Part shown: positions 1 through 64,000 of the stretch, piece by piece
Numbering within the stretch: the stretch's first letter is position 1
How the letters are laid out: every line of letters starts with the position of its first letter
Assembly: GCA_012960515.1 (NCBI GenBank)
Contig: DUBD01000191.1
Location: forward strand, 164 to 64,163
Direction: 5' to 3'
Source of the DNA: Bacteroidota bacterium
GTDB taxonomy: Bacteria; Bacteroidota; Rhodothermia; Rhodothermales; Rubricoccaceae
Length of the DNA: 64,000 nt
The notes under the pieces: generated by a model
The model's input: the letters and a program-made list of their open reading frames with translations, nothing else
Databases searched by the model: none
Told to the model about the DNA's origin: nothing
Position numbers and translations under genes: made by a program

Positions 1-588
1 GGCGACCGGCCGGAGCGACCGGCGCGCGAGCCACCACCCGGCCCCTAGCGCGAACAGCACGCTCAATGCCACGCCCAGGACGAGCATCCGGCCCAACTCG
101 TCGAGTTCGGCGTGGCGGCTCCACTCGAACCCCGTCACCTCGACGTAGCCCGCCAGACCCCCGTCGGAAACGACGGGCTGGACGAGCGACCGCGCGGGCT
201 CGCCGTCCCACTCCCGGCTGAGGCGGAGCGCCCCGCGCCCCTCGGGCAGCGTCACGCCGAGCGGGGGGTGGCCCGCGACGTTCGGCGACTGGTACAGCAC
301 GTCGCCCCCGGGCGAGAGGAGGCGGACGTACGTCCCGTCCGGCCCGTCCAGCCGGACCGCCGCCGGCGTCCGCTCCAGCGCGCCCGCGTCGGCCCCGTCC
401 GGTCCCACACGTACGAGCGGCGCGACGACGCCCATCTCATGATCGAGGTGGCGGTCGAAGCTCCGGTGCGCTGCGGCGTGGAAGCCGACGTAGCAAAACA
501 CGGCGAACGCGCTCAACAGGAGCAGGAGCGTCAGCGCGTACCACAGCGCGAGCCGGGCCGAGATGGGGAGCGTGAGGAGTCGGGCCAT
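1..588 (-). CDS. Sensor histidine kinase, N-terminal part (runs off window start)
   Basis: Hand translation from ATG at 588: MARLLTLPISARLALWYALTLLLLLSAFAVFCYVGFH..., an N-terminal TM helix of CusS/CzcS type. Lies directly downstream of the response regulator. Confidence 0.75.
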   Translation of the reverse strand, partial: MARLLTLPISARLALWYALTLLLLLSAFAVFCYVGFHAAAHRSFDRHLDHEMGVVAPLVRVGPDGADAGALERTPAAVRLDGPDGTYVRLLSPGGDVLYQSPNVAGHPPLGVTLPEGRGALRLSREWDGEPARSLVQPVVSDGGLAGYVEVTGFEWSRHAELDELGRMLVLGVALSVLFALGAGWWLARRSLRPVA

Positions 589-611
589 GACCAAAGAACG
601 CGACGAGGCGC

Positions 612-1322
612 CTACTCTGCACCCGGCACAAGCCGGTAGCCCACGCCGCGGATCGTCTCGATCCCCGGTGCCTCCTCAGCCCCTGACGTCTTCTCGGCAT
701 CTGCGAGCCGCTGGCGGAGCCCGCTGACCGTCACGTCGAGCGCGTTGTCGGTCACGAACAGCGCGTCGCCCCAGACGCGCTCGGCGAGGACGGTCCGCGA
801 GAGAACCGCGTCGGCGCTCCGCATGAACACCTCCAGCATCGCGTACTCCTTCGGGCGGAGGTTCAGGACCGCCTCGCCCTTCGGGCCGACCATCGTCACC
901 TTCCGGCGCTCGCCGTCCAGCGTCAGCGGACCCACGGTCACCGTCCGCTCCTGGTCCGAGAGCGGCGGCCGGCGGAGCAGCGCTCGCAGGCGCGCCACCA
1001 GCTCCTCGAAGGCGAACGGCTTCGGGAGGTAGTCGTCGGCTCCGGCGTCGAGCCCGGCCACGCGGTGCTCGACGTCCGAGAGCGCCGTCAGCATCAGGAC
1101 CGGCTGGTCCTTGCCCGCGGCTCGGATGCGCTCGACAAGCGTCTTCCCGTCGCCCCGCGGTAGCCGCCAGTCCACCACGAAGGCGTCGTAGGCGTTCTCC
1201 AGCGCCCGCTCCTCGCCCGCCTCGGCGTCGCTCGCCACGTCCACGCGGTAGCCCTCCTCCTCCAGCCCACGGCGGATGGAGCCCGCCAGGCGGGCCTCGT
1301 CTTCGATGAGCAGGATCCACAT
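612..1322 (-). CDS. OmpR-family response regulator (CusR/CzcR-like)
   Basis: ILLIEDE receiver start, DWRLP phospho-Asp, GADDYLPKPF, C-terminal IETIRGVGYRL winged helix. Start could be 1352 instead. Confidence 0.93.
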   Translation of the reverse strand: MWILLIEDEARLAGSIRRGLEEEGYRVDVASDAEAGEERALENAYDAFVVDWRLPRGDGKTLVERIRAAGKDQPVLMLTALSDVEHRVAGLDAGADDYLPKPFAFEELVARLRALLRRPPLSDQERTVTVGPLTLDGERRKVTMVGPKGEAVLNLRPKEYAMLEVFMRSADAVLSRTVLAERVWGDALFVTDNALDVTVSGLRQRLADAEKTSGAEEAPGIETIRGVGYRLVPGAE

Positions 1323-1386
1323 GGGCGCGCCGGGGAAGGGGAGGTCAGGGGACATGGGATACCGACGGATAACAGCGGAGACCGGC

Positions 1387-1406
1387 ACCTTAACGCCTTT
1401 TCAGGT
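1387..1406 (+). promoter_or_regulatory. Candidate response-regulator operator, copy 1 (ACCTTA-N8-TCAGGT)
   Basis: Imperfect 6-8-6 palindrome in the divergent intergenic region; the same motif recurs at 2627, 6981 and 8443. Confidence 0.6.
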
Positions 1407-1464
1407 CCCGCAAAGCCCCATCTCAGCCGCCCCGCCGTTTCCTCATCCCGCAGACTCTGATCCC

Positions 1465-1572
1465 ATGACCCTCCTCGTCGCCCTCTGGTTCGCCGCGCTC
1501 CTCACGGCCACCGTCGCCGTCGGGCGCGCCCTCGCGCCACCCTCGGTCCGGCACCTCGGCCTCCATCGCTGA
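1465..1572 (+). CDS. Putative 35-aa membrane peptide
   Basis: MTLLVALWFAALLTATVAVGRAL...; hydrophobic, CCC-ATG context like neighbouring genes, ends 4 nt before the next ATG. Confidence 0.35.
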   Translation: MTLLVALWFAALLTATVAVGRALAPPSVRHLGLHR

Positions 1573-1576
1573 CCCC

Positions 1577-2563
1577 ATGCTCCCCGACTGGGCGCCCAAC
1601 GTCCACCCCCTCGTCGTCCACTTCCCCATCGCGCTCCTCTTCGTCGGAGCGCTCGTCGACGCCGTCGCGCTCGTCGTCCGCGACCGACACCCCTGGGTCC
1701 GCACCTCCGCCGTCGGGCTCTACGCCCTCGGCGCGCTGGGCACGGTCGCCGCCTTCTTCACCGGGCGCGACGCCTCCGACGAGGTCGACCTCCCCGTCCG
1801 GGCGCTCACGACGCTGAACGCCCACGCCGACTGGGCGCTCTACCTCGTGTGGTTCGCCAGCCTCTACGCCGCCCTGCGAGTGGCCGTGCTGTACTGGCGG
1901 CGCGAGTACCGTCTCGCCATTCACCTCCCGGTCGCGCTCCTCGGGCTGGCGGGCCTCCTGCTCGTCCAGCAGACCGCCGAGCGCGGGGGGCGGCTCGTCT
2001 ACGAGTACGGCGTCGCCGTCGCCGCGGCCTCTGGCGACCACGACGGCATGGACACGAGGGATCCGTCCAGCGCACCGCCCGACACCTCGGTCGCAGCCCG
2101 CCTCGACGTGCTCGCGGGCGCCCCCGCCGAGGGCTCCGTCTTTACCGTCACGCCCGGCCAGCCGACGCTCGCCGTCCTGCCGGACACCCTCGGCGACCTC
2201 GAAGCTCGGGCCACGCTCGACCTCTCCGGCTTCACCGGCACCGCCTCTCTCGTCCACCACCTCCAGGACGGCCAGACCTACGACTTCCTCGCCCTCGACC
2301 GCACGGCCTCTGGCGCCGTGACCCTCCGCCAGGGCCGCGTCGAGAGCGGCGACGAGACCACGATGGACAGCGGGACCGCGCCGCTCGACGGCCCCGCCGA
2401 GATCCGAGCCTACGCCGTTGGCACCCACTTCCGGGGCTACCTCGGCGGCGAGCAGCTCACGCACCCCCACGCCGACGCCGCCCCGCCCGGCCGCGTCGGG
2501 CTCCGCCTCGACGGCCAGGGCGCCGTCCGCGTCCTCGCCCTCTCGGCCACGCCCGTCGAATAG
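1577..2563 (+). CDS. DUF2231-like membrane protein with C-terminal beta-sandwich domain
   Basis: HPLVVHFPIAL motif, four TM helices, HADWA and GGRLVY motifs, then a beta-strand-rich soluble domain. Confidence 0.75.
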   Translation: MLPDWAPNVHPLVVHFPIALLFVGALVDAVALVVRDRHPWVRTSAVGLYALGALGTVAAFFTGRDASDEVDLPVRALTTLNAHADWALYLVWFASLYAALRVAVLYWRREYRLAIHLPVALLGLAGLLLVQQTAERGGRLVYEYGVAVAAASGDHDGMDTRDPSSAPPDTSVAARLDVLAGAPAEGSVFTVTPGQPTLAVLPDTLGDLEARATLDLSGFTGTASLVHHLQDGQTYDFLALDRTASGAVTLRQGRVESGDETTMDSGTAPLDGPAEIRAYAVGTHFRGYLGGEQLTHPHADAAPPGRVGLRLDGQGAVRVLALSATPVE

Positions 2564-2626
2564 GGGAGGGGCCGCGCCGGGCCGGTTGGGAGCCAGCGCC
2601 GCCTCTTCACCCCGTCTTGTCCCCCT

Positions 2627-2646
2627 ACCTGAGAGCCTTTTAAGGC
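2627..2646 (+). promoter_or_regulatory. Candidate operator, copy 2 (ACCTGA-N8-TAAGGC)
   Basis: Intergenic, 60 bp upstream of copA. Confidence 0.6.
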
Positions 2647-2706
2647 GCACAGCCGCACTTCGGGACCGCTGCCCCGTTTGAACGACAGCATCCAACTCCG
2701 CCTCCG

Positions 2707-4683
2707 ATGGACCGTCGACACTTTATCCGCAACGCCTCCGCCTTCGGAGCGCTCGCGGGCCTGAGCGCTCTCACGCCCGCCTGGGCACGCTCGCCCCTCA
2801 CGCACGGCCCGCTCCGCCAGCCCGGCCTCCAGCCGACCGTCCGGCGCCGGGGCTTGGTCGAGTACGACCTCACGATCGACCGGACGCCGCTCGCCTTCGG
2901 GGGGCGGACGGGCTCGGCCGTGACCATGAACGGGAGCGTGCCCGGCCCGCTCTTGCGGTTCACCGAGGGCGACGAGGCCGTGATCCGCGTCCACAACCGG
3001 CTCGACGAGATGACGTCGGTCCACTGGCACGGGCTCATCCTCCCCAACGACCAGGACGGCGTGCCCCACGTCAACTTCCCCGGCATCGAGGCCCGCTCGA
3101 CGTTCGAGTACCGCTACCCGATCCGCCAGTTCGGAACCTACTGGTGCCACAGCCACTCGGCGTTCCAGGAGCAGCTCGGCCACTACGCCGCGCTCGTCAT
3201 CGACCCGGCCGGGCCGGAGCCCTACGCCTTCGACCGCGAGTACGTGATCGTGCTCTCGGACTGGACGTTCGAGGACCCCCACGACGTCCTCGACAACCTC
3301 AAAAACCGCCCGAACTACTACAACTTCCAGCGCCAGACGGTCGCGGGCCTCCTCGCGGGCGAGGGGATGGGCGCCCGAGAGCGCATGAACTGGGAGCGGA
3401 TGCGGATGGACCCCACCGACATCTCGGACATCACGGGGGCCACCTATACGTTCCTCATGAACGGGCAGGCCCCGGACCCGGGGTGGAGCGGGCTGTTCCG
3501 CCCCGGCGAGCGCGTCCGGCTCCGGTTCATCAACGCGGCGGCCATGACGTTCTACGACGTCCGCATCCCGGGCCTCCCGATGACCGTCGTCCAGGTGAGC
3601 GGCCAGCACGTCGAGCCGGTCGAGACCGACGAGTTCCGGATCGGCGTGGCCGAGACCTACGACGTCGTCGTCGAGCCCGCCGACCGGGCCTACACCCTCT
3701 TCGCCGAGGCCATGGACCGCTCGGGCTACGCCCGCGGCACGCTCGCGCCCCGTCCCGGCATGACGGCGCCCGTGCCGGAGATGCGGGACCGCCCCTCCCT
3801 CACCATGATGGACATGGGGATGGCGCACGGCGGCCCCGGCATGGACCACGCCGGGATGGGCATGGGCGACCACTCCGGCATGGACATGGGCGGGGAGGCC
3901 GCCGCCCCGATGGAGGGCATGGACCACGGCGCGATGGGCCACGAGCCCCCGGCCCCGGACCACCCCGCTGCCGCGGCCCCGATCATGGCCCACGGCGACC
4001 ACGCCCAGAGCGCCGACGAGGTCGCCATGCCCGGCGTCGACAACGCCGGCCTCCGGCCTCCGGGCGCCCTCCCCGACGTCACGCCCCACGGCGCCGACGA
4101 CCACGGCATCGCGAACGCCATGGCCCCGGACCAGACGCGCTCCCGGCTCCACGAGCCCGGCATCGGGCTCGGCGACGACGGCCGCCGCGTCCTGGTCTAC
4201 ACCGACCTCCGCGCGCTCCACCCCGAGCCGCGCCGGGCGCCCGACCGCGAGGTCGAGCTCCACCTCACGGGCAACATGGAGCGCTACATGTGGGGGATCA
4301 ACGGGAAGACCTACGCCGAGGACCCCCTCATCCCGATGGTCTACGGCGAGCGCCTGCGGCTCACCATGGTCAACGACACCATGATGAACCACCCGATGCA
4401 CATCCACGGGATGTGGATGGAGCTCGAGAACGGCCACGGCCAGCGCATCCCGCGCGTCCACACGGTCGTGGTGAAGCCGGCCGAGCGGGTCTCGGTCCTC
4501 CTCGAGGTCGACGCCCTCGGCCCGTGGGCCTACCACTGCCACATCCTCTACCACATGGACCTCGGCATGTTCAGGGTCGCCATGGTCCAGCGGCCCGACG
4601 ACTGGGACGCGGAGACGCTCGCCGAGATGTACCCGTCGGGGCTCCCGGCGGGCTTCCCGCGCCGCGACCTCGCCCGCGGCTAG
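2707..4683 (+). CDS. copA: CopA-family multicopper oxidase (Tat-exported)
   Basis: DRRHF Tat signal; HWHG, WCHSH, HPMHIHG and HCHILYHMDLGM copper motifs; Met/His-rich insert. Confidence 0.95.
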   Translation: MDRRHFIRNASAFGALAGLSALTPAWARSPLTHGPLRQPGLQPTVRRRGLVEYDLTIDRTPLAFGGRTGSAVTMNGSVPGPLLRFTEGDEAVIRVHNRLDEMTSVHWHGLILPNDQDGVPHVNFPGIEARSTFEYRYPIRQFGTYWCHSHSAFQEQLGHYAALVIDPAGPEPYAFDREYVIVLSDWTFEDPHDVLDNLKNRPNYYNFQRQTVAGLLAGEGMGARERMNWERMRMDPTDISDITGATYTFLMNGQAPDPGWSGLFRPGERVRLRFINAAAMTFYDVRIPGLPMTVVQVSGQHVEPVETDEFRIGVAETYDVVVEPADRAYTLFAEAMDRSGYARGTLAPRPGMTAPVPEMRDRPSLTMMDMGMAHGGPGMDHAGMGMGDHSGMDMGGEAAAPMEGMDHGAMGHEPPAPDHPAAAAPIMAHGDHAQSADEVAMPGVDNAGLRPPGALPDVTPHGADDHGIANAMAPDQTRSRLHEPGIGLGDDGRRVLVYTDLRALHPEPRRAPDREVELHLTGNMERYMWGINGKTYAEDPLIPMVYGERLRLTMVNDTMMNHPMHIHGMWMELENGHGQRIPRVHTVVVKPAERVSVLLEVDALGPWAYHCHILYHMDLGMFRVAMVQRPDDWDAETLAEMYPSGLPAGFPRRDLARG

Positions 4684-4725
4684 CGCGCGGACGCCGGCCC
4701 CCGACCTCCCCCCGACCTCCCCACC

Positions 4726-5502
4726 ATGACCCGCCTCCCGACCCTCCTCGCTGCCGCGCTGGCGCTCGCCGCCAGCGGCCCGGCCCTCGCCCAGGGCGAC
4801 CCGCCCCCGTTCCCCGAGTACCCTGCCTTCCGGCCGGGCGCCGTCGCGGCGGCCGACCAGGACCTCTTCTCGCTCGCGCTCCTCGACATCTTCGAGCTGG
4901 CGCCCGCCGCCGACGGCCTCCCCGCGCGGCTGGAGGGGTTCTACCGCATCGGGACCGACTACAACCGGCTCTTCGTCCGCGCCGAAGGCGAGGGGCTCAT
5001 CGCCGAGGGCGAGGGGGAGGCCGAGGTCCAGGCCCTCTACAGCCGCCTCGTCACGTCCTACTTCGAGGCGCAGGCCGGCCTCCGCCTCGACACCGAGTTC
5101 GGCGACGGCGGGCTCCGCGCCCGGCCCCAGCTCGCCGTCGGGCTCGAGGGGCTCGCGCCGTACTTCTTCGAGGTCGAGCCCTTCCTCTTCCTGAGCTACA
5201 AGGGCGACCTCTCGGCCCGGCTGGAGGGCTCCTATGACCTTCTCCTCACGCAGCGCTTGGTGCTCCAGCCCGAGGCCGAGGTGACGCTCGCGCTCCAGGA
5301 GGTCGAGGACTGGGGCGTCGGCTCCGGCCTCAACGATGTCGAGGTCGGCCTCCGCCTCCGCTACGAGGTCCGCCGAGAGGTCGCCCCCTACGTCGGCGTC
5401 TCGTGGCTGAACCGCTTCGGCGGGGCCCGCGACTTCGCCCGCGCCGAGGGCGAGCCGACCTCGGAGGCACTCGTCGTCTTCGGCCTTCGCCTGTGGCGCT
5501 AG
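4726..5502 (+). CDS. copB: Copper resistance outer-membrane protein B
   Basis: Signal peptide, [31 protein letters not shown]; follows copA. Confidence 0.92.
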
Positions 5503-5533
5503 CCCCCTCAATCCCTCTACGACCCTCACACCG

Positions 5534-6571
5534 ATGAACACCACCCGCACGCTTCTTGTCGTAGCCGCCCTCCTGGCCGCGCCCTCCGCCCTCGCTCAAC
5601 AGCACGAGGGCATGGACCACTCGGGCATGGACCATTCACAGACGGAAGGGACGGACCACGGCGCGATTCACCACGATGCCATGATGGCGCTCCACCTGCG
5701 CATGATGGCCGACCCCGAGGTCCACGCCGCCATGAAGGCCGACCCCGAGATGCAGGCGCTCATGGCCGAGATGATGCCCGCGATGGACCACTCGGGCATG
5801 GACCACTCGCAGATGAGCGGGATGGAGCACGGCGAGACGCCGCACGAGATGCCGATGGACGCCGACGCCCGGGCCGCCATGATGGCCCGGATGCGCGAGC
5901 GGATGCAGGCCATGACGCCAGAGGCCCACGCCGCGTTCATGGCCCGGATGGAGGCCGTCCACACCCGCCTCATGGCCGAGCCCGCCGTCCACCAGCGGAT
6001 GATGGCCGACCCCGAGATGCGCCGGATGATGGAGGCCATGCCAGGCGGGATGGACCATGGTTCGATGGACGGCATGGATCATGGCCAGATGCAGGGGATG
6101 GATCATTCTCAAATGCAGGGCATGGATCACTCGGGCATGGACCACGCCGCCGGTGTCGCCATGCAGCGGCGCAACGCAGGCGCTCCCAACGGCGACGAGC
6201 GCCCCGCGACGCCCACTGTCGGCCAGGCCGAGTTCGACGCCTCCGCCACGGCCGACCGGTTCCACGCCGCCCTCGCCTCGGGCGACCGCGCTACCATGGA
6301 GGCCCTCCTGCTTCCCGACGCCGTGGTCCTGGAGGGCGGGCGCGCCGAGGCCCGCAACGAGTACCTCAGCGGCCACTTCGCCCGCGACGCCGCCTTCCTC
6401 GCCGACGCCCAGCCCGAGCCGCTCTTCCGCCGCACGACGGTCGCGGGCGACGCCGCCTGGGTCGCCTCCACCCAGCGCGTCCGCGATGCTGAGATGGCCG
6501 AGCTCCTCGTCATGACGCGGACGGCCGAGGGCTGGCGCGTCGCCGCCGTCCACTGGTCGTCGGCCCGCTAG
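5534..6571 (+). CDS. Secreted Met/His-rich protein with C-terminal NTF2/DUF4440-like domain
   Basis: Signal peptide (ALA-Q), repeated [12 protein letters not shown]-terminal ADRFHAAL...WRVAAVHWS. Confidence 0.8.
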
Positions 6572-6581
6572 TCCCGAACGT

Positions 6582-6986
6582 TTGATCGCCTTCGGCTCGG
6601 GCCTCTTGGCCGCACTGGCGGTCATCGTCGCCGCGCGCGCGTCTGGTTTCGACCGCGGGCGCTCGTTTTATCCGACGGTCCTCGTCGTCATCGCACTCCT
6701 TTACGTCCTGTTCGGGGTCGAATCCGGAGCCGCCGAGGCCGTCGCTGCAGAGACGGTCGTCGCGCTCTCATTCATCGCGCTGGCGGTCGTCGCCTTCCGA
6801 CGCCGCTCCTTCGCGCTCCTCGCCGTCGGGCTCGCGCTCCACGGCCTCTGGGACATCGCGCACCCTTTCGTGCTCCCCGAGAGCGACGGCGTTCCCACGT
6901 GGTGGCCCGCGTTCTGCCTCGGTGTCGACCTCCCGCTCGCAGCCTGGGCGTTCTGGGCGTGGCCGCCCTCGCCCGGCTCCACCTGA
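6582..6986 (+). CDS. Small 4-TM membrane protein (DUF6010-like)
   Basis: TTG start; hydrophobic helices; HGLWD and WWPAFCLGVD motifs. Confidence 0.65.
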   Translation: MIAFGSGLLAALAVIVAARASGFDRGRSFYPTVLVVIALLYVLFGVESGAAEAVAAETVVALSFIALAVVAFRRRSFALLAVGLALHGLWDIAHPFVLPESDGVPTWWPAFCLGVDLPLAAWAFWAWPPSPGST

Positions 6987-7000
6987 GCGTCTTTTAAGGG
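6981..7000 (+). promoter_or_regulatory. Candidate operator, copy 3 (ACCTGA-N8-TAAGGG)
   Basis: Overlaps the upstream stop codon, about 50 bp before the methyltransferase GTG; an extra TTAAGG half-site lies at 7025-7030. Confidence 0.55.
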
Positions 7001-7048
7001 TCGCAAGGCCGCAAAACCGCGTTGTTAAGGGGCCACCCCTCGGCCCCC

Positions 7049-8372
7049 GTGATTCTCGACGCGCTCGTCCCTCTCCTCCGCTGCCCGGCGTGCGGCGGAG
7101 CCCTCGCCCTCGACCGCGCCCCCCAGCCCGACCCCGAGGCGGGCGACTGCGGCGTCCTCCGGTGCCCGTGCAGCGCCGACTACCCCGTTCTCGACGGGGT
7201 CCCCGTCCTCCGCACCGGCACGCTCGACCGCCGCTCCATCGCTGACGACCGCGTCCTCGCGCCCGGCCCCAGCGTGGCCGCCGTCGTCTCGCGGGTCGAG
7301 GCCGGAGAGGCGCTCGGCGCTCTCGTGGATCTCCTCGCGGCCCCCCTCTGCCCGTGGCCGCTCCACAAGGTCGCCGCACTCCGGCGCCTCAGCCTCCGCG
7401 AGCCGCTCCGCTCCGCCGGCCTCGCGCTCCGCCGGCCTCGCGCTCCGCCGTCGGCGCGTCCGCGCCATGCTCCGCAGCCGCGACGCGCTCACGGCCGAGG
7501 ACTGGCTCGCCAGCTTCTACTGGCACGCGCCCGAGGTCTACGACCCGTTCAACTACTTCTTTTTCCGATTCGGGACGCCCCGCCACCTCGCCACGCTCGG
7601 CCTCGTCTCGGCCCTTCCTGACACCGCCGCGCCCGTCCTCGACCTCGCCTGCGGCTACGGCCACCTCGCCCACACCCTCTCCGCTCAGGGGCGGGCCGTC
7701 GTCGGGCTCGACCAGAACCTCCACCAGGCGTGGCTGGCCCGCCACTACGTCGCTCCCGACGCGGCCTTCGTCTGCGCCGACGCCTCGCGCCCACTCCCCT
7801 TCGCCGACGGGGCGTTCGGGGCCGCCGTCTGCTCCGACGCCTTCCACTACGTCCGCGACAAGAGGGGCGCGGTCGCCGAGCTGGACCGGACCACGAATGG
7901 CGGGCCGCTCCTCTTCCCGACCGTCGGCAACGCCCTCGTCGGCGAGCCCGACGGCCACGAGTTGGCGCCCGACGCCTACCGCGCCCTCTTCGAGGGCTGG
8001 CACGTCCGCGTCACGTCCGACGACGCCCTCTTCCGGCGCTACCGGGACGGCCTCGGCCCCGACCTCGCCGACCCCGAGCCGGACGGCGCCCGCTGGCTCG
8101 CCCTCGTGGCCACGCGCCACGACCCCGCGCCCCTCCTCTGCGACCACGGACCGCTCGACGGCTGGCCCCACGCCGCCGGCCGCCTCGCCCTCAACCCGCT
8201 CTACGAGCCAGAGGGGGACCGCTACGCGCTCCGGCTCCCGTCGCCGTGGTACGAGGCCGAGAACGGCGGCCTCCGGGACTACATGCCGCCCGCCGTGGGC
8301 CGTGGCGCCGAGCCCACGCCGGACCTCGTCGCTCGTGCCGCGTTCGTGGGGCTGCCGGAGCGGTACGCGAGA
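7049..8372 (+). pseudogene. Class I SAM methyltransferase with N-terminal Trm112-like Cys motif; frameshifted
   Basis: LRCPACGG and LRCPC N-terminus in one frame; VLDLACGYG motif I in the next frame. The frames are separated by a 16-bp tandem duplication at 7410-7441. The end is approximate because no stop remains in frame. Confidence 0.75.
7410..7450 (+). repeat. 16-bp tandem duplication GCTCCGCCGGCCTCGC x2 plus partial copy
   Basis: Copies at 7410-7425 and 7426-7441; removing one restores a single reading frame. Confidence 0.85.
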
Positions 8373-8442
8373 CGCCGCGGCCCCGCGTCGTCGCGGCCAA
8401 CCGGGCACTTTCCGCGCTTCTCGGGCGGGGGAGGGGCACGTG

Positions 8443-8462
8443 ACCTGAGCGGGATTTCAGGT
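8443..8462 (+). promoter_or_regulatory. Candidate operator, copy 4 (perfect GACCTGA-N8-TCAGGTC)
   Basis: Perfect 7-8-7 inverted repeat at 8442-8463, about 65 bp before the Cu-ATPase ATG at 8529. Confidence 0.65.
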
Positions 8463-8528
8463 CGCGTCCCGATCCTGCCAGCGGCGTCGGCGTTGGACGA
8501 CGGCCCTTCTCCTGCCGACCTGCGCACG

Positions 8529-10788
<2,260 letters not shown>

Positions 10789-10791
10789 CCC

Positions 10792-11781
10792 ATGACGATC
10801 CTCCTCGCGGCCCTCGGCGCGGTCGTCGTCGCTGTCGCGCTCTACGACGTCCTCAAGACGACGCTCTCCGCTCAGGGCGGGGCGCCGCTCACGAGCGCGC
10901 TCTCGGCCGGGCTGTGGGCGATCCTCGGGCGTGGGCCCGCCCACGGCCTCCCGCGCCGCGCTGCGGGCGGCGTCATCCTTACGGCCGTCCCCGTCGCCTG
11001 GACGCTCCTCTTGTGGACCGGCTGGACCATCGTCTTCGCCAGCGCCGACGGCGCCGTGGTCGACGCCTCCTCGCAGACGCCCGCCGACCTCCCCGCCCGC
11101 GTCTACTTCGTCGGGTTCACGCTCTTCACGCTCGGCAACGGCGACTACGTCCCGTCCGGGGGCGCGTGGCAGGTTCTGACCGCCGTCGCCTCGTTCACGG
11201 GCCTCTTCCTCGTCACGCTCGCGATCACCTACCTCCTCCCCGTCGTCCAGGCCGTCGCCGAGAAGAGGTCGCTCGCGGGCCGGATCCACTCGCTCGGGGC
11301 AACGGGCGTCGAGATTGCGGCCCAGGCGGGCGGACCGGGCTCCAGCCTGGAGCGTCAGCTCGAGTCCGCCGCCGCCGACCTCACGCTCCACGCCGAGCGC
11401 CACCTCGTCTACCCCGTCCTCCACTACTTCGCGAGCGACGAGGCCCGGACGGCCCTCGCCCCCCGCCTCGCCGCGCTCAGCGACGGGCTCCTCCTCCTCC
11501 GCCACGGGCTCCCCGAGGCCGACCGGCCCGACCCGACCGCGCTCGGCTCGGTCGAGGGCGCCCTCGACGACTACCTCGCGACCGTCCGCGGCTCGCTCGC
11601 GAGCCCGTCCGAGGAGGCCCCGCCGCCCCCGCCGTCCGCGGGTCTGGACCGCACGGCGCCCGAGGCCGACCGAGACCTCGCCGATGCGGCCCGCCAGCGC
11701 GACGACCAGCGCCGACTCCTCCGGGCCGTCGTCCGCCAGAGTGGCCACGACTGGCCAGGCGCGGTCGGCACCCAGTCGTGA
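10792..11781 (+). CDS. Potassium-channel-family (2-TM pore) protein
   Basis: YFVGFTLFTLGNGDYVP pore-like loop between TM helices; C-terminal YPVLHYF. Confidence 0.8.
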   Translation: MTILLAALGAVVVAVALYDVLKTTLSAQGGAPLTSALSAGLWAILGRGPAHGLPRRAAGGVILTAVPVAWTLLLWTGWTIVFASADGAVVDASSQTPADLPARVYFVGFTLFTLGNGDYVPSGGAWQVLTAVASFTGLFLVTLAITYLLPVVQAVAEKRSLAGRIHSLGATGVEIAAQAGGPGSSLERQLESAAADLTLHAERHLVYPVLHYFASDEARTALAPRLAALSDGLLLLRHGLPEADRPDPTALGSVEGALDDYLATVRGSLASPSEEAPPPPPSAGLDRTAPEADRDLADAARQRDDQRRLLRAVVRQSGHDWPGAVGTQS

Positions 11782-11841
11782 ACCTGGAGGGAACAACCAA
11801 CGGAGGGCTGGCGACGGGGAGGGGAGTGGGGTATCCTACGA

Positions 11842-11857
11842 TTGAGCCATGACTCAA
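11842..11857 (+). promoter_or_regulatory. Candidate ArsR/SmtB operator TTGAG-N6-CTCAA overlapping its own start
   Basis: Inverted repeat spanning ATG 11849; ArsR-family regulators typically autoregulate. Confidence 0.35.
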
Positions 11858-12265
11858 GCGACCACCGACTCCTGCGACGTCCGCCGTGTCCACCCTGACG
11901 CGGTCGATGCTGCGCGCGCCGCGCTGGCGGCACGAGAGGGCGACCTCGACGGCGCTCGTGCGCTCTTCGCCGCGCTCGGCGACCCGACCCGGCTCCGGCT
12001 CCTCGCAGCCCTCCAGGCCGGGCCGCTCTGCACCTGCGACCTCGCGGCCACGCTCGACGTGAGCGAGTCGGCCGTGAGCCACCAACTCCGAGGCCTGCGC
12101 GCGTTGCGCTTGGTCGCGAGCGACCGCGACGGCCGCGTGGTCTACCACCGGCTCGACGACGACCACGTGGCCGCCCTCCTGGATGTCGCTGCCGAGCACG
12201 TCGCCGAAGGAGTGGTTGAGGGTGAAACGCGACCGGCCGATACTGCGTTGGCCCCCTCCGCATGA
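11849..12265 (+). CDS. ArsR/SmtB metalloregulator
   Basis: ALGDPTRLRLL, LCTCDLA, SAVSHQLRGLR, DDHV...EHV. Confidence 0.93.
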   Translation: MTQATTDSCDVRRVHPDAVDAARAALAAREGDLDGARALFAALGDPTRLRLLAALQAGPLCTCDLAATLDVSESAVSHQLRGLRALRLVASDRDGRVVYHRLDDDHVAALLDVAAEHVAEGVVEGETRPADTALAPSA

Positions 12266-12621
12266 GCACGCTCCGCCGCTTCGTTTCCCCGCTCGCCGCT
12301 CTCCTGGCGGTCTTGATCGTCGGCCAGACGACGGACCTCCTCGCGTGCGCCGACGAGTCGGTCGCGGCCGAGTCCAGCGAGACGCACGCCGACGTGCTCG
12401 CGGGCGGTGGCCACCCCGTCCCCGCGCCGGGGGACAGCCACGGGCACGACCACGAGGACGGCACCTTCGCCGACTGCTTGTGCCACGTCGTCTTCGCGCC
12501 GACGGACATCGTCCCTGCCGTCGGCGTCCGCCCGGCGGCTGGGACGCCCGCATTCGCGTACGTGGCGGACGCCCCGCCCGAGGCCGAGCCGATGGGGCTC
12601 GACCACGTCCCCCTCGCCTGA
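12262..12621 (+). CDS. Hypothetical metal-binding protein (His-rich, CLCH motif)
   Basis: ATGA overlap with arsR; signal-like N-terminus; HGHDHED..DCLCH. Resembles small proteins found before czcCBA. Confidence 0.65.
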   Translation: MSTLRRFVSPLAALLAVLIVGQTTDLLACADESVAAESSETHADVLAGGGHPVPAPGDSHGHDHEDGTFADCLCHVVFAPTDIVPAVGVRPAAGTPAFAYVADAPPEAEPMGLDHVPLA

Positions 12622-12782
12622 GGACCGTCCGCACGCCTGACGTAGGCGCGTCGAGCTAGCCGCTCGCGCCGCCCCGTGTGGACCGCCACGTCTGTTGGAG
12701 ACGTGGCCGCTACTCCGCCCCGCCCGCCCCGGTGATCCCGCCGAGGCCGTCGGGTCCCCCCCTCCGTAGCCGGTCCTCCGTC

Positions 12783-15700
12783 TTGTTCGATCGCATCGTC
12801 GCGTTCTCGCTCCGCCAGCGGGTCCTCGTTCTCTTCGCCACCGCCGGGCTCGTCGCCGCCGGGCTCTACGCCGCCACCCGGCTGCCCGTCGACGCCGTCC
12901 CCGACGTCACCAACAACCAGGTCCAGGTCCTGACGCAGGCCCCGGCCCTCAGCCCGCTCGAGGTCGAGCGGTTCGTGACGGTCCCCGTCGAGCTCGCGCT
13001 CAAGTCGCTCCCCGACCTCGTCGAGCTCCGGTCGCTCTCGCGCCAGGGGATCTCGGTCATCACCGTCGTCTTCGAGGAGGGTGTCGACACCTACTTCGCG
13101 CGCCAGCTCATCCTGGAGCAGCTGAGGGGGATCGAGTCCGAGCTGCCCCCTGGCACCGAGACGCCCGAGCTCGGGCCGGTCTCGACGGGCCTCGGCGAGG
13201 TGTTCCGGTACACGCTCCGCGACACCACCGGGCGGTACTCCCCGATGGAGCTCCGGACGATCCAGGACTGGATCGTGCGCCGCCAGCTCCTCGGGGTCCC
13301 CGGCCTCGCCGAGGTCAACTCCATCGGCGGCTACCTCAAGCAGTACCAGGTGCTCGTCGACCCCGAGCGGCTCGCGGGCTACGCGCTCACGCTCCGCGAG
13401 GTGTTCGAGGCGACGGCCGAGGCGTCGGGCAACGCGGGCGCGGCCTACATCGAGACCGGCCCGGAGCAGCTCTCCGTCCGGACCGACGGGCTCGTCCAGA
13501 GCCTCGACGACCTCCGCAACACCGTCGTCGCCACGCGCGGCGGCACGCCGGTCACGCTCGGCGACGTGGCCGAGATCGAGCTCGGCCCGGCCATCCGGTT
13601 CGGGGCCGCCACCCAGGACGGCGAGGGCGAGGTCGTAACCGGGTTCGCCTTGCAGCTCAAGGGGGCCAACGCCCGCGTCGTGGTCTCGGCCGTGAAGGAC
13701 CGGATCGCCGAGATCCAGCGGGCGCTCCCCGAGGGCGTCGAGATCGTGCCCTACTACGACCGGACGGCCCTCGTGAACCGGACCATCAAGACGGTCGGGA
13801 AGCACCTCGCCGAGGGCGCGCTCCTGGTCATCGTGGTGCTCCTGATCCTGCTCGTGAACCTCCGGGCCGGGCTCGTGCTGGCGAGCGTGATCCCGCTCGC
13901 CATGATGTTCGCCTTTATCGGGATGTGGATCACCGGGACCAGCGCGAACCTCATGAGCCTCGGCGCCATCGACTTCGGGCTCGTCGTCGACGGCTCGCTC
14001 ATCATCGTCGAGAACGTCCTGCGGCGGATCGGGGTGATGCAGAAGGAGGGCGGAAGGCTCTCGAAAGAGGCGTTCCGCGACCTCGTCTACGAGGGGACGC
14101 TCGAGGTCCGGAAGGTGGCCCAGTTCGGCGAGGTCATCATCCTCGTCGTCTACCTCCCGATCCTGTTCCTCCGGGGCATCGAGGGCAAGCTGTTCACGCC
14201 GATGGCGCTGACGGTGAGCTTCGCCCTCATCGGCGCGGTGATCCTCTCGATCACCTACGTGCCCGTCATGTGCTCGCTGGTGTTCGACCCGAGCAAGCCG
14301 GTGAAGCACTCGCCCATCGTGGACTGGCTCCACAAGGTGTACCGCCCGCTCCTCGACCGCGCGCTCGCGATGCGGGCCGTCGTGGTCGGCGGGTCGGCCG
14401 TCCTCTTCGCCATTGCCATCGCCAGCTTCGGCGGGCTGGGCGCCGAGTTCGTCCCGCGCCTGGACGAGGGCGACGTCGCCGTCCAGATCATCCGGCTCCC
14501 GAGCGTGTCGCTCACCGAGTCCGTCGAGATCGCGGGCGACGTCGAGCAGCGCCTCATGGCCTTCGACGAGGTCGAGACCGTCGTCGGCAACACGGGCCGG
14601 GCCGAGATCTCGACCGACCCGATGGGCGTCGAGATCACCGACGCCTACGTGATCCTGAAACCGAAGGACGAGTGGCCCGAGGTGGACGGCGACCGCCGGA
14701 CGAAGCCCGAGCTGGTGGAGGCGATGCAGGAGGCGGTCGAGGACGTCCCGGCCGGCGTCCAGTTCTACCAGCCCATCGAGATGCGCACCAACGAGCTCAT
14801 CGCGGGGGCGCGCGGCGACGTCGTGGTGAAGATCTTCGGCGAGAGCTACGACGAGCTCACGCCGCTCGCGGAGCAGGTCCAGGCCATCGTCCAGGAGACG
14901 CCCGGCGCGACGTCGGTCTCGATGGACCAGACGACCGGCTCGCCCCAGCTCGTCGTCCGGCCCGACCGCGCGGCGCTGGCCCGCTACGGGCTCACGGTCG
15001 AGGCCCTGAACCGGATCGTCCAGACGGCCGTCGGCGGCGCCGTCGCGAGCGAGGTGTACGAGGGCGAGCGCCGGTTCGACCTCGTCGTCCGGTTCGCCGA
15101 GGGCGCCCGGTCGAGCCCGGCCGCCGTCGAGGCCCTCCCGGTCGTGACGCCGACCGGGGCGCAGGTCCCGCTCGGCGCGCTCGCGGCCGTCGAGGTCACG
15201 TCCGGGCCGGTGTCCGTCTCGCGCGAGGAGGGCAGCCGGTTCGTCTCGGTCCAGTCGAACGTGACCGGCCGCGACCTGGCGTCGTTCGTCGAGGACGTCC
15301 AGGAGCGCGTGGCCGCCGAGGTCGCACTCCCGCCCGGCTACCGGGTCGACTACGGCGGCCAGTTCGAGAACCTCGAGGCGGCCACGGCCCGGCTCTCGCT
15401 CGTGGTCCCGCTCGCGCTCGTCCTCATCTTCGTCTTGCTGTTCCAGACGTTCGGGTCGATGCGGCTGGCGGCCATCATCTACCTCTGCGTCCCGCTCTCG
15501 GTCGTGGGCGGGGTGGGGATGCTCTACCTCCTCGGCCTCCCGTTCTCGATCTCGGCGGGCGTCGGGTTTATCGCCCTCTTCGGGATCGCCGTCTTGAACG
15601 GGCTCGTGATGGTCGGGGCCATCCGCAAGTTCGAGATCCACGGGCTCCCCCGCCGCGAGGCCGTCCTCGCCGGCGCCGACGAGCGGCTCCGCGCCGTCGT

Positions 15701-17330
15701 CACCACGGCCACGCTCGCGGGCGTCGGGTTCACGCCGATGCTCCTGGGCAGCGGCGCGGGCGCCGAGGTCCAGCGGCCGCTCGCGGCGGTCGTGATCGGC
15801 GGGCTGGTCACGAGCACGGTCCTGACGCTCTTCGTGCTCCCGACGGTCTACGCCTGGTTCGGCTCGGGGAACGCCCCCGACAAGCTCCCTGGCGCAGACG
15901 ACGTCCAGGCCGACCTCGACCGCTCGATCGACGCCGAGATCGGTTCGGACTGGGCGCCCAACGCGCCCGCCGTCCGCGAGGCCGACGCGGAGGCGCACGG
16001 CCACGACGGGCACGCAGGCGACGGCCACGACGCGCCGGAGCCGTCCGAAACCCGGCGCCGACCGGGGGCCGGACCGGCGCTCGGGCTGGTCCTCGCGCTC
16101 CTACTGGGGGCGGGGTCCGCGCGCGCCCAGGACGTGGGCGGCCCGGCCACGCCGCTCACGCTCGCCGGGGCTCTAGAGCAGGCCGAGGCCGTCGCGCCCG
16201 AGCTCTCGCTCGGGACGGCCGCCGTCGCCCGTGAGGCGGCCCGGCGCGAGAGCGCGGGCATCCTGCCCGCGACCGAGTTCTTCCTCGGCGTCGACCGCGT
16301 GCCCACCATCGACGGCGGGTTCGGCGGGACGGAGACGGCCCTCGGCGCGGCCCAGTCGTTCCGGCTGCCGCAGTACTACCGCGCCCAGCGCGGGGCGGCC
16401 GACGCGCTCCTCCGCCAGGCCGAGGTCGAGCGCAGCGCGCTCCGGCGGGGCGTCCGGCTCCGGGCCGCGCTCGCCTACGTCGAGGCCGTCGCCGCCGACG
16501 CCCGGCTCGCCCTCGCCGACTCGTCGGTGGCCGTGGCCGAAACCTTCGCGACCGCCTCCAACCGGCGGCAGGAGCTGGGCGCGGCCGGCGCGCTCGAGCC
16601 CTTGCAGGCCGAGGTCGCCCTCGCCCAGGCCGTCCGGCTCCAGGCCGAGGCCGCCGGCGAGGTCCGCCGCGCGCGGTCGGCCCTGGCGACCTATCTCGCC
16701 CGGCCCGACCCGCTCGCGCTCGCCGACGCGCTCCCCGAGGCGACGGCGGCCGACCTCCCCGACCTCGACGCCCTCGCGGCGACGGGCGCGCTCGACTCGC
16801 TCCTCGTCGCGGCCAACCCCCGGCTCCAGGCGGCCGAGGCCGCCGTCCGCGTCGCCGAGGCCGAGGCCCGCGCCGTCCGCACCGAGCGGCTCCCGTCGTT
16901 CGGGGCCGAGGCCGCGCTCCAGACCGAGGGCGGCGCCGTCGGCTTCCTCGGGGGCCGCGTCGGCGTGGCCGTCCCGCTCGCCCGGCTCGCCAACGACGCG
17001 CCCGACCGGGCGGCCCAGTCGGCCGTCGAGGTGGCCCGCTTCGAGCGCGATCGGCTCTTGGTCGGGCTCGCGGCCGACCTCCGCCAGCGCGTGGCCTCGC
17101 TCCGGGCGGCCGTCGCCCAGGTCGCCCTCTACCGCGACCGGCTCGTGCCCCAGGCCGAGCGGGCCTACGCCATCGCCATCCGGCTCCGCCGCGAGGGGGC
17201 CGCGAGCTACCTCGAGGTCCTGCAAGCACAGACGGCCCTGATCGAGACGCGGGCCGACGCGCTCGACGCCCGCGCGAACGCCGTCCGCTTCCGCACCGAG
17301 GCCGACGCCCTCCTCAACCCCGACTTCTAG
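12783..17330 (+). CDS. czcA: CzcA/CusA heavy-metal RND transporter fused to C-terminal TolC-like outer membrane factor
   Basis: TTG start MFDRIVAFSLRQR; LPVDAVPDVT, GAIDFGLVVDGS, QRPLAAVVIGG. After a linker comes an OEP-like helical domain of about 400 aa. Confidence 0.93.
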   Translation: MFDRIVAFSLRQRVLVLFATAGLVAAGLYAATRLPVDAVPDVTNNQVQVLTQAPALSPLEVERFVTVPVELALKSLPDLVELRSLSRQGISVITVVFEEGVDTYFARQLILEQLRGIESELPPGTETPELGPVSTGLGEVFRYTLRDTTGRYSPMELRTIQDWIVRRQLLGVPGLAEVNSIGGYLKQYQVLVDPERLAGYALTLREVFEATAEASGNAGAAYIETGPEQLSVRTDGLVQSLDDLRNTVVATRGGTPVTLGDVAEIELGPAIRFGAATQDGEGEVVTGFALQLKGANARVVVSAVKDRIAEIQRALPEGVEIVPYYDRTALVNRTIKTVGKHLAEGALLVIVVLLILLVNLRAGLVLASVIPLAMMFAFIGMWITGTSANLMSLGAIDFGLVVDGSLIIVENVLRRIGVMQKEGGRLSKEAFRDLVYEGTLEVRKVAQFGEVIILVVYLPILFLRGIEGKLFTPMALTVSFALIGAVILSITYVPVMCSLVFDPSKPVKHSPIVDWLHKVYRPLLDRALAMRAVVVGGSAVLFAIAIASFGGLGAEFVPRLDEGDVAVQIIRLPSVSLTESVEIAGDVEQRLMAFDEVETVVGNTGRAEISTDPMGVEITDAYVILKPKDEWPEVDGDRRTKPELVEAMQEAVEDVPAGVQFYQPIEMRTNELIAGARGDVVVKIFGESYDELTPLAEQVQAIVQETPGATSVSMDQTTGSPQLVVRPDRAALARYGLTVEALNRIVQTAVGGAVASEVYEGERRFDLVVRFAEGARSSPAAVEALPVVTPTGAQVPLGALAAVEVTSGPVSVSREEGSRFVSVQSNVTGRDLASFVEDVQERVAAEVALPPGYRVDYGGQFENLEAATARLSLVVPLALVLIFVLLFQTFGSMRLAAIIYLCVPLSVVGGVGMLYLLGLPFSISAGVGFIALFGIAVLNGLVMVGAIRKFEIHGLPRREAVLAGADERLRAVVTTATLAGVGFTPMLLGSGAGAEVQRPLAAVVIGGLVTSTVLTLFVLPTVYAWFGSGNAPDKLPGADDVQADLDRSIDAEIGSDWAPNAPAVREADAEAHGHDGHAGDGHDAPEPSETRRRPGAGPALGLVLALLLGAGSARAQDVGGPATPLTLAGALEQAEAVAPELSLGTAAVAREAARRESAGILPATEFFLGVDRVPTIDGGFGGTETALGAAQSFRLPQYYRAQRGAADALLRQAEVERSALRRGVRLRAALAYVEAVAADARLALADSSVAVAETFATASNRRQELGAAGALEPLQAEVALAQAVRLQAEAAGEVRRARSALATYLARPDPLALADALPEATAADLPDLDALAATGALDSLLVAANPRLQAAEAAVRVAEAEARAVRTERLPSFGAEAALQTEGGAVGFLGGRVGVAVPLARLANDAPDRAAQSAVEVARFERDRLLVGLAADLRQRVASLRAAVAQVALYRDRLVPQAERAYAIAIRLRREGAASYLEVLQAQTALIETRADALDARANAVRFRTEADALLNPDF

Positions 17331-17334
17331 ACCC

Positions 17335-17589
17335 ATGCCCCGCTTCCTCCTGCTCCTCGCCCTTCTCGCCGCCCCGCTCGCCGGGTGCGGCTCCGACGCC
17401 GACCATAGCGGCGACGCGCACGCGGGCGAGCCCGCCGCCGCCCACGGCTCCCACCCCGGCGACGAGCACGCCGACGACGACCACGAGGTCGGCGACCACG
17501 CCGCGGGCGTCGCCCCCGGCCGGACCGCCGACGACCACTCCGACGAGCACGCCGACGACGACCACGGGTCGCCCGACCGCTCTTACTAG
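17335..17589 (+). CDS. Small His/Asp-rich lipoprotein
   Basis: LAGC lipobox followed by multiple DEHADDDH repeats. Confidence 0.7.
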   Translation: MPRFLLLLALLAAPLAGCGSDADHSGDAHAGEPAAAHGSHPGDEHADDDHEVGDHAAGVAPGRTADDHSDEHADDDHGSPDRSY

Positions 17590-17622
17590 CCCCGTTCCCC
17601 GACCCACGGGACCCCAACTCCG

Positions 17623-18849
17623 ATGAACCGACTCCCTCTCTATTCCCTCCTCTTGCTCCTTGCCGCCCCGCTGGCGGGCTGCGGCTCGGACTCCGAAGCG
17701 GCCTCCGGCGAGGACGACCACGCGGGCGAGGCCCCAGGCGCCCACGCCGACGAGGGCGCTGGCGAAGGCGCCGAAGACGAGCACGGCGACGAGCTCACGC
17801 TGACCGCCGAGCAGGCCGCCGCGACCGAGATCGAGACCGAGACCGTCCGGGCCTCGGCGCTCGCGGCCGAGGTCCGCGTCCCGGCTCGGATCGTCCCAAC
17901 CGAGACGGGCCAGGCCCAGGTCGGCGCGCTCGTGGACGGCCGCGTCGTCCGGCTCCTCGCCGCCGAGGGCCAGGCCGTCCGCCGCGGCGCGGCCGTCGCC
18001 GTCATCGAGAGCCCCGAGGTGGCCCGGCTTCAGGGCGAGTACCTCCGGGCGCAGGCCCGCGTCACGCAGGCCCGCCAGCAGCGCGACCGGAGCCAGCAGC
18101 TCGCCGCCGAGGACCTCATCTCGCAGACGCTCCTGGAACAGGCCGTCGCCGACGCCCAGGCGGCGGAGGCGGAGGCTGCCGCGCTCGCGGGCGAGATCCG
18201 CGCCGAGGGCGGGTCGGCGCCGGGCCATCCGGGCGCCGTCTCGGGCCGCGTCACGGTCACGTCGCCCATCTCGGGCGTCGTCTCCGAGCGCCAGGCCGAG
18301 CTGGGCGCCTTCGTCCAGGCCGCCGCCCCGCTCTACGAGGTCGTCGCGCCGGGCCAGGTCTACGCCGACGCGAGCGTGGACCCCGACCTCGCCTCGTCCA
18401 TCCGCTCCGGCGACGCCGCCGTCATCGAGGCGCCGGGCGGGCGGCGGTTCCGCGGCGTCGTCCAGTTCGTCGGCGCCGAGGTCGCGGGCGAGACGCGGAC
18501 GGCGACGGTCCGGCTCCGCGTGACGAACGCGACGGCCGAGCTCCGGCCCGAGACGTTCGTGACGGTCGTGTTCGACGTCGAGGCCGGCGAGGGCGCCGAG
18601 GCCGGGCGGACGGCGATCACCGTCCCGACGGAGGCCGTCGACCGCGAGGGCGGCGACGCCTACGTCTGGGTCCCGGTCGAGGGCGAGCCCCGGACGTACG
18701 CCCGCCGGGCCGTCCGGCTCGGGGAGGCGACCGGCGACCGCGTCGAGGTCCTCTCGGGGCTCGAGCCCGGCGAGACCGTGGTGACGGCGGGGGTCTTCGC
18801 GCTCAAGAGCTTCCAGAGCCGCGGCGAGCTCACAGAACACGACCACTAA
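17623..18849 (+). CDS. czcB: RND periplasmic adaptor (CzcB-like lipoprotein)
   Basis: LAGC lipobox, biotinyl-lipoyl-like halves, SPISGVV, VEVLSGL. Confidence 0.92.
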   Translation: MNRLPLYSLLLLLAAPLAGCGSDSEAASGEDDHAGEAPGAHADEGAGEGAEDEHGDELTLTAEQAAATEIETETVRASALAAEVRVPARIVPTETGQAQVGALVDGRVVRLLAAEGQAVRRGAAVAVIESPEVARLQGEYLRAQARVTQARQQRDRSQQLAAEDLISQTLLEQAVADAQAAEAEAAALAGEIRAEGGSAPGHPGAVSGRVTVTSPISGVVSERQAELGAFVQAAAPLYEVVAPGQVYADASVDPDLASSIRSGDAAVIEAPGGRRFRGVVQFVGAEVAGETRTATVRLRVTNATAELRPETFVTVVFDVEAGEGAEAGRTAITVPTEAVDREGGDAYVWVPVEGEPRTYARRAVRLGEATGDRVEVLSGLEPGETVVTAGVFALKSFQSRGELTEHDH

Positions 18850-18853
18850 ACCG

Positions 18854-19627
18854 ATGAAGCGGACTACCACCCTCCTCCTGGCTGCCGCGGGCGGCGCGCT
18901 CCTCTGGCGCCGCGCCCGGCGCTCGGCCGACGACCCCGACGGGGGCGTCCTCGACGCCGACGAGGCCCGCGCGCTCTACGACCGCCTCGCGCCCGTCTAC
19001 GACGGCGTCGCGGGCGCCTACGCGCTCCTCGGCGCCCGGCGGCTCCACAACCGCGCCGTCGGGGCGCTCCGCCTCCGGCCGGGCGACACCGCCGTCAGCC
19101 TGGGCTGCGGGACCGGCCCGAACCTCGGACCGCTCGCCCGCGCCGTCGGCCTGACCGGCCGCGTCGTCGGCGTGGACCTCTCGGCGGCGATGCTGGCTCA
19201 GGCCCGCGACCGCGTCCGCCGCCTCGGCCTCGATAACGTCGAGCTGGTCCGGGCCGACGTCCGCGAGTTCGCGTTCCCCGAAGGGCTGGACGGGGTCCTC
19301 GCCGTGTTCGCGCTCGAGATGGTCCCGGACTACGACGCCGTCGTCGAGCGGGCCGTCGCCGCGCTCCGGCCCGGCGGGCGGATCGCCGTCTCCGGGCTCC
19401 GCCGGCCCGACGGATGGCCCGAGTGGGCCGTCCGGCTCGGCGAGCTCGTCAACCGGCCGTTCGGGGTGAGCCGGGCCTACGAGTCGTTCCGACCGTGGGA
19501 GGCCGTCCGCCGCCACGCCCGCGAGGTCGCGTACCGCGAGGCCGTGCTCGGCGCCGTCTACCTCTCCGTCGGCGAGGCGCCGTCTCCGGACGGTCCGCCC
19601 CGCCAACACCCCGAACCGTACGCATGA
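18854..19627 (+). CDS. Class I SAM-dependent methyltransferase
   Basis: SLGCGTG motif I, VGVDLSAAML, ADVRE. Confidence 0.88.
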   Translation: MKRTTTLLLAAAGGALLWRRARRSADDPDGGVLDADEARALYDRLAPVYDGVAGAYALLGARRLHNRAVGALRLRPGDTAVSLGCGTGPNLGPLARAVGLTGRVVGVDLSAAMLAQARDRVRRLGLDNVELVRADVREFAFPEGLDGVLAVFALEMVPDYDAVVERAVAALRPGGRIAVSGLRRPDGWPEWAVRLGELVNRPFGVSRAYESFRPWEAVRRHAREVAYREAVLGAVYLSVGEAPSPDGPPRQHPEPYA

Positions 19628-20679
19628 GCACCTGGGTCTGGGGAACCGTCTTGCTGGTGGCCGCGACGGTCTCTCACTGGGGGGCCGAGCGCCTCGCCAA
19701 GCCGCTGCACAAGCTGACCCGCCAGTGGGGGCTCACGGCGGCGGCGGGCGGCGCGCTCGTCGCCCTCGTCACGGCCGGCTCCGAGATCGGGATCAACACC
19801 ACGAGCGCGCTCCGCGACGTGACCGACATCGGGCTCGGGATGTCGCTCGGGTCCAACGTGCTCGCCATCCCGCTCACCGTGACGGTGGTCTACCTGGCGA
19901 CGCGCAAGCGGCGGCTCGGAGAGGAAGAGGGCTCCGACGACTCGGGCTCCGACGACTCGGGCTCAGGCAGCGAGGCGGGAGAGGGTGCCGACGAGCACCG
20001 CCGCCACGTCGAAAACCACTTCCTCCCCGTCGCGAAGGAGACGGTCACTGTGCTCACGCTGCCCTACTTCGGGCTGCTCGCGCTCGTGGCCGTGCTCACG
20101 CTACCGGCGCCCTGGCGCGGGCTCCAACCCATCGACGCCGTGTTCCTCCTCGCCGGGTACGCCCTCTACCTCGCGCAGGCGCTCAAACGCGGAAAGGAGG
20201 AGGGCGAGAAGGGCTCGTGGTCGCGCAAGGAGGTCGCGCTGGCGGTGGCCGGCGTGGCCGCGATGGGCGTGGGGGCCTACTTCGTCGTCCGCGCCAGCGA
20301 GAACATCGCCTCGGGCCTCGGGCTCTCCGAGATCGTCACGGGCCTGTTCATCACGGCCCTCGCCACGGCGCTCCCGGAGCTGTTCGGGGCGTGGAGCATC
20401 GCCCGGAGCGGGCAGGTCACGGCGGCCACGTCGAGCGTGATCGGCGACCACGCCGTCACGATGACCGTCGCCCTCGTCCCGCTCGCCCTGGTCACGCTCC
20501 CGATCGAGGACCTCCGGCTCTTCTCGGTGAACCTCGCCTTCGTCGCCCTCCTCCCGGCGGTCTACGCCGCGCTCATCCACTGGGGCAGCGACGAGCACGG
20601 GTTCACGAGGGGGCAGGTCGTCGCCCTCGACGCCACGTACCTCGTCTACCTCGCCGTCATGTTCCTGTGGGTCCTCTGA
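19624..20679 (+). CDS. Sodium:calcium exchanger (CaCA) family protein
   Basis: ATGA overlap; alpha repeats TAGSEI...GSNV and ATALPEL...GDH. Confidence 0.85.
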   Translation: MSTWVWGTVLLVAATVSHWGAERLAKPLHKLTRQWGLTAAAGGALVALVTAGSEIGINTTSALRDVTDIGLGMSLGSNVLAIPLTVTVVYLATRKRRLGEEEGSDDSGSDDSGSGSEAGEGADEHRRHVENHFLPVAKETVTVLTLPYFGLLALVAVLTLPAPWRGLQPIDAVFLLAGYALYLAQALKRGKEEGEKGSWSRKEVALAVAGVAAMGVGAYFVVRASENIASGLGLSEIVTGLFITALATALPELFGAWSIARSGQVTAATSSVIGDHAVTMTVALVPLALVTLPIEDLRLFSVNLAFVALLPAVYAALIHWGSDEHGFTRGQVVALDATYLVYLAVMFLWVL

Positions 20680-20693
20680 CCCCACCTCCACCC

Positions 20694-21506
20694 GTGAACC
20701 GGACCGCCTACCACGTCGAGAAGATGGACTGCGCCGCCGAGGAGCGGCTCGTCCGCATGGCGCTGGCCGACGTCGAGGGCGTCGGCCCGCTCCGGTTCGA
20801 TCTCCCGGCTCGCCGCGTGGTCGTGGTCCACGAGGGCGACGCCGCGCCGGTCACGGACGCGCTCACGGGCCTCGGGCTCGGCGCCCGCCAGTCGGGCGAG
20901 ACGGAGTCCGCTACCGAAGCGGACCTCGTCCCCGAGACGACCGGGACCGAGGAGCGCGGCCCGCTCCGGATCGCGCTCGGCATCAACGCCACGTTCTTCG
21001 TGGTCGAGTTCACGGCCGGGTTGCTGGCGGGCTCGATGGGGCTCGTCGCCGACTCGCTCGACAACCTCGCCGACGCCCTCGTCTACGCGCTCAGCCTCGC
21101 GGCCGTCGGCGGGGCCGTGGCCCGGAAGAAACAGCTCGCTCGGTACAGCGCCTACCTCCAGGGCGGGCTCGCCGTGTTCGGGCTCGCCGAGGTGGTCCGC
21201 CGGTTCGCGGTCGGCGGCGAGGCGCCCGACGTGGCGACGATGATCGTCGTCGCGTCGCTCACACTCTTGGGCAACGTCGCAACGCTCCTGGTGCTCCGCC
21301 GGGCACGGGGGGGCAGCCCGGGCGAGGCCCACGTCGAGGCAAGCTGGATCTTTACCTCGAACGACATCAAGGTCAACGGCCTGGTCATCCTCTCGGCCCT
21401 GGTCGTCTGGGCGACCGGCTCGGCCGCGCCGGACTTGGTCGCGGGCGCGCTGGTCTTCGTCATCGTCGCGAACGGCGCCCGGCGCATCCTCGCGCTCTCG
21501 AAGTAG
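20694..21506 (+). CDS. CDF-type cation transporter with N-terminal HMA-like domain
   Basis: GTG start; KMDCAAEE HMA-like motif; SMGLVADSLDNLAD; WIFTSND. Confidence 0.85.
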   Translation: MNRTAYHVEKMDCAAEERLVRMALADVEGVGPLRFDLPARRVVVVHEGDAAPVTDALTGLGLGARQSGETESATEADLVPETTGTEERGPLRIALGINATFFVVEFTAGLLAGSMGLVADSLDNLADALVYALSLAAVGGAVARKKQLARYSAYLQGGLAVFGLAEVVRRFAVGGEAPDVATMIVVASLTLLGNVATLLVLRRARGGSPGEAHVEASWIFTSNDIKVNGLVILSALVVWATGSAAPDLVAGALVFVIVANGARRILALSK

Positions 21507-21526
21507 GCCCCGTTCCCCACTACCCC

Positions 21527-21916
21527 ATGTACGAGCTCCTTCCTCAGACCCAGAACGACGTCCTCGGCGTCCGCCTCGGCGGCGCCCTCACCGGCGACGA
21601 CTTCCGGGCGCTCCAGGCGGCCCTCCAGCGGGCGAGCCGGGACGGGCCGGTCCACCTCCTCGTCCTCGCCGACGACCACCACGGCCCGGCCGAGCCCGGG
21701 GCGGCGTGGGCCGACCCCGCCGACGCGCCGGCCCGGCCCGTCGCCGTGGGGCGGCTGGCCCTCGTCGGCGACGGCGAGTGGCACACGTGGACGGCGTGGC
21801 TCGACCGGCTCCTCGCCCCGGACGCCGTCCGGTCATTCTCCGAGGTCCTGCTCGCCGAGGCGTGGGTCTGGGTCCGAGACGGCGACGCCCCTCCCTCTCG
21901 ACCCCCGAAGCCGTGA
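21527..21916 (+). CDS. SpoIIAA-like (STAS/SEC14) protein
   Basis: VLGVRLGGALTGDDF...RLALVGD...W..AWVW pattern. Confidence 0.7.
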   Translation: MYELLPQTQNDVLGVRLGGALTGDDFRALQAALQRASRDGPVHLLVLADDHHGPAEPGAAWADPADAPARPVAVGRLALVGDGEWHTWTAWLDRLLAPDAVRSFSEVLLAEAWVWVRDGDAPPSRPPKP

Positions 21917-22296
21917 CGGACCCCGACCCCTGCCCCCTCCTGCTCGGCCTCGTCGAGGCGCTCCGCGAGGCCGCGCCCCGGCTGAACGGGGGGCTCCCAT
22001 ACCCCCAGCGGACCGGGATCAACGATGTCCGGCCGGACGCGCCCCTCCCCGACGGCCCCGCCCGGTGCTCGCTCCCGGTCACGGTCCGCGTCGCTCGGGG
22101 CGTCGAGAAGCGCTACGTCCTCTCGGCGGAGACCGGGGCGGGGCGGGCCGCCCTCGCAGTCTCGGACGGGGCCGAGTTCAGGGACCGCTTCCGCCTGGCG
22201 ACGACGCCCGGCGATCCCCCTTTGGAGGCCGACGTCCAGCGGCTGTTCACCGCCCTCACGGCCGACCTCGGCCTCCACTTCGCCACGGCCTCCTGA
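21913..22296 (+). CDS. Hypothetical protein
   Basis: GTGA overlap with the upstream stop; 127 aa with typical codon usage. Confidence 0.55.
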   Translation: MTDPDPCPLLLGLVEALREAAPRLNGGLPYPQRTGINDVRPDAPLPDGPARCSLPVTVRVARGVEKRYVLSAETGAGRAALAVSDGAEFRDRFRLATTPGDPPLEADVQRLFTALTADLGLHFATAS

Positions 22297-23012
22297 CCAA
22301 GCTCGCCGACGTCCTCCCCTTCCTCGCCATCCCCGCCGTGGCCGCCGTGCTCGGCGGCGTCGTGGCCGCGTTCCGACCGCCGGGCCGACGGCTCCAGAGC
22401 GTGATCCAGCACTTCGCGGGCGGGGTCGTGTTCGCGGCCGTGGCCGGCGAGCTCCTCCCCGAACTCATGTACGAGGCGGCGGCGATCCCGACGATCATCG
22501 GGTTCGCCGTCGGCGTCGGGCTGATGCTCGGGGTCAAGAAGCTGACAGAAGGGGGGCCCGCCGAGGGAGCCGACGACGACGGCACGCGCGGGCTCGTCAC
22601 GACGGTCGCCATCGACATGGTGATCGACGGGCTCCTGGTCGGCGTCGGGTTCGCGGCTGGGGCCGAGGCCGGGCTCGTCGTCACGATCGCTCTCTCGCTC
22701 GAGGTCCTGTTCCTGGTCCTCGCGACGGCCGCCGCCCTCGTCGGGGCCGGGGCCTCGCGCGGCCGGGTGCTCGCCACGACGGCCGGGCTGACCGCGCTGC
22801 TCCTCGCCGGGGCCGTGGGCGGGACGCTCGCGGCCGGGGCGCTCTCCGGCGGCGCCCTCGCCGGGCTCCTCGCCTTCGGCGTCGCGGCGCTCCTCTACCT
22901 CGTGACCGAGGAGCTCTTGGTCGAGGCCCACGAGACCGAGGACACCCCGCTCGCCACGGCCACCTTCTTCGCGGGCTTCCTCGCGCTCCTCCTGCTCGAA
23001 ATGGCGCTCTAG
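22293..23012 (+). CDS. ZIP-family metal transporter (start uncertain)
   Basis: QHFAGGVVFAAVAGELLPE, IDGLLVG, LVTEELLVEAHE. No ATG/GTG lies before TM1; CTG at 22293 is the best candidate. Confidence 0.8.
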   Translation: MTKLADVLPFLAIPAVAAVLGGVVAAFRPPGRRLQSVIQHFAGGVVFAAVAGELLPELMYEAAAIPTIIGFAVGVGLMLGVKKLTEGGPAEGADDDGTRGLVTTVAIDMVIDGLLVGVGFAAGAEAGLVVTIALSLEVLFLVLATAAALVGAGASRGRVLATTAGLTALLLAGAVGGTLAAGALSGGALAGLLAFGVAALLYLVTEELLVEAHETEDTPLATATFFAGFLALLLLEMAL

Positions 23013-23041
23013 CGCTCGTTCTACACCCTCCGACCCTTCCG

Positions 23042-25600
<2,559 letters not shown>

Positions 25601-25891
25601 GACCGGCGCCTTCGGGTCCGGGCGGCCAGCGGCACCCGACCGGGACGACCCGCTCAACCTCGCCTATCAGCCAGGGCTCGTCCGACTTGCACGACCGGAC
25701 GCCTGTATCGAGCGGACGCCTGCATCGACCGAGCCCCCTCCCCCGTTCCATTCTCGGCTCAGCGCCGCGCTGGCAGCCGCATCATTCCAGCGAGGTCGTG
25801 GGGGTTAGAACCGCACCGCGGAGCGCTACATCCGTGAAGTCGGCGTGAGGGGGGATCGAATGGGTAGCGCGCGGAGTGGGACACCGTACAT

Positions 25892-25911
25892 TTAGGACAA
25901 CAAGGTCATAA
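25892..25911 (+). promoter_or_regulatory. Candidate Rrf2 operator TTAGGAC-AACAAG-GTCATAA
   Basis: 7-6-7 imperfect palindrome 18 bp upstream of rrf2; a near-identical copy lies at 26393. Confidence 0.7.
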
Positions 25912-25929
25912 TAGGCTTTCTCACCTGCC

Positions 25930-26376
25930 ATGCTCCTCTCCCAGCGCTGCGAGTACGCCATCCGGACCGCCCTCTACCTGGCGGCGGCCGACCGGGGAGG
26001 CTACGTCGCCGTCCGCGAGATCAGCGAGGCGCTGAACATCCCCCGGCCGTTCCTGGCCAAGACGGTTCAGGACCTTACCGGCGCCGGCGTGTTCACGTCC
26101 ATGCGGGGCCCGGCGGGGGGGCTCGCCCTCGCCCGCCCCGCCGGTCAGATCACGCTGAAAGAGGTGGTCCTCGCCGTAGACGGCGCCGACATCTTCACCG
26201 AGTGCGTCCTCGGACTGCCGGGCTGCGGCGACCGGAAGCCGTGCCCGCTCCACGAGCAGTGGGCCCCGGCCCGCGCCCGGGTCCACGACATGTTCGCCGG
26301 CGCGACGCTGGCCGACACCGCCGCCCGCACCCTGGCCGGCGACTTCAGGCTCGCCCTCGCGCGAGAGGCCGCCTGA
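25930..26376 (+). CDS. Rrf2-family regulator with Cys motif
   Basis: EYAIR, SMRGPAGG, CVLGLPGCGDRKPCPLH. Confidence 0.93.
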   Translation: MLLSQRCEYAIRTALYLAAADRGGYVAVREISEALNIPRPFLAKTVQDLTGAGVFTSMRGPAGGLALARPAGQITLKEVVLAVDGADIFTECVLGLPGCGDRKPCPLHEQWAPARARVHDMFAGATLADTAARTLAGDFRLALAREAA

Positions 26377-26392
26377 GTTTTTTTCACCCTAA

Positions 26393-26412
26393 TTAGGACC
26401 ACAAGGTCCTGA
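26393..26412 (+). promoter_or_regulatory. Candidate Rrf2 operator TTAGGAC-CACAAG-GTCCTGA
   Basis: Intergenic, 16 bp upstream of nirK; matches 25892-25911. Confidence 0.7.
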
Positions 26413-26428
26413 TAAACCCTCCACTCCC

Positions 26429-27490
26429 ATGACCCGCCCCATCCTCTTGACGATCGCGGCCGTCGCGCTGACGGCCCTCCTCGGCCTCGCCGCGTTCCGC
26501 TCGGGCGGCGACGCCCCCGCCGATGGGGACGCCTTCGCCTCCGAGATCACGCTCCCCGAGATCGTGGGCCAGGAGGTCGCCGTGCTCACGGAGGCGCCCA
26601 ACGTCCCCCCGCCCATCACGCGCGACCACGCGACGCGCGTGGTCGTCGAGATGGAGACGGTCGAGCTGACGAAGGAGCTGGCCGACGGCGTCGAGTACAC
26701 GTTCTGGACGTTCGGCGGCGACGTGCCCGGCCCGTTCGTCCGCGTCCGCGAGGGCGACCTCGTGGAGTTCCACCTGGCGAACGCCGACGACAGCACGGTC
26801 CCCCACAACATCGACCTCCACGCCGTGACCGGGACCGGTGGCGGGGCCGAGATCTCGCTCGTCGTGCCCGGCCACGAGACGGCGTTCGAGTTCCGGGCCA
26901 TCAAGCCGGGCCTGTACGTCTACCACTGCGCCACGGCGCCCGTCGGGCTGCACGTCGCGAACGGCATGTACGGCCTGATCCTGGTGGAGCCGGCCGAGGG
27001 CCTGCCGGCCGTCGACAAGGAGTTCTACATCATGCAGAGCGAGTTCTACACCGCGGGCCGGTTCAACGAGCCGGGCCTCCAGCCCTTCGACCTCGAGAAG
27101 GCCGTCGACGAGGAGCCCGAGTACGTCGTCTTCAACGGCCGCGTGGGCTCGATGACCGGTGAGAACGCGCTCCGGGCGTCGGTCGGCGAGACTGTCCGGA
27201 TGTACGTCGGCAACGGCGGCCCCAACCTCACGTCCAGCTTCCACGTGATCGGCGAGATGTTCGACCGCGTCTACGGCGAGGGCGGGACGGCCGTGAACCA
27301 GGGCAACGTCCAGACGACGGGCGTCCCGGCCGGCGGCTCGACCATCGTCGAGTTCCTGCTCGACACGCCGGGCCGCTACACGCTGGTCGACCACGCCCTC
27401 TTCCGGGCCTTCAACAAGGGCGCCGTCGGCATCCTCGAGGTGACCGGCGACGAGCACCCGGAGATCCTCCGGAGCACGCCCGACGCCTGA
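26429..27490 (+). CDS. nirK: Copper-containing nitrite reductase (AniA-like)
   Basis: [45 protein letters not shown]. Confidence 0.95.
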
Positions 27491-27521
27491 CGCGGAGCCC
27501 CTCACCCCGTCCGCCACGGTC

Positions 27522-28403
27522 ATGACCCGCCTCTCCACCGTCCTGCTCTCGGCCTCCGCGCTCGCGCTGGCGGCGCTCGTCGCCGCCCGCCTCGGGCCGA
27601 CCGTCGAGCCGCCGGCCGGCCCCGACCTTGGGGTCGTCGCCGAGGTACCGTCGGCTGCCCAGGCGCCCGCCGAGGCGCTCCCGGCCGAGGTGCCGGCGGT
27701 GGAGATGGCGACCGTGCAGGGCGGCGTCTACCGGCCGCTCTACCAGACGGCGACGGGCGTGGCCGAGGTCGAGGTGGCCCCGTTCGCGCTCGCCGTCCGG
27801 CCGGTGACGAACGCCGAGTTCCTCGCCTTCGCCCGCGCCCACCCCGACTGGCGGCGCTCCCGCGTCCGCCCGCTCTTCGCCGAGGACGGCTACCTGGGCC
27901 ACTGGGCGGGCGACCTCGCCCTGGGCGACGCCCCGCCGCAGGCGCCGGTCGTGAACGTGTCGTGGTTCGCGGCCCGCGCCTACGCCGAGTGGGCCGGCAA
28001 GCGGCTCCCGACGACCGACGAGTGGGAGTTCGCGGCCTCCGCCAGCGCGACGCAGGCCGACGGCCGCGCCGACCCCGACTACGCCCGGACGATCCTCGCC
28101 CGCTACTCCCGCCCGACCCCGAACCCGCTCCCGGACGCCGGCCAGGGCGACCCCAACGTGTGGGGCGTCCGCGACCTCCACGGGCTCGTGTGGGAGTGGA
28201 CCGACGACGTGGCGAGCGCGCTCGTGACGGCCGACTCCCGTCAGAGCCGCGACGCCAACAGCCGGCGGTACTGCGCCGCCGGGGCCGTCGGCGCGTCGGA
28301 CTTCGAGGACTACGCGGCCTTCCTCCGCTACGGCTTCCGCGGCGGCCTCGAGGCCCGCTTCGCCGTCCCCAACCTCGGCTTCCGCCTCGCCGCGGACGCC
28401 TGA
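27522..28403 (+). CDS. Formylglycine-generating-enzyme (SUMF1/NirV-like) family protein
   Basis: PVTNAEF, PVVNVSW, RLPTTDEWE, DLHGLVWEW, NLGFRLA. Confidence 0.9.
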   Translation: MTRLSTVLLSASALALAALVAARLGPTVEPPAGPDLGVVAEVPSAAQAPAEALPAEVPAVEMATVQGGVYRPLYQTATGVAEVEVAPFALAVRPVTNAEFLAFARAHPDWRRSRVRPLFAEDGYLGHWAGDLALGDAPPQAPVVNVSWFAARAYAEWAGKRLPTTDEWEFAASASATQADGRADPDYARTILARYSRPTPNPLPDAGQGDPNVWGVRDLHGLVWEWTDDVASALVTADSRQSRDANSRRYCAAGAVGASDFEDYAAFLRYGFRGGLEARFAVPNLGFRLAADA

Positions 28404-28414
28404 CCCTTCCTCCC

Positions 28415-28981
28415 ATGCCCCGACTCCTGCTTCTCACCCTCGCCGCCGCGTCGCTCGCGGCCTGTGCGGCGCCCGCCTCGGACCCCGCCGACCTCGACGC
28501 CCCGCTCTCCGACGCCTCGGTCTACCAGGTCGACGTGGCGTGGGGGACCGACGGCGGCGAGACGGTCACGCTCGCCGACCTCCGCGGCGCGCCCGTCGCC
28601 CTCGCGATGGTCTACGCCGACTGCGGGACGGCCTGCCCCATGATCGTCCACGACATGAAGCAGATCGGCGAGGCGGCCGACGTGCCGCTCCGCTACGTGC
28701 TCGTCACGCTCGACCCGGCGCGCGACACGCCCGAGCACCTCCAGTCCTTCCGCGCCATGCACCAGCTCGGCGACGACTGGACGATGCTGCGCGGCTCCGA
28801 CGACGACGTCCGGACGCTGGCGGCCGTCCTGGGCGTCCGCTACCGGTTCGACGCCGACGGCACCATCGCCCACTCCAACCTCATCACGCTCCTCGACGCG
28901 GGCGGCGACGTCGTCGCCCAGCAGGAGGGGCTCGGGACCGACCCCGCCCCGGCGGTCGCCGCCCTCCACACCGCTCTCTAA
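28415..28981 (+). CDS. SCO-family copper chaperone lipoprotein
   Basis: LAAC lipobox, CGTACP, TLDPARD, IAHSN. Confidence 0.92.
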   Translation: MPRLLLLTLAAASLAACAAPASDPADLDAPLSDASVYQVDVAWGTDGGETVTLADLRGAPVALAMVYADCGTACPMIVHDMKQIGEAADVPLRYVLVTLDPARDTPEHLQSFRAMHQLGDDWTMLRGSDDDVRTLAAVLGVRYRFDADGTIAHSNLITLLDAGGDVVAQQEGLGTDPAPAVAALHTAL

Positions 28982-29013
28982 CCCGGCCGTCCGGCCACCC
29001 TCACCCCCCACCC

Positions 29014-29568
29014 ATGAAGACCCCCCGCATCCCTACCCTCGCCCTCGCCTTCGGCCTCGCCCTCTCCGCCTGCGGCGGTGACGAAGCGCCCGCCGTGACC
29101 GACACGGCTCCCGACCCCGCCGTCACCCAGACCGCCTCGGAGGCGCCGCCCGCCGAGGTGGCCGCCGAGGTCGCCCCGTACGACGGGCCCGCCTTCGAGG
29201 CCACGATCACGCCCGTCGGCGAGACCATGGAGTACGAGACGAAGGAGATCACGGTCCACCCCGGCCAGACCGTCCGGCTCACGTTCCAGAACACGGCGAC
29301 CAACCCGGCCATGAGCCACAACGTCGTCGTCCTAGCCCAGGGCGCGAGCGTGAACGACGTCGGCCAGGCGGCCATGAGCGCGGCCGACTCCGACTACATC
29401 CCGGCCGAGTTCTCGGACCAGATCTTGGCCCACACGGCGATGGCGGCCCCGGGCGAGACGGTGACGGTCGAGTTCACGGCCCCGGCCGAGGGCGAGTACA
29501 CCTACGTCTGCACGTTCCCCGGCCACTACATGATGATGCAGGGGACGATGCGCGTCGTCGCCGCCTGA
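29014..29568 (+). CDS. Azurin/auracyanin-like blue copper lipoprotein
   Basis: LSAC lipobox, MSHNVV, YVCTFPGHYMMM. Confidence 0.92.
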   Translation: MKTPRIPTLALAFGLALSACGGDEAPAVTDTAPDPAVTQTASEAPPAEVAAEVAPYDGPAFEATITPVGETMEYETKEITVHPGQTVRLTFQNTATNPAMSHNVVVLAQGASVNDVGQAAMSAADSDYIPAEFSDQILAHTAMAAPGETVTVEFTAPAEGEYTYVCTFPGHYMMMQGTMRVVAA

Positions 29569-29578
29569 GCCACCGCCG

Positions 29579-29606
29579 CTGCCGGTCCGGACCGCCGGAC
29601 CGGCAG
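29579..29606. other. Perfect 12-bp intergenic stem-loop
   Basis: CTGCCGGTCCGG-ACCG-CCGGACCGGCAG after the azurin stop. No U-tract, so it is more likely an mRNA processing or stability element. Confidence 0.5.
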
Positions 29607-29624
29607 GGTCACCTTCCGATCCCC

Positions 29625-29945
29625 ATGTCTCTCGACCCCTCCACCGTCGCGCCGCTCGACCGGCTCGTCCCCGACGCGCCCGGCGCCGTCACCAGCGGCC
29701 TGCTCCTCAAATCGCCCGGCGGCTCGGCCACGCTCTTCGCCATCGCCGCAGGCGAGGGGCTGGGCGAGCATGCGACGCCGCACGAGGCGCTCTTCACCGT
29801 CCTCGGCGGGGAGGCCGAAGTGGTCCTCGAAGGCGCGTCGCACACGGTCCGTGCAGGCGACGCGGTCCACTTCCCGGCCCGAGCGCGCCACTCCGTCCGC
29901 GCCCTCTCCGACCTCCGGTTCCTCCTCGTCCTCCTCCGCGCCTGA
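29625..29945 (+). CDS. Cupin domain protein
   Basis: GEGLGEHATPHE...VRAGDAVHFPARARHSV. Confidence 0.88.
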   Translation: MSLDPSTVAPLDRLVPDAPGAVTSGLLLKSPGGSATLFAIAAGEGLGEHATPHEALFTVLGGEAEVVLEGASHTVRAGDAVHFPARARHSVRALSDLRFLLVLLRA

Positions 29946-29949
29946 CCCC

Positions 29950-30336
29950 ATGCCCGATCTCCCCGACATCGAGACCGAGGCCGACGTCGGCGCCGTCGTC
30001 CACGCCTTCTACCGCGACATGGAGGCCGACCCCGTGCTCGGGCCCTACTTCGCCGGGCTCGACTGGGAGGCCCACCTGCCCAAGATGGTGGGCTTCTGGT
30101 CGTCCGTCGTGTTCCAGACGGGCGCCTACCGCGGTCGCCCGTTCGACCCGCACGCGCGGATGCCTGGCCTCGACCGCCAGCACTTCGCGCGCTGGGTCGA
30201 GCGCTTCCACGGGACCGTCGACGGGCTCTATTCAGGCCCCCGCGCCGAGTTGATGAAGGCGCGCGCCGAGCAGATCGCGGGCGTGTTCCAGGTCAAGCTC
30301 GGGCTATGGCAGACCTTTGGCTCCGAGGCGGCATGA
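29950..30336 (+). CDS. Group III truncated hemoglobin
   Basis: VHAFY...GPYF...WEAHLPKMVGFW...PFDPH...HFARW. Confidence 0.9.
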   Translation: MPDLPDIETEADVGAVVHAFYRDMEADPVLGPYFAGLDWEAHLPKMVGFWSSVVFQTGAYRGRPFDPHARMPGLDRQHFARWVERFHGTVDGLYSGPRAELMKARAEQIAGVFQVKLGLWQTFGSEAA

Positions 30337-30770
30337 CCCGCTCCGCCGCCCTCGAACCGCTCTCGCACGACCACCACGAGGGCCTCGCCTTCGCCGCCCG
30401 CCTCCGCCGCGCGCGACGCGACGGCGACGACCCCGTCCCGCTTGTGGCCGAGGTCGCCGCGTTCTGGCGCGACCACCTCGTCCCGCACTTCGCCGACGAA
30501 GAGGCCTTCGTGCTCCCCGTCCTCGAAGACGGCGCCGCGCCGCTGGCGGCCCAGATGGTCGAGGAGCACCGACAGATCCGAGCGCTCGTCGAGCGGGTCG
30601 CGGCCGAGGCCCCGACGTGGGGCGGTCCGCTCGGGGAGGTCGCCGACGCCCTCGCCGCCCATATCCGCTTCGAAGAGCGCGAGGCCTTCCCCGCCGCCGA
30701 GCGCCTCGCCGACGCCGACGCGCTCGCTCGCATCGGCCACCAGATCCACGACACCCACAGCCACCGCTAA
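30333..30770 (+). CDS. Hemerythrin-like domain protein
   Basis: ATGA overlap; LSHDHH, HFADEE, MVEEH, HIRFEER. Confidence 0.88.
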   Translation: MTRSAALEPLSHDHHEGLAFAARLRRARRDGDDPVPLVAEVAAFWRDHLVPHFADEEAFVLPVLEDGAAPLAAQMVEEHRQIRALVERVAAEAPTWGGPLGEVADALAAHIRFEEREAFPAAERLADADALARIGHQIHDTHSHR

Positions 30771-30781
30771 CCCCCACCCCC

Positions 30782-31006
30782 ATGAACACCTACTCCTTCG
30801 CCACCCGCCCCGTCGGCGACGTCGTCTCCGAGGACGACCGCCGCGCCGTCGCCCTCAAGCGGTTCGGGATCGACCTCTGCTGCGACGGGAAGGTCGTCCT
30901 TGAGGCCGCCCGTTAGAAGGCGGGCGCCGCCCTCGATGAGGGGGCCGCGGCCCTCGGCGCCTCCGACGCCCACCGCGTCGCCACGCTCCCGGCGGCTTTC
31001 AGATAG
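30782..31006 (+). pseudogene. Truncated ric/ytfE (ScdA_N, DUF542) remnant
   Basis: GDVV...FGIDLCCDG matches the ScdA N-terminal domain. In-frame TAG at 30914, homology-like sequence continues to 31006, and the hemerythrin part is missing. Confidence 0.7.
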
Positions 31007-31076
31007 CGGCGCATGTTCTTTCAACCAGCGGACCCTATTCTTTCGATCAGCCGAAGAGGCAGTGTAGCTTTGGGGC

Positions 31077-32333
31077 ATGACTGCCCCCCACTACCCCCGC
31101 CTGGTCCGCCCGCGCCTGGAGGAGGCCCTCGCCGACACGCCGGTCGTGCTCGTCCACGGGCCGCGCCAGTGCGGCAAGACCACGCTCGCCCGCGAGGTCG
31201 GCGACGCGGCCGGCTACGCCTACCGCACCTTCGACGACGACACCGTGCGCGCGGGAGCGGAGGCCGACCCTGTCGGGTTCGTGGCCGACCTCCCCGAGCG
31301 GGCCGTGCTCGACGAGGTCCAGCGCGTGCCGGGCCTGTTCACCTCGCTCAAGGCGGCCGTCGACCGCGACCGGACGCCGGGGCGGTTCCTGCTCACGGGC
31401 TCGGCCAACGTCCTCTTCGTCCCCCGGCTCTCCGACTCGCTGGCCGGGCGGATGGAGGCGCTCCGGCTCCACCCGCTCTCGCAGCACGAGCTGGCGGGGC
31501 TCGCGGGAGAGGCCCCGACGTTCGTCGAGCGGCTGTTCCGCGGCGAGGTCGCGACGACGGGGGCGGCGGAGCGCCTGGGCCCCGCGCTCGCCGAAACCGT
31601 CGCCGGCGGGGGCTACCCCGCCGCGCTCGCCCGGGCCGCGTCCCACCGGCGCGCGGCGTGGTACCGGGCGTACGTCGAGACCCTCGTCCAGCGCGACGTC
31701 CGGGACCTGGCGGCCATCCACAACCTCGACGCCCTGCCCCGTCTGCTCGCCGTCGTCGCGTCGCAGACGGCCCGGCTCCTCAACGTCGCCGACCTCTCGG
31801 GGCCGTTCCAGCTCTCGCGCCCGACGGTCCGGGACTACGTGACGCTGCTCTCGAGGGTGTTCTTGCTCGACGAGCTCCCGCCGTGGCACTCGAACCGGCT
31901 GAAGCGGCTCGTCAAGACCGCCAAGCTCCACGCCGGCGACACCGGCGTGGCGTGTGCGCTCCTGGGGGTGGGCGCGGACGACCTGTGGGCCGACCGCGGG
32001 CTCTACGGCCAGATGCTTGAGACGTTCGTCGTGGGGGAGCTCCGGCGGCAGGCGAGCGGGCACGCGGCGCCGATCGCCTTCCACCACCTCCGCGACCGCG
32101 ACGGGGCCGAGGTCGACCTCGTGATGGAGCGGTCGGGGCGCGCGCTCGTGGGCGTCGAGGTCAAGGCCTCGTCGACGGTCCGGGGCAAGGACTTCTCCGG
32201 TCTGCGGAAGCTCCAGGAGGCCGTGGGGGACCGGCTGGCGGTCGGGGCCGTGCTCTACGACGGCGAGGCGACGGTGCCGTTCGGCGACCGGCTCTGGGCG
32301 GTCCCGATCCGCCGCCTCTGGGAGGCCTCGTAG
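31077..32333 (+). CDS. AAA_14 ATPase with DUF4143 domain
   Basis: GPRQCGKTT, LDEVQRVP, FLLTGSA, GGYP, HLRDRDGAEVDLV, VEVK. Confidence 0.9.
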   Translation: MTAPHYPRLVRPRLEEALADTPVVLVHGPRQCGKTTLAREVGDAAGYAYRTFDDDTVRAGAEADPVGFVADLPERAVLDEVQRVPGLFTSLKAAVDRDRTPGRFLLTGSANVLFVPRLSDSLAGRMEALRLHPLSQHELAGLAGEAPTFVERLFRGEVATTGAAERLGPALAETVAGGGYPAALARAASHRRAAWYRAYVETLVQRDVRDLAAIHNLDALPRLLAVVASQTARLLNVADLSGPFQLSRPTVRDYVTLLSRVFLLDELPPWHSNRLKRLVKTAKLHAGDTGVACALLGVGADDLWADRGLYGQMLETFVVGELRRQASGHAAPIAFHHLRDRDGAEVDLVMERSGRALVGVEVKASSTVRGKDFSGLRKLQEAVGDRLAVGAVLYDGEATVPFGDRLWAVPIRRLWEAS

Positions 32334-32338
32334 TCGGT

Positions 32339-32356
32339 CCCTCCGCTAGCGGAGGG
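32339..32356. terminator. Perfect 18-bp palindrome between convergent genes
   Basis: CCCTCCGCTAGCGGAGGG; contains the minus-strand stop codon. Confidence 0.4.
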
Positions 32357-33341
32357 GCGCGAGCACGTCGAGGGCTTGGCTCACCGTCTCGACGACGGCC
32401 TCCACGCGCCCTGGGCCGTGCGCCGACGGGTTTTCCAACGCCCGGTCCACGACGAGGAGCCGCGTGCGCACAGAGGTCCCGTACGGGCGGTAGACGGCCC
32501 CGTCCACCTCGACGTCTGCCCGGAGCCGGTAGGGGTCGGCGTCGACGGCCTGGAAAAACGGCCGGTGCGTCGGTTTTGCTCGCCTCACGCCTGCGCTGAG
32601 GACGGCCACCAGTCGGCCGCCCGCGTCGAGCCGACGGAGAGCCTGGAGAACGTGGTCCGTCCCGACCGTCGGGACGCGGCGTCGGCCGAGCCGCCCGGCG
32701 GTCTGGGAGAAGGGCGGGTTCATGAGCACGACGTCGGCGCGGGCCTCGGGCGGAAGGACAGCGTCGAGGTGATCGGCGCTCTCGCGCGTGAGGGTCCGCG
32801 CCGGGTCCTGCCCGGCCTCGCGGAGCAACGCCGCCAGCAGGTCCGCCCGGCGGTCCGACAGCTCGTTTGCGTGGACGCTCGCGCCAGAGGCGAGCGCGAA
32901 GGTGCAGAGCGCCCCGGTCCCGGCCGAGGGCTCCAGCACACGGTGCCCCTCCCCCACCCCGCTGATCCACGCGCAGAGCCCCGCGTAGGCGGCGGGCGTC
33001 GAGAACTGCTGGTAGTCGTTCTGCTCCGCCGTGCGGCGCGTCTGGCTGGGCAGGAGCGCCGAGAGGCGCTCGACCTCGGCGAAAGCCTCGCGAGCGTCAG
33101 CGGGTGCGGTCGGGAGACGTCCGACGGTGTGGAGCAGGTGGAGGTGGAGTCCAAGTTCGGCGGCGTCGTAGGCGTCGCGCGGCGAGAAGGCTCCCTCGGC
33201 GAGCGTGCCGCCGTAGGCCTCGGCCGCGAGGTCGAAGAGGTCGGCCGCGGTCAAAGCCTGGGACGCGGCGACGGTGTGCTCGACGGCGTGAGCGAGGTCT
33301 CGACTCGCGATGACGTGGGGGGAGGCGTGCTGGGATCGCAT
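32346..33341 (-). CDS. N6-adenine DNA methyltransferase-like protein (N-terminal domain of strawberry-notch-type methylase/helicases)
   Basis: QQFSTP, VLEPSAGTG (motif I), VLMNPPF (motif IV), GRLVAVL. The likely start is ATG 33341, not the 34307 ORF start. Confidence 0.8.
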   Translation of the reverse strand: MRSQHASPHVIASRDLAHAVEHTVAASQALTAADLFDLAAEAYGGTLAEGAFSPRDAYDAAELGLHLHLLHTVGRLPTAPADAREAFAEVERLSALLPSQTRRTAEQNDYQQFSTPAAYAGLCAWISGVGEGHRVLEPSAGTGALCTFALASGASVHANELSDRRADLLAALLREAGQDPARTLTRESADHLDAVLPPEARADVVLMNPPFSQTAGRLGRRRVPTVGTDHVLQALRRLDAGGRLVAVLSAGVRRAKPTHRPFFQAVDADPYRLRADVEVDGAVYRPYGTSVRTRLLVVDRALENPSAHGPGRVEAVVETVSQALDVLAPLR

Positions 33342-33459
33342 GGCCGTAGGGGCAGAGATGGCTGGGGACGGGCGTCGCCAGAGGCCGCCCCGTCCGCACG
33401 CCATCTCGTCGCGTAGAGGCCCATGCTCACCGCCAGCCAGGCGGAGTGCAGGGTTCTGT

Positions 33460-34005
33460 TCACGTGCCCCACCAGGCACCGGAGCGCCCGGCGCAGACGA
33501 GCGAGAGGCCCCAGCCCGCAGGCGGCGAGACGCCCGACGGCAGCCACACGAGAGCCCGGACGCCCAGGCCGAGCGCGAGCGCCAGCGACGCCCACGACCC
33601 GGAGCCGAAGCCCGCGAAGCAAGCCGACGACGACCGGGACGGCGCCAGCCCCCGAGGGCACGCCCGCCCAGGCGCCGACACCCAGAGCGCGGACTGGGGG
33701 CCGGTACCGGCCCCACCCGCACCAGCCACACGGCGCACGACGGCGATAGACCGACGCGCAAAGCTGCCACGCCCCCACCCGAAGTGGGCCGCGCTGAACA
33801 CGAGCGCCGACGGCACCCCACGGGCCACCCGGTCAATGCCCGACGCGCAGCCGGTGACGACGGTGGCCCCCGGGGCGAACTGGCTGACCGCCCACGCGAC
33901 AGCCCGGAGGCAACCCGGGCCCGCAGCGCGGCTGCCAGAGACGCCAACGACGCACGCGGACTGAAGGACGCCAGCGACGGCCGAGACGGGAGATGGAGCA
34001 GGCAT
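33460..34005 (-). CDS. SLOG/DprA-like protein
   Basis: VVGVSGSR, VVTGCASGID, FARRS, GSGSWAS resemble the Rossmann-fold DprA/SLOG signature. Confidence 0.6.
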   Translation of the reverse strand: MPAPSPVSAVAGVLQSACVVGVSGSRAAGPGCLRAVAWAVSQFAPGATVVTGCASGIDRVARGVPSALVFSAAHFGWGRGSFARRSIAVVRRVAGAGGAGTGPQSALWVSAPGRACPRGLAPSRSSSACFAGFGSGSWASLALALGLGVRALVWLPSGVSPPAGWGLSLVCAGRSGAWWGT

Positions 34006-34794
34006 GGCGAGCGAGGCGAGTGAAGGGGGCGCCCCGAACTGGGGGGCGATGCTGCCTGCCGAGGCGCGCCGGAGGGGAGCGCAAAGCGGATCGCAGATCC
34101 GCGGGGCCGCCCGGAGCCACGCGCAGAGGAGCCCAGGTGGGCGGAGCGAGCATGGCGAGGACGGAATCGGAGATCCGCCCGCGTTTCGCGGGTGGGCGGA
34201 GTGTCCCTTGCGAGACCCGAGGGCGTGCCCGAGCGTCTGGCAGCCCCCCAGTCTGGGCGCTCCCGGTCATTGCCCCGCCCACCGCTCTGTGCGGACCACG
34301 AGCGCATTGCTCACTCCTCCTCCGCTAAGTGCTCGCTTGAGCGCTACGCCTCGGCGAGGTCTTGCTCGACACGTCCGCGTGCGACCAGAATCCTTTCTTG
34401 AGGCGGCGGTGCCGAGAGCGCCTCTGGCGCGGTGACGGGCGAGACTGGACGGGAGGCGGAGCGAAGGCCGCTCCGCGCGGTCATCCGCGCGCAAGGCCGA
34501 GAGCGGAGCTGACGGGAAGCCCCGACCGGAGGGAGGCACGGCCGCGACGTGAGCCCGACGCGCGGAGCGCGGCGAAGGGGGGCCGAGAGCGCCGTCCTCG
34601 GCGCGGGGAGCGATAGCGCCGCAAGCGGCGCGGCGAGCAGAGACCGAGCCGGACAGAGCGAACGCGAAAGGATGCCCGATTGAAGCGACGGGAGCGACGA
34701 GGCCCGCCTGTGGCGTCCAGGATGCCACCGGGGGACCGTTGGTGTGGTCACGCGCTGGCGTTACCGCTCGCTGGGTCGGGCGCCAGAGGCCCGG

Positions 34795-35007
34795 CTACCC
34801 ATGCCAACCCGTGCGGAAGTAGCGGAGCTCACCGGCCACGATGCCGCCGAAGAACAGCGCCAGGAGGCCGCAGACGCCCGCGTTGCCCGACGGCCAGCCG
34901 GCGTGCCAGGCGCCGACGGCCGAGGCCACAGCCAGGAGCCCGTAGAGGAGCACCGGCACGGGGGCCGAGAGAAACCGACGGAACGCAGGTGAGGAGTGGA
35001 ACGACAT
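34795..35007 (-). CDS. Small two-helix membrane protein
   Basis: MSFHSSPAFRRFL..., two hydrophobic stretches, 70 aa. Confidence 0.45.
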   Translation of the reverse strand: MSFHSSPAFRRFLSAPVPVLLYGLLAVASAVGAWHAGWPSGNAGVCGLLALFFGGIVAGELRYFRTGWHG

Positions 35008-35498
35008 GGTGAGACACGGAAGAGGGACACGCGGCCCGGAGCGAGGACCGTAGCGCCGACGGCGCACGCTCCCGCGCCCGCACCGCGCGGACCGGGGGCA
35101 AGGCCGCCCCTCCCTCTCCTCGGGAGGGAGAAAGGGCGCGTGCGAGGGCGGCGTGCCGCCCGACGGCCTTGCGGCCGGGAGCCCGGTGTGTTGCTTGCCG
35201 AGAGCGCCGCCGCCCCCTCCCCCTTTGCCGCGCCAGCGGCCGGGGCGACGATCCCTGGGCGCTGGTGGGCGAAGCCCGCGCGCCCGGGGTGAGGAGCGCC
35301 GAGTCCCTCGCGGATAGGTCCCGTCGGGATTTGCTGCCTGAGAGCCCGCCAGACGGCCGGGGACACCTCCGTGGCCTCCTCGTCCAGTTCAGCGCCCGAG
35401 CGCGCCTGAGGGGCCACAGAGGGCGCGAGAGGGGCGGTGACACATGGAGTGGCAGACCGTGCGTGCGTTCGTTGTCTGCCCCTCTCCCCTGCTCCTCC

Positions 35499-36005
35499 AT
35501 GCCCTTCGCGTTCGACGCCAGTTCTGGCGACGGCTCCTCCCAGCCCATCGCCACGCCCGGATCGCTCTTGGTCACGGCCTACGTCGAGGCCGACGCGCTG
35601 CCGCGTGGGCCCGAGTTGCCGCTCGTGCTCAGCCGGGTCTCGGCCGGCTTCCCGTCGCCCGCCGACGACTACGTCGAGGGGCACCTCGACCTCCACGAGC
35701 TGACGGGCGCGCTATCGCCGTCGTGCTACTGGATGCGGGCCGAGGGGGAGTCGATGACCGGGGCCGGGATCCTGAGCGGGGACTTGCTGCTCGTCGACCG
35801 GGCCATCGAGCCGACGAACGGCGACGTCGTGGTGGCGGCCATCGACGGCGAGCTGACGGTCAAGCGGTTCCTGCGCCTGAAGAACCGGACGGCGCTGCTG
35901 GCCGCGAACCCCGAGTACCCGTCGATCGAGCTGTGCGAGGGGCAGGAACTGGTCGTCTGGGGCGTAGTGACGTACGTGCTCCACAACGCACGAGGCCGGT
36001 CGTGA
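35499..36005 (+). CDS. umuD: UmuD/LexA-like S24 peptidase
   Basis: VSAGFPSPADDY (A-G cleavage site), GESM (Ser), ELTVKR (Lys). Confidence 0.92.
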   Translation: MPFAFDASSGDGSSQPIATPGSLLVTAYVEADALPRGPELPLVLSRVSAGFPSPADDYVEGHLDLHELTGALSPSCYWMRAEGESMTGAGILSGDLLLVDRAIEPTNGDVVVAAIDGELTVKRFLRLKNRTALLAANPEYPSIELCEGQELVVWGVVTYVLHNARGRS

Positions 36006-37456
36006 GCGGGCGTGCAGAGCTGGCTCCTCTCCCCTCCCCTGCCCACTCCGGTGCGTCCGCCTCGGAACCGAGGCGGGAGGCGTCGCGACCACGGCGCCTG
36101 TTCGCGCTCGTGGACTGCTCGGCGTTCTACTGCTCGTGCGAGCGCGTCTTCGACCCGAGCCTGGAGGGGGTGCCCGTAGCCGTGCTGTCCAACAACGACG
36201 GGTGCATCATCGCGCGTAGCCAGGAGGTCAAGGACCTGGGCATCCCGATGGGCGCGCCGTTCTTCAAGCACCGCGATGAGTTGGCGGCACAGGGCGTCCG
36301 GGTGTTCTCGTCGAACTACACCTTGTACGGCGACATGTCGCGCCGGGTGATGGCGTGCCTGGAGACGTTCACGCCGGACGTGGAGGTGTACTCGGTCGAC
36401 GAGGCGTTCCTGACCGTCCCGACGCCAGAGGGGTCGCCAGAGGCCGTGTGCGCCGCGATGGAGGCGCGCGCACGAGAGATCCGGGCGCGCGTGCTCCGGT
36501 GGACGGGGATCCCGGTGCGCGTCTCGTGGGCCGAGACGAAGACGCTGGCGAAGGCGGCGAGCGAGTGGGCCAAGGAGAAACTGGGGGCGGGGGGCGAGCC
36601 GTGCGTCTGCCTGTGGGGGCACCCCGACCGGGACGACTGGCTGGAGCGGATGGACGTGGGTGACGTGTGGGGCGTGGGGCGGCGCTGGGGCCAGTCGCTG
36701 CGCGACCTGGGCGGCTCGACGGCGGCCAAGCTGTCTCGGATGCCGGACCGATTGCTGCGGCAGCGGTTCAACGTGGTGCTGCTCCGGACGGCGATGGAGC
36801 TTCGGGGCGTCTCGTGCCTGCCCCTGGAGCAGGCGCCGGTGACACGCCAGACGCTGGTGAAGAGCCGGAGCTTCGGGGAGCCGACATCGGACGTGCGCGC
36901 GATCTCGCAGGCCGTGGCGACGCACGCAGCGCGGGCGGCGGAGAAGCTGCGGGCCGAGGGCCTGGTGGCGGGCCGGATCTCGGCGTTCGTGACGACGAAG
37001 CGGTTCGGGTCGGGGCCGCACCGCTCGGGCGGGTGCGACGAGGCGCTCCCCGCCACGGCCGACACGACGGCGCTCGTGGCGGCGGCACGGCGGTGCTTGA
37101 GGCGGGCCTACGTCGATGCCGACGCCAGAGGCCGCCCCTACCGCTACCGGAAGGCGGGCGTGATGCTGGCCGAAATCCGGCCGGAGGGGACGGAGCAGCG
37201 GGGCCTCTTTCCCATTGCCCGCGTCGCCTCGGCAGCGGACCGCCAGAGGCAACGAGCGCTCATGGAGGCGTTGGACGCGGCGAACCGTCGGTTCGGGAAG
37301 CGCACAGTCGTGGTGGCCGCGCAGGGATGCCCGTCGACGCTCCGGAGGACGCGGGACGGGTCGCCAGAGGCCCCGGGATGGGAGATGCGGCGGGAGCGGA
37401 TGAGCCCGCGGTACACGACGCGGTGGGACGAGCTAGCCGTCGTTAAACCTGGCTGA
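36002..37456 (+). CDS. umuC: Y-family DNA polymerase V subunit
   Basis: GTGA overlap; ALVDCSAFYCSCE, SNNDGC, YSVDEAF, WEMRRERMSPRYTT. Confidence 0.95.
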   Translation: MSGRAELAPLPSPAHSGASASEPRREASRPRRLFALVDCSAFYCSCERVFDPSLEGVPVAVLSNNDGCIIARSQEVKDLGIPMGAPFFKHRDELAAQGVRVFSSNYTLYGDMSRRVMACLETFTPDVEVYSVDEAFLTVPTPEGSPEAVCAAMEARAREIRARVLRWTGIPVRVSWAETKTLAKAASEWAKEKLGAGGEPCVCLWGHPDRDDWLERMDVGDVWGVGRRWGQSLRDLGGSTAAKLSRMPDRLLRQRFNVVLLRTAMELRGVSCLPLEQAPVTRQTLVKSRSFGEPTSDVRAISQAVATHAARAAEKLRAEGLVAGRISAFVTTKRFGSGPHRSGGCDEALPATADTTALVAAARRCLRRAYVDADARGRPYRYRKAGVMLAEIRPEGTEQRGLFPIARVASAADRQRQRALMEALDAANRRFGKRTVVVAAQGCPSTLRRTRDGSPEAPGWEMRRERMSPRYTTRWDELAVVKPG

Positions 37457-37504
37457 GCTGACGTCGTCGACACGGTCATGGCAATGTTCTTCCACTCTAC
37501 GACT

Positions 37505-38503
37505 CTACTCTTGCAATGGCTTAGAGTCCTCTAGTTCAGACGAGGCGGTCGTATCCTCGGGCGTCGACGCAGGACCCGGTCGTACTATTTGGGGCAGGGT
37601 GTCGAGCGCGGCGCGGACTCGGGCCTCGACAAGCGAATCCATGGTGGCCTGGAGATCCGGATCGTCCGCTAGGGTCACGGAATCGGTCGGCTCTTCAGAG
37701 GCGTCGGTGGCGCCGAGCACGGTTGAGACGCCGAGCCAGACGACAGCGATCAGCCCGATGTGGATCGCACGGGCGGCGGCGCGCTGGACGCCGACGAGGA
37801 AGTCGAGGCGGCCGTCGTTCTCGGCCGCAGCTTTGAAGAGGCGGGAGGCGTGGTACCGCTTGATCTGGTCACCGTCGGTCGCGTCAAACACGTCCCGGCG
37901 AACCTGAACAATGGACGTGGAGCCGGTCTGGAGGACGCGGAGGAGGAGGAAGAGGGCGGCGACGAAGGCGAGCCCCGCGACGGCAGCGGGCGTCGAGAGC
38001 GGAGCGTCGCTAAGCGACCAGATGGCGGCGAGGAGGAGGCCGCACAAAGTGAGTTGGAAGCGGGCCTTGGCCTGGACCGTCTCGGAGCGGTCGTCGGTCT
38101 CGGAAGCCACGCGCTCAGCGAGAGCGAGGAGGGCGTCGGCGTGGGCCGTGGACTCGGCGATCTCGTCGGCCGTGAGCTCCAGGCTGAGATCCCGTCTCGC
38201 CCCCTCGACGACCGTGTGCGGACGGTACTTCGAGGCGCGGACCTCAGCGAACGTGGGTTCCTCATAGAGGAGCCGCTGGAGGAGGAACGTGAGGGCGTCG
38301 CGGAGCCAGATGAGCGGTCGTTCGACGACCTTCGCGTAGACGTACCAGAACGGGTGCTCGTCGCGCCTCACCCGTCGCCACGCGCGGCGTAGGTGGCGCC
38401 GTGCCCATCGCCGACGCACTGCGAGGCGCGTCGTCCGCCGCTGGGACGGCGGTCGCGGCGGTGGCCCCGGCGGGCCTGGAGACGCTGGGGTCGGCGCGTT
38501 CAC
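37505..38503 (-). CDS. Multi-pass membrane protein coupled to the ATP-grasp gene
   Basis: GTG at 38503 overlaps the ATP-grasp TGA; three hydrophobic segments and an acidic tail. Confidence 0.7.
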   Translation of the reverse strand: MNAPTPASPGPPGPPPRPPSQRRTTRLAVRRRWARRHLRRAWRRVRRDEHPFWYVYAKVVERPLIWLRDALTFLLQRLLYEEPTFAEVRASKYRPHTVVEGARRDLSLELTADEIAESTAHADALLALAERVASETDDRSETVQAKARFQLTLCGLLLAAIWSLSDAPLSTPAAVAGLAFVAALFLLLRVLQTGSTSIVQVRRDVFDATDGDQIKRYHASRLFKAAAENDGRLDFLVGVQRAAARAIHIGLIAVVWLGVSTVLGATDASEEPTDSVTLADDPDLQATMDSLVEARVRAALDTLPQIVRPGPASTPEDTTASSELEDSKPLQE

Positions 38504-39456
38504 GGCTGGAATGCACGCTCGAAGAGGGTCCAGATCTCGGCCCCGCCCACGAGATCGAGCCACGCCCACTGCCCGTTGGGGTTAACCTCGAAGAAGACCC
38601 ATCGGCCGTCGTCGTCAACTGCGAGGTCGACGGCGGCGAAGCGGAGGCCGTAGCTCGCGACGAGGTCGCAGACGCCACGTTCAATGTCGTCGGGCAGGTC
38701 GACGGGCTCGTAGGCGACCCCACGCATCTCGTCGCGGCGGATGTCGAGCCGGGGGGTCTCGGACACGAGGTCGGCGAGGCCGAGCGCGACGGCGTGGCCG
38801 TCCACGAGCGTAACGCGGACGTCGAGCCGCTTCTCGATCCGCTCTTGGAAAAGGGTCGGGGCGCCGGCGAGGTCCGGGGGGTCGTCGATGTCAGCCCGGG
38901 TGAGGGCCGAGGTGTAGATAGCGGTGTCGTCGGACGGGTCGTCGCGCTCGAGGTAGCCGCTGGCGAGCGGCTTGGCAATGACACACCCGTCTGTTTCGCG
39001 CCAGAGGTCGAGGAGGCGGCCGGGGTCGCGGGTGACGAGGGTCCGGGGCGTGTGGAGGCCCAGCGACCGGGCGCGCGCGAGCTGCTCGATTTTGTGGGAC
39101 GCGCCGGCGTTGCGGGCGGGATGGTTGATCCAGCGCTCGGCAGGAACGAGCGCCAGGACGCCGTTGAGGGCCTCGGCCCATTCGAGACCGCGATGGTACT
39201 CCTCGTATGGATCTTCGGCTGGCCGACCTGGTGGCCGGAGGGGGCCGGGGCGCCGGTACCAGACCGCGCGCACCGTCTCGGGGGCGACTTCACGGCCGTG
39301 CGCGCGGAGTCGCGGGCCCCTGTCGAACGAGGCGTCGAGGTCGTCTGGGAGCGCGTCGGTGTCGAGCCGGAGGAGGGGAACCCGGCCGCCGAGGCGGTCG
39401 CAGAGGTAGTCGGCCGTCCGGTCCCCGCTGTGGGTCAAGACGAGGGCGGCGCTCAT
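38500..39456 (-). CDS. MvdC/MvdD-type ATP-grasp RiPP ligase (graspetide synthetase)
   Basis: VRAVWYRRP, INHP, HKIEQL, IAKPL, FQERIEKRLDVRVT, DIRR, FFEVNPNGQWAWL. Confidence 0.92.
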   Translation of the reverse strand: MSAALVLTHSGDRTADYLCDRLGGRVPLLRLDTDALPDDLDASFDRGPRLRAHGREVAPETVRAVWYRRPGPLRPPGRPAEDPYEEYHRGLEWAEALNGVLALVPAERWINHPARNAGASHKIEQLARARSLGLHTPRTLVTRDPGRLLDLWRETDGCVIAKPLASGYLERDDPSDDTAIYTSALTRADIDDPPDLAGAPTLFQERIEKRLDVRVTLVDGHAVALGLADLVSETPRLDIRRDEMRGVAYEPVDLPDDIERGVCDLVASYGLRFAAVDLAVDDDGRWVFFEVNPNGQWAWLDLVGGAEIWTLFERAFQP

Positions 39457-39881
39457 GCGGTGAGCGCGACGAGGGGCCGGGCGTAGACGCGCTGGTCCTG
39501 GTCCTCGCGCGAGCGGGTACTGGTGCCACTGGAGGCCGTTCCGTGTTGGTCCTGTTCCTCGCGGGTCTTGGTGGCCGTCAGGAGGGCGACGTGGTGGTCC
39601 GCCTCCTCTCGTGTCTCGGTGAACGTGGTAGTCGGGCCGGCGTGGAGCGGGCGGAGGGAGCGCTGCTGGTCCTGCTCCTCTCGGGTAGCCGTCTTGGTCG
39701 GACCCGCCGAGGGTGTGTCCTGGTCTTGCTCCTCGCGTGTGTCGGTGGCGGTCCCCGTCCCAAGAAGGGCGAGGGACCGGTCTTGGTCCGGCTCCTCACG
39801 AGTGAGCGTATGAGTCTTGGGGGCTACCTCGTCGCGCTGGGCGGTGGGCGTCTGGAAGTGTTGGATGAAGGCGGCGGGCAT
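39453..39881 (-). CDS. Multicore graspetide precursor with six TxTxTREExD cores
   Basis: 142 aa; short leader MPAAFIQHFQ...; cores THTLTREEPDQD, TATDTREEQDQD, TKTATREEQDQQ, TFTETREEADHH, TATKTREEQDQH, TSTRSREDQDQR; ATGA-coupled to the ATP-grasp gene. Confidence 0.88.
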   Translation of the reverse strand: MPAAFIQHFQTPTAQRDEVAPKTHTLTREEPDQDRSLALLGTGTATDTREEQDQDTPSAGPTKTATREEQDQQRSLRPLHAGPTTTFTETREEADHHVALLTATKTREEQDQHGTASSGTSTRSREDQDQRVYARPLVALTA

Positions 39882-39943
39882 TAGCGTTGTGAACTGATTC
39901 GACCAGGAGTTTAACCGAAGCCTTGGGTGCCAGCTGCTCTGTG

Positions 39944-42900
39944 CTACGCGCTCGCCCGAGGCGACGGGAGTGACGCATCGACGACGACGGACGTGACGTG
40001 ACGGTGGGGCTCGCTCGCGCTGGCGGCCTTGGCGGCCAACGCCGCACGCAGGCGCTCGATCCCCCCACGGCGTGCAGTGCGAGCCTTGGGATGGAGGTCT
40101 CCGGTTCCGGGGTCGAACCAGCCGGCCGATCCAAACCAGCCGACGAGATAGACGCCGTGCTGCCGGGTGACACCATTGAGGTATCCCTGGGCGAGCTGGT
40201 CGGCGAGGGCGTCGTAGAGGTGACGGTTCCAACTGGCCTTGACCTCAACGACGACGGTAGCCGTCTGCCCATCGGGCATCGCGTGCGATACGAGGAGGTC
40301 GGTGGCGTGGCCGCGCTTGACCTGGGCTTCCTGCGCGACCAGAACGCCGTGAGGACCGAGACGCTCGCGGAGGAAGCGGAGGGCGAGGTCCGAGAGCGCC
40401 CGCTCGTCCTTCGGGGCTGTGAGCGTGGGGTTCGCTCTCCGGCTCGAACGGAACACGGCGACGTCGTCGGGGAGGCGTGCGGCTGCCTTCGAGTCGGTTC
40501 GGGCGAGGGCCTCGGCCATCCGGAGCGCCTCGCGGCGCGTGACGCGGTTCCAGAGATCCTCGACGCGCGGGGCTTCCTCAGCGTGGAGCCATTCCTCGAA
40601 GTCGCCGAGGGATTCGACGACGATCTCGTAGAGGTCGCGGGCCGAGCGTGAGAGGCGCGCGCGGGTGTCGAGGAGGAGGGCGAGGAGGTCGTCGGGCTCG
40701 ACGGGACGGTGCGAACGCTCTCGCCGTAGGCGCTGCGCCGCGCCTACCTGGAAGTCCGTCGTCTCGGCGCCGAGCACGTCGCGGAGGCTCTCGATGGCCG
40801 CCAGCGACTCGGGCGTCGCTTGGCTCACCAGTTGAGATGAGAACGAGTGACGAAGGGACCGGATGTCGTCTTCGGGGGAGGGGGAATACACCCCTTTGGG
40901 CACGGGGGGGTCGTCCTCGGGGGGGAACAGGCTGTGGAGGCGGCGCTCCAGGGCCACGAGGGCCGATACCGGGGTCTCAGCGGGGGCGCCCCTCCCGCCC
41001 CACCGGCTGGCGATGCGGGTGAGGAGGGTGCGGGCGAAGGCGTCGTCTTGCCCGAAACGCGCGCCGATCTCGGTCCACGCCCGGGCGGGCTGGAGCCGGA
41101 CGAGGCGGATGGCCCAAGGGATGGCGTCGTCGGGGCTGTCCGTCCGCGCGCGCTCGGCCATCCAGTCGAGGACATCGGGGTGGCCGCTTTCGGCGAGGTG
41201 ATCCGCCGCCTCGGCGAGCGCAGCGTCGGAGAGGAGGCCGCCGCGCACCGCGTCCGCCAGCGTGTCGGAGAGGCGAGGGTCTTGGAGCCCTTCCATCGCG
41301 CCGAGCAGCGTGGACGAACACCGCCCGATCTGGAGCGCTCGGGCGAAGTCGGCGACGACACGGTCGGGGTCCGCGTCGTACGCCCGGCGGAGAAGGTCAC
41401 GACTCCGGCCGAGCGCGTTCCCGGAACCGCCTCTAGGCGAGAGGAGGAGTGCTGGCGCCCAGGCCGACCACGCGAACGTGCTTAGTCGGTCGAGCGCGTC
41501 CGGGTCGCGGTCGGCGAGCAACCAGAACGCCTTGACGCCGTCGACGACGCGGTAGGTGAACGTCTGTGGCTTCTCGTACGCCGTCCAGTCGCCCTCCCCC
41601 GGCCGGACGGCGCCGAGGTACGCCTCCGCCAGACGGGTGAGGCGGGCGCGGAGCGGCTCGTCGAGTGTGTCCCAGGCGCCGAGAGCGGTAATGTCGTGTG
41701 CCCAGTCCCCGTTGCGAAACCGCATCTTCCCGTTCTTCGGGTCGAGCGTGAGTAGATAGCAGACGTGTCGCCAGGCGGTCGCGACGTCCTTACCGTGCTC
41801 GGTGAGCGCCGCCTGGATCTGGTCCTGGATGGGAGGGTCCGGTGGGTCGGGGCCCTCGCGCTTCGGTCGCAACCACTGCTCCCGGATGCGTTGGACCTCC
41901 GGGTCGCCGAGGTCCCAGGCCCGGTAGTTCCAGCGGACGACGTAGGCGACGCGTTCCGAGGTTTCTTCGGCGGCCTCAATGGCGGCCTGGACGGTCTCGC
42001 GTGTCTCGACGTCCCCGGGCGTCGAGAGGTGGTTGAGGAGGCTCTGGCAGGCGTCAGCCGTGGCGTCGTCCCCGTCGGCTTCAGCACGCGCCAGCCGCTC
42101 GATCACCCATGGCACGTCGGCGGATCGGAACGGGGCGAACCGGACTTGGACGAGAGCCGCTGCCGAGCGGTCGGTCTCCTTCCGGGTCGCGCGGAGCAAA
42201 AGGCCGAGGAATGGCGCTCGGTCGGCTGCCTCGCTAAGGGCACGACGGAGATCGGCATCGTCGAGGTATCGCCCAAGGCGCACGTCGCGGAGCGCGAGGT
42301 CGACGAGGAGCAGGGCAAGGCGGCCGGCGAGGGCGGGGACATCGAGCCGGGTGGCGGCGGCGAGCACCACGGGTCCCGCGAGGTTTGGGGCGGCCTCTCC
42401 CCCGCCCTCGTGGACCCATTCGAGGGCGTCGACGAGTTGATCGTCCGTCACGTCACCCTCAGAAAGCGCTCGTTTGAAGAACACGTCGTCGGTGATGTCG
42501 TTCTCGTCGCGAGGGTCGAGCGAGACCGACGCTGCGAGGTCGCGGAACGAGAGGTCGCGAGGCCAGAGGACCGACCGGGCGGCTTTGCGGAGGGAGGCTG
42601 CCTCCTCACTTTCAGCGGAGTCGAGGGCGAGGGTTCGCAGCTCGGAAAGGGACTCCGGTCGGTCGAGGTGGGAGGCGCCGTAGACCATCGCGGTCCGCAC
42701 CTGGAGCGGAAGCGACGGGTCCAAAGCCCGTTCGATGAGGCCCGGCGCGAGATCGTGGAGCCTGGACTGGACCGCGATCCAGACGGCCTCGCGACGTGCC
42801 CACGGTGAGCGCGCTGGGGCATCAATCCAGTCGAGGAGCTGGTCTCGAAGGGTGGCGTGACGGAGCCCCCGGAGGGGACCGACCCCATCGCGGAAGTCAT

Positions 42901-44284
42901 CGAGACGCTCGTCGTCGAACGCGGCGAGGAGATCGTGGGTGGCCTGCTCGCGCCGGGCGTCGGAGAGGGCCTGTGGATCGCCGGCGAGCACGACGTGGGG
43001 GTCGGTCGCCGAAACCCTCTCATGGACGCCCTCGACGAGGGAGGCAGTCCACCCGGCTACGACGCGGAGTTGGGGCGCGACTCGCCCGTCGGAGGTCGCG
43101 GCGATGAGGTTGAGGGCTTGTCCCGGGGAGGCACCTCGGTGCCGGAGGTACCACGCCGCGAGGAAGTCCGCGATTGATTCCTGGGTCCACCGGAAGGCAT
43201 CGCGCCCGGCGGATCGGAAGAGGCCAGTGTGGCGGACCACGTCGGCCAGCTCGGCCTCTCCAACCGTTAGGGGCTGTCCCGCAGCGTCCCGTTCCAGCCC
43301 CTTTGCCTCGCGGGCAAGGAGCGCGCCCTCGGTGGCGAGACCAGGGGGCGCCAGAACGAGGGTGGCTCGTTCTCCGAAGCGCATGAGGGCCGCCAGGCGG
43401 GCCGCGACGCGGAGCCGGTCCTCGGGATCGAGGCGGCCGAGTTGGCGGGTCTCGCGGCGTTTCGAGTTGTGTTCGTGGCAGAGGAGCCGGGCGCCCTCCT
43501 CGAACAGTCCAGCTCGGGTGCTGGGGAAGCTGCGGTCGCGGGCGTAGAGCTTGAGGAGCCAGAAGAGGGTGAGGGGCTGTGTCGCCCACGGCCCCACGCC
43601 GTGCTCAACCACGGCTGCGAGGAAGTCGCCGGGGTCGACGCCCGCTGTCTCCGCTGCGAGGCGGACGTCAACGCGTCGGAGCGGGGCAAGGTGGAGCGTC
43701 TGAACGTTCTCAGTCCCCCACAGGCTGCGGAACGCTTTCGTGGCCGAGGCGGGCCAATCCCCTCCGCGGCTCGCGATGCGGAGACGGAGGGCTCCGGCTC
43801 GCTGGCGTCGGCGATCCGCGTCAGCGGGGAGGGTCTCCGTGAGGGCCTCGACCAGGAGCGCCGCCGCGTTCTCGACGCGGAGGAGCGCCTCGTCGTAGGC
43901 GTCGACGACGAGCGCGAGCGCCTCTCCCCTCTCTCGCCAAGCCGTGAGGGCCGGTGCGTCCGTGAGCTTCCGGTCGAAGCTCCGCTCGCCGCCGACCGTG
44001 CCGAGGTCGACGTAGGTGGAACCTGGGACGCGAAGGGCGTCGAGCTCAGTCGTCTTGCCTGCGCCGGGCTCCCCGAGAAGGACGAGGCACCGGACTCCCT
44101 CGAGGTCGGCAAGCGTGCGGGCGCTGGCGTTCGCGTAGCGGAAGCCTCGGATGTTTGGCTCGGGGTCCCTGAAGAACCCGTCCGCGTCGACGGAGGCATC
44201 CGTCCCTTCGGGCAACCAGAACCGTGTCCATGGAACGAGAGGCGACCCGTCCCGCGTTGTGAGTAAAGGGGTAGGGTGGCTCAT
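39944..44284 (-). CDS. NACHT/STAND-type NTPase with helical repeats and C-terminal PD-(D/E)xK-like domain
   Basis: LLGEPGAGKTT (Walker A), LVVDAYDE (Walker B), RIASR, long alpha-helical region, C-terminal TDLLV...VVEVKASW...QL..GYL. Confidence 0.8.
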   Translation of the reverse strand: MSHPTPLLTTRDGSPLVPWTRFWLPEGTDASVDADGFFRDPEPNIRGFRYANASARTLADLEGVRCLVLLGEPGAGKTTELDALRVPGSTYVDLGTVGGERSFDRKLTDAPALTAWRERGEALALVVDAYDEALLRVENAAALLVEALTETLPADADRRRQRAGALRLRIASRGGDWPASATKAFRSLWGTENVQTLHLAPLRRVDVRLAAETAGVDPGDFLAAVVEHGVGPWATQPLTLFWLLKLYARDRSFPSTRAGLFEEGARLLCHEHNSKRRETRQLGRLDPEDRLRVAARLAALMRFGERATLVLAPPGLATEGALLAREAKGLERDAAGQPLTVGEAELADVVRHTGLFRSAGRDAFRWTQESIADFLAAWYLRHRGASPGQALNLIAATSDGRVAPQLRVVAGWTASLVEGVHERVSATDPHVVLAGDPQALSDARREQATHDLLAAFDDERLDDFRDGVGPLRGLRHATLRDQLLDWIDAPARSPWARREAVWIAVQSRLHDLAPGLIERALDPSLPLQVRTAMVYGASHLDRPESLSELRTLALDSAESEEAASLRKAARSVLWPRDLSFRDLAASVSLDPRDENDITDDVFFKRALSEGDVTDDQLVDALEWVHEGGGEAAPNLAGPVVLAAATRLDVPALAGRLALLLVDLALRDVRLGRYLDDADLRRALSEAADRAPFLGLLLRATRKETDRSAAALVQVRFAPFRSADVPWVIERLARAEADGDDATADACQSLLNHLSTPGDVETRETVQAAIEAAEETSERVAYVVRWNYRAWDLGDPEVQRIREQWLRPKREGPDPPDPPIQDQIQAALTEHGKDVATAWRHVCYLLTLDPKNGKMRFRNGDWAHDITALGAWDTLDEPLRARLTRLAEAYLGAVRPGEGDWTAYEKPQTFTYRVVDGVKAFWLLADRDPDALDRLSTFAWSAWAPALLLSPRGGSGNALGRSRDLLRRAYDADPDRVVADFARALQIGRCSSTLLGAMEGLQDPRLSDTLADAVRGGLLSDAALAEAADHLAESGHPDVLDWMAERARTDSPDDAIPWAIRLVRLQPARAWTEIGARFGQDDAFARTLLTRIASRWGGRGAPAETPVSALVALERRLHSLFPPEDDPPVPKGVYSPSPEDDIRSLRHSFSSQLVSQATPESLAAIESLRDVLGAETTDFQVGAAQRLRRERSHRPVEPDDLLALLLDTRARLSRSARDLYEIVVESLGDFEEWLHAEEAPRVEDLWNRVTRREALRMAEALARTDSKAAARLPDDVAVFRSSRRANPTLTAPKDERALSDLALRFLRERLGPHGVLVAQEAQVKRGHATDLLVSHAMPDGQTATVVVEVKASWNRHLYDALADQLAQGYLNGVTRQHGVYLVGWFGSAGWFDPGTGDLHPKARTARRGGIERLRAALAAKAASASEPHRHVTSVVVDASLPSPRASA

Positions 44285-45975
44285 GGAGCGGGGTCCACTG
44301 TCCCATCCGGGTCGATGATGTGGACGTGGGGGGACTCGGCGAAGAGGATCCGCTCACCGGCGACGCGGGCAGCGACATGGCCCATCTCGAAGAAGTCGGG
44401 GGCTGGCTGACTGGGACGGCGGGTGTGGCGGTGGAGGATGCGCGGGGCATCAATGGGGATGCGAAGCGTGCGAGAGTGCCCCTCGACGTGCTCCACGACG
44501 ACGCGGCCAAACTGGACCACCGAGATGAGATGCCACTCGCCGAACGTGAGACCTGAGAGGTACGCGAAAGGGAAACCGTCTGGGTCTGCTCGCTGGAAGG
44601 CCTGGGCGCTGGGGTACGACGTCCGCATCTCGACGGCACCCTCGGTAGAGCCCTCGGCAAGCTGGTCGATCACCCCGATGATCTGTGCCTGGGCGAGCAC
44701 TTCCTTGAGGGACGCCTGAAGCTGGTCCTCGACTCGGTGGGCCTGAGCGATGCTCCAGAGGCCATCGAGGAGGGCTTCGATGGCGGGGAGGTGCTCGGGG
44801 TCTAGGTCCTGGATGGTCCCATGAACGGGCCCGCTGGACATCCGCCCCCCTCGGTCCGTGTGGACCTGGATCTCGATGGGAGCGTCGGCCTGCTGGGCGG
44901 CGACGGCGGTGCCGACGAACGAGACCATCTCGTGGAGGCCGCGGAGCGGGACGCGCTCGTCGGCGCCAGGCGGCTCGAACGAGACATCGAAGCGCTGGTC
45001 TTCGGCGCGGAACGTGACCGAGACGTGCCGGCCACGAAGGCGGACGCGGAGCGGGACGCGTCCCCCCTCCCCCTCCGGGTCATCCGGGACGTGCACCGAG
45101 GCGGAGGGCGAGACGAAGAGCTCGGCGCGAGCGGAGGCCTCGCGGGCGAGCGACGGGACGGAGAGGACGACGTCGGCGGCGTCGGCCGCGGTGGGGGGCG
45201 GCCCGACGAGGGTCCCGCCCTGGATGGAGAGGAGCGGGGTCTCGTCCCGGAGCCCGAACCGCTGGCGGAAGATGTCGGCGTGGGCGAACGGGACCTCGGT
45301 GCGAAGGCCGACCTCGAGCTCGGCTACTTGGACGACGGGGTGGACCCCTGGGGGCGGCGTGAGCGTGGCGACGCCGTGGCCGTCCTCGAAGCCGGCCGTC
45401 CGGACGACGGTCCGCTTCCAGGTGGCGTAGTCACCGGGGACCGCCTCGACCTCGGCGTCGAGGGCGGCGAGGAGGCCGCGGCCCGAAAGCGGCTCGACGA
45501 GGCGACCGCGGAGGTAGGCGAGGGAGCGGTTGACCTTGTGGAGGGCAGTGACGCCGGCGACCTCGCTCTGGCGCTGCTGTTCGAGGACGCCCCGGATCTC
45601 GTCCTCGCCAACGTGGACGAGGTAGACAGCCTGGGGGTGGTCCTGGCCGTTCATCTCCAGGACGAGGAAAAACGCGGGATCAGGGGTCTCGGCGAGGCGG
45701 AGCCAGGTGGTGAGGGCGACCTTCGAGACTCGGCCGGTGGGCTTGTCGGTGGCTTTGACCTGGATCCGGGCGCGGAGCGGGAACGCGTCGCGGTGGCCGA
45801 GGGTGGGCTCGCCGTCGCCGGCGGCATCGGGAGGCGACTCGAGGAGGCCGTCCCATCCGGCGCGGTCGTCGAGCGAGCCGTTGAGGACGTAGCCCACGCT
45901 GTGGACCCACGAGGCGAGGACGCTCTCGCCGAGCTTACCGAGGGACTCGCGGGACCGGTAGACCTTGGAGGGCAT
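44281..45975 (-). CDS. DUF4365-like (REase-fold) N-terminal domain protein
   Basis: LGKLGE...DDRAGWDGLLE...RIQVKAT signature; ATGA overlap with the NACHT gene. Confidence 0.6.
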   Translation of the reverse strand: MPSKVYRSRESLGKLGESVLASWVHSVGYVLNGSLDDRAGWDGLLESPPDAAGDGEPTLGHRDAFPLRARIQVKATDKPTGRVSKVALTTWLRLAETPDPAFFLVLEMNGQDHPQAVYLVHVGEDEIRGVLEQQRQSEVAGVTALHKVNRSLAYLRGRLVEPLSGRGLLAALDAEVEAVPGDYATWKRTVVRTAGFEDGHGVATLTPPPGVHPVVQVAELEVGLRTEVPFAHADIFRQRFGLRDETPLLSIQGGTLVGPPPTAADAADVVLSVPSLAREASARAELFVSPSASVHVPDDPEGEGGRVPLRVRLRGRHVSVTFRAEDQRFDVSFEPPGADERVPLRGLHEMVSFVGTAVAAQQADAPIEIQVHTDRGGRMSSGPVHGTIQDLDPEHLPAIEALLDGLWSIAQAHRVEDQLQASLKEVLAQAQIIGVIDQLAEGSTEGAVEMRTSYPSAQAFQRADPDGFPFAYLSGLTFGEWHLISVVQFGRVVVEHVEGHSRTLRIPIDAPRILHRHTRRPSQPAPDFFEMGHVAARVAGERILFAESPHVHIIDPDGTVDPAP

Positions 45976-46153
45976 GGGACGGATGGGGCGGCCCCTCCCC
46001 TGGCCGACCGGCGCCAGTGAGGCGCTCAGCGACCTTCTCCTGCGTCGCGACTGCCGGACGGGGCCCGCGCCGGATTCAGGCTCGGCGCGCAACAGGGCGT
46101 GCGCTAGGTGCTTCTGGCGGGGCGTGTACAGGCGGGGAGGCTCCGGGCGGGTG

Positions 46154-46522
46154 TCAGGAGGCCACGTACTCGCGGATGTAGGCTTCGAGGACGGAGGTCA
46201 TCGTGACGCCGTCGGTGGCGGCGCGGACCTTGAACTGGCGGTGGAGGTCGGCGGGCAGGAGGAGGTTGATGCGGGAGCGGGGCACATCGTCTTCCGATGA
46301 AGCGATCTTCATTTCTTCCTTTGCCGCTTTCCGTTTCCGCGGGGTGGCCTCCCCCCTCCCCTGCCGCGTGGGCCTTTGCGCCTCTGGCGTGGGCTCGGGG
46401 TCATCGGCGACCTGCCCGAGCAAGTCGTCGAGGTCGCCGACATAGGAGGCGGGCTTCTTGGTGACGCCGCCGAGGGGGTTGCTCGCGCGTCCCTTCGGGG
46501 TCGCTTTTGGGGTCTTGGCCAT
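46154..46522 (-). CDS. ParG/CopG-like ribbon-helix-helix partition protein
   Basis: Disordered N-terminus; C-terminal RINLLLPADLHRQFKVRAATDGVTMTSVL; follows parA. Confidence 0.8.
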   Translation of the reverse strand: MAKTPKATPKGRASNPLGGVTKKPASYVGDLDDLLGQVADDPEPTPEAQRPTRQGRGEATPRKRKAAKEEMKIASSEDDVPRSRINLLLPADLHRQFKVRAATDGVTMTSVLEAYIREYVAS

Positions 46523-46534
46523 GCGTGGGGGTGG

Positions 46535-47182
46535 CTAGGCGGTGAGGAGCGGTTCGATCTCGGCGAGGACGGCCCGGATCTCGTCCGCAGCCTTTCCGTC
46601 GGGCTCGTGGTCGATGACGGAGAGTCCCGCGGCGAGGGCCTCGGCGTAGGCGACTCGCTGGGAGGTCCGGGCCTCCAGGACGGGGAGCCCGTAGCCGTCC
46701 AGAACCTCCTGGATGCCCGCAGCGAGGCGAGTCCCGGGGATCTGGCGAGACACGACGAACGCGGCGCGGGGCGACCCCTCGGTAACGGACCGTCTGGCCG
46801 TCACGATGTCGACGAGGTCCGAGGCGGCCCAGAGGTCGGCGGCCGAGGGCTGGACGGGGATCAGGACGACGTCGGCGGCCTTGACCGCCGACACGGACAT
46901 CGGAGCGGCTTTTGCGGCGCCGTCGATGACGACGACGTCGAACGCGGACGCGACCTTGGGGATGTCCTTCTCGAGCGTCGGGCGGTCGACGCCGAAGACA
47001 GGGGGGAGGTCGACGTCGTCCCCGGCCGTCTGGCGCCAGTCGCGCGCGGTGCCTTGGGGGTCGGCGTCGACCACGAGGACGTTCCGGCCCGTAAGCTGGA
47101 GAGCCCGGGCGAGGTTCGTGGCGAGGGTGGACTTGCCGGAGCCGCCCTTCGGGTTGAGGACGGCGAGGACAGTGGCAGGCAT
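46535..47182 (-). CDS. parA: ParA/ParF partition ATPase (short, type Ib)
   Basis: NPKGGSGKST, VDADPQG, VIDG, LIPVQPS, QRVAYAEA. Confidence 0.95.
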   Translation of the reverse strand: MPATVLAVLNPKGGSGKSTLATNLARALQLTGRNVLVVDADPQGTARDWRQTAGDDVDLPPVFGVDRPTLEKDIPKVASAFDVVVIDGAAKAAPMSVSAVKAADVVLIPVQPSAADLWAASDLVDIVTARRSVTEGSPRAAFVVSRQIPGTRLAAGIQEVLDGYGLPVLEARTSQRVAYAEALAAGLSVIDHEPDGKAADEIRAVLAEIEPLLTA

Positions 47183-47213
47183 GGGCGGGTCCAGGCGCGG
47201 GGGCGAGCAAGAA

Positions 47214-47334
47214 TTGAAGGGATGAAGATATGCACAGAGCGTCACGTCTTCATCGACTTCGAGCTACGAATGAAGCCATGCTCACATGAAGCGATGAAGA
47301 TTTAAGAGGCCTACTCAAATGAGCGCCTCTTCAT
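47214..47334. repeat. ATGAAG direct/inverted repeat cluster (candidate centromere/operator)
   Basis: ATGAAG at 47222, 47270, 47286 and 47294; CTTCAT at 47248 and 47329; TTGAAG at 47214. All lie upstream of parA. Confidence 0.55.
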
Positions 47335-47390
47335 CTGGTATGCGGTCCGTGCCCGCCGTCGACGCGGGCAAGGGTGGTCCGCCGCTGCGG

Positions 47391-48797
47391 CTACCCGTCG
47401 AGGAGCTCCGCCATCCGCGCCTCGACGATCGGACGGAGTCCCTTGGCGTCGAGGCCCTTGTCGCGGTAGCGCGCGCGATTGACGCTGTCGAGGTCGGCGA
47501 CGGCGCGCGTTTCGAGCTCAGCGCGCTCCGTGTCCGAGAGCCCCGCGAGGCGTTCGCGGACGGCGTCTCGGGCCTGCCTGGCCCGGGCCTGCTCGGCCTC
47601 ACGCGCGCTGTCAGCCTTCCGCTGCCGTGCCGACTGCGCCGCGGCGGATCCCGCGCGGGCGGCGGCCGACTTGTCCTCGGCGAGGAGGGCAGGGGGGAGG
47701 CCAAAGTCCTTCTCGATGGCAGCGACGAACCAACCGGCCGACTTGGGCGGCTCGCCCGAGGCGAGGAGCCAATCGAAGTGCCGGACCTGGCGACGCACGG
47801 CGTCGGGCTCGTGGTCGGTGACGAGCGTTCGGGCTGCGGAGACGGAGAGGCCGCGGCCGGCGAGCGCTTCGAGGAGGTCGCGCTGGGTGGGAGAGAGGGC
47901 CGAGAGGCCGTCGTGTTCGGTGGTAAGCGCAGGGGCCGCCCGCCGGATGCGATCGAAGACGAGCTTCTTGCCCGAGTCGGTCTGGGAGTCGGCGATCGCC
48001 CAGGAGCAGTAGCCCCGCTCGGTGAGCTCGTCGAGGGCTGGCTCGAGGACCTGCATGACCTGCGAGATGTACTTTTTCGAGTGCGAGATCTCCAGCTTCA
48101 CGTGCGCGAGATGCAGCACGTCGATCTCGGCGTGGCCCGTCTGGCGAAGGTGCTTGTCGAGCCAGCGGTAGAGGCGCTTGGCGACGGGGGAGGGGAGGTC
48201 GTAGAAGAACGAGGTGTCGAGCCGTTTAAAGCGCGACTGCTGGAAGATGGTGAAGAGCCGCTCGTTCCAAGCGACGGTGAGCCGCGTGCGCCCCGAGTCC
48301 GCGTCCTCGACGAACTCGTAGTTGTCGAGGATGTGGAAGCCGGCCTTCGAGAACGTGCCCGACTCGGGGTTCCAGAGGGCGTTCGTGGTGATGTAGACGC
48401 CCGCGAGTTGGTCGAGGGCACGCTTGAGGCGTTCGTAGGCGCGGCCGTCGGTCCCCCAGCCCATGAGCTGGAGGAGCTCGTAGGGGACGGCCGTGACCGA
48501 CCGGGCCTCGAAGTCGTCGCGCGAGGCCTTGTGGAAGAGAGCGATGAGGAGCTCCTCGGAGGCGTACTCGGGGAGGCCGAACTCGTCGGAGCCGGTGACC
48601 GTCTTGTAGAACTTCCGAGTGCGGCCCTTGTGGTCCTTCCCCTTCCACTCGGTCTTGAGCGTCTTGCGCGAGCGGGCCCGGCCGAGCGTCGTGAACGCAA
48701 GCTCGATGAGGTTGAGCTCGTCGCGGCCGTAGGGGTCGGGACGCCGGGCGTCGTCGCCAGCGGATGGGGGGAAGAGGGTGGCTTGCTCCTGGGCCAT
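47391..48797 (-). CDS. Plasmid replication initiator protein
   Basis: GRDELNLIE, YERLKRALDQL, FHILDNY, AKRLYRWLDKH resemble RepA-type initiators; flanked by par genes and iterons. Start may be 48869. Confidence 0.8.
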   Translation of the reverse strand: MAQEQATLFPPSAGDDARRPDPYGRDELNLIELAFTTLGRARSRKTLKTEWKGKDHKGRTRKFYKTVTGSDEFGLPEYASEELLIALFHKASRDDFEARSVTAVPYELLQLMGWGTDGRAYERLKRALDQLAGVYITTNALWNPESGTFSKAGFHILDNYEFVEDADSGRTRLTVAWNERLFTIFQQSRFKRLDTSFFYDLPSPVAKRLYRWLDKHLRQTGHAEIDVLHLAHVKLEISHSKKYISQVMQVLEPALDELTERGYCSWAIADSQTDSGKKLVFDRIRRAAPALTTEHDGLSALSPTQRDLLEALAGRGLSVSAARTLVTDHEPDAVRRQVRHFDWLLASGEPPKSAGWFVAAIEKDFGLPPALLAEDKSAAARAGSAAAQSARQRKADSAREAEQARARQARDAVRERLAGLSDTERAELETRAVADLDSVNRARYRDKGLDAKGLRPIVEARMAELLDG

Positions 48798-48990
48798 CGT
48801 CGGGGGGAATGCAGAAGAGTACGGCCGACCGTCCTCCGGAGTCCAGAACACAAACGGACCCGCCCCCAACCACAGGAGGGTAGTAGAGTTAAAAGAGTTA
48901 AAAGAGTCTACGGGTGTTTATGGCGCCCTTGGAGGTAGCCGGAAGCGGTTGCGCCGCAACGCGATAGGGGATCCAGGAAAATCGGGTCGC

Positions 48991-49327
48991 TTACTTTAAA
49001 CCACGAGGATCCTTACTCCAAGCCACGTGTGCGCTTACTCCAGAACACGAGGATCCTTACTCCAAGCCACGTGCCCGCCTTACTTCAGACCACGTGCCTC
49101 TTACTACAGACCACGTGGGTCGACGGGTCAGGTATCGTGGTCTATGGTAAAACCGCCCCAGGCGCGTCAGGCAGCGGGGTCTTACTCCAAACCACGTGCC
49201 TTGAGCCCTGCGAGGTGTGGATAATTCGGCCCCGACTTACTACAGACCACGATAGGTGGGGCGGCTGTGCCGCCGATATGTTGTGCGTCTGCCCCTGACG
49301 CAGGGTGGGGTCGTGTTTTATGGTAAG
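48991..49327. repeat. Iteron array (17-bp consensus TTACTnCAnACCACGTG), putative oriV
   Basis: Direct copies at 48991, 49013, 49035, 49057, 49080, 49101, 49182 and 49237; inverted copies at about 49134-49150 and 49310-49327. The first six are spaced 21-23 bp apart. Confidence 0.88.
49216..49224 (-). promoter_or_regulatory. DnaA box
   Basis: TGTGGATAA, the reverse complement of consensus TTATCCACA, inside the iteron array. Confidence 0.75.
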
Positions 49328-49539
49328 GGGGGACCGCGAGCAAGCCGGTCCGTGAGCCTGCGGATCGCCCGGTGGACCACGCTCGGTCCGGGGAGACCCA
49401 TGTGGGGGGGCGCTGCCCTGGGCACGGGGCCTCGCTCAAAGGTGCACGCGGGTAGGGCTGCGCTCGCTGTCAACGGCGCATGCGGGCCCGTAGAGGCGGC
49501 CAGTTCACAAGACCGTGCACCTTTGCCCAGTGGAACCGT

Positions 49540-50511
49540 TCACGGAGCGCCGAGAGAATGACCGACATGCGTCCGGGCCCAGCGGATAGCTGTCTGGGCG
49601 AGGGTCTCACGCCGTTCCAGGACGGCGACCTCGACCGAGAACCCGGCGCGCAGTTCGATCGGTGTCTCGGCCTCCCCGACGATTACCGCGATCTCGTCGG
49701 GGTCGATGCTCAGCTCGACACGCCAACGTGCGGCGTGAGGCTCACCAGCGACTCCCTGTTGGCCGTCGACCTCTGGCGCCAGCGCCACCCGTCGGACGAC
49801 GCCAGAGGCCTGCCGGGGGCGCTCCTGGGGAATGGCCGGGAACGTGAGTCGGGCCGTCATCCCCGGACGAGCGCGCAGCGCCTCGCGCTCGGGAGCCCAG
49901 GCGCGGACGATGTGGGGGACTCGGCCGTCGGCATCCAGCGCCGCGAGATCAAGCACGGTGTCTCCCGCGTCGAGGCGGGCACCGCGACGCTGGGGGAGAT
50001 CCTCAGTAAGCACGACGCCGCCACGCCAGAAGGTCGCCGGGTCGGCGGCACCGTCAGACTGGCGCTCGGTCCACGGGGGCGCGACCACGTCGAGTCGAGC
50101 GCGCCGAGCGAGAAGGCCTGGGTCGTGGCCAATGGAGGTGCGAACTGCCTCGTCCAGGTCGGGCGAGCGGAGCCGAGCGACGAGTTGGCCGGGGCGTACG
50201 GTGTCGCCCGCGGCGACGAGGATGTCGGTGAGCAACCCCGGCTCGGCAGCACGAATCGGGAGTACGCGCTCGGGCACGAGACGACCGTCGAGGTCGACGG
50301 TGCGCGTGATCGGAACGGTGAGGGCGGCTACGCACGCGAGAACGCCCGCCAGCCCGACGGCGCGGAGGATGCGACGCCCGGCTCTCTCGGCTCCCTGAGA
50401 GGGCGGCGGTGGACCGTCGCTGGCAGGCGGGCCTCCGAGTGCCCGACGGGCGTCGGGGACCGTGAGCGTCCACCCTGGCGACTCTTCGGCTACGCTGCCA
50501 TCTCCGTGCAT
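49540..50511 (-). CDS. HlyD-like membrane fusion protein (short)
   Basis: TM anchor, LDGRLVP..., VAAGDTVRPGQLVARL lipoyl-like motif, LRAGFSVEVAV. Confidence 0.7.
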   Translation of the reverse strand: MHGDGSVAEESPGWTLTVPDARRALGGPPASDGPPPPSQGAERAGRRILRAVGLAGVLACVAALTVPITRTVDLDGRLVPERVLPIRAAEPGLLTDILVAAGDTVRPGQLVARLRSPDLDEAVRTSIGHDPGLLARRARLDVVAPPWTERQSDGAADPATFWRGGVVLTEDLPQRRGARLDAGDTVLDLAALDADGRVPHIVRAWAPEREALRARPGMTARLTFPAIPQERPRQASGVVRRVALAPEVDGQQGVAGEPHAARWRVELSIDPDEIAVIVGEAETPIELRAGFSVEVAVLERRETLAQTAIRWARTHVGHSLGAP

Positions 50512-52397
50512 GGCTGGGCGGTGATGGAGGGAACGGCCCCGGCCCGACCATCCCCGCTGACATCCCGCGCCGCCAGTCGGACGGTGCGGTCCGCGAGCGC
50601 GGCGTGTTCGGGCTGGTGGGAGACGAGAACGACGGCAGGCGGCTCGGGGCGGTCGCGGAGCTCGTCCAGCAGCCGTGACATGACGGTGTGAGCGGTCGCA
50701 TTGTCGAGGTTGGCGGTGGCCTCATCAAGGAGCACGAGCCGGATGGGCGTCGCGGCCACGCGGACACGGAGGAGCGTCCGCGCGAGGGCCAGCCTCTGGC
50801 GTTCGCCGGCCGAGAGCGACGCGGCGCCTTCGGCGAGGGCGACGTCGAGCGGGTTGTCCGTGGCCGACTGGCGGGCGAGCTCTCGAACGCGGTCGCCCAG
50901 CGCGCAGGCGTCGAGGACGGCGCGCAGCTCGTCGTCCTGAATCGCTCGACCCGCTACGTCCTCGGCGGCGACGACGAGGTTGTCGCGGACAGACGACGAG
51001 AGCAGGCCGGGCTCTTGCCAGCAGATGGCCACGCGGTCGCGCCACGCCGGGGCATTCTGGATGCGGACCCACGACGGGCCTCTGGGGCCGGAGGCCTCCG
51101 CCTCGATGGTGCCACTGTCGGGGCGTTCGACCTGGCCGAGCAGGCGGAGCGCGGTCGTCTTGCCGCATCCGGAGGGGCCGACGAGCGCGACGGCTTCGCC
51201 CGGCGCGAGGTCGAGGCGGGCCAGGTCGAGGCCAGGGGCGTCGGGCGCGTAGCGGAAGCGGACGTCGCGCACGCGAATCCGGCCGGTGTAGCGTAGGCTC
51301 GCTTCGCTCGCGAGGGATGGGGGATTCGCTCGCTTCCGCTCGCTGGGGATGGGGGATGGGGAAATGCCAGGAAGGCGTCGCTCAGCTCGGCGGATGGTGG
51401 CGCCTGGGTCCGCCTCGGGCGGCTCGTCGGCCAGGTCGAACACGCGGCCGAGGGAGACGGCGGCCTTCTGGAGCTTACCGCCGGCGTCGATGAGGGCTGC
51501 GAGAGGGGAGAGGAGGAGCGCGGCGTACGCCTGGAAGGCGACGTAGCCGCCGAGCGTGAGGTCGCCCGCGAGCACGAGCCACCAGCCGAGGTAGGTGAGC
51601 GCGGCGAGGTGGAGTGCTCGGACGACGGCGTTGGCGCCGTTGCACACGTACCAGAGCCCGGTCGCCTGGACGGTCCCGGCGTGCGCCTCCGCCACGTGCG
51701 TCTGGGCGCGGCGGTAGAGCGCGGCCTCGCAGCCCATGCTCTTGAAGGTGCGGGCCTCGCGGACGGCCTCGATGCGGAAGGCGGCCCACTGGTCGTAGGC
51801 GTCGTAAGTGGTCGCCCACCGACGGTTGGCGAGCGTGCCGAGCCCGGCCGTGAGGGCGGCGGTGATGGGCACAGCGACGAGGGCAACGAGCGCCAGACGC
51901 GGCTCGATGAGGAACAGGATCGGGGGGACGGCGAGGAGGTAGGCGCTCTGGCTCATGGCCGTGAGCGCGGCGTCGGCGCTAGTGTCGAGGACCTCCTGCA
52001 CGTCGCCGAAGCGGCCCGCGATCTCGCCGCTGCGCCTCGCCTCAAGCACGCGGGAGGGGAGGTGGAGCACGTGGTTGAAGAGCGCCAGCCGGGCCACGTC
52101 GCGCATCCGGGTCCGCGCGGCGAAGGCCGTGAAGCGGAACAGGTTGCGGATGATGCCCTCGCCTGCCTTCGCAGCCACGATGCCGAGGACGACCACGCCG
52201 AGCAGCGACACGTTGCCCGCCGGGTAGACGCGGTCGAAGAGGGCAGCCGTGAGGAGCGGCGCGATCAGGCCGAGTCCGCCGGAGACGATGGAGAGCGTTC
52301 CCGCACGTGTGATGGCGGGCCACTCCGACCGGAACAGCCGCGCGAGACGGCCGAGGTCGGTGAGCGACTGGCGAAGCCCTGGGGTCTCGGTCGCCAC
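50490..52397 (-). CDS. ABC exporter (TMD plus NBD, no C39 peptidase domain)
   Basis: LFDRVYP, RRSGEIAGRF, GPSGCGKTT, LSAGERQRL, LLDEATANLD. Confidence 0.9.
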   Translation of the reverse strand: MATETPGLRQSLTDLGRLARLFRSEWPAITRAGTLSIVSGGLGLIAPLLTAALFDRVYPAGNVSLLGVVVLGIVAAKAGEGIIRNLFRFTAFAARTRMRDVARLALFNHVLHLPSRVLEARRSGEIAGRFGDVQEVLDTSADAALTAMSQSAYLLAVPPILFLIEPRLALVALVAVPITAALTAGLGTLANRRWATTYDAYDQWAAFRIEAVREARTFKSMGCEAALYRRAQTHVAEAHAGTVQATGLWYVCNGANAVVRALHLAALTYLGWWLVLAGDLTLGGYVAFQAYAALLLSPLAALIDAGGKLQKAAVSLGRVFDLADEPPEADPGATIRRAERRLPGISPSPIPSERKRANPPSLASEASLRYTGRIRVRDVRFRYAPDAPGLDLARLDLAPGEAVALVGPSGCGKTTALRLLGQVERPDSGTIEAEASGPRGPSWVRIQNAPAWRDRVAICWQEPGLLSSSVRDNLVVAAEDVAGRAIQDDELRAVLDACALGDRVRELARQSATDNPLDVALAEGAASLSAGERQRLALARTLLRVRVAATPIRLVLLDEATANLDNATAHTVMSRLLDELRDRPEPPAVVLVSHQPEHAALADRTVRLAARDVSGDGRAGAVPSITAQPCTEMAA

Positions 52398-52398
52398 C

Positions 52399-53793
52399 TC
52401 AGCGGGCGACGGAGAACGTTCGAGACGCGGTCGCGGAGCCGTCCACAGCGACCGCCCGGAGCACGTAGACGCCGGGCGCGAGCCGGGTCGTGTCGACCTC
52501 GATGGGCACGCGGCCGACGGCGATCTGGTCGAAGGCCACGAGCGCCTCTCGGCCGAGCGCGTCGTAGACGACGGCGAGCACGTGGGCGAGGCGGTCGAGC
52601 GTGAGCGTGGCGATCGCGACGCCAGAGGCCGGGTTGGGAGTCGGCGCGGCGAGCGCGAACGGCTGTGCGGCCGGGTCGTCCTCGTCCGCGGTCGCTAGCT
52701 CGATGGTGAGGCCGATGTCGCCTAGCGAGATCTCGACGCCGTCGCCGTCGAGGGCCGCCAGCCCGACGCGGTAGGCGCCGATCGCCAGGGCCGCAATGTC
52801 CAGACCGTAGGCCGACGGCTCGCCAGTGGCCGCGGTCGTGCCCCATGTCGTCCAGGGCGATCCGAACACGTCGGGGCGGCCGTCGATGCGGAACGAGGCG
52901 ACGCCCGCCTCAGCGGACGTGCTCCACTCGATGCGGCCACCGGCGGGGGTCTGCTCGGCGGTGAACGACGCGAGGGCGACCTGCACCGGCGGCGGGCCGA
53001 ACGCGCGCGCGGCCAGCGTGGCGTCCAATACGAACGGGTTGGCCGTGCCCTGGTGGCCCTCGATGATGAGCGTTCGGTCGGTCTCCGCGTCGTCGGCGGG
53101 GTCCTGCTCGTGCCAGTCGAGGAGGACCTCGCGCTGCGCTGCCCAGAAGTCGGCGTCGAGCTGGTCGGCGCCGTTCGGGCCGTAGACCGTCCAGACGTAG
53201 AACATGGCGCGGGCCACGTCGCCGGCGACGGACTCGCGAGGCTCCAGCAGGGCGGTCGTCCCGTTTCGCTTCTCGGTGTAGAGGTCACGCACCGAGGCGG
53301 TCGGCATCGACGTGTGGGTCTGGCCGTCGGGGCCCCACCAGCGGTCGGCCTCGGCGTCCACGACCTCCCCAAACGGGTGGTCTGAGCGGGAGCTGTTCAC
53401 CGACTGCATCACCGGGGCGAGGTGGTGCAGGTCCCGGTAGGCGTCGGTCCCGTCCGTCGCGCCCCGGTTCTCGGGCCACAGGTGCTCGGTCGAGTAACGC
53501 GGGCTGGCGTTCCACGCCGTGGTCGTCGGATCGAGCGAGGGGTCGAGCCAGACGGCATGGCCCGAGTAGAAGCCGCGCAAGCTGTCGGTGGACGTTCCAT
53601 CGTCCAGCCGCTCGAGGTGGACGGCGGCGAAGAGGGTGTCGCGGGCGCGGTCGTAGGGGTACGTGCTCGTCGGCGCGTAGGTCGAGGCCAGCGCGCTCAC
53701 CAGCTCGTCGCCGGTGAGGTCGGGGTAGATGGCGGGCTGCGCCGCCGCCAGAGGGGCGAGCAGGAGGAGAGCGACGTGTCGGAGGGAGCGCAT
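52399..53793 (-). CDS. Endonuclease I family protein with T9SS C-terminal sorting domain
   Basis: Signal peptide; STEHLWP, DLHHL, NSSRSDHPF, GDVARAMFY, QGTANPFV; C-terminal PNP...YDALGR...LAPGVYVLR. Confidence 0.85.
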   Translation of the reverse strand: MRSLRHVALLLLAPLAAAQPAIYPDLTGDELVSALASTYAPTSTYPYDRARDTLFAAVHLERLDDGTSTDSLRGFYSGHAVWLDPSLDPTTTAWNASPRYSTEHLWPENRGATDGTDAYRDLHHLAPVMQSVNSSRSDHPFGEVVDAEADRWWGPDGQTHTSMPTASVRDLYTEKRNGTTALLEPRESVAGDVARAMFYVWTVYGPNGADQLDADFWAAQREVLLDWHEQDPADDAETDRTLIIEGHQGTANPFVLDATLAARAFGPPPVQVALASFTAEQTPAGGRIEWSTSAEAGVASFRIDGRPDVFGSPWTTWGTTAATGEPSAYGLDIAALAIGAYRVGLAALDGDGVEISLGDIGLTIELATADEDDPAAQPFALAAPTPNPASGVAIATLTLDRLAHVLAVVYDALGREALVAFDQIAVGRVPIEVDTTRLAPGVYVLRAVAVDGSATASRTFSVAR

Positions 53794-53804
53794 CGGAGGT
53801 GGGG

Positions 53805-56348
53805 TCAGCGGACGATGGTGAGGCGATGCGTTACCGTCTGGGCGCCTGTGGCGACGCGGACGGCGTAGACGCCAGAGGCGAGAGCCGACACGTCGAGCCG
53901 CAGGTCTCGGGAGACGTCGTCGTGCCGGGCGACGACGCGACCGAGCGCATCGAAAACGGTGGCCTCGATCCGGGCGCCAGTGGGTGCGGCGATCCGGAGG
54001 CGCGTCGAGGTGTGCGCCGGGTTGGGGCGGGGTGCTGAGACGATCAGCGCGTCGACTGCGTCCGCCTCGGCCCCGAGGCGGGAGGGCTCGCCGTCGTCGC
54101 GGTCCTCGTCGTGGCCGGGGTCGACGGCCGGGGCGAGGAGCCCGAGCGGGACGGCGTCGCCAGAGGCCCATCCGCTGACGGCATTCGCGATCTGGGCCGA
54201 GGGGGCCTGGTAGTCGTTCAGACGCCCACGTGTCTCGGGGAGTGGCCCGGTCCAGGCGAAGTCGGCGTAGGCGTCGCCCGCGCCGGTGAGCTGGAGGGAG
54301 TGCCCGGCGGGGAGCGCGCTCCACTCCTGGACGCGGCGGTGCGTGCCGTCCGCCCCGCGCGGCCCTCGGATGACGGTGCTCCACGCGAGCGAGTCGGGGT
54401 GGGAGGGGGCACCTCCGCCAGAGGCCTCCGCCTCGGCGGCGTCGAAGACGGGCCCCTCGATGGCGTTGAACCGACAGCCGCCGGTGCTGAGGAACTGCAG
54501 GAGGACGCCGTCGGGGTCGGTGAGAGCGAGGCCCTGGCAACCACCGCGGAGGCGCTCGGCGCCCTGCCAGACGGCGCCGATGCCGCCGCCTTCGTCGTCG
54601 ATCGTGCCGCGGAAGGCGATGGCGGGAGAGCCGTCGGTGCCGTCGCCGTCGACCTGGTAGAGGAATCCGTAGCCCGAGTAGGTCCAGACGCGGTAGCCGT
54701 AGAGGTCCGTCCCGGCGCGTCCCGCGATCTCGACGCCTTCGCCCGTGTCGGGTCCGTCGTTCGAGTGGTGTATCTCGTTGATCCAGAGGTCGCGTGGGCG
54801 GGGCGCGTTGGGGCCCCGGTAGAACGTCCGTGCGAGGAGCGTCGGGTCGAGCACGAACGGGTTGCGGTTGCCCTGGGCGCGGTAGATGCGCTCGTTTCGC
54901 TGGACCTCGAAGGCGTCGACGGGGTCGGCCTCGTGCCAGTCACGGAGCACGTCGAGCGTGGCGTCGATAAAGGCGCGGCCCTCGTCGCCGTCCTCGGCCT
55001 CGATGCGATACGTGACGAGGAAGTAGGCGGCCATGCGCGCCACGTCGCCGCGGAGGGCGTGGCGCACGTCGAAGCGGCCGAGCTCGTCCAGGCTCTTGTA
55101 GCCGTCGCCGTTATCGGGCTGGCGGAGGAAGTCGAACTCGACGCGGCTCCAGGTCGCCGGGTCGGTCGGCGGCCCCGATGCGTGGTAGCGCGTCGTGCTG
55201 TTCCGGAGCCACTTCTGGGTGTCGTTCGGCCCGTCGAAGTCGTCTCCGAAGGCCCGGTTGGAGCGCGCGCTGTTGAAGGTGCCGAAGGCCGGGGCGAGGT
55301 GGTGGAGGTCGTTGTGCGAGGCGCCGTCGGTGGACGGACCGGTCTGCGCGCCCCGGCTCCGGGGCCACACGTGCTCCGTGTTGAAGTCCTGGTCCTGCAT
55401 CTGCGTCCGGGGCGTGAGCGGGCGCTCCCGCTCCCAAGACCGAACGAGCCCGCCGTAGAGTCCGCTCAGGTCGTGGAGCGTGCCGCTGCCGACCTGACGG
55501 ACGGCCTCGACCCAGACGGTCTCGAAGAGGTGGTCGCGGGCCTCGTCGTAGTGGAACGTCTGGGCCGGGGCGTACGCGGCGCGGATGCAGCTCTCGGCGT
55601 TCCAACCCCGGAGGCCTGGGCATATAGCGCCGACGGGCGTGTTCGGTACGAGGACGGCGAGGTCCTCGACGACGGCGTGGTAGCCGTCGGGGTTGGGGTG
55701 CATCGGGGCCTCGGCCGCGAGGGCAAGGGCGCCGACCCCGACGAAGCCGGGGACGGTCGTGGCGGGCAGGGCGACGTGGTCGACGTGGACCGTCCAAGCG
55801 TGGCCGCTGGCGGTCGGGACGCTCCGGATCTCGACCGGGACGTTCCGACTGTGACCGGCGGTTGGCAGCGAGGGGAGCGAGACCTGGGTGCTGATGGTGC
55901 CGTCGGTGACGGCGATCGCGTCGAGGTCGAGCGTCGTCCCTGCCGCGGGCCAGCGGAGCCGGAGCGCGGTGAAGGCCTGGGCGTCGGTGTAGCGGTCGAT
56001 GAGGTAGAGCGTGACGTCGGCCGCGTGGCTGTTGGGCTCCCGGACGACGGCCCGCAGGGTCCGCTCGCCGGTCGGCCCCTGGGCCACGGCGACGGCGTTC
56101 GAGCCCGGCTCGAAGTTGACGCGCGAGCTGGTGATCTTCGGCTTGAGCGCGTCGTCCGTCGTGCCCTCGACGGTCCAGCGGAGCCCGATCTCGGGCGTGT
56201 GCTGGTCGATGGGCGTGTCGCCCGCCTGGCAGCACATCGTGTCGAAGAACGCGAGCGCCTGGTCGCCGCTGCCGTAGGTCTGGGCGGCAGCGGGGACGGC
56301 GGCGAGCGCGACGAGCCCGGCGAGGAGTGAGCGGGGAAGAGGCAGCAT
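53805..56348 (-). CDS. Multidomain endonuclease I family protein with T9SS C-terminal domain
   Basis: Signal peptide; NTEHVWP, DLHHL, NSARSN, GDVAR, QGNRNPFV; WINEIHH (lamin-tail-like); C-terminal PNP...FDALGR...GVYAVR. Confidence 0.85.
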   Translation of the reverse strand: MLPLPRSLLAGLVALAAVPAAAQTYGSGDQALAFFDTMCCQAGDTPIDQHTPEIGLRWTVEGTTDDALKPKITSSRVNFEPGSNAVAVAQGPTGERTLRAVVREPNSHAADVTLYLIDRYTDAQAFTALRLRWPAAGTTLDLDAIAVTDGTISTQVSLPSLPTAGHSRNVPVEIRSVPTASGHAWTVHVDHVALPATTVPGFVGVGALALAAEAPMHPNPDGYHAVVEDLAVLVPNTPVGAICPGLRGWNAESCIRAAYAPAQTFHYDEARDHLFETVWVEAVRQVGSGTLHDLSGLYGGLVRSWERERPLTPRTQMQDQDFNTEHVWPRSRGAQTGPSTDGASHNDLHHLAPAFGTFNSARSNRAFGDDFDGPNDTQKWLRNSTTRYHASGPPTDPATWSRVEFDFLRQPDNGDGYKSLDELGRFDVRHALRGDVARMAAYFLVTYRIEAEDGDEGRAFIDATLDVLRDWHEADPVDAFEVQRNERIYRAQGNRNPFVLDPTLLARTFYRGPNAPRPRDLWINEIHHSNDGPDTGEGVEIAGRAGTDLYGYRVWTYSGYGFLYQVDGDGTDGSPAIAFRGTIDDEGGGIGAVWQGAERLRGGCQGLALTDPDGVLLQFLSTGGCRFNAIEGPVFDAAEAEASGGGAPSHPDSLAWSTVIRGPRGADGTHRRVQEWSALPAGHSLQLTGAGDAYADFAWTGPLPETRGRLNDYQAPSAQIANAVSGWASGDAVPLGLLAPAVDPGHDEDRDDGEPSRLGAEADAVDALIVSAPRPNPAHTSTRLRIAAPTGARIEATVFDALGRVVARHDDVSRDLRLDVSALASGVYAVRVATGAQTVTHRLTIVR

Positions 56349-56359
56349 CGGGGCGAGAA

Positions 56360-56387
56360 GCCTCTGGCGCACGGCGACGCCAGAGGC
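56360..56387. repeat. Inverted pair of the GCCTCTGGCG 10-mer forming a hairpin
   Basis: GCCTCTGGCG-CACGGCGA-CGCCAGAGGC between two co-oriented genes. Confidence 0.8.
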
Positions 56388-56399
56388 CTCGTCGGTGGG

Positions 56400-57230
56400 C
56401 TAGAACTGGCAGGCCGGGTCGTCCGGGTCGTAGCCGCCCGAGTAGCACACGCACTTGCAGCCGTCGTCGGCGGGCAGATTGCAGTCGCCGCAGATGTCGT
56501 CTCCGGCGAGGGCGTTCCAGCCGCTGACGGCCAGCGCCCAGAGCGAGAAGAGCCCGGTGGCGACGTTGGCCTCTTGGACGTCTAGGTGGGCGCTCGTCTC
56601 GGCCGACGCGTCGTGGCCGTCAGTATGGGTGGGTAGCGCGCCGCCGACGACCGAGCCGAGCATGGCGAGGAGCATCAGGGTGGCGGCCATGCGATGCGCC
56701 GTCTCGACCAGGCGCGTCCCGACGCCGCGTCCTCCGCTCCCGCCCGTGTCGCCAGGGTCGTCGGCCATCTCGGCCGCGACCCGGTCCTCGTGGGCGCTCG
56801 CGCGGATGCCGCCGAGGGACGCCGCCAGCGTGGCGCGTAGGGTCGGCTCGGTACCCACGGGCCGGTTGTCGCCGCCTGCCGGGTCGCTCGAAGCGGATGG
56901 CGAGCGGTGGACGACCTTGCGCCGGTCGGGCGGTGCGGCGGCGTGGTCGGGCGCCGGGCCGTCCTCGCTGCCGCCCGTGCCGCCGGCCTGGCTGGACACC
57001 GAGCCGTGGCTCTCGTCCTGGTCGCGGCGACGGCTCGGAGGATCGTGGGGGTTCGGCGGATCGCCTCCGGCGGTGGGCTGGCGGTGGATGATCTTGCGCC
57101 GGTCCCCCGTCTGCGGGTCGGGCGCCGGGGCGCCCTCGTTGTTGATGACGCGCCGCCGGTCGGAGGCGGGGTCGTGCGAGGGGTCGAGGGTGCCGTCGGC
57201 AACGGGGAGAGTGGGAGCGAGAGCGCTCAT
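56400..57230 (-). CDS. Hypothetical protein: repeat-rich N-terminus, two hydrophobic helices, six-Cys C-terminus
   Basis: DRR(K/R)(V/I)(I/V) x3; ends CGDC...CKCVC...CQF. Alternative GTG start at 57452. Confidence 0.7.
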   Translation of the reverse strand: MSALAPTLPVADGTLDPSHDPASDRRRVINNEGAPAPDPQTGDRRKIIHRQPTAGGDPPNPHDPPSRRRDQDESHGSVSSQAGGTGGSEDGPAPDHAAAPPDRRKVVHRSPSASSDPAGGDNRPVGTEPTLRATLAASLGGIRASAHEDRVAAEMADDPGDTGGSGGRGVGTRLVETAHRMAATLMLLAMLGSVVGGALPTHTDGHDASAETSAHLDVQEANVATGLFSLWALAVSGWNALAGDDICGDCNLPADDGCKCVCYSGGYDPDDPACQF

Positions 57231-57448
57231 GGCAGGCGGGCTCGAACGGCCCGTGGCTGGGGCCTTCGTCCTGACGCGGTCTCGGCCGCGCCAGATGTCT
57301 GGCGGTGGTTGAGGGTGTCGGCCTCGCGGCCCGGGTGGGCGACGAGGCTGTTCGGCCGCAGGCGCGGCCAGGGCCCTGCCGCACAGATGCGCGGCGGGAC
57401 CCTCCGGCGGGCAGGCGTGAGGGCACACGCGGCCCGCCGGTGTCGGGC

Positions 57449-57880
57449 TCACCCGGTGACGGTGAGGTCGTGGAGGGTGCGTGGGTCGTCGGGCGTGGGG
57501 CCCTGCTCGTGGCCGCCGTCGCCGCCGGGGTCCTGGTCGGTCCCGACGCCCTGGCTGCCGCCGTCCCCGCTGGCGGTCGCTAGGTCGTGCAGGTCTGGGC
57601 CGATGCTGAGAGCGGCGTGCGTGCCGCCGCCCTGGTTTCCACCGTCGCCCTCGGGATCGTCGTCGGTGCCGACGCCGCTCGTGCCTCCGTCGCCACCGGG
57701 ATCGGCGCCAGAGGCGTCGAACGCGAACGCACGGGGAGCGGGTGGAGGGTCGCCTGGTTCGTGGCCGCCGTCGCCGCCGGGGTGCGTGTCGACGGTGAGG
57801 GAGAGCGCGTTGTCGGGCGCCGGTCCGTCTTCGGAGCCGGTGTCGGGGTCGGTGGCTCGAGAGGCAGGGAGGTCGGGCAT
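57449..57880 (-). CDS. Gly/Asp-rich repeat peptide ((P/S)xGDGG x5)
   Basis: 143 aa with PGGDGGHE, PGGDGGTSGVGT, PEGDGGNQG, SGDGGSQGVGT, PGGDGGHEQ. Confidence 0.65.
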   Translation of the reverse strand: MPDLPASRATDPDTGSEDGPAPDNALSLTVDTHPGGDGGHEPGDPPPAPRAFAFDASGADPGGDGGTSGVGTDDDPEGDGGNQGGGTHAALSIGPDLHDLATASGDGGSQGVGTDQDPGGDGGHEQGPTPDDPRTLHDLTVTG

Positions 57881-57953
57881 GGCCGTGGGGGTGTGGGACG
57901 CGCTGGCGGATGGGACCGGACGGCGCGGCCAGCGCGCACCGTCCCGGGTCGGG

Positions 57954-59102
57954 TCACTTCGACTCCGGCCTCGGGGTGAACATGAAGAGCACCCGGAAGA
58001 CGCGGAAGACGAGGTAGCCGAGGACGGTGACGAGCGTGAGGACGATGTAGAGGTCGGTGTTGCGGACGCCGATCATGAGCACCCGGAGCGCCCCCAGCCC
58101 GATGAGGAAGAAGACGTAGACCAGCCCGAGGTTGAAGAAGGGCGCGTCGTCGCGCGACTGGAGATCGCGGACGTCCTGCTCGGTGACGAGCTTGGACTGC
58201 GCGCCGTCGTGCATCATGGCGCGGAGGATGGCCGGGTTGCCCTCGGCGCGGCGGAGGACTTCGCGGCGGTAGTGGCGGCGGTCGGCGCAGGCGACGGCGT
58301 AGCGCGAGACGAAGTACTCGAAGAGGGCCGCCGTGTGGGCGTCGCCGAGCGGCTCGACGTGGATCTGGCCGAACGTGGCGATAAACGTGCGGAGCGAACG
58401 GCTCTGGGGCAGCGACCGGATGGCGCCGATGACGGTGGCGCGCTGCTGGATCTCGCGGAGGAAGAGGCCCTGAGACGGCGACGCTCGGTCGAGCGCGTCG
58501 AGCACGACGAGCAGGCGCGGGGCACGGCCCCCGCCGGCGAGGTCGTGGAGCGACTCGACGACGGCGGTCTGGCGCTCGTCGACGGTGCGGAGCAGCTTTT
58601 TGACCTCGGCCCAGTCGTACTCGTCGCAGGCGCCCGCGCGCATCTGCGGCGGGATGCCAGGAAGGGCGAGGATGCCGAGCCCGTGGAACGCCTTCGCGAG
58701 CGCGTCCACGAGGCGACCGTTGGGCCCGGCCTCGGCGACGTAGACGAGGGTGTAGGCCTCGCCGGGCGTCTGCGGCATCTGGACGTACTTCCGCCGGGCG
58801 CGCGTCTGGGCGGCGCCGTCGAGAAGCACGCGTCGGCCCGCAACGACGGCGGCGAGGTCTTCCAGGAGGCGCGTCTTGCCGACGCCCTCGTCGCCCAGGA
58901 GGAGCGTGTGGCGACCGAGGACGGCGCGGTCGACGAGTTCGGCCAGGACGTGGCCGTTGCCGAGGCGGATGGGGTCCGTGAGGACGGTGCAGTCGGGCGC
59001 TCCGGGAACGCCGACTGGACGGAGCGCCCCGACCGACTGGCCGGGCGCCGCGAGGGCGTCGGGCCGGGAGATCGCCGAGAGCCGGGGAGCGGTCGAGAGC
59101 AT
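57954..59102 (-). CDS. P-loop (AAA-like) ATPase with two C-terminal TM helices
   Basis: LLGDEGVGKT, VVLDALD, GNP; C-terminal hydrophobic hairpin. Confidence 0.8.
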   Translation of the reverse strand: MLSTAPRLSAISRPDALAAPGQSVGALRPVGVPGAPDCTVLTDPIRLGNGHVLAELVDRAVLGRHTLLLGDEGVGKTRLLEDLAAVVAGRRVLLDGAAQTRARRKYVQMPQTPGEAYTLVYVAEAGPNGRLVDALAKAFHGLGILALPGIPPQMRAGACDEYDWAEVKKLLRTVDERQTAVVESLHDLAGGGRAPRLLVVLDALDRASPSQGLFLREIQQRATVIGAIRSLPQSRSLRTFIATFGQIHVEPLGDAHTAALFEYFVSRYAVACADRRHYRREVLRRAEGNPAILRAMMHDGAQSKLVTEQDVRDLQSRDDAPFFNLGLVYVFFLIGLGALRVLMIGVRNTDLYIVLTLVTVLGYLVFRVFRVLFMFTPRPESK

Positions 59103-60578
59103 CTATCGGTGGAGCCTCGTCCAGAGCCGGGTGACGTCGTGCACGACGGGGTCGTCGAGGTGTCCGTTGGCCGCGTGGAAGGCGAGGAGCTTGCCCGCGA
59201 CCTCCTCGTAGGTCTTGGCGCGACCGCGCTTGAAGAAGTGCCAGCGCTTGGGCGGCTCATCACACAGGAGCGCGCGGAGGTAGCGGACGGCGTCGACTGC
59301 GGCGACCGGGCTGGCGATGCCGGTCTCTTCGAGAACGTGGGCCTCGTGGGCGACGGCGCGGTCTCGTCCCACGGCGTCCTCGAAGAGGGCGAAGACCTCG
59401 GTGCGGAGCCGGTCGAGCTCCGTCGCGAGGGGGTGGCGCGTGGCCGCCTGCGGCGCCGGGGGTGGGGAGGACGGGAGCGCGGCCATCGTGGGGGCGCTCG
59501 GGGCCTCTGGCGGGGCAGGCGGCTCGGCGTGAGCGGAGCCGTCGCCAGAGGTCATCGTGATCGTTTCGGCTGGCTCGCTGGCGCCAGGCTCCGGTGCGGG
59601 GGGAGGACCCATCGCGTTCAGGACTAGACCGCTCTGGGAGAGGGGGCCAGCGGGAGAGAGGGAGGTGCCTGGAGATCCGCCCTGCAATTCCGCGACGAGG
59701 GCGCCGAGGCCCGTCGCGTGAGGGTGGCTGGGCTCGACGAGGCGAGGGCGCTCGGCGCGTTCGCGGAGGTAGCTCTCGACGGCCTCAGCCTGATCGTCGG
59801 CTAGCGTCGCGCCCGGATCGGCGACGGGTGGAAGAGCGAGGGGCGCCGTCTCGCCAGAGGCCCCTCGGCGGGCGAGCGCGAGGCGGTTGGCCTGCTCGAT
59901 GACGCCGTCGAGGTCGAAGGCGCGGTCGCTCCGGTCGGGGAGCGTCGCGCGGTTTTTCGCCCGGTCGTAGAGCAGGACGCGCCCGGTGACGCCGTCGAGG
60001 TGATGGGCGAGCGTGGTCGCGAGCTCGTCGTTGGGCGCGCCGTCTTCGGCCGAGCCGGTGAGGTCAGCGAGGTCGAGGAGAAGAACGCGAGGGCGGTCGG
60101 GGTCGGAGAAGTCGTTGACTTCGAGGACGCCGCCTCCGCAGCCGGAGCGCGCGATCTGGCGCGCGACGAGCTCGGCGGACTCGCGGCCGTCGACGTGGAG
60201 CTTGAGGCACTCCGCGTAGAAGACGGTCTCGAGGAAGCGGGCGCACTCCGGCTCCGCCAGCTCGAAGAGGCTGAGGAAGGCGTCATGGCCCGCGTCGCGG
60301 TGCTCGATGAAGCGCGCGAGCGCCGAGGCGGGCGTGACCGGGAAGCGGTAGTCCGGCGTGGTGCGGGCGACGGTGAGGAGCTGCCCCGACGAGGCCACGA
60401 AGGTGTCGTAGGTCGGTCCGAGGGTCCCGTGTCCGTCGCCAGAGGCGGTCTCACCGTGGGCTCCGTACCGGACGACGATGAGCGACACGACCCCCTGGGC
60501 CTGCTGGTCGGCGAGGCCTACCGGGTCCGCGAAGGACGCCGGGACGTGCTCGAAGATGGGGTGTGCCGTCGTGAGCAT
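59103..60578 (-). CDS. Hypothetical protein (globular N-terminal domains, Pro/Ala linker, helical C-terminal domain)
   Basis: 491 aa; TGATG-coupled to the upstream gene; abuts the AAA gene. Confidence 0.7.
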   Translation of the reverse strand: MLTTAHPIFEHVPASFADPVGLADQQAQGVVSLIVVRYGAHGETASGDGHGTLGPTYDTFVASSGQLLTVARTTPDYRFPVTPASALARFIEHRDAGHDAFLSLFELAEPECARFLETVFYAECLKLHVDGRESAELVARQIARSGCGGGVLEVNDFSDPDRPRVLLLDLADLTGSAEDGAPNDELATTLAHHLDGVTGRVLLYDRAKNRATLPDRSDRAFDLDGVIEQANRLALARRGASGETAPLALPPVADPGATLADDQAEAVESYLRERAERPRLVEPSHPHATGLGALVAELQGGSPGTSLSPAGPLSQSGLVLNAMGPPPAPEPGASEPAETITMTSGDGSAHAEPPAPPEAPSAPTMAALPSSPPPAPQAATRHPLATELDRLRTEVFALFEDAVGRDRAVAHEAHVLEETGIASPVAAVDAVRYLRALLCDEPPKRWHFFKRGRAKTYEEVAGKLLAFHAANGHLDDPVVHDVTRLWTRLHR

Positions 60579-61378
60579 CAGGGTGCGGGGGCGCGGTCGC
60601 CAGGAGCCTCTGGCGAGGCGAGCGCGAGGTCGGGGTCGCCACCGGCGTCGAGCGTGGCGAGACGGGCGGCGTTCGTGGCCAGTGCGTGCTCGGCCGAGAG
60701 GAGCGCCAGGCGTTGGCGCGCGAGCCCCTCGTAGTCGAGGTCGCCCTGTTCGTACTTCATCTCGGCGAGGCGTGTCAGCTCCCGCTGGGCCTCGACGCGG
60801 CGGGCGAGGTAGTCGGCCTCGATGCGGAGCTGGACCGCGGCGAGGTCGGCGCGTCGCTGCTGCTCGGCCTCTCGCTCCCGTTCGTCCGCCTCGCGCTCGG
60901 CACGAGCGATGATGCGCTCTCGGGCCTGGGCCTCCTGGCGCTCGCGTCGGGCGTGGTGGAGGTCGATTCGGGCCTCGGCGAGCGTGACGGCGGCGCGGGC
61001 GCGGTGGAGGGGGCGGCGGTCGAGGAGCTGTTCGAGCGACCACGAGGCCGTGACGCCCCACGTGTCGCCGGGCCAGCGCGCGATGGCGGCGTAGGCGGGG
61101 TCGTAGCCCTGGGACGAGATGGAGGGGAAGGCGAGGCCGCGCGTGGAGACGCTGAGGAAGAAGTCGAGCTGGGGCCGGAGGCGCGCAAGGCCGGAGGTCG
61201 CACGCAGCTCCAGCCGGGCGAGGTCGAGACGGGCCTCCTCAATGCGGAGCGCGGCCGTCGACGTGTCGGCGGCGAGGAAGAGATCCGCGAGGGGATCGCC
61301 GCTGCCGAGCGGAGCGGGCTCCTGACCGTGGCAGACGGCCGAGCCGAAGAGGGCGAAGACGAGGAGGACGAGGCGCAT
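60578..61378 (-). CDS. Short TolC/OEP-like secreted protein
   Basis: Signal peptide; coiled-coil helices, WGVTASWSLEQL strand, KYEQGDL motif. About half the length of TolC. Confidence 0.6.
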   Translation of the reverse strand: MRLVLLVFALFGSAVCHGQEPAPLGSGDPLADLFLAADTSTAALRIEEARLDLARLELRATSGLARLRPQLDFFLSVSTRGLAFPSISSQGYDPAYAAIARWPGDTWGVTASWSLEQLLDRRPLHRARAAVTLAEARIDLHHARRERQEAQARERIIARAEREADEREREAEQQRRADLAAVQLRIEADYLARRVEAQRELTRLAEMKYEQGDLDYEGLARQRLALLSAEHALATNAARLATLDAGGDPDLALASPEAPGDRAPAP

Positions 61379-61383
61379 CGGTC

Positions 61384-61731
61384 TCAGGCGTGGGCGGGCT
61401 CGGGCGCGAGCGCCTGGAGGGACGGCGCGTCGGCCGGGTCGAGGCCGGCGGCTCCGGCCAGCGCCTTGAGAAAGCCGTCCCCAAGGACGGGGCGACGCTC
61501 GAAAAGGGCCAGCGTCTGGCTGGCCAGTTCGGCGTGGAAGCCGGGCGGCATCGCGTGGTAGTGCTCGCAGTGGTGGAGCCGGAGCGCGGCGTAGGCCTGC
61601 CGGTCGTGGTCGCGGCCGGTGGCCTCGAGCGCGTTGCGGACGACGCAGATGTCGAAGCGGTGCGAGGTCAGCATCCGGTAGAGCGCGAGGGCGACGGACC
61701 GGCGGCGGAAGGGGTCGATGGTGTCGAGCAT
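61384..61731 (-). CDS. Hypothetical protein with FDIC...LHHC motif
   Basis: 115 aa; HRFDICVV...YAALRLHHCEHYHAM. Confidence 0.6.
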   Translation of the reverse strand: MLDTIDPFRRRSVALALYRMLTSHRFDICVVRNALEATGRDHDRQAYAALRLHHCEHYHAMPPGFHAELASQTLALFERRPVLGDGFLKALAGAAGLDPADAPSLQALAPEPAHA

Positions 61732-61848
61732 GGTGGCACCTGCGGTGCGGGACTGGGGACTATGCGCTGTCGCGCCGGGACTGGGGACTGGCAAGGGGCG
61801 CGTACTCCCTGTTCCCGAGTCCCTAGTCCCGCGCGAGCGAAGCGAGCG

Positions 61849-62733
61849 CTACCCCTCCGTGTTCTCGCGGATCACGACGCCGTCACCGCCCCGCTGCTTG
61901 GTCTGGCGGAAGGTGCCGTTCACGTAGTCGTTGCGCGAGACGACCGAGCCGTCGGCGGTGTCGCCGGAGGAGAGGAGCGTCCGGAGCAGCGTGCCGGTCA
62001 CGTTGCCCTCGGCGTCGATGGCGAAGTCGGCGCCGTAGTAGCGCGTGCGGACCGAGCCGTCGGGGCCGCCGTCGCGGAGCGTACCCGTCCCGTTGGTATT
62101 GAGCGTGGCGACGGGCTCGCGGACGGTGACCGACTCGCGCAGCTCCTGGTTGGCGTAGCTCACGACGGCCTCGCCCTCGGCGGGCGAGTAGACCTGGGCG
62201 ACGCGCCACGTGTCGTAGGTCGAGAAGCTGGCCTCGGCGTCGTTGGAGGCGCCGGTGAGGTAGGGGATGGAGCCCGCCTGGAGCGCGGAGACGAAGCCCA
62301 CGAGGTCGGCGTAGGTGAGGAACGAGAGCGTGACCGACTCGACGGCGTCCAGGCCGCCCACGTCGCGGGCGTGCTGGACGCGGGCCTGCCAGACGCCGAC
62401 GCCCTGGGGCTCGCGGTACTGGAGCTGGACCAGGAAGCCCTTGGCGTTGACGGCGTCGTAGACGCCGGTGTAGGTCGTCGTGTCGACGCGGGCGCTCATC
62501 GAGGCGAGCGCAGTGGCGCCCGTCGCGGAGGCCGCGCGAGCGGCGGAGCCCGAGTCGCCGAAGCCGAGGGAGAAGAGCTCCTCCACTTCCTCAAAGGCTG
62601 CGGTGACGAGCGCCGATTCGTTCGCGGAGATGGGCTCGATGGGATCGGGGCCCGTGGGGCCGTCCGTCGGGATGGTGGCGTCGCAGGCGGCGAGGAGCAG
62701 CGCCAGAGGCGCGAGAAGGAGAACGCGGAGCAT
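61849..62733 (-). CDS. Hypothetical lipoprotein
   Basis: LLAAC lipobox; beta-rich body. Confidence 0.8.
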   Translation of the reverse strand: MLRVLLLAPLALLLAACDATIPTDGPTGPDPIEPISANESALVTAAFEEVEELFSLGFGDSGSAARAASATGATALASMSARVDTTTYTGVYDAVNAKGFLVQLQYREPQGVGVWQARVQHARDVGGLDAVESVTLSFLTYADLVGFVSALQAGSIPYLTGASNDAEASFSTYDTWRVAQVYSPAEGEAVVSYANQELRESVTVREPVATLNTNGTGTLRDGGPDGSVRTRYYGADFAIDAEGNVTGTLLRTLLSSGDTADGSVVSRNDYVNGTFRQTKQRGGDGVVIRENTEG

Positions 62734-63030
62734 GGTGTGGTTGAGGGTGCGCCCGTCGAGGGCTGGGGAGGCCGAGAGCGGCCGGGGAGAGGCGAGGGCA
62801 CGCCTCTGGCGGAGTGCCAGCTTGGCTGGCATGGGGGGCCGCTGAGCGGCCCAGGGGAGCCTCCTCCTCCACGCCGCGTAGACGGGTGCAGGATCGAAGC
62901 TCTCCGGTCGCGCAATGCGCGGCCATGGTTGACTTGCGTCGACCTATCGGTTGAGGGTGTCGGTTCGGGTCTTCGGACCGGGCGGCCACCGGGGCAGGGC
63001 TAACAGTCCCCGGTGGCCGTCTCTGTGTGG

Positions 63031-64000
63031 TTAGAGGTCGGGGGAGCGGTCGAGCGCGCCGGGACGCGGCGCGACGAGCACGACGCGGACCTCGGTGCGG
63101 TCGGGCCCGAGGGCGCGGGTCTCGATGCGGCGGACGACGCCCGCGCCAGAGGAGCGGACGATCCCGTCCCGCGAGGCGGTGGCGTGGCGGAGCCGAGCCC
63201 GACGGAGACGGGCGGCGGCCTCGCGGACGCGCTCGGCCTGGGTGCGCTGCCAGGCATCGGCGCGAGCGGCGGACTGGGACTCGGCGGCGGCGAGCTGGGC
63301 GCGGAGATCGGCGGCCCGGGCACGAGCGGACTCTAGGGCGCGCGCAGGCTCGAAGCCCTGGGCGTGACGCTCGGCGATGCGTCGGGAGGCGTCCTCGGCC
63401 TGGGTGAGCCGCTGGCGGAGCGCGACGGGGTCGGACGCCAGAGGCGGACGTGCGCTCTGTGCGGCGGCGAGGGCGGCCTGCGCCTCGGCCACGTCGAGGC
63501 GGGCGGTGACGAGCGCCGACGAGGTGAGCACGGCGATCGTGTCGCCGACGGCGACGGTCTGGCCTTCCTGAACGAGGAGGCGGGGCGGCTCGGACGGCTT
63601 GTGGGCAAACGTCACGCGGCGGACCTCGGAGCGAGCCGTGTCCTGGGGGTCGTAGTCCTCCGCCTCGCCCTCGCGTGTAAACACGCGGAGTGTGACGGAG
63701 CCCTGCTCGACGAGGAAGCCCGAGAGGTTCAGGCGGTCGAGGTCGGCGAGCGTCGCGAACTGGAGCGAGAGCCGCTTCTCCGTGCCCGTGACCGTGTCGA
63801 AGCGGAACTCGTCGGGCGTGACGCCCGCGGCCTCGGTGAGCGTGACCTGTCCGTCGATAAGGTGGCGGACGGGCTGGCCGTCGGGACCATCGGGCACGAG
63901 CGACTCGAGGTCGGCGAGGACGCGGCCGTCGAGCGTGATCTGGCGGCGGGAGACCTGGACGCGGTCGCCCCGGTGCGCGATGACGCGGTCGGGCTGGAAG
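63031..64000 (-). CDS. Protein with C-terminal HlyD/biotinyl-lipoyl-like and coiled-coil region (5' end beyond window)
   Basis: Frame is open to the window edge; LLVQEGQTVAVGDTIAVL, coiled coil, VRSSGAGVVRRI. Confidence 0.65.
   Translation of the reverse strand, partial: FQPDRVIAHRGDRVQVSRRQITLDGRVLADLESLVPDGPDGQPVRHLIDGQVTLTEAAGVTPDEFRFDTVTGTEKRLSLQFATLADLDRLNLSGFLVEQGSVTLRVFTREGEAEDYDPQDTARSEVRRVTFAHKPSEPPRLLVQEGQTVAVGDTIAVLTSSALVTARLDVAEAQAALAAAQSARPPLASDPVALRQRLTQAEDASRRIAERHAQGFEPARALESARARAADLRAQLAAAESQSAARADAWQRTQAERVREAAARLRRARLRHATASRDGIVRSSGAGVVRRIETRALGPDRTEVRVVLVAPRPGALDRSPDL

What the first reader, a model, noticed from the sequence alone, without database searches (positions are those of the whole stretch)
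2027..63445. Highly over-represented 10-mer GCCTCTGGCG/CGCCAGAGGC: an uptake-sequence- or Chi-like signal that maps resident versus acquired DNA
Seen: about 28 exact copies counted by eye, starting at 2027, 2306, 8739, 32882, 33376, 34420, 34781, 36435, 37123, 37241, 37362, 46380, 49800, 50792, 52620, 53870, 54158, 54416, 56360, 56378, 57706, 59503, 59852, 60437, 60606, 62701, 62802 and 63436, plus several 9/10 matches. They occur on both strands, inside genes in different frames (ASG, PEA, PLA, LWR, RQR) and between genes. A rough independent-base estimate at about 72% GC gives under one expected copy. I saw none between 8.75 and 32.9 kb and only one between 37.4 and 49.8 kb. Established: Neisseria DUS and Pasteurellaceae USS are 9-10-mers that accumulate this way; Chi and HIP1 are other precedents. 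Inference: a lineage-specific DNA uptake or recombination signal whose density dates each segment's residence in the host.
Basis: partly seen in the sequence, partly recalled or inferred. Interest (0 to 1): 0.85.

Follow-up and report, generated by a model that had tools for sequence, protein, structure and literature searches.

The report
Plasmid carrying a sister species' DNA word
The repeated 10-letter word is real, but it is not the signature of the genome this window sits in: it is the hugely abundant "self word" of sister species in the same marine bacterial genus, and here it marks the parts of a plasmid that once lived in such a species.

Summary
Observation confirmed: 29 exact GCCTCTGGCG ("X") copies against 0.6 expected, in three patches.

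The window is a plasmid contig (RepA, ParA, metal-resistance island) binned with a Rubricoccaceae genome (G000). X is not enriched on the G000 chromosome (41 copies, 42-52 expected). G000's own hyperabundant word is GCTGGCGG (8,186 copies).

Two congeneric species carry X at 3.2 and 4.4 copies per kb, about 4% of the genome. In the closed genome it is equal on both strands, has no replichore polarity and occurs in all frames. It overrides codon choice: Ala-Ser-Gly becomes the commonest tripeptide. Between those two species 79% of X sites are conserved, against 14% expected.

Other relatives carry other words (CCGAGGCGG, CGAGCTGGCG, GGGCGGGGCG), several sharing a CTGGCG/GGCG core.

In the window, the two larger X patches (32.9-37.4 and 49.8-63.4 kb) are the segments shared with a plasmid of an X-type species. 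Eight of 13 sites lie at the same positions there. The metal and defence islands and the replication module lack X.

Most likely this is an uptake-sequence-like self word spread by molecular drive. Function is untested. Chi and KOPS are excluded by the lack of polarity.

The parts
2027..8748 (.). X-bearing patch A: 4 exact copies (2027+, 2306+, 5916-, 8739+) in the copper-resistance genes (DUF2231 protein, SnoaL-like protein, start of a P-type ATPase).
   Evidence: This patch has no homologue on G002:C10.
8749..32881 (+). X-free metal-resistance island: P-type ATPases, CzcA-OEP fusion, HlyD, CDF, ZIP, multicopper oxidase, SCO1, cupredoxin.
   Evidence: 0 copies in 24.1 kb. Gene content. Only 37-45% amino-acid identity to the metal island of G002:C10, which is itself almost X-free (3 copies in 35 kb).
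32882..37371 (.). X-rich patch B: 8 copies (32882-, 33376-, 34420+, 34781-, 36435-, 37123-, 37241-, 37362-) over a methyltransferase-like gene and umuD/umuC.
   Evidence: Syntenic with G002:C10 24.4-30.3 kb at 73-77% nucleotide and 77-82% amino-acid identity. The copies at 33376, 37123 and 37241 are X at the same position in C10.
37372..49799 (-). X-poor block, one copy at 46380+: ATP-grasp and large unknown proteins (a defence-like block), ParA (46535-47182) and RepA (47391-48851).
   Evidence: RepA matches 'replication initiator protein A' of plasmids at 27-31% identity. Not shared with G002:C10, except for a 29%-identical ParA match.
49800..63445 (.). X-rich patch C: 16 copies (49800-, 50792+, 52620-, 53870-, 54158-, 54416-, 56360+, 56378-, 57706-, 59503+, 59852-, 60437-, 60606+, 62701-, 62802+, 63436-) over an ABC transporter, two endonuclease I genes, an AAA ATPase and unknown genes.
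   Evidence: From 52.4 kb onward it is syntenic with G002:C10 0.4-14 kb at 72-79% nucleotide identity. The copies at 54158, 54416 and 63436 are X at the same position in C10.
56360..56387 (.). Inverted pair GCCTCTGGCG-N8-CGCCAGAGGC, a potential hairpin. It runs from the first codons of the gene at 53805-56372 into the 27-bp spacer before the gene at 56400-57230.
   Evidence: In X-type genomes, neighbouring copies are in inverted orientation 60-65% of the time, including overlapping 18-bp palindromes.

Best explanation
GCCTCTGGCG (X) is the species-specific hyperabundant 'self word' of one lineage of an uncultured marine Rubricoccaceae genus. It makes up about 4% of those chromosomes. Sister species carry different words: GCTGGCGG in the window's own genome, CCGAGGCGG in two others, and CGAGCTGGCG and GGGCGGGGCG in neighbouring genera. 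The window is a low-copy plasmid that travels with the GCTGGCGG-type host. The plasmid is a mosaic. At least the two larger X patches are DNA that spent most of its history in X-type hosts, and they still carry X at the same positions as the plasmid of an X-type species. The metal island, the defence-like island and the replication module came from elsewhere and carry neither word above background. How the word most likely arises is inferred, not shown: a sequence-biased step in DNA exchange favours fragments that carry it. The most probable step is preferential uptake of word-bearing DNA by the competence machinery, as for DUS and USS. Homologous recombination then spreads the word (molecular drive) until selection on proteins stops it. 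A change in receptor specificity gives a new dialect.
For: SHOWN. (1) There are 29 copies against 0.6 expected. (2) X is not enriched in G000 outside four plasmid-like contigs: 41 copies against 42-52 expected. G000's own word GCTGGCGG has 8,081 copies against 588-1,292 expected. (3) G002 has 14,211 X copies and G004 has 16,991, against 61 and 50 for the reversed control word. All 38 other relatives are at or near background, the highest being 164 copies against 71. (4) In the closed G004 chromosome, sampled as 35 stretches of 20 kb: 4.35 copies per kb, 1,564 on + and 1,484 on -. There is no switch of strand around the chromosome, density dips in low-GC islands, and the flanks are random. (5) X overrides coding. 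ASG is the commonest tripeptide (756), and 572 of these are written GCC-TCT-GGC although TCT is only 11% of Ser codons. PEA ranks 2nd, PLA 4th, and ARG (using the rare AGA codon) 7th. Spacers between called genes carry 8-11 copies per kb whatever their type. (6) Perfect copies (3,048) outnumber all one-mismatch variants together by about 3 to 1. Positions 1, 3, 7 and 10 tolerate changes best; 6, 8 and 9 are strictest. (7) X sites are maintained. 30 of 38 G002 sites are X in G004 at 82% overall identity, against 14% expected. 0 of 1,061 G004 sites and 0 of 21 G002 sites are X in G000. (8) Dialects: CCGAGGCGG in G003 (8,494) and G001 (4,795), CGAGCTGGCG in G005 (5,010 against 118), and GGGCGGGGCG in G019 (3.15 per kb in a 40-kb sample). 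At some orthologous sites G004 has GCC-T-CTGGCG where G000 has GCC-G-CTGGCG. (9) The contig is a plasmid (RepA and ParA). X patches B and C are syntenic with G002's 139-kb circular replicon C10. 8 of 13 X sites are shared at about 77% identity, where 7% is expected; against the chromosomal 0 of 1,082, Fisher p = 3e-17. C10 shows the same patchiness: 1.8 per kb in the shared part and 3 copies in 35 kb of its metal island. (10) Plasmid and G000-type chromosome occur together in 4 of 4 public runs, at word-depth ratios of about 1.2, 1.2, 1.5 and 3. One of these runs is labelled as a single organism. (11) The uptake hardware is encoded across the family: ComEC, a small ComEA-like protein, a secretin and type IV pilus-type ATPases. 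The ATPase was not found in G000 itself. INFERRED: that the biased step is DNA uptake.
Against: No experiment links the word to uptake. No receptor was identified. The competence genes are just as present in family members without any strong word, so they do not discriminate. A density of 4.4 per kb is about four times that of DUS or USS (figures recalled from my own knowledge). Natural transformation has not been reported for Rhodothermales in the papers searched. All word-bearing genomes also have RecC, and GCTGGCGG differs from E. coli Chi by one base, so a RecBCD-linked role is not excluded. Binning can misplace plasmids; depth co-variation in four runs supports the link to G000 but does not prove it. 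My gene calls use a home-made codon model, so the coding/intergenic split is approximate.
Confidence: 0.5

Rival explanations
1. Chi-like self marker. The words are recognised by RecBCD. Linear incoming DNA that carries them escapes degradation and recombines, so the drive acts at the recombination step rather than at uptake.
For: RecC is present in every word-bearing genome tested and absent from two word-free genera. G000's word GCTGGCGG is one transition away from E. coli Chi, GCTGGTGG (sequence comparison; the Chi sequence is from my own knowledge). Neighbouring copies are in inverted orientation more often than chance, which would suit fragments entered from both ends.
Against: There is no strand polarity. 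G004 has 1,564 + and 1,484 - copies with no switch around the closed chromosome. In G000 the per-contig strand counts fit a fair coin (chi2/df 0.91, p 0.72). The known Chi sites I recall are skewed to the leading strand. Five RecC-bearing genomes show no strong word. A 10-mer at 4.4 per kb is far beyond any known Chi.
Confidence: 0.12
2. Methylation- or repair-driven word, as proposed for HIP1 or very-short-patch repair. A sequence-specific methyltransferase, with a repair nuclease or a methylation-dependent step in DNA exchange, converts or favours near-cognate sites.
For: HIP1 in cyanobacteria is a hyperabundant word bound by two orphan methyltransferases. It is conserved between genomes, and a recent abstract states it enhances transformation in a methylation-dependent way (PMC4390886, PMC5861425, PMC13756078). 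X forms overlapping 18-bp palindromes far more often than any other arrangement of neighbouring copies.
Against: X is a 10-base asymmetric word, longer than typical methyltransferase sites. No one-mismatch variant is depleted in the way a T:G repair drive predicts; C-to-T variants at positions 3 and 5 are enriched rather than depleted. No matching methyltransferase or nuclease pair was looked for or found.
Confidence: 0.12
3. Binding site of an abundant chromosome-organising or regulatory protein, kept at each place by selection rather than by drive.
For: Sites are conserved between G002 and G004 well above background. A similar argument was made for HIP1 (PMC5861425).
Against: Density is highest wherever constraint is lowest, at 8-11 per kb in every type of spacer. 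The word distorts the proteome. Sister species replaced it wholesale with unrelated words. That is hard to reconcile with thousands of individually selected sites.
Confidence: 0.07
4. Binning error. The contig is the plasmid of an X-type Rubricoccaceae living in the same sample, not of G000, so there was no host switch.
For: Plasmids are often misbinned. The contig has X and lacks G000's word (0.66 against 2.16 per kb). A contig with the X palindrome was found binned in an Alphaproteobacteria MAG from G004's sample.
Against: Plasmid and G000-type chromosome co-occur in 4 of 4 runs at similar word depth, including a run labelled as a single organism. In the 21.7 kb aligned with C10, the contig has 13 X copies against C10's 31, as expected if gains have stopped.
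Confidence: 0.15
5. Composition, codon-usage or repeat-element artefact, such as a MITE or REP fragment.
For: The genome is very GC-rich, and GC-rich words are common.
Against: Shuffles and Markov models up to order 5 do not explain the counts. The word uses rare codons (TCT, AGA, CCT, CCA). Flanks are random, so it is not part of a longer element. It occurs inside genes in several frames. Short-read contigs of a public run reproduce the window sequence without differences.
Confidence: 0.01

Closest known systems
DNA uptake sequences of Neisseriaceae (DUS, GCCGTCTGAA and its dialects; receptor is the minor pilin ComP)
   Same: A short asymmetric word present in thousands of copies, equal on both strands and without replichore polarity. 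It occurs inside genes in the frames proteins tolerate. It is scarcer on plasmids and in atypical-GC regions. Inverted pairs are in excess. Related species carry different dialects around a shared core (Frye et al. 2013, PMC3630211).
   Different: A different phylum (Rhodothermales, Bacteroidota/Rhodothermota). The density is about four times higher (4.4 per kb). Three different words occur within one genus, and they differ at more than a few positions. Inverted pairs are not concentrated at gene ends. No ComP-like receptor is known, and uptake bias is untested.
Uptake signal sequences of Pasteurellaceae (USS, AAGTGCGGT and the Apl type)
   Same: The word reshapes the proteome, with tripeptides encoded by it over-represented (Findlay and Redfield 2009, PMC2817400). 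Perfect copies outnumber one-mismatch copies, and positions differ in how strict they are.
   Different: X has no AT-rich flanking segments; its flanks are random. The GC content is very different. No receptor is known in either case.
HIP1 (GCGATCGC) of cyanobacteria
   Same: Hyperabundant in coding and non-coding DNA, conserved between genomes and non-polar, with its function still debated. It has been used to spot transferred genes by its absence (PMC3497702, PMC5861425).
   Different: HIP1 is an 8-base palindrome tied to two orphan methyltransferases and is shared across a phylum. X is asymmetric, 10 bases long and confined to part of one genus.
Chi (GCTGGTGG in E. coli) and KOPS/architecture-imparting sequences
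   Same: Short over-represented words linked to recombination or chromosome handling. G000's word is one base away from E. coli Chi, and RecC is present.
   Different: Chi and KOPS are polar with respect to replication; X and GCTGGCGG are not. Their densities are also 10-20 times higher.

Membership tests
DNA uptake sequence (DUS/USS type) | Short word at hundreds to thousands of copies per genome, far above expectation | tested here: met
   G002 has 14,211 copies and G004 has 16,991, against about 50-60 for the control word. The window has 29 against 0.6. This is NOT met for the window's own genome: 41 against 42-52 expected.
DNA uptake sequence (DUS/USS type) | Equal use of both strands, no replication polarity | tested here: met
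   G004 has 1,564 + and 1,484 - copies, with no switch over 35 sampled places on the closed chromosome.
DNA uptake sequence (DUS/USS type) | Scarcer in recently acquired DNA and mobile elements than in the core genome | tested here: met
   The G002 plasmid has 0.63 per kb against about 3.2-3.75 per kb for the G002 genome and its chromosome sample. The metal islands are essentially X-free: 0 copies in 24.1 kb of the window and 3 in 35 kb of C10. Low-GC stretches of G004 have about half the usual density.
DNA uptake sequence (DUS/USS type) | Clade-specific dialects among related species | tested here: met
   Five different words occur in the family, three of them in one genus. Several share CTGGCG or GGCG.
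DNA uptake sequence (DUS/USS type) | Competent cells take up word-bearing DNA preferentially | not testable with these tools
   This needs uptake or transformation assays. No such report was found for Rubricoccaceae.
DNA uptake sequence (DUS/USS type) | Competence machinery encoded (ComEC, ComEA, secretin, type IV pilus ATPases) | tested here: inconclusive
   Present in the genus, but equally present in relatives without strong words. The ATPase was not found in the incomplete G000. The secretin's neighbours have no Pfam match.
DNA uptake sequence (DUS/USS type) | Cognate sequence-specific receptor (ComP in Neisseria) | not tested
   No candidate was identified. It would need covariation analysis over many genomes.
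Chi / KOPS (polar recombination or translocation signals) | Strong strand skew that switches at origin and terminus | tested here: not met
   An apparent skew in a tool listing for G006 was a truncation artefact.
HIP1-type iterated palindrome | The word itself is a palindrome recognised by orphan methyltransferases | tested here: not met
   X is asymmetric, and only about 21% of copies lie in overlapping 18-bp palindromes. Methylation was not testable.
REP / MITE repeat element | A longer conserved unit confined to intergenic DNA | tested here: not met
   Flanks are random beyond the 10 bases. About 58% of copies lie inside called genes.

The most novel reading that the evidence does not exclude
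Rubricoccaceae possess a sequence-specific DNA-exchange system, uptake or an early recombination step, whose specificity has switched repeatedly. There are three words in one genus and at least five in the family. It writes its word into up to 4.4% of the genome, the densest such tag I know of and in a phylum where none is described. Mobile DNA keeps the 'accent' of its previous host, so plasmid host switches between sister species can be read and roughly dated from word gain and decay.
Probability: 0.4. Interest if true: 0.8.

Novelty: new member of a known kind. Interest (0 to 1): 0.66.

Why it matters
Sequence-biased DNA uptake is firmly established in only two proteobacterial families, and the Pasteurellaceae receptor is still unknown.

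This genus offers a natural comparative experiment. Sister species at about 75-82% nucleotide identity carry three unrelated-looking but core-sharing words at 1-4 copies per kb. Whatever protein reads the word must covary with the dialect.

The density shows how far a DNA-level drive can push against codon usage and protein sequence: about 4% of the genome, with Ala-Ser-Gly the commonest tripeptide.

There are practical uses too. The words are sharp markers for binning, for spotting foreign DNA and for tracing plasmid host history in marine metagenomes.

For this window, other readers' notes that call X 'the host 10-mer' need correcting. X-rich means shared with X-type lineages; it does not mean long resident in this host.

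Tried and rejected
1. Codon or composition artefact: rejected by the shuffles, the Markov models and the rare-codon usage.

2. Longer repeat element: rejected, because the flanks are random.

3. Polarity with the window's GC-skew arms. At first sight 21 of 29 copies pointed one way relative to the two arms. Once genes were called, the split was 13 sense to 11 antisense, and the closed relative shows no polarity.

4. Phage hypothesis for the tightly packed left arm: rejected. The genes are metal-resistance genes.

5. RecC presence as a discriminator: all word-bearers have it, but so do five genomes without strong words.

6. Competence genes as a discriminator: present everywhere tested.

7. Terminator role: X density is similar in convergent, tandem and divergent spacers.

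8. Recent import of G000:C146 (8 X copies) from G002 or G004: no close homologue, only 69-77% paralogue-like matches over its X-bearing part.

9. Apparent 100% strand skew of CCGAGGCGG on G006:C1 in a tool listing: an artefact of truncated listing.

10. Amelioration of the plasmid towards G000's word. GCTGGCGG is 2.8-4.9 times its low-order Markov expectation on C191, against 1.5-2.5 times on G002's plasmid. The difference is too small to interpret.

11. Literature search for either word, or for Rubricoccaceae together with uptake sequences: nothing relevant.
Full report
OBSERVATION. An exact search finds 29 copies of GCCTCTGGCG ("X"), 10 on the + strand and 19 on the - strand. One hundred dinucleotide-preserving shuffles give 0.61 +/- 0.86, with a maximum of 4. 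Nothing beyond the ten bases is conserved. The copies fall in three patches: 2027-8748 (4), 32882-37371 (8) and 49800-63445 (16). One lone copy sits at 46380, and there is none in 8749-32881. If the copies were spread evenly, the chance of that gap is 1e-6. With a codon-model gene call, 24 copies lie in genes, 13 sense and 11 antisense. They are read as ASG (12), PEA (6), RQR (4), PLA (2) and ARG (1). Five lie outside called genes.

WHAT THE WINDOW IS. The window is G000:C191:164-64163, part of an 85-kb contig in a 3.88-Mb, 298-contig, 71% GC assembly.
- Genes at 1.5-30 kb are a metal-resistance island: CopA/CopB-type multicopper oxidase, P-type ATPases, a CzcA-OEP fusion, HlyD, CDF, ZIP, SCO1 and cupredoxin.
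- A methyltransferase-like gene and umuDC lie at 32.3-37.5 kb.
- An ATP-grasp/large-protein block lies at 37.5-46 kb.
- ParA (46535-47182) and a RepA-family initiator (47391-48851) follow. The initiator's only database relatives are plasmid 'replication initiator protein A' genes at 27-31% identity.
- An ABC transporter, two endonuclease I genes and unknown genes lie at 50.5-64 kb.
The contig is therefore a plasmid, or a plasmid-derived element. The flip in GC skew at about 32 kb simply reflects convergent gene orientation.

THE WORD IS NOT THE HOST'S. The whole assembly has 100 X copies, against 103 for the reversed control word. Thirty-six are on C191, 12 on C141, 8 on C146 and 3 on C168. 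The remaining 3.74 Mb has 41 copies where Markov models of order 1-3 expect 42-52. The assembly's own outstanding word is GCTGGCGG ("H"), with 8,186 copies or 2.1 per kb. That is 8,081 observed against 588-1,292 expected and five times its reversed control. C191, C141 and C168 have H at only 0.63-0.66 per kb.

WHERE THE WORD BELONGS. Among 40 relatives, two genomes of the same genus carry X massively. G002 has 14,211 copies in 4.4 Mb and G004 has 16,991 in 3.9 Mb, against controls of 61 and 50. All 38 other relatives are at or near background; the highest has 164 copies against a control of 71. A scan of public genomes with the 18-base palindrome formed by two overlapping copies identifies G004. 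It is OY970187.1, 'MAG: Rubricoccaceae bacterium MFD03250.bin.2.52', a closed 3.86-Mb chromosome. The genus therefore belongs to Rubricoccaceae (Rhodothermales).

BEHAVIOUR OF X IN ITS HOME GENOMES. I sampled G004 at 35 places of 20 kb each, every 100 kb.
- X occurs 3,048 times in 700 kb, or 4.35 per kb, so about 4.4% of all bases belong to it.
- There are 1,564 copies on + and 1,484 on -, with no switch of strand anywhere round the circle. Density halves in two low-GC stretches.
- The flanks are random, so the unit is exactly ten bases.
- Neighbouring copies are in inverted orientation 60-65% of the time. This includes 224 overlapping palindromes GCCTCTGGCGCCAGAGGC and 102 of CGCCAGAGGCCTCTGGCG.
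- Perfect copies outnumber all 30 one-mismatch variants together (about 1,017). Positions 1, 3, 7 and 10 tolerate changes best; positions 6, 8 and 9 are strictest. That is the profile of a protein-read motif. It does not show the depleted T-variant expected from a T:G repair drive.
- The word overrides coding. ASG is the commonest tripeptide in the sampled genes (756), and 572 of these are written GCC-TCT-GGC although TCT is only 11% of serine codons. PEA, PLA and ARG (with the rare AGA codon) rank 2nd, 4th and 7th. LWR, which needs tryptophan, is avoided.
- Spacers between called genes carry 8-11 copies per kb whether they are convergent, tandem or divergent, so there is no special link to terminators.
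- Between G002 and G004, at 82% nucleotide identity, 30 of 38 G002 sites are X at the same place in G004, where 14% is expected.
- Between G004 or G002 and G000, at 76-79% identity, 0 of 1,061 and 0 of 21 sites are shared.

DIALECTS. Short samples of other family members, followed by whole-genome counts, show further words.
- CCGAGGCGG: G003 has 8,494 copies and G001 has 4,795, against controls of about 250. It is also 7-8 times its control in three genomes of two other genera.
- CGAGCTGGCG: G005 has 5,010 copies against 118.
- GGGCGGGGCG: G019 has 3.15 per kb in a 40-kb sample.
- Nine sampled genomes show no strong word.
One genus thus holds three words (X, H and CCGAGGCGG). X, H and the G005 word share CTGGCG, and all five share GGCG. 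At some orthologous sites G004 has GCC-T-CTGGCG where G000 has GCC-G-CTGGCG. In addition, 43 of 635 aligned H sites in G000 read TCTGGCGG in G004. H behaves like X. It has 4,135 + and 4,051 - copies. Per-contig strand counts fit a fair coin (chi2/df 0.91, p 0.72). Sixty-one percent of neighbouring pairs are inverted.

WHY THE PLASMID CARRIES X. Patches B and C of the window are syntenic with G002:C10, a 139-kb replicon. The match wraps across its ends, so it is circular. Identity is 72-79% at nucleotide level and 58-82% at amino-acid level.
- Patch A, the metal island, the defence-like block and RepA are not shared, or only at 29-45% amino-acid identity.
- C10 shows the same patchiness: 1.8 X per kb in the shared 0-30 kb, 3 copies in 35 kb of its own metal island, and 0.63 per kb overall. 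The 20-kb G002 chromosome sample has 3.75 per kb.
- In the 21.7 kb aligned, 8 of 13 X sites of C191 are X at the same position in C10, where 0.77^10 = 7% is expected. Against the chromosomal 0 of 1,082, Fisher p = 3e-17.
- C10 has 31 X sites in the same aligned stretch.
- C141, C168 and part of C68 are also homologous to C10.
My reading is that these segments spent most of their divergence time in X-type hosts, where X is maintained. The copy now binned with G000 has stopped gaining X, and has not gained H above what similar DNA shows elsewhere.

DOES THE PLASMID BELONG TO G000? A plasmid segment and a chromosomal segment of G000 are both held by the probable source run, a hydrothermal-vent metagenome, and by a run labelled as a single organism. 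Laid on Logan contigs, the plasmid-to-chromosome word depths are about:
- 8.4 to 6.9 in the source run;
- 4.5 to 3.9 in the single-organism run;
- 11.5 to about 4 in one marine metagenome;
- 20 to 13.6 in another marine metagenome.
This fits a low-copy plasmid of the H-type species. It is support, not proof. I leave 15% for misbinning.

MECHANISM. The following is shown. The word is DNA-level, asymmetric and non-polar. It is strongest where constraint is weakest. It is conserved within its lineage, replaced wholesale between sister species, and scarce on mobile DNA. These are the population-genetic marks of the uptake sequences of Neisseriaceae and Pasteurellaceae, including dialects (PMC3630211) and proteome distortion (PMC2817400).

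The inferred step is that a sequence-biased stage of DNA exchange, most likely uptake, drives the word. ComEC, a small ComEA-like protein, a secretin and type IV pilus-type ATPases are encoded in the genus, but they are also encoded in word-free relatives. The secretin's neighbours have no Pfam match.

Rivals remain:
- A RecBCD-read, Chi-like self marker. RecC is present in all word-bearers, and H is one base from E. coli Chi. However, there is no polarity, and RecC also occurs in word-free genomes.
- A methylation-linked process as proposed for HIP1 (PMC4390886, PMC13756078). Methylation is untested, and the one-mismatch spectrum gives it no support.
- A structural binding site under selection, as argued for HIP1 in PMC5861425.

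KNOWN OR NEW. Full-text searches found neither word, nor any link between Rubricoccaceae and uptake sequences. Earlier notes of this scan report comparable hyperabundant words in other uncultured lineages. The kind of thing is therefore recurring; I did not test those notes. This case stands out in three ways: its density, three dialects within one genus, and a plasmid that carries the word of a sister lineage.

VERDICT. The 'resident versus acquired' map needs re-reading. X-rich means DNA shared with X-type lineages. X-free means accessory islands and the replication module. The plasmid as a whole lacks its present host's word.

Noticed in passing
window 52399-56372 (-): Two adjacent endonuclease I (PF04231) genes, the larger with a type IX secretion C-terminal sorting domain. 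They lie on the plasmid segment conserved with G002:C10 (70-71% amino-acid identity). Secreted nucleases on a plasmid could interfere with the host's use of external DNA; this is speculative.
   Followed up: partly
window 12783-17330 (+): A 1,515-aa protein joining a complete AcrB/CzcA-type RND pump (residues 5-1026) to an outer-membrane efflux protein (OEP) domain (best-matched stretch 1341-1502).
   Followed up: no
window 7467-10535 (+): A P-type ATPase of 1,022 aa with an N-terminal SAM-dependent methyltransferase domain (residues about 50-180).
   Followed up: no
G000 whole genome (e.g. L212, L213): The assembly's own hyperabundant word GCTGGCGG has 8,186 copies and is non-polar. It forms recurrent inverted pairs at fixed start-to-start distances of 27 (150 times), 11 (76), 9 (102) and 6 (68), and has partly conserved flanks (C at -6 in 75% and C at -3 in 64% of copies). 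This suggests composite palindromic units.
   Followed up: partly
G000:C146:11001-21500 (L216): A chromosome-like contig with normal density of the host word also holds 8 X copies in about 9 kb. No close homologue was found in G002 or G004 (69-77% matches over its X-bearing part). It is possibly another piece of DNA from an unsampled X-type lineage.
   Followed up: partly
G004:C1:2344805-2345552: The RecC match is split over two overlapping frames in the closed long-read assembly. This is either a frameshift error or a pseudogene.
   Followed up: no
L031 (CAWHTQ010000016.1): A 4.8-kb contig binned in an Alphaproteobacteria MAG from the same sample as G004 carries the X palindrome and a homologue of the window's metal ATPase (82% over 150 bases). 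It is probably misbinned Rubricoccaceae mobile DNA.
   Followed up: no
G006:C1: The place list of the genome search is cut off unevenly for the two strands, which made CCGAGGCGG look 100% '+' beyond 92 kb. The fetched loci L192 and L193 show both strands. This is a warning for polarity calls made from such lists.
   Followed up: yes
L212:535-801 (G000:C169:30535-30801): Word depth jumps from about 7 to 322 in the source run, and from about 15 to 627 in another run, over some 270 bases, with several contig joints. This looks like a short, highly repeated or widely shared element.
   Followed up: no

Follow-up and report, generated by a model that had tools for sequence, protein, structure and literature searches.

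Introduction

Graspetides are prized as rigid, protease-inhibiting scaffolds, and the enzymology established for microviridin, plesiocin and thuringinin is a shared one, in which ligases form omega-ester macrolactones on Thr/Ser and Glu/Asp residues. The microviridins (group 1; MdnA, with MdnB/MdnC) rely on one TxKxPSDx[D/E] core and a pair of ligases, for ester and for amide, and their clusters also hold an acetyltransferase and an exporter of the peptidase-ABC type. The plesiocin precursor (group 2; PsnA2/PsnB of Plesiocystis pacifica; PDB 7DRM) carries several repeated TTxxxxEE cores, in which the nested, hairpin-like esters are all the work of a single ATP-grasp ligase. The actinobacterial SAV_5884-type ligases (TIGR04187), a family that includes the fuscimiditide-type group 13, are found in loci with single-core precursors and no membrane partner. 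A membrane protein in the same layout is present in the plesiocin and thuringinin clusters (bioRxiv 10.1101/2021.05.19.444834), and Makarova et al. reported an uncharacterised membrane protein specific to the thuringinin loci, for which a role in transport was proposed (PMC8939145).

Here we describe a three-gene locus from a marine bacterium, located in a window of 64,000 nucleotides (the whole stretch of DNA analysed). Its gene order is shared with thuringinin (graspetide/OEP group 3, Bacillus thuringiensis) and groups 5 and 6, as are a core stretch which is rich first in Thr and then in Glu/Asp, and a short hydrophobic docking motif in the leader; homology can also be detected between its membrane partner and the proteins behind group-5/6-type ligases. 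In Makarova et al. 2022 (PMC8939145) these relatives are represented by cluster 13 (precursors) and cluster 18 (membrane proteins). However, the window ligase is just 26-33% identical to those ligases and belongs to another well-supported clade, its cores place the Thr and acid clusters two to three residues closer together than thuringinin/group 6 cores do, and the phyla differ: Planctomycetota, Cyanobacteriota and Verrucomicrobiota plus this marine bacterium, as opposed to Bacillota, Bacteroidota and Pseudomonadota for the thuringinin type. Repeated cores and a single ligase are features in common with plesiocin, in which the Thr residues are adjacent whereas those of the window cores alternate. 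The microviridin enzymes provide the best solved-structure matches to the window ligase and the logic of helical-leader recognition is common to both, but the single core, second ligase, acetyltransferase and exporter are all missing from the window. Finally, the SAV_5884 type is the top-scoring named family for the ligase, yet the window has a multi-core precursor and a membrane partner, and no O-methyltransferase.

Results

The precursor, ligase and membrane partner (hereafter the trio), the parts of the precursor, and the neighbouring NTPase gene are as follows, all on the minus strand:

37505-38503, minus: conserved membrane protein, 332 aa, GTG start (neighbourhood conservation, AlphaFold2, hydropathy)
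38500-39456, minus: ATP-grasp peptide ligase, 318 aa (NCBIfam, Pfam and PDB matches)
39453-39881, minus: graspetide precursor gene, 142 aa, leader plus six cores (translation and motif positions)
39816-39881, minus: leader, residues 1-22, MPAAFIQHFQTPTAQRDEVAPK (alignment of relatives and AlphaFold2 helix)
39780-39815, minus: core 1, THTLTREEPDQD (motif positions)
39717-39752, minus: core 2, TATDTREEQDQD, with T-G just before it, giving four alternating Thr (motif positions)
39663-39698, minus: core 3, TKTATREEQDQQ (motif positions)
39591-39626, minus: core 4, TFTETREEADHH (motif positions)
39543-39578, minus: core 5, TATKTREEQDQH (motif positions)
39489-39524, minus: core 6, TSTRSREDQDQR (motif positions)
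39944-44284, minus: NACHT/STAND NTPase, 1446 aa, 62 bp upstream of the precursor (NCBIfam); a neighbour, probably separate from the system

Translational coupling links all three genes: the precursor stop overlaps the ligase start at 39453-39456, and the ligase stop overlaps the start of the membrane protein as GTGA at 38500-38503. A previous sequence-only reading of this DNA had proposed the first of these junctions (ATGA), an ATP-grasp ligase, six cores spaced 16-24 aa apart and a leader of about 20 aa, and all four are borne out here; the ligase is of the MvdC/MvdD type, the distances from core start to core start are 16-24 aa, and the leader is 22 aa in length and carries PAAFIQHF. Trios of this kind recur in many phyla.

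The precursor shows the features of its class: its leader carries a docking motif, and Thr/Ser and Asp/Glu are abundant in its core region. Its cores are six copies of T-x-T-x-[T/S]-R-E-[E/D]-x-D, starting at residues 23, 44, 62, 86, 102 and 120, with D12 missing from four of the six. The pattern T.T.[TS]RE[ED].D is absent from the six frames of the window outside the precursor and arose at least once in 9 of 100,000 shuffles of the precursor protein. Identity between cores amounts to 21-28 of 36 nt and 5-10 of 12 aa; no DNA-level tandem repeat was reported by Tandem Repeats Finder, the repeat being visible in the protein only, and because synonymous codons differ among the six, they are read as old copies maintained at the protein level and not as a recent DNA repeat. 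An orthologue at a related locus (L002) has six cores of identical type in conserved order. As a word-based homologue search with the precursor as query returned no relatives, these were located through the ligase. Core 2 of the window is the counterpart of the lone compact core found in two close relatives (L003 and L088).

In the leader, F5 is invariant and F9 is at least 90% conserved in an alignment of 14 subclade precursors, in which the motif reads F[W/L]xxF[E/Q]E; the PAAFI of the window is compatible with the Phhx(1,2)h leader motif (PMC8939145). The AlphaFold2 model of the precursor is disordered (pLDDT 57), its sole helix being formed by leader residues 3-7 (an F-x-x-x-F docking-type motif). 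No hairpins were predicted in the unmodified precursor, and the model, being disordered, is silent on hairpin geometry.

The assignment of the ligase rests on matches to TIGR04187 (2e-68), TIGR04185 (1e-45) and TIGR04184 (3e-38) in NCBIfam, to the MvdD pre-ATP-grasp domain in Pfam, and to MdnB (5ig8, 5e-30) and MdnC (5ig9, 1.7e-29) in the PDB, where its C-terminal FFEVNPNGQW aligns with FLEVNPGGEW; PsnB is the most distant solved ligase (E 8.5e-10). An MvdC/MvdD-type ligase thus stands beside the precursor, as expected of the graspetide class. It falls under the curated cut-off of every named NCBIfam maturase family, including TIGR04187 (GRASP_SAV_5884; 230.8 bits against 350), and so is not placed in that subfamily. 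When genomes were scanned for homologues, identity fell sharply from 40-51% to 26-37%. In a tree built without thuringinin or plesiocin ligases, the window ligase belongs to a clade of 37 rows (SH-aLRT support 99%), the members of which are mainly from Planctomycetota, Cyanobacteriota and Verrucomicrobiota. A 28-row set from Bacteroidota and Proteobacteria with group-5/6-type loci (83% support) lies apart from this clade; the window ligase did not group with the group-5/6 ligases in this tree, which held no thuringinin ligase. An actinobacterial clade is nearer, as sister to the window clade, by a link with only 81% SH-aLRT support.

The sequence-only reading had set the core motif apart from three known motifs, and rightly so, as the precursor has no regular-expression match to the cores of group 1 (TxKxPSDx[D/E]; also searched as T.K.PSD), group 2 (TTxxxxEE) or group 3 (TxxTxxxExxDxD). 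Nor does any window core match the group 6 spacing T-x-T-x-T-(4)-E-x-x-D-x-D, which was taken from exemplars in Fig. S2B of Makarova et al. (PMC8939145) and from a further locus (L067). Strings such as EEPDQD, EEQDQD and REEPD do not occur in the accessible part of the supplements of PMC8939145, and the core strings and motif gave few matches in the searchable literature, all of them unrelated. The motif is no one-off, since compact cores are frequent in the ligase clade: T-x-T-x-x-[R/K]-E-E-x-D-Q-D is present in 22 of 51 metagenome precursors of the clade and is common throughout a whole ligase subclade. The consensus of 53 compact subclade cores is T-x-T-x-[T/Q/S]-R-E-E-[P/Q]-D-Q-D, in which T1 (51/53) and T3 (50/53) are near-invariant, whilst position 5 is Thr in 26 of 53. 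More broadly, most clade ligases have upstream of them a precursor whose cores are acidic and T.T-rich, and in the relatives a conserved [Y/F]xAIP[R/K] linker element follows each core.

Group 6 spacing was found in sister subclade B and in at least one core each of L003 and L088; in these two, one compact core is combined with longer, group-6-spaced cores in a single precursor beside a single ligase. With both lengths present in one precursor beside one ligase, the compact core looks, by its sequence, like a thuringinin/group-6-like hairpin with a shortened loop and not like a separate topology class, and the earlier suggestion of a possibly new topology is not favoured.

The gene downstream of the ligase encodes a protein with a transmembrane hairpin (residues 151-199) and a third transmembrane segment (241-269), predicted from hydropathy and charge to have its N-terminus inside and its C-terminus outside; in 14 of 34 homologues a collagen-like tail is present, so that in many members the predicted outward tail is collagen-like. 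A homologue lies directly downstream of the ligase at 34 of 36 related genome loci and 44 of 47 metagenome loci. The locus thus has the thuringinin-like layout of multi-core precursor, ligase and conserved membrane protein. Weaker homologues are found behind group-5/6-type ligases of Bacteroidota and Proteobacteria (E 1e-10 to 9e-3; 14 of 17 below 1e-3). The AlphaFold2 model is all helical (pLDDT 82) and a fold search against the PDB gave no match at E<=0.001; Pfam gave weak 8xMP matches in 4 of 34 members and nothing stronger, and a literature search on 8xMP found nothing relevant. None of these fold or family comparisons points to transport. The earlier statement that no protease, acetyltransferase or transporter is adjacent holds for peptidases, acetyltransferases and recognisable transporters, but the conserved membrane protein had been overlooked.

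The cassette is present in one copy in its own genome, in none of four same-genus and none of 20 same-family genomes, and sits on a plasmid-like contig; a plasmid collection held no DNA match to it. In other genomes, genes for integrases, a relaxase and coupling proteins are among those around the trio, together with genes of restriction or abortive infection. The block containing it is near-identical in marine metagenomes dated from 2014 to 2025 and is covered by contigs of one metatranscriptome library, with coverage that is flat over 10 kb and may reflect DNA carry-over. Within 37300-46500 no sigma-70-like promoter was found, and the one terminator-like match lies inside the NACHT gene and is rated as chance-level. 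A candidate empty site without the five-gene block, a joint of 37443-46161 seen in one run with a shorter side of 30 letters, was absent in four others and was rejected.

Discussion

Judged by its sequence, the window trio is a genuine graspetide gene set from a known peptide family, within which its branch is widespread, and we consider it probable that precursor, ATP-grasp ligase and membrane partner make up a self-contained, horizontally mobile cassette. By analogy with the characterised systems, the leader helix would provide the docking site for the ligase, which would phosphorylate Glu/Asp side chains in each core so that Thr/Ser hydroxyls attack and omega-ester macrolactones result; the core repeats are thus probably tied into small rings by the adjacent enzyme. 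The register T1-x-T3-x-T5, R6-E7, E8-x-D10-x-D12 would suit a beta-hairpin of 12 residues in which two form the turn, and the predicted cross-strand pairs are T5-E8, T3-D10 and T1-D12. Three esters per core is an upper bound; because T1 and T3 alone are near-invariant across the clade and D12 is absent from four window cores, we expect two to three per core, so that the whole peptide would lose approximately 12-18 molecules of water. Exporting the product, releasing it or keeping it at the surface would most likely be the task of the membrane partner, and this is the least certain step.

Neither a leader peptidase nor a recognisable transporter is encoded at the trio locus, and it is conceivable, if rather unlikely, that the product remains one uncut 142-aa multi-hairpin protein with the repeats as its domains, serving perhaps as a multivalent protease inhibitor or as a surface-bound scaffold. 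An inter-core peptidase is likewise not encoded nearby, a double-glycine site is missing ahead of core 1, the [Y/F]xAIP[R/K] linker could equally well be a binding element as a cleavage site, and there is precedent in the plesiocin-type products, which have been treated as multi-core peptides (PMC11626197; bioRxiv 10.1101/2021.03.09.434688). However, in its [Y/F]xAIPR form the linker has a basic residue at its end and is a possible protease site, and host proteases encoded elsewhere may cut. An uncut product is compatible with the three-gene cassette and bears on the fate of the product alone.

The NACHT gene raises another question. Its product matches the antiphage families EruA (2.6e-68) and HyoA (1.8e-39), both far under the curated cut-offs, and with 231 bits against a cut-off of 1000 it is regarded as merely a distant EruA relative. 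EruA-like NACHT genes adjoin the trio on the same strand in four loci and two gene orders, lying 62 bp upstream of it in the window and 26 bp upstream in L002, and downstream of it in L088 (153 bp) and L009 (with a DUF4209 gene in between), whilst L003, L033 and L089/L090 have other STAND-type or DUF4062 proteins as neighbours. Divergence is incongruent, since the window and L088 share 67% identity in the NACHT protein and 52% in the ligase, as opposed to 54% and 71% for the window and L002, and the two modules have thus been re-paired and yet are still adjacent. This arrangement could be taken to mean that trio and NTPase form one composite anti-phage immune module in this lineage, in which the cross-linked peptide or its membrane partner would help to sense or stop phage; the peptide might inhibit a phage protease, such as one for maturation, or be a guarded or protease-resistant decoy, with the membrane partner as a possible effector arm. 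We regard this as improbable: a profile of the four NACHT proteins revealed no further copy in 84 additional metagenome-derived loci, the weak match at L033 having already been counted; the neighbours at most clade loci are unrelated and include housekeeping genes; none of the PADLOC models matches any of the three trio proteins; the NACHT protein appears, from the first, sequence-only reading, to have its own effector-like C-terminal domain; and defence genes tend to cluster in islands regardless. Literature searches found nothing relevant on EruA/HyoA and no paper joining ATP-grasp, NACHT and anti-phage with a defence system. A functional link between the trio and the NACHT gene is thus conjectural.

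Least probable of all is that the trio is a stand-alone conflict system of mobile elements, with the membrane protein as pore-type effector or immunity protein and the peptide as regulator or toxin; the cassette is accessory and on a plasmid-like contig, genes of restriction-modification, Abi, BREX and MADS, of integrases and of conjugation are often found around it, it comes with neither a peptidase nor an exporter, and the membrane protein is strictly conserved, with collagen-like tails in 14 of 34 homologues that suggest oligomers, but that protein shows no similarity to known membrane effectors (no PADLOC match, weak 8xMP in Pfam, no PDB fold), many loci have ordinary chromosomal surroundings, and viral contigs yielded no close relatives of the ligase, only distant ones at 28-36% identity.

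The mobile three-gene cassette, which we prefer to these alternatives, is of interest for several reasons. The 12-residue core is about the shortest arrangement able to hold a three-rung ester ladder and would be an attractive minimal stapled-hairpin unit for engineering. Since close relatives combine short-loop and long-loop cores in one precursor, the ligase probably tolerates differing loop lengths, which would be useful for library making. The clade is large, with ligase homologues at about 45-55% identity numbering in the hundreds and 263 representatives of the membrane-partner family at E<=1e-30, and no study of it was found in the literature searched. The recurring adjacency of NACHT genes is a concrete, testable lead on the cellular role of these peptides and, if an immune module were indeed formed, this would be the first native function in immunity for graspetides.

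Precursor and ligase

The precursor and its neighbours lie within a block of five genes, as follows.

37505-38503, minus strand: membrane partner, 332 aa
38500-39456, minus strand: ATP-grasp ligase, 318 aa
39453-39881, minus strand: precursor, 142 aa
39944-44284: NACHT gene, 1446 aa
44281-46092: 603-aa gene

Translation of the precursor gives the layout MPAAFIQHFQTPTAQRDEVAPK-THTLTREEPDQD-...-TATDTREEQDQD-...-TKTATREEQDQQ-...-TFTETREEADHH-...-TATKTREEQDQH-...-TSTRSREDQDQR-RVYARPLVALTA.

Positions of the core motifs in the precursor (minus strand)
Core 1, residue 23
Core 2, residue 44
Core 3, residue 62
Core 4, residue 86
Core 5, residue 102
Core 6, residue 120

A six-frame search of the window finds the motif T.T.[TS]RE[ED].D at no other place, and just 9 of 100,000 shuffles of the precursor protein produced it at least once. 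Cores agree with one another in 5-10 of 12 residues yet only in 21-28 of 36 bases. With no repeat reported by Tandem Repeats Finder, the cores are old repeats that selection on the protein has maintained. The precursor stop and the start of the ligase gene overlap as ATGA; translation and motif positions thus bear out the sequence-only reading of a six-core precursor coupled to its ligase.

The ligase matched the NCBI models of ATP-grasp ribosomal peptide maturases (TIGR04187, 2e-68; MvdC, 1e-45; MvdD, 3e-38), with every maturase-model score under its curated cut-off, and contains the MvdD pre-ATP-grasp domain. Its closest solved structures were MdnB (5e-30) and MdnC (1.7e-29), in comparison with which the C-terminal FFEVNPNGQW aligned to FLEVNPGGEW. 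Judged by these matches, the 318-aa protein is a graspetide ligase outside any named or structurally characterised subfamily.

Ligase clade and core types

When one genome per species was scanned, about 36 loci encoded ligases with 40-51% identity to that of the window, the remainder lying at 26-37% with a sharp step between. A maximum-likelihood tree placed the window and the related loci L002 (71% identity) and L003 (53%) within a 37-row clade (SH-aLRT 99%) drawn from Planctomycetota (13), Cyanobacteriota (5), Verrucomicrobiota (3), Myxococcota and others. The sister of this clade is an actinobacterial SAV_5884-type clade, with support of just 81%, and the group-5/6-type ligases fall on the opposite side of the tree.

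The 53 compact cores of the window's subclade have the consensus T(51)-x-T(50)-x-[T26/Q8/S7]-R(47)-E(50)-E(46)-[P/Q]-D(49)-Q(43)-D(31), and the other subclade cores are either GTxTxTxVRxEQPDxD, which has group-6 spacing, or the cyanobacterial GTQTRTDSREQSDQD. Among independent metagenome loci, at least one compact core was found in 22 of 51 precursors and group-6 spacing in 24 of 51; the compact motif, though real and with its own spacing, is therefore common. In each of the closest outgroups, L003 and L088, one compact core, TKT[V/L]TDTREE[N/D]D[D/Q]D, stands beside longer-loop cores such as TQTATRISGEDTDAD, all within a single precursor served by a single ligase. On our reading, a single hairpin design varies continuously in loop length, with the compact core at its short-loop end; the lineage of the window and L002 would have made this core uniform over all six repeats.

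Five different core designs per peptide were seen in the precursors of L003 (4360-5004), L088 (870-1394) and L091 (289-738), some with long loops rich in glycine, for instance TMTKGGSESDGQDEDED. The ligase would be unusually tolerant if all of these are modified.

Proposed hairpin and esters

By analogy with the established chemistry of the microviridin, plesiocin and thuringinin ligases, Glu/Asp carboxylates would be converted to acyl phosphates and then captured by Thr/Ser hydroxyls. Structure is predicted for residues 3-7 of the precursor alone, as a helix that overlaps a conserved F-x-x-x-F motif, the likely docking element for the ligase. The register of T1, T3 and T5, a turn at R6-E7, and E8, D10 and D12 would suit a beta-hairpin with a two-residue turn and at most three nested esters. 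The sequence-only reading had proposed up to three esters per core in a possibly new topology; the alternating register fits the former, but T5 and D12 are poorly conserved and the core appears to be a short-loop variant of one hairpin design. T1 and T3 are near-invariant over the 53 compact cores and T5 is Thr in about half; since T5 varies and D12 is replaced in four window cores (by Q, H, H and R), fewer than three esters are favoured, and we estimate two to three per core with a putative connectivity. In relatives, a conserved [Y/F]xAIP[R/K] element, degenerate in the window, follows each core and could serve either for cleavage or for binding.

Membrane partner

It had also been claimed that no protease or transporter was adjacent. 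Indeed no peptidase is encoded near the trio of precursor, ligase and membrane partner, but the membrane-protein gene had been overlooked; it begins with GTG, in a GTGA overlap with the ligase stop. Hydropathy places a transmembrane hairpin at residues 151-199 and a third segment at 241-269, and a basic N-terminal region of 150 residues together with an acidic C-terminal tail suggests an N-in, C-out topology. The AlphaFold2 model is confident and all-helical (pLDDT 82), with no counterpart found in the PDB; Pfam gave only weak 8xMP matches to the family, and no PADLOC model matched the protein.

In 34 of 36 related genome loci, profile searches placed a homologue immediately 3' of the ligase; the other two loci are at or near contig ends. 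The searches placed one there also in 44 of the 47 metagenome loci with at least 900 nt of downstream sequence. At E<=1e-30, 263 representatives of the family stand among 1.8 billion. Weaker homologues (E 1e-10 to 9e-3; 14 of 17 below 1e-3) lie 3' of distant ligases of Bacteroidota, Proteobacteria and Nitrospirota, whose precursors carry group-5-like ELxTKTxxxxExDD and group-6-like GTETFTKTxxExxDSD cores. The three-gene layout has been published before; for thuringinin loci, a specific uncharacterised membrane protein has been listed and a transport role suggested (Makarova et al., PMC8939145).

Collagen G-x-y repeats end 14 of 34 homologues (Pfam Collagen, best E 6.7e-14), including those of L014, L016, L018, L019, L013, L037, L007 and L006; the window protein has its acidic tail in their place. 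Such repeats suggest that these proteins form a trimeric stalk, on what is predicted to be the outer face.

The NACHT neighbour

The NACHT gene, 62 bp upstream of the precursor, encodes a protein distantly related to EruA, an antiphage NACHT protein, whose model it matches with 231 bits where the cut-off is 1000.

NACHT orthologues beside the trio in related loci, with identity to the window
L002 (3200-7531): upstream, 26-bp gap; NACHT 54%, ligase 71%
L088 (3393-7733): downstream, 153-bp gap, umuDC also nearby; NACHT 67%, ligase 52%
L009: downstream, DUF4209 gene between; NACHT 25%, ligase 47%

Incongruent divergence of NACHT and ligase, together with the two gene orders, means that the pairing was formed anew or, at the least, survived rearrangement, and comparison of L088 and L002 with the window implies modules that were shuffled with adjacency retained. 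This recurrence at four loci speaks for a functional coupling of the trio with the NACHT gene; however, the NACHT profile found no further copy in 84 additional metagenome-derived loci, its sole other match (L033) was weak, and neighbours are unrelated in most trio loci, so that we consider such coupling improbable.

A DUF4209/EMARD_N protein stands alongside the EruA-like gene in L002 (1-554) and L009 (5608-7503). The 603-aa gene in the equivalent position of the window had no Pfam, NCBIfam or PADLOC match and no BLAST similarity to these proteins. In L089 (7856-9268), L090 (10091-11503) and L033 (1746-5921), DUF4062 proteins lie beside the trio, 470 aa long or, with a weak NACHT signal, 1391 aa; upstream of the precursor, L089 and L090 also have three unknown genes in common (273, 206 and 364 aa).

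Genomic context

The contig that holds the window is plasmid-like and belongs to a marine metagenome-assembled genome, in which the ligase is single-copy; 4 genomes of the same genus and 20 of the same family lack it. The block is nearly invariant in marine and vent metagenomes from 2014-2025, with one recurrent SNP (38677). Contigs of one marine metatranscriptome library (run X14) cover 37376-46500 at >=99.9% identity, with a flat depth of ~14-16 over 36500-46500, which is compatible with transcription and equally with DNA carry-over in the library. Elsewhere the trio has heterogeneous neighbours: a type IIG restriction-modification enzyme, a type I methylase, AbiE, BrxA/B and MADS genes, integrases, a relaxase and coupling proteins, and also housekeeping genes (PtsI, P-type ATPase, Clp protease and others).

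Contigs from seven public runs in six studies break at ~37403-37405. In the umuC-like gene, the 3' end (37072-37320) has ~15 strain SNPs, whereas the five-gene block to its right (to 46500) is almost invariant; ~37405 looks like a recombination boundary at the block edge. In run X7, one contig (depth 4.8 vs 18) fuses 37443 to 46161 and omits the block, by a joint whose shorter side has 30 letters and which was not seen in four other runs; the joint could reflect a variant with an empty site, or else an artefact. Further left, the C-terminal half of a 653-aa ORF (32346-34307, minus strand) matches the PADLOC methyltransferase model mad2, which belongs to the MADS defence system (1.3e-16), and mad2, mad3 and mad8 are each among the trio neighbours in three other loci.

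Relation to known graspetides

The system probably works like the multi-core cassettes of the thuringinin/plesiocin type, with which it has the three-gene layout in common. The precursor failed the motif tests for groups 1, 2, 3 and 6, in agreement with the earlier claim of a motif unlike those of microviridin, plesiocin and thuringinin, and the ligase did not join those of groups 5/6 in the tree. The core strings of the clade were not found in the literature and supplements searched, nor was a characterised product reported in searchable papers, and the clade may already carry a group number in Lee 2020 or Ramesh 2021. The graspetide class, the gene layout and the general core logic are already known; the interest lies in the size of the clade, a minimal hairpin core, an obligatory membrane partner and the NACHT lead.

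Follow-up and report, generated by a model that had tools for sequence, protein, structure and literature searches.

The C-terminal 33 residues of P0001, a protein of 276 amino acids encoded in the 64,000-nucleotide stretch of DNA analysed here (the window), form a conserved six-cysteine, aspartate-rich mini-domain, as judged by comparing them with their relatives. This tip defines an unnamed family of approximately 48 protein clusters that appears to be both new and lineage-restricted, and P0001 is one of its long-form members. The reading we prefer, with a confidence that falls a little short of even, is that P0001 is a single-pass inner-membrane protein with an N-in, C-out orientation. The features of the gene are as follows.

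56400..57230, minus strand: P0001 coding sequence, 276 aa plus stop; long-form member of the six-Cys tip family
56703..57230, minus strand: N-terminal disordered region, residues 1-176; net charge -6, no Cys
57138..57161, minus strand: repeat 1, DRRRVINN, residues 24-31
57081..57104, minus strand: repeat 2, DRRKIIHR, residues 43-50
57012..57035, minus strand: degenerate fourth copy, SRRRDQDE, residues 66-73, aligned with DRRKIIHR of homologues
56904..56927, minus strand: repeat 3, DRRKVVHR, residues 102-109
56715..56744, minus strand: GGSGGRGVGT, residues 163-172; long forms keep GVGT almost without change, and the 143-aa protein encoded upstream has the motif too
56634..56690, minus strand: TM1, putative signal-anchor, residues 181-199, MAATLMLLAMLGSVVGGAL; its counterpart by homology in the 84-133 aa forms resembles a signal peptide
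56565..56633, minus strand: His- and acid-rich linker, residues 200-222
56502..56564, minus strand: helix 2, residues 223-243, VATGLFSLWALAVSGWNALAG; marginally hydrophobic; its homologue in the 51-57 aa forms is their one hydrophobic helix, at the N terminus
56403..56501, minus strand: six-Cys acidic tip, residues 244-276, C-x-D-C-N-x3-D-x-G-C-x-C-x-C-[YW]-S-G-G-[YF]-D-P-x-D-P-x-C

The open reading frame runs from an ATG at 57230 to a stop codon at 56400-56402 on the minus strand. An in-frame extension upstream to a GTG at 57452 has a GC3 of just 0.74, against 0.906 for P0001 itself (GC at codon positions 1, 2 and 3 of 0.74, 0.59 and 0.91), and all of the homologues begin MSALAP or MSTPA; hence the ATG at 57230 is taken to be the start. 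The GC3 value, the existence of homologues and a dN/dS of 0.30-0.52 in comparisons with them establish that the frame is a real gene, and that P0001 is coding and under purifying selection.

The cysteines of the tip, at residues 247, 250, 258, 260, 262 and 274, are invariant across 14 aligned tips, and 45 of 48 cluster representatives have exactly six, the other three having seven. The six-Cys tip of the original prediction is therefore a conserved, self-contained module. Searched alone against families to E = 10, it matched none, the best being DUF4215 at E = 0.086, and the spacing CxxC-x7-CxCxC-x11-C has no counterpart among Pfam and NCBIfam families or PDB sequences. In the short relatives a segment resembling a signal peptide stands immediately before the tip, which makes an exported, disulfide-stabilised small domain the best reading; a signal peptide or signal-anchor ahead of the Cys-rich part is what a Sec-exported disulfide-rich small protein of the generic kind requires, and the genome encodes a VKOR-thioredoxin fusion (contig C282) for oxidative folding. 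It had been left open whether disulfides or metal stabilise the tip: the former, in a putative exported domain, is now favoured, while no metal-site family match was found. Synonymous divergence over the tip is low (dS about 0.1-0.14). Constraint at the nucleotide level was considered and rejected, as third positions in the DNA alignment change in the usual way for a gene with strong GC3 bias, perhaps combined with recombination at its 3' end.

A search with P0001 recovered 16 homologues, to which a profile of the short form added 36. The family is rare, with 18 matches among 1.84 billion representatives, and is found in 5 of 283 genomes of the order, all five being among the nine that bear the neighbouring ATPase gene. 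No match to it was found in Pfam, NCBIfam, PHROG, PADLOC or PDB sequence profiles, no relative of P0001 in PLSDB or IMG/VR, and nothing relevant to the finding in the literature; the IMG/VR result leaves a viral origin unsupported. The family occurs solely on plasmid-like DNA, the contexts read being contigs of Rubricoccaceae, a marine family that includes Rubricoccus, Rubrivirga and relatives, and of other Rhodothermales. Three builds are seen: proteins of 51-57 aa with one hydrophobic helix and the tip; proteins of 84-133 aa with a Sec-like signal, His-rich linker, helix and tip; and proteins of 205-358 aa, P0001 included, in which these latter parts follow an N-terminal disordered region with two to five repeats. 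The arrangement is modular, since both tail-only (P0016, P0017) and tip-only variants exist. Homologues had been expected to share both the Cys tip and the repeats; the tip is kept in all three builds, but of these only the long one has the repeats.

The disordered N terminus, its three DRRK-type repeats and its glycine-rich segment are all borne out. AF2 pLDDT is below 50 across most of residues 1-176, and alignment and a motif census resolve this tail into an MSALAP start, the DRRK repeats, PNPHDPP, SHGSVSS, GSEDGPAPD, LGGIRAS and the conserved GSGGRGVGT. The motif D-R-R-[RK]-[VI]-[VI], present three times, is almost never reproduced by chance: at least one copy appeared in 8 of 200,000 composition-preserving shuffles and two copies in none. 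Long forms carry the repeat PDRRK(V/I)(V/I)H two to five times, the consensus being drawn from 43 distinct copies. DRRKIIH occurs once more in the genome, on contig C84, which chance suffices to explain. DRRKVVH, DRRKIIH and DRRRVIN fit the core of the Tat motif, Z-R-R-x-hydrophobic-hydrophobic, but all three RR motifs precede polar, Pro/Gly-rich sequence (RQPTAGGDP, RSPSASSDP) with no hydrophobic h-region, and copies that are internal and repeated cannot be Tat signals. Nor does the more general idea of repeated export motifs hold, as the DRRKxxH copies lie in the disordered tail, on the cytoplasmic side of the putative anchor, and most family members do not have them.

The two hydrophobic helices are unequal. 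That at residues 181-199 is a strong membrane helix (Hessa-scale sum approximately 0.3; TM1 scores are 0-3.5), with basic residues before it and a net charge of -12 over the 78 aa after it, and is probably a signal-anchor. Helix 2 of P0001 is only marginally hydrophobic (3.4-3.6), and in the P0019, P0021, P0027 and P0115 types the segment is not hydrophobic and contains D, E or R, the six cysteines being retained. The P0027/P0115/L036 type begins with a textbook Sec signal, MRRSLTTLQSLALSLMLFGLAVQISAGA, and P0019, P0021, P0116 and P0120 are similar. Across the family, helix 2 has a median Hessa score of 4.1 where TM1 is present and 1.5 where the protein has no other hydrophobic segment (Mann-Whitney p = 1.7e-4). 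Hence of the predicted hydrophobic hairpin the first helix stands, and the hairpin itself is doubtful. As strong hydrophobicity of helix 2 is limited to proteins with no other anchor, and some relatives have charged residues in it, the tip most likely lies outside the cytoplasm, with its cysteines in disulfide bonds.

On the preferred reading, the linker, a Trp-rich amphipathic helix 2 and the six-Cys tip would be located outside the cytoplasm, where as many as three disulfides would form in the tip, whose Asp, Asn and Gly positions may bind divalent cations. The 176-residue tail would remain cytoplasmic and disordered, its PDRRK(V/I)(V/I)H(R/Q)xP repeats serving as short docking motifs.

The tip gene occupies a slot in a conserved cluster, for which the relevant features of the window are these.

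57954..59102, minus strand: AAA_16 P-loop ATPase, two membrane helices at its C terminus; invariable neighbour of the tip slot on the upstream side
57449..57880, minus strand: 143-aa acidic, Gly/Asp-rich disordered protein; net charge -25, with GSEDGPAPD and GVGT in common with P0001
57248..57428, minus strand: conserved non-coding stretch 5' of the P0001 start, with three motifs
57417-57428, minus strand: motif GTGTGCCCTCAC within this stretch
57305-57319, minus strand: motif GACACCCTCAACCAC within this stretch
57248-57261, minus strand: motif CCCAGCCACGGGCC within this stretch
56360..56387, minus strand: perfect 10-nt inverted repeat with an 8-nt loop between the P0001 stop and the nuclease start; terminator-like
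53805..56348, minus strand: Endonuclease I bearing a C-terminal T9SS sorting domain; invariable neighbour of the tip slot on the downstream side

The conserved non-coding stretch is a putative promoter or leader; a sigma-70 promoter scan gave no match, and neither did Rfam over 55500-62000. The stem of the inverted repeat is conserved in the window, L009, L013, L014 and L015. In all contexts read, the tip gene is placed after the gene for the membrane AAA_16 ATPase and before those for secreted nucleases, the order ATPase-tip-nuclease being found in the window and in loci L002, L004, L005, L008, L010, L013-L015, L020, L021, L036, L039 and L041. The tip gene is absent from both Rubricoccus marinus copies, Rubrivirga sp. 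S365, L035 and L040, L007 keeps the tail only, and 5 of 15 backbone loci have nucleases and no tip gene. This implies that the backbone works without it. Among the other neighbours, proteins of 143, 327, 136, 266 and 495 aa match nothing in Pfam, NCBIfam, PHROGs, PADLOC or PDB sequence profiles; the conserved 495-aa protein is modelled by AF2 with a pLDDT of 75, and Foldseek found no match for this model in the PDB at E < 0.37. Relatives of the ATPase, 23% identical, adjoin metal-dependent hydrolases on Nitrosococcus and Allochromatium plasmids, an observation that is uninformative for P0001.

As a guess, which more probably fails than holds, P0001 could be an optional membrane-tethered accessory subunit of an ATPase-nuclease envelope module. 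Its knob would contact a periplasmic partner, for instance the nucleases in transit or a cation, and the repeats would link it, through several contacts, with the AAA ATPase at its cytoplasmic face or with the 495-aa protein. It is improbable that the tip belongs to a previously unseen class of fold, an acidic mini-domain encoded on plasmids, exported and knotted by disulfides, and forms the periplasmic working end of an envelope machine handling extracellular DNA, with the repeats a new linear motif coupling it to the ATPase; such a machine would comprise a lipoprotein, a coiled-coil periplasmic protein, the 495-aa protein, the membrane AAA ATPase, the tip protein and the T9SS nucleases.

Cleavage rather than anchoring is the basis of one alternative, in which signal peptidase or another protease would free the tip of approximately 33 aa, or the ecto-part of approximately 78 aa, as a disulfide-knotted bioactive peptide that acts on other cells, either bacteriocin-like or in signalling. 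The 51-57 aa forms amount to little other than a hydrophobic leader ending LTGG, LLAG or LVG and the tip, small-x-small sites follow TM1 (GGA-LP, SAAA-HH, SAGA-LI), and the gene is plasmid-borne and present in some plasmids only. Long and medium forms also co-occur with genes for a HlyB/PrtD-like ABC exporter and a HlyD-like adaptor in six of six loci. Yet the short forms lack any ABC or HlyD gene in four of four (L020, L021, L039, L041), and the exporter is found with 6 of 10 tip-positive loci and 3 of 5 tip-negative ones, so that the link holds only for the long and medium builds, where it may reflect plasmid clades. Moreover, the ABC protein (635 aa, with HlyB/NHLM model matches beginning at position 152-164) has no C39 peptidase domain, and there is no modifying enzyme or immunity-like gene. 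Competition peptides usually diversify, but this tip is highly acidic and nearly invariant, and the fusion of 176 residues ahead of the signal points to anchoring rather than release. A released peptide is thus unlikely. As a more specific candidate, a double-glycine bacteriocin or NHLP precursor was rejected on the same exporter evidence and because the leader-like segment resembles a membrane helix and is not amphipathic.

It is also improbable that P0001 is a partner of the nucleases, its acidic, His-bearing ecto-part mimicking DNA or ligating the catalytic metal so as to inhibit Endonuclease I or SNase, or escort it across the periplasm to the type IX secretion system. The known protein inhibitors of beta-beta-alpha-Me nucleases, such as the colicin immunity proteins and NuiA, are small, acidic and encoded beside their nuclease. 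In most contexts the immediate 3' gene does encode a nuclease (Endonuclease I or SNase), the exceptions being L004 and L041, in which another gene intervenes, and the ecto-part has the charge and His-rich linker described above. However, the ATPase and nuclease genes are neighbours even where the tip gene is missing, so this adjacency is partly forced by the slot, and similar nucleases (70-73% identical) are found without it in L016, L019 and L035. The nucleases diverge to as little as 57% identity and the tip hardly varies, which is unlike a co-evolving inhibitor-target pair, and no tip-nuclease co-variation is seen. The periplasmic Endonuclease I of E. coli is not known to need an inhibitor.

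Were helix 2 to span the membrane in long forms, the tip would instead be cytoplasmic and metal-bound, giving a two-helix hairpin with a metallothionein-like Cys tail for zinc, copper or an iron-sulphur centre. The CxxC and CxCxC spacing, the moderate hydrophobicity of helix 2 in P0001 and an AF2 model (pLDDT 48) with one long helix over residues 212-249 are consistent with this, and the 51-57 aa forms could insert N-out, C-in. Against it, helix 2 is charged in four types with the same six cysteines, its hydrophobicity tracks the absence of TM1, and a strongly acidic tail on the cytoplasmic side contradicts the positive-inside rule. With no metal-binding family matched, we doubt this arrangement strongly; a metallothionein-like or zinc-ribbon site was likewise set aside, the topology evidence favouring a position outside the cytoplasm.

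A precursor of a RiPP-type modified peptide or a type I secretion substrate, with the repeats and GRGVGT as recognition or cleavage sites, is very improbable. The repeated motifs, the Gly/Asp-rich 143-aa neighbour and the ABC and HlyD-like genes 4-7 kb downstream would suit such a role. The cluster contains no radical-SAM, ATP-grasp, cyclase or C39 peptidase gene, though, and the missing modifying enzymes largely refute the RiPP reading; no NCBIfam precursor family, six-Cys SCIFF included, was matched at E up to 0.05. A protein with an internal membrane helix could not be secreted whole by a type I system, and an RTX substrate specifically was rejected given the lack of nonapeptides, the strong helix at 181-199 and the lack of a Pfam HemolysinCabind match. 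The pilin-like subunit of the original prediction is refuted by alignment, for although GVG-TRLVE supplies Gly -1 and Glu +5 just ahead of TM1, it lies 170 residues from the N terminus in a protein with no N-terminal class III signal, H and R follow the Glu, long insertions replace the segment in P0011-P0015, and Pfam scans of the cluster revealed neither a prepilin peptidase gene nor any for pilus assembly.

If the preferred interpretation is correct, a new small disulfide-rich domain would be defined, along with a first handle on a conserved, unannotated gene cluster on plasmid-like replicons of a marine family. The three builds form a natural series from a 51-residue mini-protein to a 350-residue fusion, and could serve to study the conversion of a signal peptide to a membrane anchor and the way in which short modules build up disordered tails. 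In practical terms the finding would be of modest value unless the tip is bioactive or controls nucleases.

Several known systems share parts of this arrangement. Like the colicin DNase immunity proteins and Anabaena NuiA, members of the P0001 family are small and acidic, and in most loci a nuclease gene, in some that of the beta-beta-alpha-Me Endonuclease I, comes immediately downstream; the inhibitors are folded cytoplasmic proteins that have no cysteine knot, whereas the tip gene is absent from many plasmids with the same nucleases. SCIFF/ranthipeptide precursors, with six Cys in forty-five residues, also concentrate their cysteines in a short C-terminal stretch, but P0001 matches no NCBIfam model, has no radical-SAM maturase nearby and belongs to another phylum and context. 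The short forms resemble knottin-like peptides and Sec-dependent bacteriocins in having a hydrophobic leader followed by approximately 33 residues with six invariant Cys, and probably in their extracytoplasmic location; they differ in that the tip is very acidic and its Cys spacing unmatched, and release and activity are only putative. Finally, bitopic inner-membrane proteins of the E. coli FtsN type have a disordered cytoplasmic tail with docking motifs and a small periplasmic domain. P0001 has no sequence relationship with FtsN and a 33-residue six-Cys knob in place of the SPOR domain, and in its family the motif is repeated two to five times in a tail that most members dispense with; by analogy, the layout would nevertheless be alike, with an N-in tail bearing basic motifs, one helix and a small exported C-terminal domain.

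P0001, a protein of 276 amino acids, is encoded by a 276-codon ORF on the minus strand at 56400-57230 of the window. The GC content of this frame by codon position (0.74/0.59/0.91) follows the same pattern as in neighbouring genes with clear family matches, the surrounding sequence having a GC content of 73%. An in-frame extension from a GTG at 57452 has a third-position GC of only 0.74 and loses this signal; because of this, and since the homologues all begin with MSALAP or MSTPA, the start is placed at the ATG at 57230. The repeats, glycine-rich segment, hydrophobic segments and six cysteines described in the original prediction could all be located (P0001 residues, gene on the minus strand):

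24-31: DRRRVINN
43-50: DRRKIIHR
66-73: SRRRDQDE, a decayed fourth repeat copy
74-80: SHGSVSS heptapeptide
102-109: DRRKVVHR
163-172: GGSGGRGVGT
181-199 and 223-243: hydrophobic segments (TM1 and helix 2)
247, 250, 258, 260, 262 and 274: cysteines of the C-terminal acidic mini-domain, or tip (244-276)

P0001 contains three copies of D-R-R-[RK]-[VI]-[VI], while one or more turned up in just 8 of 200,000 shuffled versions of its sequence. The AlphaFold2 model (pLDDT 48) shows only two short helices, at 128-138 and 146-156, and two long ones, at 172-197 and 212-249.

No match to P0001 was found in Pfam, NCBIfam, PHROG, PADLOC or the PDB sequences. When 5.8 billion proteins were searched with a word index, 16 relatives came back at 35-91% identity, none bearing a Pfam domain or a name, and a full HMM search against 1.84 billion representatives gave only 18 matches. 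With a profile of the C-terminal half there were 36 matches, for the most part short proteins, and pooling the searches yielded 48 tip-bearing cluster representatives. An alignment of 14 tips shows no change at any of the six cysteines, and 45 of the 48 representatives have six, the other three having seven owing to an insertion. Pairwise dN/dS between P0001 and four relatives is 0.30-0.52, with the lowest values for the membrane and tip region and the highest for the disordered region. The six-cysteine tip proteins form a real and new family of small domains whose modular history is unusual, and the family is confined to the plasmid-like replicons of a single bacterial order.

The tip occurs in three builds. 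Short forms (51-57 aa; for example MLPSLFYALALAAAQLLAGPTEYCQDCNLPVDDGCKCVCYSGGYDPDDPACQF) comprise one hydrophobic helix and the tip; some reach 70-79 aa through an added upstream stretch that is not hydrophobic and is possibly untranslated. Medium forms (84-133 aa), such as MRRSLTTLQSLALSLMLFGLAVQISAGA... from a genome in another family of the order, begin much like a signal peptide and continue through a His-rich linker and a second helix to the tip. In the long forms (205-358 aa), to which P0001 belongs, a further 110-250 disordered residues stand at the front. A tail-only lineage (P0016, P0017 and P0026) has the disordered part without the tip, no tip being found within 20 kb; the end of its gene lies 86 nt before the nuclease gene. 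Two in-frame insertions recur in the tip (L015:3764-3880; proteins P0003, P0015, P0137 and P0125): GACPGLRS or EACPGPRP after YSGG, in L015 a 24-nt GC-rich palindrome, CCCCGGA...TCCGGGG, and SRQAG(A/E)A after the CxDC motif. As each is found in separate sublineages, the closest relatives of the carriers lacking it, this suggests that tip alleles have recombined, or that the loops tolerate a small insertion element that is palindromic.

Of the two hydrophobic helices originally proposed, the first clearly spans the membrane (TM1 sum on the Hessa scale 0-3.5 over 19 residues), but the second is marginal (3.4-3.6 in P0001) and charged in some relatives: it holds an ARIH/ARVR insertion in P0011, P0012 and P0014, and D, D, E and R in the P0027/P0115 type. 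Across the family, the median score of helix 2 is 4.1 in proteins that have TM1 ahead of it and 1.5 in those with no other hydrophobic segment (Mann-Whitney p = 1.7e-4, a value that is only indicative, as the compared sequences are related). The simplest consistent reading would place the tip outside the cytoplasm in all builds. Helix 2 would serve as signal or anchor in the short forms; TM1 would replace it in the medium and long forms, leaving helix 2 periplasmic, amphipathic and probably membrane-associated. The charge distribution around TM1, with R, R, H and R before it and a net -12 across the 78 residues after, agrees with this arrangement. The rival in which a true hairpin leaves the tip in the cytoplasm as a metal-binding tail would need the marginal helix 2 to cross the membrane as well. 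A 501-aa open frame on another contig of the genome (C282:884-2041, minus strand) joins VKOR and thioredoxin-like domains and is likely this organism's periplasmic disulfide-forming enzyme, so that oxidative folding outside the cytoplasm would be available to the tip and its putative disulfides.

With the tip outside, the tail would be on the opposite side of the anchor, in the cytoplasm. Long-form proteins have 2-5 DRRK-type repeats each, with the consensus (P/S)-D-R-R-K-(V/I)-(I/V)-H-(R/Q)-x-P in a census of 43 distinct copies. The suggestion that these are export motifs is not supported: they fit the Tat core Z-R-R-x-hydrophobic-hydrophobic, but a hydrophobic region follows none of the copies. 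Judging from gene neighbourhood only, they may dock to the ATPase, on its cytoplasmic face, or to the 495-aa protein described below. The genome contains one other match of the DRRK(V/I)(V/I)H type (contig C84:1207-2020, minus strand; protein start ...MAISPEDRRKIIHHH), which is within chance expectation. The tail resembles a patchwork of short modules also found as separate small genes, because its modules recur both within it and in small genes nearby; the P0001 tail shares GSEDGPAPD and G-x-GVGT with the upstream 143-aa acidic protein.

Just upstream of the main gene, SHGSVSS-stop ends a small ORF at L007:9650-9790, L008:4350-4450 and L004:9620-9720, that of L007 having three HGSVSS units and reading ...SHGSVSSAGTHGSVSSATSHGSVSS-stop. 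At L010:100-800, the place of the 143-aa protein gene in other plasmids is occupied by three tandem ORFs of 36-47 aa with the pattern M-x-(V/F)-L-(P/S)...[DE]ERRLRxRVETE, two of which stop directly after ETE; they rest on a 59-nt direct repeat at spacings of 201 and 236 nt.

The 219 nt from the 143-aa gene to the P0001 start codon are non-coding by codon statistics. Three blocks are kept there even between loci with strongly diverged coding sequences, and the middle one recurs elsewhere in the window:

Upstream of P0001: block 1, GTGTGCCCTCAC
57305-57319, minus strand: middle block, a 15-mer, GACACCCTCAACCAC
Upstream of P0001: block 3, CCCAGCCACGGGCC
About 62947-62961, minus strand: second middle-block site, GACACCCTCAACCGA

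The blocks precede long-form genes and the medium-form gene of L010, and none is present at tip-less loci; they may form a promoter or operator. In the window, L007 and L013 the middle block also lies upstream of the lipoprotein gene with which the backbone operon starts, and it may be a regulatory site common to that operon and the P0001 gene. The P0001 stop codon is followed by a perfect 10-nt, terminator-like inverted repeat.

The window belongs to an 85.4-kb contig whose tetranucleotide use is an outlier within its genome, and whose 46-49 kb region encodes an RPA/Rep3-type initiator, ParA and a ribbon-helix-helix protein. The host is a Rubricoccus-like member of the Rhodothermales, since a genome in the same genus contains the contig from which Rubricoccus marinus encodes the 495-aa protein. 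The tip gene sits within a conserved, co-oriented cluster, in the following order:

1-3: integrase; small proteins; 570-aa YdjM-type hydrolase
4-6: 327-aa lipoprotein; 136-aa Cys/His protein; 266-aa signal-peptide coiled-coil protein
7-9: 495-aa protein; 382-aa AAA_16 ATPase with two C-terminal membrane helices; variable slot
10-11: Endonuclease I with T9SS sorting domain; second Endonuclease I
12-13: HlyB/PrtD-like ABC exporter and HlyD-like adaptor (some plasmids); replication initiator

Backbone proteins are 68-99% identical between loci, against just 35-91% for P0001 relatives, so the slot evolves much faster than its surroundings. The ATPase is found in 9 of 283 genomes of the order, and the tip in five of those nine and nowhere else among the 283. 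Ten of 15 backbone loci with enough flanking sequence have a tip gene; the five without include both Rubricoccus marinus copies and that of Rubrivirga sp. S365. The 495-aa protein (59103-60590, minus strand) has at least 86 relatives, including in these two organisms; its AlphaFold2 model, of fair quality (pLDDT 75), shows an alpha/beta domain at the N-terminus, linked through a Pro-rich stretch to a helical domain at the C-terminus, and Foldseek found no fold match for it in the PDB (best E 0.37). Distant ATPase relatives, at 23% identity, on the gammaproteobacterial plasmids Nitrosococcus halophilus pNHAL01 and Allochromatium vinosum pALVIN01 adjoin a metal-dependent hydrolase, echoing the ATPase and YdjM pairing. 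Of the exporter and adaptor at 49540-52397 (minus strand), the exporter lacks a C39 domain and the adaptor is short, at 323 aa. Only plasmids of the subgroup with long, medium or no tip genes have this pair, and those of the short-form subgroup lack it; a general link to the tip disappears once short forms are counted, and stays for the long and medium builds only.

Pilin, RiPP/SCIFF, double-glycine bacteriocin, Tat and RTX identities each failed on a defining feature, including the pilin-like subunit of the original prediction. A released bioactive peptide and a nuclease inhibitor or escort are further rival accounts of the tip. In several loci a lipoprotein-type SNase occupies the slot, in L036 alongside a tip gene. 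The reading tentatively favoured, though doubtful in itself, is an accessory in a membrane ATPase-secreted nuclease module, because the position between ATPase and nuclease is fixed in all three builds and the short form lies tight behind the ATPase, one such gene starting 75 nt past its stop codon. As to architecture, sequence features reasonably support P0001 as a putative membrane-anchored, exported six-cysteine acidic knob with a cytoplasmic repeat tail. The small-domain family is new; membrane-tethered, exported, disulfide-rich mini-domains are already familiar as a kind.

What the first reader, a model, noticed from the sequence alone, without database searches (positions are those of the whole stretch)
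56400..64000. Unfamiliar co-oriented envelope/secretion cluster on the plasmid backbone
Seen: HlyD-like protein, lipoprotein, small Cys/His protein, half-length TolC-like protein, unknown 491-aa protein, membrane-anchored AAA ATPase and two repeat proteins, with abutting junctions from 61378 to 57954. It is dense in the host 10-mer, so probably long resident. I cannot match it to T1-T9SS, Tad or standard conjugation gene sets. Inference: an undescribed export or contact apparatus, possibly completed by the ABC/HlyD pair at 49.5-52.4 kb.
Basis: inference. Interest (0 to 1): 0.7.

Follow-up and report, generated by a model that had tools for sequence, protein, structure and literature searches.

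The report
Plasmid-borne envelope machine with nucleases
The cluster is real and is one version of an undescribed gene module found on "non-mobilizable" plasmids of at least five bacterial phyla: a membrane-anchored ATPase, a membrane hydrolase fused to an efflux-adaptor-like arm, a half-size TolC-like outer-membrane protein, lipoproteins, a tyrosine recombinase and exported DNases, which probably handles DNA at the cell envelope for the plasmid's benefit.

Summary

The unit is larger than 56.4-64 kb. It runs from an XerC/D-like integrase (beyond the window end) to an ABC/HlyD pair at 49.5 kb, next to the replication origin. Gene order is conserved in at least 10 loci.

The "HlyD-like" protein is really a 570-aa fusion: a YdjM metal-hydrolase membrane domain plus an adaptor-like periplasmic arm.

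The core recurs on plasmids of Thermus, cyanobacteria, Gammaproteobacteria and Bacteroidota, nearly all typed non-mobilizable. It consists of an AAA_16 ATPase with a C-terminal membrane hairpin and the YdjM protein; Thermus and Gammaproteobacteria also carry a single-repeat TolC-like protein. In two Bacteroidota plasmids the recombinase is fused to the ATPase. Secreted nucleases (SNase, Endonuclease I) accompany the module in three phyla.

It matches no described secretion, conjugation or defence system. The ABC/HlyD pair is accessory. The "host 10-mer" is not this MAG's motif; it belongs to Rubricoccus marinus-like genomes.

The function is inferred, not shown. I favour an envelope-spanning DNA-handling machine.

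The parts
63031..64000 (-). A: C-terminal 322 aa of a 570-aa protein (full gene 63031-64743 on the window scale). It has an N-terminal YdjM metal-hydrolase membrane domain, a domain predicted periplasmic, and a lipoyl-type hairpin with an inserted coiled coil (membrane-fusion-protein-like).
   Evidence: PF04307 at E 1.7e-23. Biotin_lipoyl_2 at E 0.008 and DevB at E 0.0025. Full-length hhalign match to the Thermus plasmid 549-aa hydrolase, probability 99.9, E 3e-37. Invariant H6, D41, D43, H66, H71, H105 and D109.
62983..63019 (-). Conserved GC-rich hairpin (12-bp stem, 13-nt loop) directly after the stop codon of A
   Evidence: Conserved in the window, L014, L015 and L008, with a compensatory G-C to A-U change in L008. 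The surrounding 171 nt folds at -73.7 kcal/mol, z-score -2.6. No Rfam match.
61849..62733 (-). B: lipoprotein of 294 aa (lipobox LLLAAC), no known domain
   Evidence: Orthologues at 46-94% identity in all Rubricoccaceae loci. Distant homologues in the low-GC loci L042 and L044, E 3e-7 to 8e-9.
61384..61794 (-). C: small His/Cys-containing protein (115-136 aa), no signal peptide
   Evidence: Conserved at 37-87% identity in 8 loci. No family match.
60578..61378 (-). D: signal peptide followed by one TolC-like repeat (helix, two strands, 89-residue helix, helix); a half-size outer-membrane-factor-like protein
   Evidence: AF2 mean pLDDT 77. 24 of the top 25 Foldseek PDB hits are outer-membrane factors (OprJ, OprM, OprN, VceC, CmeC, TolC), probability up to 0.98 but E only 0.009-1.5. 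UniRef calls two orthologues 'TolC family protein'. The Thermus counterpart in the same module passes Pfam OEP as a single repeat, E 3.6e-13.
59103..60578 (-). E: 491-aa protein with no predicted signal peptide or membrane helix. It has a conserved N-terminal alpha/beta domain, a variable Pro/Ala-rich linker and a conserved C-terminal helical domain.
   Evidence: Alignments. AF2 pLDDT 63 and no fold match. 82 representative homologues, none of the 30 distant ones scanned has any Pfam domain. Present in 9 of 283 Rhodothermales genomes.
57954..59102 (-). F: ORC/Cdc6-type P-loop ATPase (AAA_16) anchored by a C-terminal two-helix membrane hairpin
   Evidence: Homologues with the same architecture on plasmids of Nitrosococcus, Allochromatium, Methylobacter and Thermus. 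Fused to a tyrosine recombinase in Flavobacterium and Haliscomenobacter plasmids.
57449..57880 (-). G: 143-aa GDGG-repeat protein in the variable slot
   Evidence: Found only in L014 and L015, at 57% identity. The slot holds an SNase gene in L009, L013, L019 and L020.
56400..57452 (-). H: 350-aa protein with a disordered repeat N-terminus, two hydrophobic helices and a six-Cys tail
   Evidence: The last 32 residues are 91% identical to a stand-alone 53-aa ORF at the same position in the Rubrivirga marina plasmid.
56360..56387 (.). Inverted pair of the 10-mer GCCTCTGGCG forming a hairpin between H and the first nuclease gene
53805..56372 (-). I: exported nuclease of 855 aa, with a signal peptide, an Endonuclease I domain and a T9SS C-terminal sorting domain
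   Evidence: PF04231 at E 1.4e-24, PF18962 at E 2e-8 and TIGR04183 at E 1.2e-9. Syntenic in all loci.
52399..53793 (-). J2: second Endonuclease I paralogue (464 aa from the signal-peptide Met), with a C-terminus similar to the sorting domain of I
   Evidence: PF04231 at E 1.4e-22. Start position re-derived. C-terminal similarity to I.
50490..52397 (-). J: HlyB-like ABC exporter (membrane domain plus ATP-binding domain, no C39 peptidase); accessory
   Evidence: PF00664 and PF00005. The best NCBIfam model is the type I secretion HlyB model, but far below its cut-off. Absent from L009, L018 and L019.
49540..50511 (-). Short HlyD-family adaptor (323 aa) paired with J; accessory
   Evidence: Weak matches to the NHLP HlyD and type I HlyD models, E 4e-7 to 8e-7.

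Best explanation
This is the Rubricoccaceae form of a widespread, undescribed plasmid-backbone module.

Shown:
- One co-transcribed-looking array holds, in order: an XerC/D-like tyrosine recombinase, a small Ig-like lipoprotein, A, B, C, D, E, F, a variable slot, and exported DNases.
- The F plus A pair recurs on plasmids of five phyla. A single-repeat TolC-like protein accompanies it in diderm lineages other than cyanobacteria.
- In two Bacteroidota plasmids the recombinase, the ATPase and the membrane hairpin form a single polypeptide.

Inferred architecture:
- F sits on the cytoplasmic face of the inner membrane, with E as its soluble partner.
- A has five membrane helices. Its His/Asp metal site faces the cytoplasm, and its C-terminal arm (a beta-rich domain, then a lipoyl hairpin with a long coiled coil, as in membrane fusion proteins) reaches across the periplasm.
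- D would need six copies to build a TolC-type duct, and would supply the outer-membrane end.
- B and the small lipoprotein would brace the complex.
- The membrane-tethered recombinase would bring plasmid DNA to it.

Inferred function: the complex handles DNA at the envelope for the plasmid's benefit. My preferred version, at roughly one chance in three, is export or 'donation' of plasmid DNA independent of type IV secretion. In that version the recombinase acts as the nicking or loading enzyme and the exported DNases clear competing DNA. The ABC/HlyD pair and the G/H genes are lineage-specific add-ons.
For: Conserved synteny:
- Gene order is kept across at least 10 Rubricoccaceae/Rhodothermales loci.
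- Translational coupling runs from the integrase through A in L019 and L020, and from F into the nuclease in L017, L019 and L020.

Individual parts:
- A is YdjM plus an adaptor-like arm, with full-length homology to the Thermus plasmid hydrolase. Its predicted periplasmic part is homologous to the Allochromatium hydrolase, 28% identity over 395 aa, E 9e-31.
- The Thermus orthologue of A also touches Zn_dep_PLPC, E 1e-4.
- The positive-inside rule places the arm in the periplasm (plus sequence).
- F homologues with the same membrane hairpin lie next to the hydrolase on plasmids of Nitrosococcus, Allochromatium, Methylobacter, Thermus, Synechocystis, Synechococcus elongatus and Stanieria.
- D has an outer-membrane-factor topology and Foldseek hits to that family. 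The Thermus counterpart is a bona fide single OEP repeat.

Links to DNA:
- Integrase-ATPase-hairpin fusions occur in Flavobacterium pA5BP1 and Haliscomenobacter pHALHY02.
- Nucleases sit beside the module in Rubricoccaceae (Endonuclease I, SNase), Thermus (thermonuclease) and cyanobacteria (thermonuclease).
- Other neighbours elsewhere are a DUF87 (HerA/VirB4-type) ATPase in cyanobacteria and a CHAP cell-wall hydrolase in Allochromatium.

Plasmid context:
- 57 of 59 PLSDB plasmids with the hydrolase, and 17 of 17 with the ATPase, are typed non-mobilizable.
- No VirB4, coupling protein or relaxase was found among the ORFs of this 85-kb contig that I scanned against Pfam.
- The backbone carries a 10-mer signature of a different Rubricoccus lineage, which implies recent movement between hosts.
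Against: - No experiment bears on function, and no part is a known DNA translocase.
- AAA_16 ATPases are usually switches rather than motors.
- A YdjM domain has never been shown to form a channel.
- D gives no sequence-level match to Pfam OEP, or to any canonical outer-membrane factor in its own genome. Its Foldseek E-values are weak (0.009-1.5) and TM-scores are 0.17-0.28.
- The adaptor likeness of A rests on sub-threshold matches.
- Exported DNases would destroy naked exported DNA.
- The 'non-mobilizable' label is common anyway for plasmids of Thermus and cyanobacteria, so the 57/59 figure has no proper baseline.
- Cyanobacterial versions apparently lack the TolC-like gene. The low-GC relatives L043 and L044 show no F in the stretch seen.
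- Many neighbours are defence or toxin-antitoxin genes, which fits a defence reading.
Confidence: 0.4

Rival explanations
1. It is a dedicated two-step secretion duct for the DNases. The nucleases enter the periplasm through Sec and are expelled through an A-D duct driven by F, much as MacAB-TolC expels periplasmic enterotoxin. The plasmid would gain by destroying incoming DNA in naturally transformable hosts (an exclusion function) or by feeding on extracellular DNA.
For: Nucleases with signal peptides accompany the module in three phyla. F is translationally coupled to the nuclease gene. The architecture includes an adaptor-like arm and a TolC-like protein. From general knowledge: Thermus, Synechocystis and S. 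elongatus are naturally competent, and DNases encoded by mobile elements block transformation in Campylobacter and Vibrio.
Against: Here the Endonuclease I proteins carry T9SS sorting domains, so they already have an export route. This reading gives no role to the recombinase, which is operon-linked and is fused to the ATPase in Bacteroidota. Several versions (Nitrosococcus, Allochromatium, Methylobacter, Flavobacterium) show no adjacent nuclease.
Confidence: 0.2
2. It is a membrane-tethered plasmid stability system. The recombinase resolves plasmid multimers under control of the membrane-anchored ATPase, as FtsK controls XerCD. An SNase-type nuclease acts as a partner, as in the RK2 parCBA operon. 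The envelope proteins would position the complex.
For: The module always lies beside rep/par genes, and these belong to different Rep families (RPA, Rep3, RepA_C). The recombinase is XerC/D-like (TIGR02224, E 5e-54, below cut-off). Recombinase-ATPase fusions exist. The module is kept even on 14-25-kb plasmids. The RK2 parCBA precedent of a recombinase with an SNase-like ParB is from my own knowledge and was not tested here.
Against: Multimer resolution needs no periplasmic arm, outer-membrane protein or lipoproteins. The nucleases are exported and so cannot reach cytoplasmic plasmid DNA. Several versions have no recombinase adjacent to F and A.
Confidence: 0.15
3. It is an anti-phage or anti-plasmid defence (abortive) system. 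F would be a STAND-like sensor ATPase, and A a membrane-damaging phospholipase-C-like effector. The nucleases would be extra effectors.
For: The neighbours are often defence or toxin-antitoxin genes: a NACHT protein, Abi, GIY-YIG, restriction-modification, PemK, and an S-4TM effector. F gives weak NACHT, nSTAND and PtuA/mad8 matches. The Thermus A orthologue touches Zn_dep_PLPC.
Against: There is no PADLOC match above noise. Defence systems rarely include a signal-peptide TolC-like protein, lipoproteins or a fused recombinase. The module is retained on very small plasmids beside rep/par, which suggests a core plasmid function.
Confidence: 0.1
4. There is no single machine. The region would be a chance stack of separable units on a plasmid: a type I secretion-like ABC/HlyD pair with a TolC-like partner, nutrient-scavenging nucleases, a resolvase, and orphan genes.
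For: The ABC/HlyD pair and the G/H genes are indeed separable. The slot between F and the nucleases varies. L043 and L044 carry the lipoprotein-B-D-E part without a visible F.
Against: The F-A pairing holds across five phyla. There is overlapping-codon coupling, a Rosetta-stone fusion, and co-conservation of the lipoprotein, B, D, E and A even in 48-52% GC organisms.
Confidence: 0.05

Closest known systems
Tripartite envelope exporters (MacAB-TolC, HlyBD-TolC type I secretion, DevBCA-TolC)
   Same: Both have an inner-membrane component with a cytoplasmic NTPase. Both have an adaptor with a lipoyl-type hairpin and a long coiled coil, predicted here to be periplasmic. Both have a TolC-fold outer-membrane protein. 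A real HlyB-like ABC/HlyD pair sits at the 3' end of this locus.
   Different: The engine is an ORC/Cdc6-type AAA_16 ATPase held by a membrane hairpin, not an ABC, RND or MFS transporter. The adaptor is fused to a YdjM metal-hydrolase domain. The TolC-like protein has one repeat instead of two. No substrate with a type I signal is evident. The ABC/HlyD pair is dispensable across loci. A tyrosine recombinase and DNases belong to the unit.
Conjugative type IV secretion and other DNA-export routes (including Thermus 'transjugation' with TdtA)
   Same: Both are encoded on plasmids. Both combine a DNA-processing enzyme with a membrane ATPase and envelope proteins. In some versions a cell-wall hydrolase (CHAP) or a DUF87/HerA-VirB4-type ATPase lies alongside.
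   Different: There is no VirB4, VirD4, relaxase, pilin or secretin homologue on this contig. The DNA enzyme is a tyrosine recombinase. No FtsK/HerA-type translocase is present in the Rubricoccaceae form.
RK2/RP4 parCBA stability operon and FtsK-XerCD dimer resolution
   Same: Both have a site-specific recombinase co-encoded with an SNase-type nuclease beside plasmid maintenance genes. In both a recombinase is coupled to a membrane-anchored ATPase.
   Different: The recombinase is a tyrosine rather than a serine enzyme. The ATPase is not a DNA pump. The periplasmic and outer-membrane parts have no counterpart. This comparison rests on recalled knowledge and was not tested here.
E. coli YdjM (PF04307), a LexA-regulated inner-membrane putative metal hydrolase
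   Same: The N-terminal 165 residues of A match PF04307 above the family cut-off, and the His/Asp residues are invariant.
   Different: E. coli YdjM is a stand-alone protein of about 196 aa with unknown function. A adds about 400 residues predicted to be periplasmic and always pairs with the F-type ATPase.

Membership tests
Type I secretion system | An ABC exporter of the HlyB/PrtD type that passes the family model | tested here: inconclusive
   J has ABC_membrane and ABC_tran domains. Its best NCBIfam model is TIGR01846, at 192 bits against a cut-off of 725.
Type I secretion system | The ABC exporter, the adaptor and the outer-membrane factor are inherited together with the rest of the cluster | tested here: not met
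   The ABC/HlyD pair is absent from L009, L018 and L019, and from the Thermus, gammaproteobacterial, cyanobacterial and Bacteroidota versions.
Type I secretion system | A substrate with RTX/GG repeats or a C-terminal secretion signal | tested here: not met
   G and H have no Pfam match of any kind, including HemolysinCabind. They are absent from most loci.
Outer membrane factor (TolC/OEP, PF02321) | Two tandem OEP repeats in a protein of 400-500 aa | tested here: not met
   D is 266 aa with a single helix-strand-strand-long helix-helix unit. The Thermus counterpart is 225 aa with one complete OEP repeat, model positions 1-187 of 187.
Outer membrane factor (TolC/OEP, PF02321) | Sequence match to the OEP model | tested here: not met
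   D has no Pfam OEP hit at E up to 0.1. hhalign against OEP-bearing proteins is not significant. The D profile finds no other protein in its own genome. The positional counterpart in Thermus does pass, E 3.6e-13.
Outer membrane factor (TolC/OEP, PF02321) | TolC fold | tested here: inconclusive
   24 of the top 25 Foldseek PDB hits are outer-membrane factors, with probability up to 0.98. However, E is 0.009-1.5 and TM-scores are 0.17-0.28 for a monomer model.
Membrane fusion protein (HlyD/RND adaptor) | A lipoyl (barrel-sandwich) domain interrupted by an alpha-helical hairpin | tested here: inconclusive
   Matches are sub-threshold only: Biotin_lipoyl_2 E 0.008 and DevB E 0.0025, and E 0.003 in the Thermus orthologue. 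The split motif (VAVGDTIAVL ... coiled coil ... GAGVVRRIE) is visible in the alignment. No structure model was made.
YdjM (PF04307) | Match above the gathering score, with conserved His/Asp residues | tested here: met
   83.4 bits against a cut-off of 29. H6, D41, D43, H66, H71, H105 and D109 are invariant in 8 sequences.
AAA_16 / ORC-Cdc6-type P-loop ATPase | Family model match with Walker A and Walker B motifs | tested here: met
   32.4 bits against a cut-off of 32.6, which is borderline. The Thermus homologue scores 40.9 bits. GxxGxGKT and hhhhDxxD are invariant.
Conjugative type IV secretion | VirB4-type ATPase, coupling protein and relaxase on the replicon | tested here: not met
   Pfam scans of the large ORFs I called on the 85-kb contig found none. 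Not every called ORF was scanned, and small or divergent relaxases cannot be excluded.
T9SS cargo | A C-terminal sorting domain (PF18962 / TIGR04183) | tested here: met
   For I: 34.8 bits against a cut-off of 27, and 38 bits against 23. For J2 there is only similarity to the tail of I.
Tyrosine recombinase (XerC/D-like) | Phage_integrase catalytic domain plus a SAM-like N-terminal domain | tested here: met
   PF00589 at 96 bits and PF02899 at 41 bits. TIGR02224 scores 184 bits, below its equivalog cut-off of 335.
Known anti-phage defence systems (PADLOC) | Any component matching a defence model | tested here: not met
   There are only P-loop-level hits for F (mad8 E 4.5e-4, PtuA E 1.6e-3) and for the ABC protein. 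Nothing matched A, B, C, D, E or H.

The most novel reading that the evidence does not exclude
The ATPase-YdjM pair would be the engine of a previously unrecognised trans-envelope DNA-export ('donation') machine. The machine would include a hexameric single-repeat TolC-like duct and a membrane-tethered tyrosine recombinase as the DNA-loading enzyme. It would work without type IV secretion or capsids. It would explain how many plasmids typed 'non-mobilizable' in Thermus, cyanobacteria, Chromatiales, Bacteroidota and Rhodothermota spread, probably into naturally competent recipients. The single-repeat TolC-like protein would also be a living form of the pre-duplication ancestor of TolC.
Probability: 0.22. 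Interest if true: 0.92.

Novelty: new variant of a known kind. Interest (0 to 1): 0.72.

Why it matters
More than half of sequenced plasmids have no recognisable transfer machinery, and how they spread is an open question. This module is kept even on 14-25-kb plasmids, always next to rep/par, in five phyla. It joins a recombinase, a membrane ATPase, an envelope-spanning scaffold and exported DNases. Whatever it does (DNA donation, exclusion of incoming DNA, or membrane-coupled resolution), it is probably a core plasmid function that has gone unnoticed.

It is directly testable. Carriers include genetically tractable laboratory organisms: Thermus thermophilus, Synechocystis 6803 (pSYSX and pSYSM) and Synechococcus elongatus. 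The cultured Rubricoccus marinus and Rubrivirga marina also carry it.

It also offers a natural half-size TolC, and gives the first functional context for the YdjM family.

Tried and rejected
- The plus-strand ORF 49480-50691, first taken as a convergent gene, is a shadow of the minus-strand HlyD-like gene.
- Pfam, NCBIfam, PADLOC and PHROGs gave nothing for B, C, D, E, G and H.
- Profile searches of D, E, A and F against PDB sequences gave nothing.
- The AF2 model of E (pLDDT 63) found no fold relative in the PDB. The 30 distant E homologues I scanned carry no Pfam domain.
- hhalign of D against the OEP part of the window's own RND-OEP protein, the Thermus OEP protein and the Allochromatium 239-aa protein was not significant. 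The D profile finds no canonical outer-membrane factor in its own genome.
- Literature searches found no description of the module. Terms tried: Rubricoccus plasmid; YdjM; metal-dependent hydrolase + TolC + Thermus; thermonuclease + DUF87.
- A promising 'DUF457' paper was a false lead. The word-start search had matched DUF4579, and the paper says nothing about YdjM.
- The 'host 10-mer means long residence' argument was rejected.
- The motif repeated in the L019 SNase gene is local to that gene and is not a genome-wide signal.
- Rfam found nothing in 56.3-64 kb.
I therefore could not look for transcripts or recombination joints.
- Both structure-prediction jobs went to E and D, so A, B and F were not modelled.

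Full report
**1. What is in the sequence.**

The window is G000:C191:164-64163, part of an 85,442-bp contig of a 3.9-Mb MAG. Relatives are named Rubricoccaceae, Rubrivirga and Rhodothermales, and the same-genus genome G002 is Rubricoccus marinus. GC content is 73%, so I called genes by third-position GC.

From 64000 down to 49540 every real gene is on the minus strand:

| Gene | Coordinates | Notes |
|---|---|---|
| A | 63031-64000+ | cut by the window end |
| B | 61849-62733 | lipoprotein |
| C | 61384-61794 | small, His/Cys-containing |
| D | 60578-61378 | TolC-like |
| E | 59103-60578 | 491 aa, unknown |
| F | 57954-59102 | membrane-anchored ATPase |
| G | 57449-57880 | repeat protein |
| H | 56400-57452 | repeat protein with Cys tail |
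| I | 53805-56372 | nuclease |
| J2 | 52399-53793 | nuclease |
| J | 50490-52397 | ABC exporter |
| adaptor | 49540-50511 | HlyD-like |

I extended the contig. A is a 570-aa protein whose N-terminus lies beyond the window. Upstream of A lie a small ORF, a 133-aa Ig-like lipoprotein, a partly masked ORF, and an XerC/D-like tyrosine recombinase.

**2. Plasmid context.**

Directly downstream of the HlyD-like gene are the iteron region, an RPA-type rep gene (47391-48869), parA and an RHH gene. The rest of the contig carries copper, mercury and RND metal resistance, umuC, a NACHT protein, toxin-antitoxin genes, IS200, a second RepA_C and methylases. I found no VirB4, coupling protein or relaxase among the ORFs I scanned.

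**3. Domain content.**

- F is an AAA_16 P-loop ATPase with invariant Walker motifs and a C-terminal two-helix hairpin.
- A has a YdjM domain (PF04307, 83 bits) with seven invariant His/Asp residues. A domain predicted to be periplasmic follows. The protein ends in a split lipoyl motif with a coiled coil of about 110 residues, which gives sub-threshold Biotin_lipoyl_2 and DevB matches.
- By the positive-inside rule the arm of A is periplasmic and the metal site faces the cytoplasm (this is inference).
- I and J2 are Endonuclease I proteins, and I has a clear T9SS sorting domain.
- J and its partner resemble type I/bacteriocin ABC-HlyD pairs but fall far below family cut-offs.
- B, C, D, E, G and H match nothing in Pfam, NCBIfam, PADLOC or PHROGs.

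**4. D and E by structure.**

With an 11-sequence alignment AF2 gave D a mean pLDDT of 77. The topology is helix, strand, strand, an 89-residue helix, then a helix. In Foldseek, 24 of the top 25 PDB hits were outer-membrane factors, with probability up to 0.98, 13-23% identity over about 200-260 columns, E of 0.009-1.5 and low TM-scores. UniRef labels two orthologues 'TolC family protein'.

Sequence methods do not link D to OEP. 'Half-size TolC-like' is therefore supported at the fold and position level only.

E modelled poorly (pLDDT 63) and has no fold relative.

**5. Synteny within the lineage.**

The order integrase - lipoprotein - A - B - C - D - E - F - (slot) - Endonuclease I - Endonuclease I is kept in both R. 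marinus copies, in G021, and in loci L013, L014, L015, L019 and L020. It is kept in part in L012, L016, L017 and L018.

- Start and stop codons overlap from the integrase through A in L019 and L020.
- F overlaps the next nuclease gene in L017, L019 and L020.
- The slot after F varies. It holds G and H here and in L014 and L015, an SNase gene in L009, L013, L019 and L020, and a 53-aa membrane peptide in R. marina. That peptide equals the Cys-rich tail of H at 91% identity.
- The ABC/HlyD pair is present in 5 loci and absent from L009, L018 and L019.
- F, A (its predicted periplasmic part), D and E each have only about 50-80 close homologues, many of them on 60-95-kb contigs.
- E occurs in 9 of 283 Rhodothermales genomes, which is a patchy, mobile distribution.
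- The module lies beside three different Rep families.

**6. The module outside the lineage.**

A tblastn search of F against PLSDB found distant homologues (23-24% identity, E 1e-12; 2e-7 for Allochromatium) on plasmids of Nitrosococcus and Allochromatium. Each lies beside a 'metal-dependent hydrolase'. That hydrolase is homologous to A well beyond the YdjM domain: 28% identity over 395 aa, E 9e-31. The ATPases share the membrane hairpin. The gene upstream is a signal-peptide protein with the same TolC-repeat look.

Searching with the Allochromatium pair widened the picture:

- The hydrolase is on 59 plasmids, 57 of them typed non-mobilizable. Hosts include Thermus, Synechocystis 6803 (pSYSX and pSYSM), S. 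elongatus, Nostoc, Stanieria, Methylobacter, Haliscomenobacter and Flavobacterium.
- The ATPase is on 17 plasmids, all non-mobilizable.

In the Thermus 19-25-kb plasmids the array runs ATPase - 'TolC family protein' - lipoprotein - coiled-coil protein - 544-549-aa hydrolase, with a thermonuclease next door. The Thermus TolC-like protein passes Pfam OEP as one complete repeat (E 3.6e-13). The Thermus hydrolase aligns with A end to end (probability 99.9, E 3e-37) and touches Zn_dep_PLPC.

In cyanobacteria the pair is followed by a DUF87 ATPase, and a thermonuclease gene lies a few genes away. Allochromatium adds a CHAP hydrolase.

In Flavobacterium pA5BP1 and Haliscomenobacter pHALHY02 the tyrosine recombinase, the ATPase and (in Haliscomenobacter, where I read the sequence) the membrane hairpin form one polypeptide, followed by the YdjM gene.

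A full HMMER search with E found 82 representatives. The distant ones carry no Pfam domain. On 48-52% GC contigs they sit in arrays of lipoprotein - B - D - (a metallo-beta-lactamase-fold protein, which in L044 carries a T9SS tail) - E, followed by A in L042 and L043, and headed by an integrase in L044.

**7. Interpretation.**

*Shown:* this is a conserved plasmid module found in several phyla. Its constant core is the membrane-anchored ATPase plus the YdjM protein. In Thermus, Gammaproteobacteria and the Rhodothermota/FCB-like lineages a single-repeat TolC-like protein joins them. The core is linked by operon structure, or by gene fusion, to a tyrosine recombinase, and exported nucleases accompany it repeatedly.

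*Inferred:* the parts assemble into an envelope-spanning complex that acts on DNA for the plasmid. I rank the readings as follows.

1. DNA export or donation is first. It gives a role to every part: a recombinase at the membrane, an ATPase, an inner-membrane protein with a periplasmic arm, an outer-membrane duct, a cell-wall hydrolase, and a HerA/VirB4-type ATPase in some versions. It also fits the lack of known transfer genes and the evidence that this backbone has moved between Rubricoccus lineages.
2. A nuclease-secretion or exclusion duct is second.
3. Membrane-coupled multimer resolution is third.
4. Defence is fourth.

None of these has been tested by experiment.

**8. The 10-mer.**

GCCTCTGGCG is strongly enriched in the window (29 copies against 0.6 expected). 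The MAG as a whole has only 100 copies, and 36 of them are on this contig. R. marinus and another congener (G004) have about 14,000-17,000 copies each, and other relatives have background levels. On the contig the copies are confined to the backbone and are absent from the metal-resistance island.

The motif therefore marks a former host, or a mis-binned contig. It does not mark long residence in this MAG.

**9. Earlier notes of this scan.**

After reaching the above I found that two earlier follow-up agents had described the same module in other genomes and reached similar readings. These are AI notes and are not independent evidence. Here I re-derived the cross-phylum recurrence, the half-TolC and the nuclease association. 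I add three things: the recombinase-ATPase-hairpin fusions, the wider E/B/lipoprotein family in low-GC organisms, and the foreign-10-mer argument for recent host change.

**10. Verdict.**

No description was found in the searchable literature. I file it as a new variant of the tripartite envelope-machine kind. There is a real chance (about 0.2) that it is a categorically new DNA-transfer route.

Noticed in passing
window-wide; for example 56360-56387, with 29 copies in total: The 10-mer GCCTCTGGCG is not a motif of this MAG: 100 copies genome-wide, 36 of them on this contig. It occurs 14,211 and 16,991 times in Rubricoccus marinus (G002) and G004, and only 164 times in congener G001. On G002:C6 all listed copies, which cover the first 39 kb, lie on one strand. 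On this contig the copies are confined to 30-40 and 45-75 kb. The function of the motif is unknown; candidates are an uptake signal or a strand-polar sequence.
   Followed up: partly
L019:11092-11805: The SNase gene that follows the ATPase in L019 contains five in-frame copies of about 15 nt (AACCGAAGGTCCGCG). They encode the peptide NRRSAxRN inserted along the nuclease. Apart from single copies in L013 and L025, the motif is local to that gene among the loci held.
   Followed up: partly
window 62983-63019: A 12-bp GC-rich hairpin lies directly after the stop codon of A. It is conserved in four loci, with one compensatory pair change. A conserved leader of about 150 nt follows, ending in GGAGGAGGAGG ahead of gene B. 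There is no Rfam match.
   Followed up: partly
window 56400-56500 and L018:1698-1859: The six-Cys C-terminal tail of H (…CGDCNLPADDGCKCVCYSGGYDPDDPACQF) is 91% identical to a stand-alone 53-aa membrane peptide at the same position in the Rubrivirga marina plasmid. By predicted topology the tail may be cytoplasmic, and so may bind metal.
   Followed up: partly
window 12678-17330: A single 1,550-aa ORF combines a complete AcrB-type RND pump (ACR_tran, residues 40-1061) with an OEP outer-membrane-factor domain (residues 1376-1537). This would be an unusual fusion if it is not an assembly or frame artefact.
   Followed up: no
window 7467-10535: This ORF combines an N-terminal SAM methyltransferase domain (residues 58-144) with a P-type ATPase (E1-E2 ATPase, residues 594-775). 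It may be a fusion or two genes read as one.
   Followed up: no
L006:2871-2950 (window scale about 65.7 kb): An 80-base run of N lies just downstream of the integrase stop codon and masks part of a small ORF between the integrase and the Ig-like lipoprotein.
   Followed up: no
G154:C2 (Rubrivirga marina, 94,505 bp): The E gene is split across the two ends of this contig: the N-terminal part at 93751-94479 and the C-terminal part at 28-405. The contig therefore closes into a circle, which supports a plasmid.
   Followed up: no
L044:8696-9985 and L043:4356-5423: In low-GC relatives of the module, the position taken here by nucleases is held by a metallo-beta-lactamase-fold protein. In L044 this protein carries a T9SS sorting tail.
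   Followed up: no
C141, C146, C168 of the same MAG: These contigs also carry the foreign 10-mer at 0.35-0.94 copies/kb. They may be further pieces of the same plasmid or of related plasmids.
   Followed up: no
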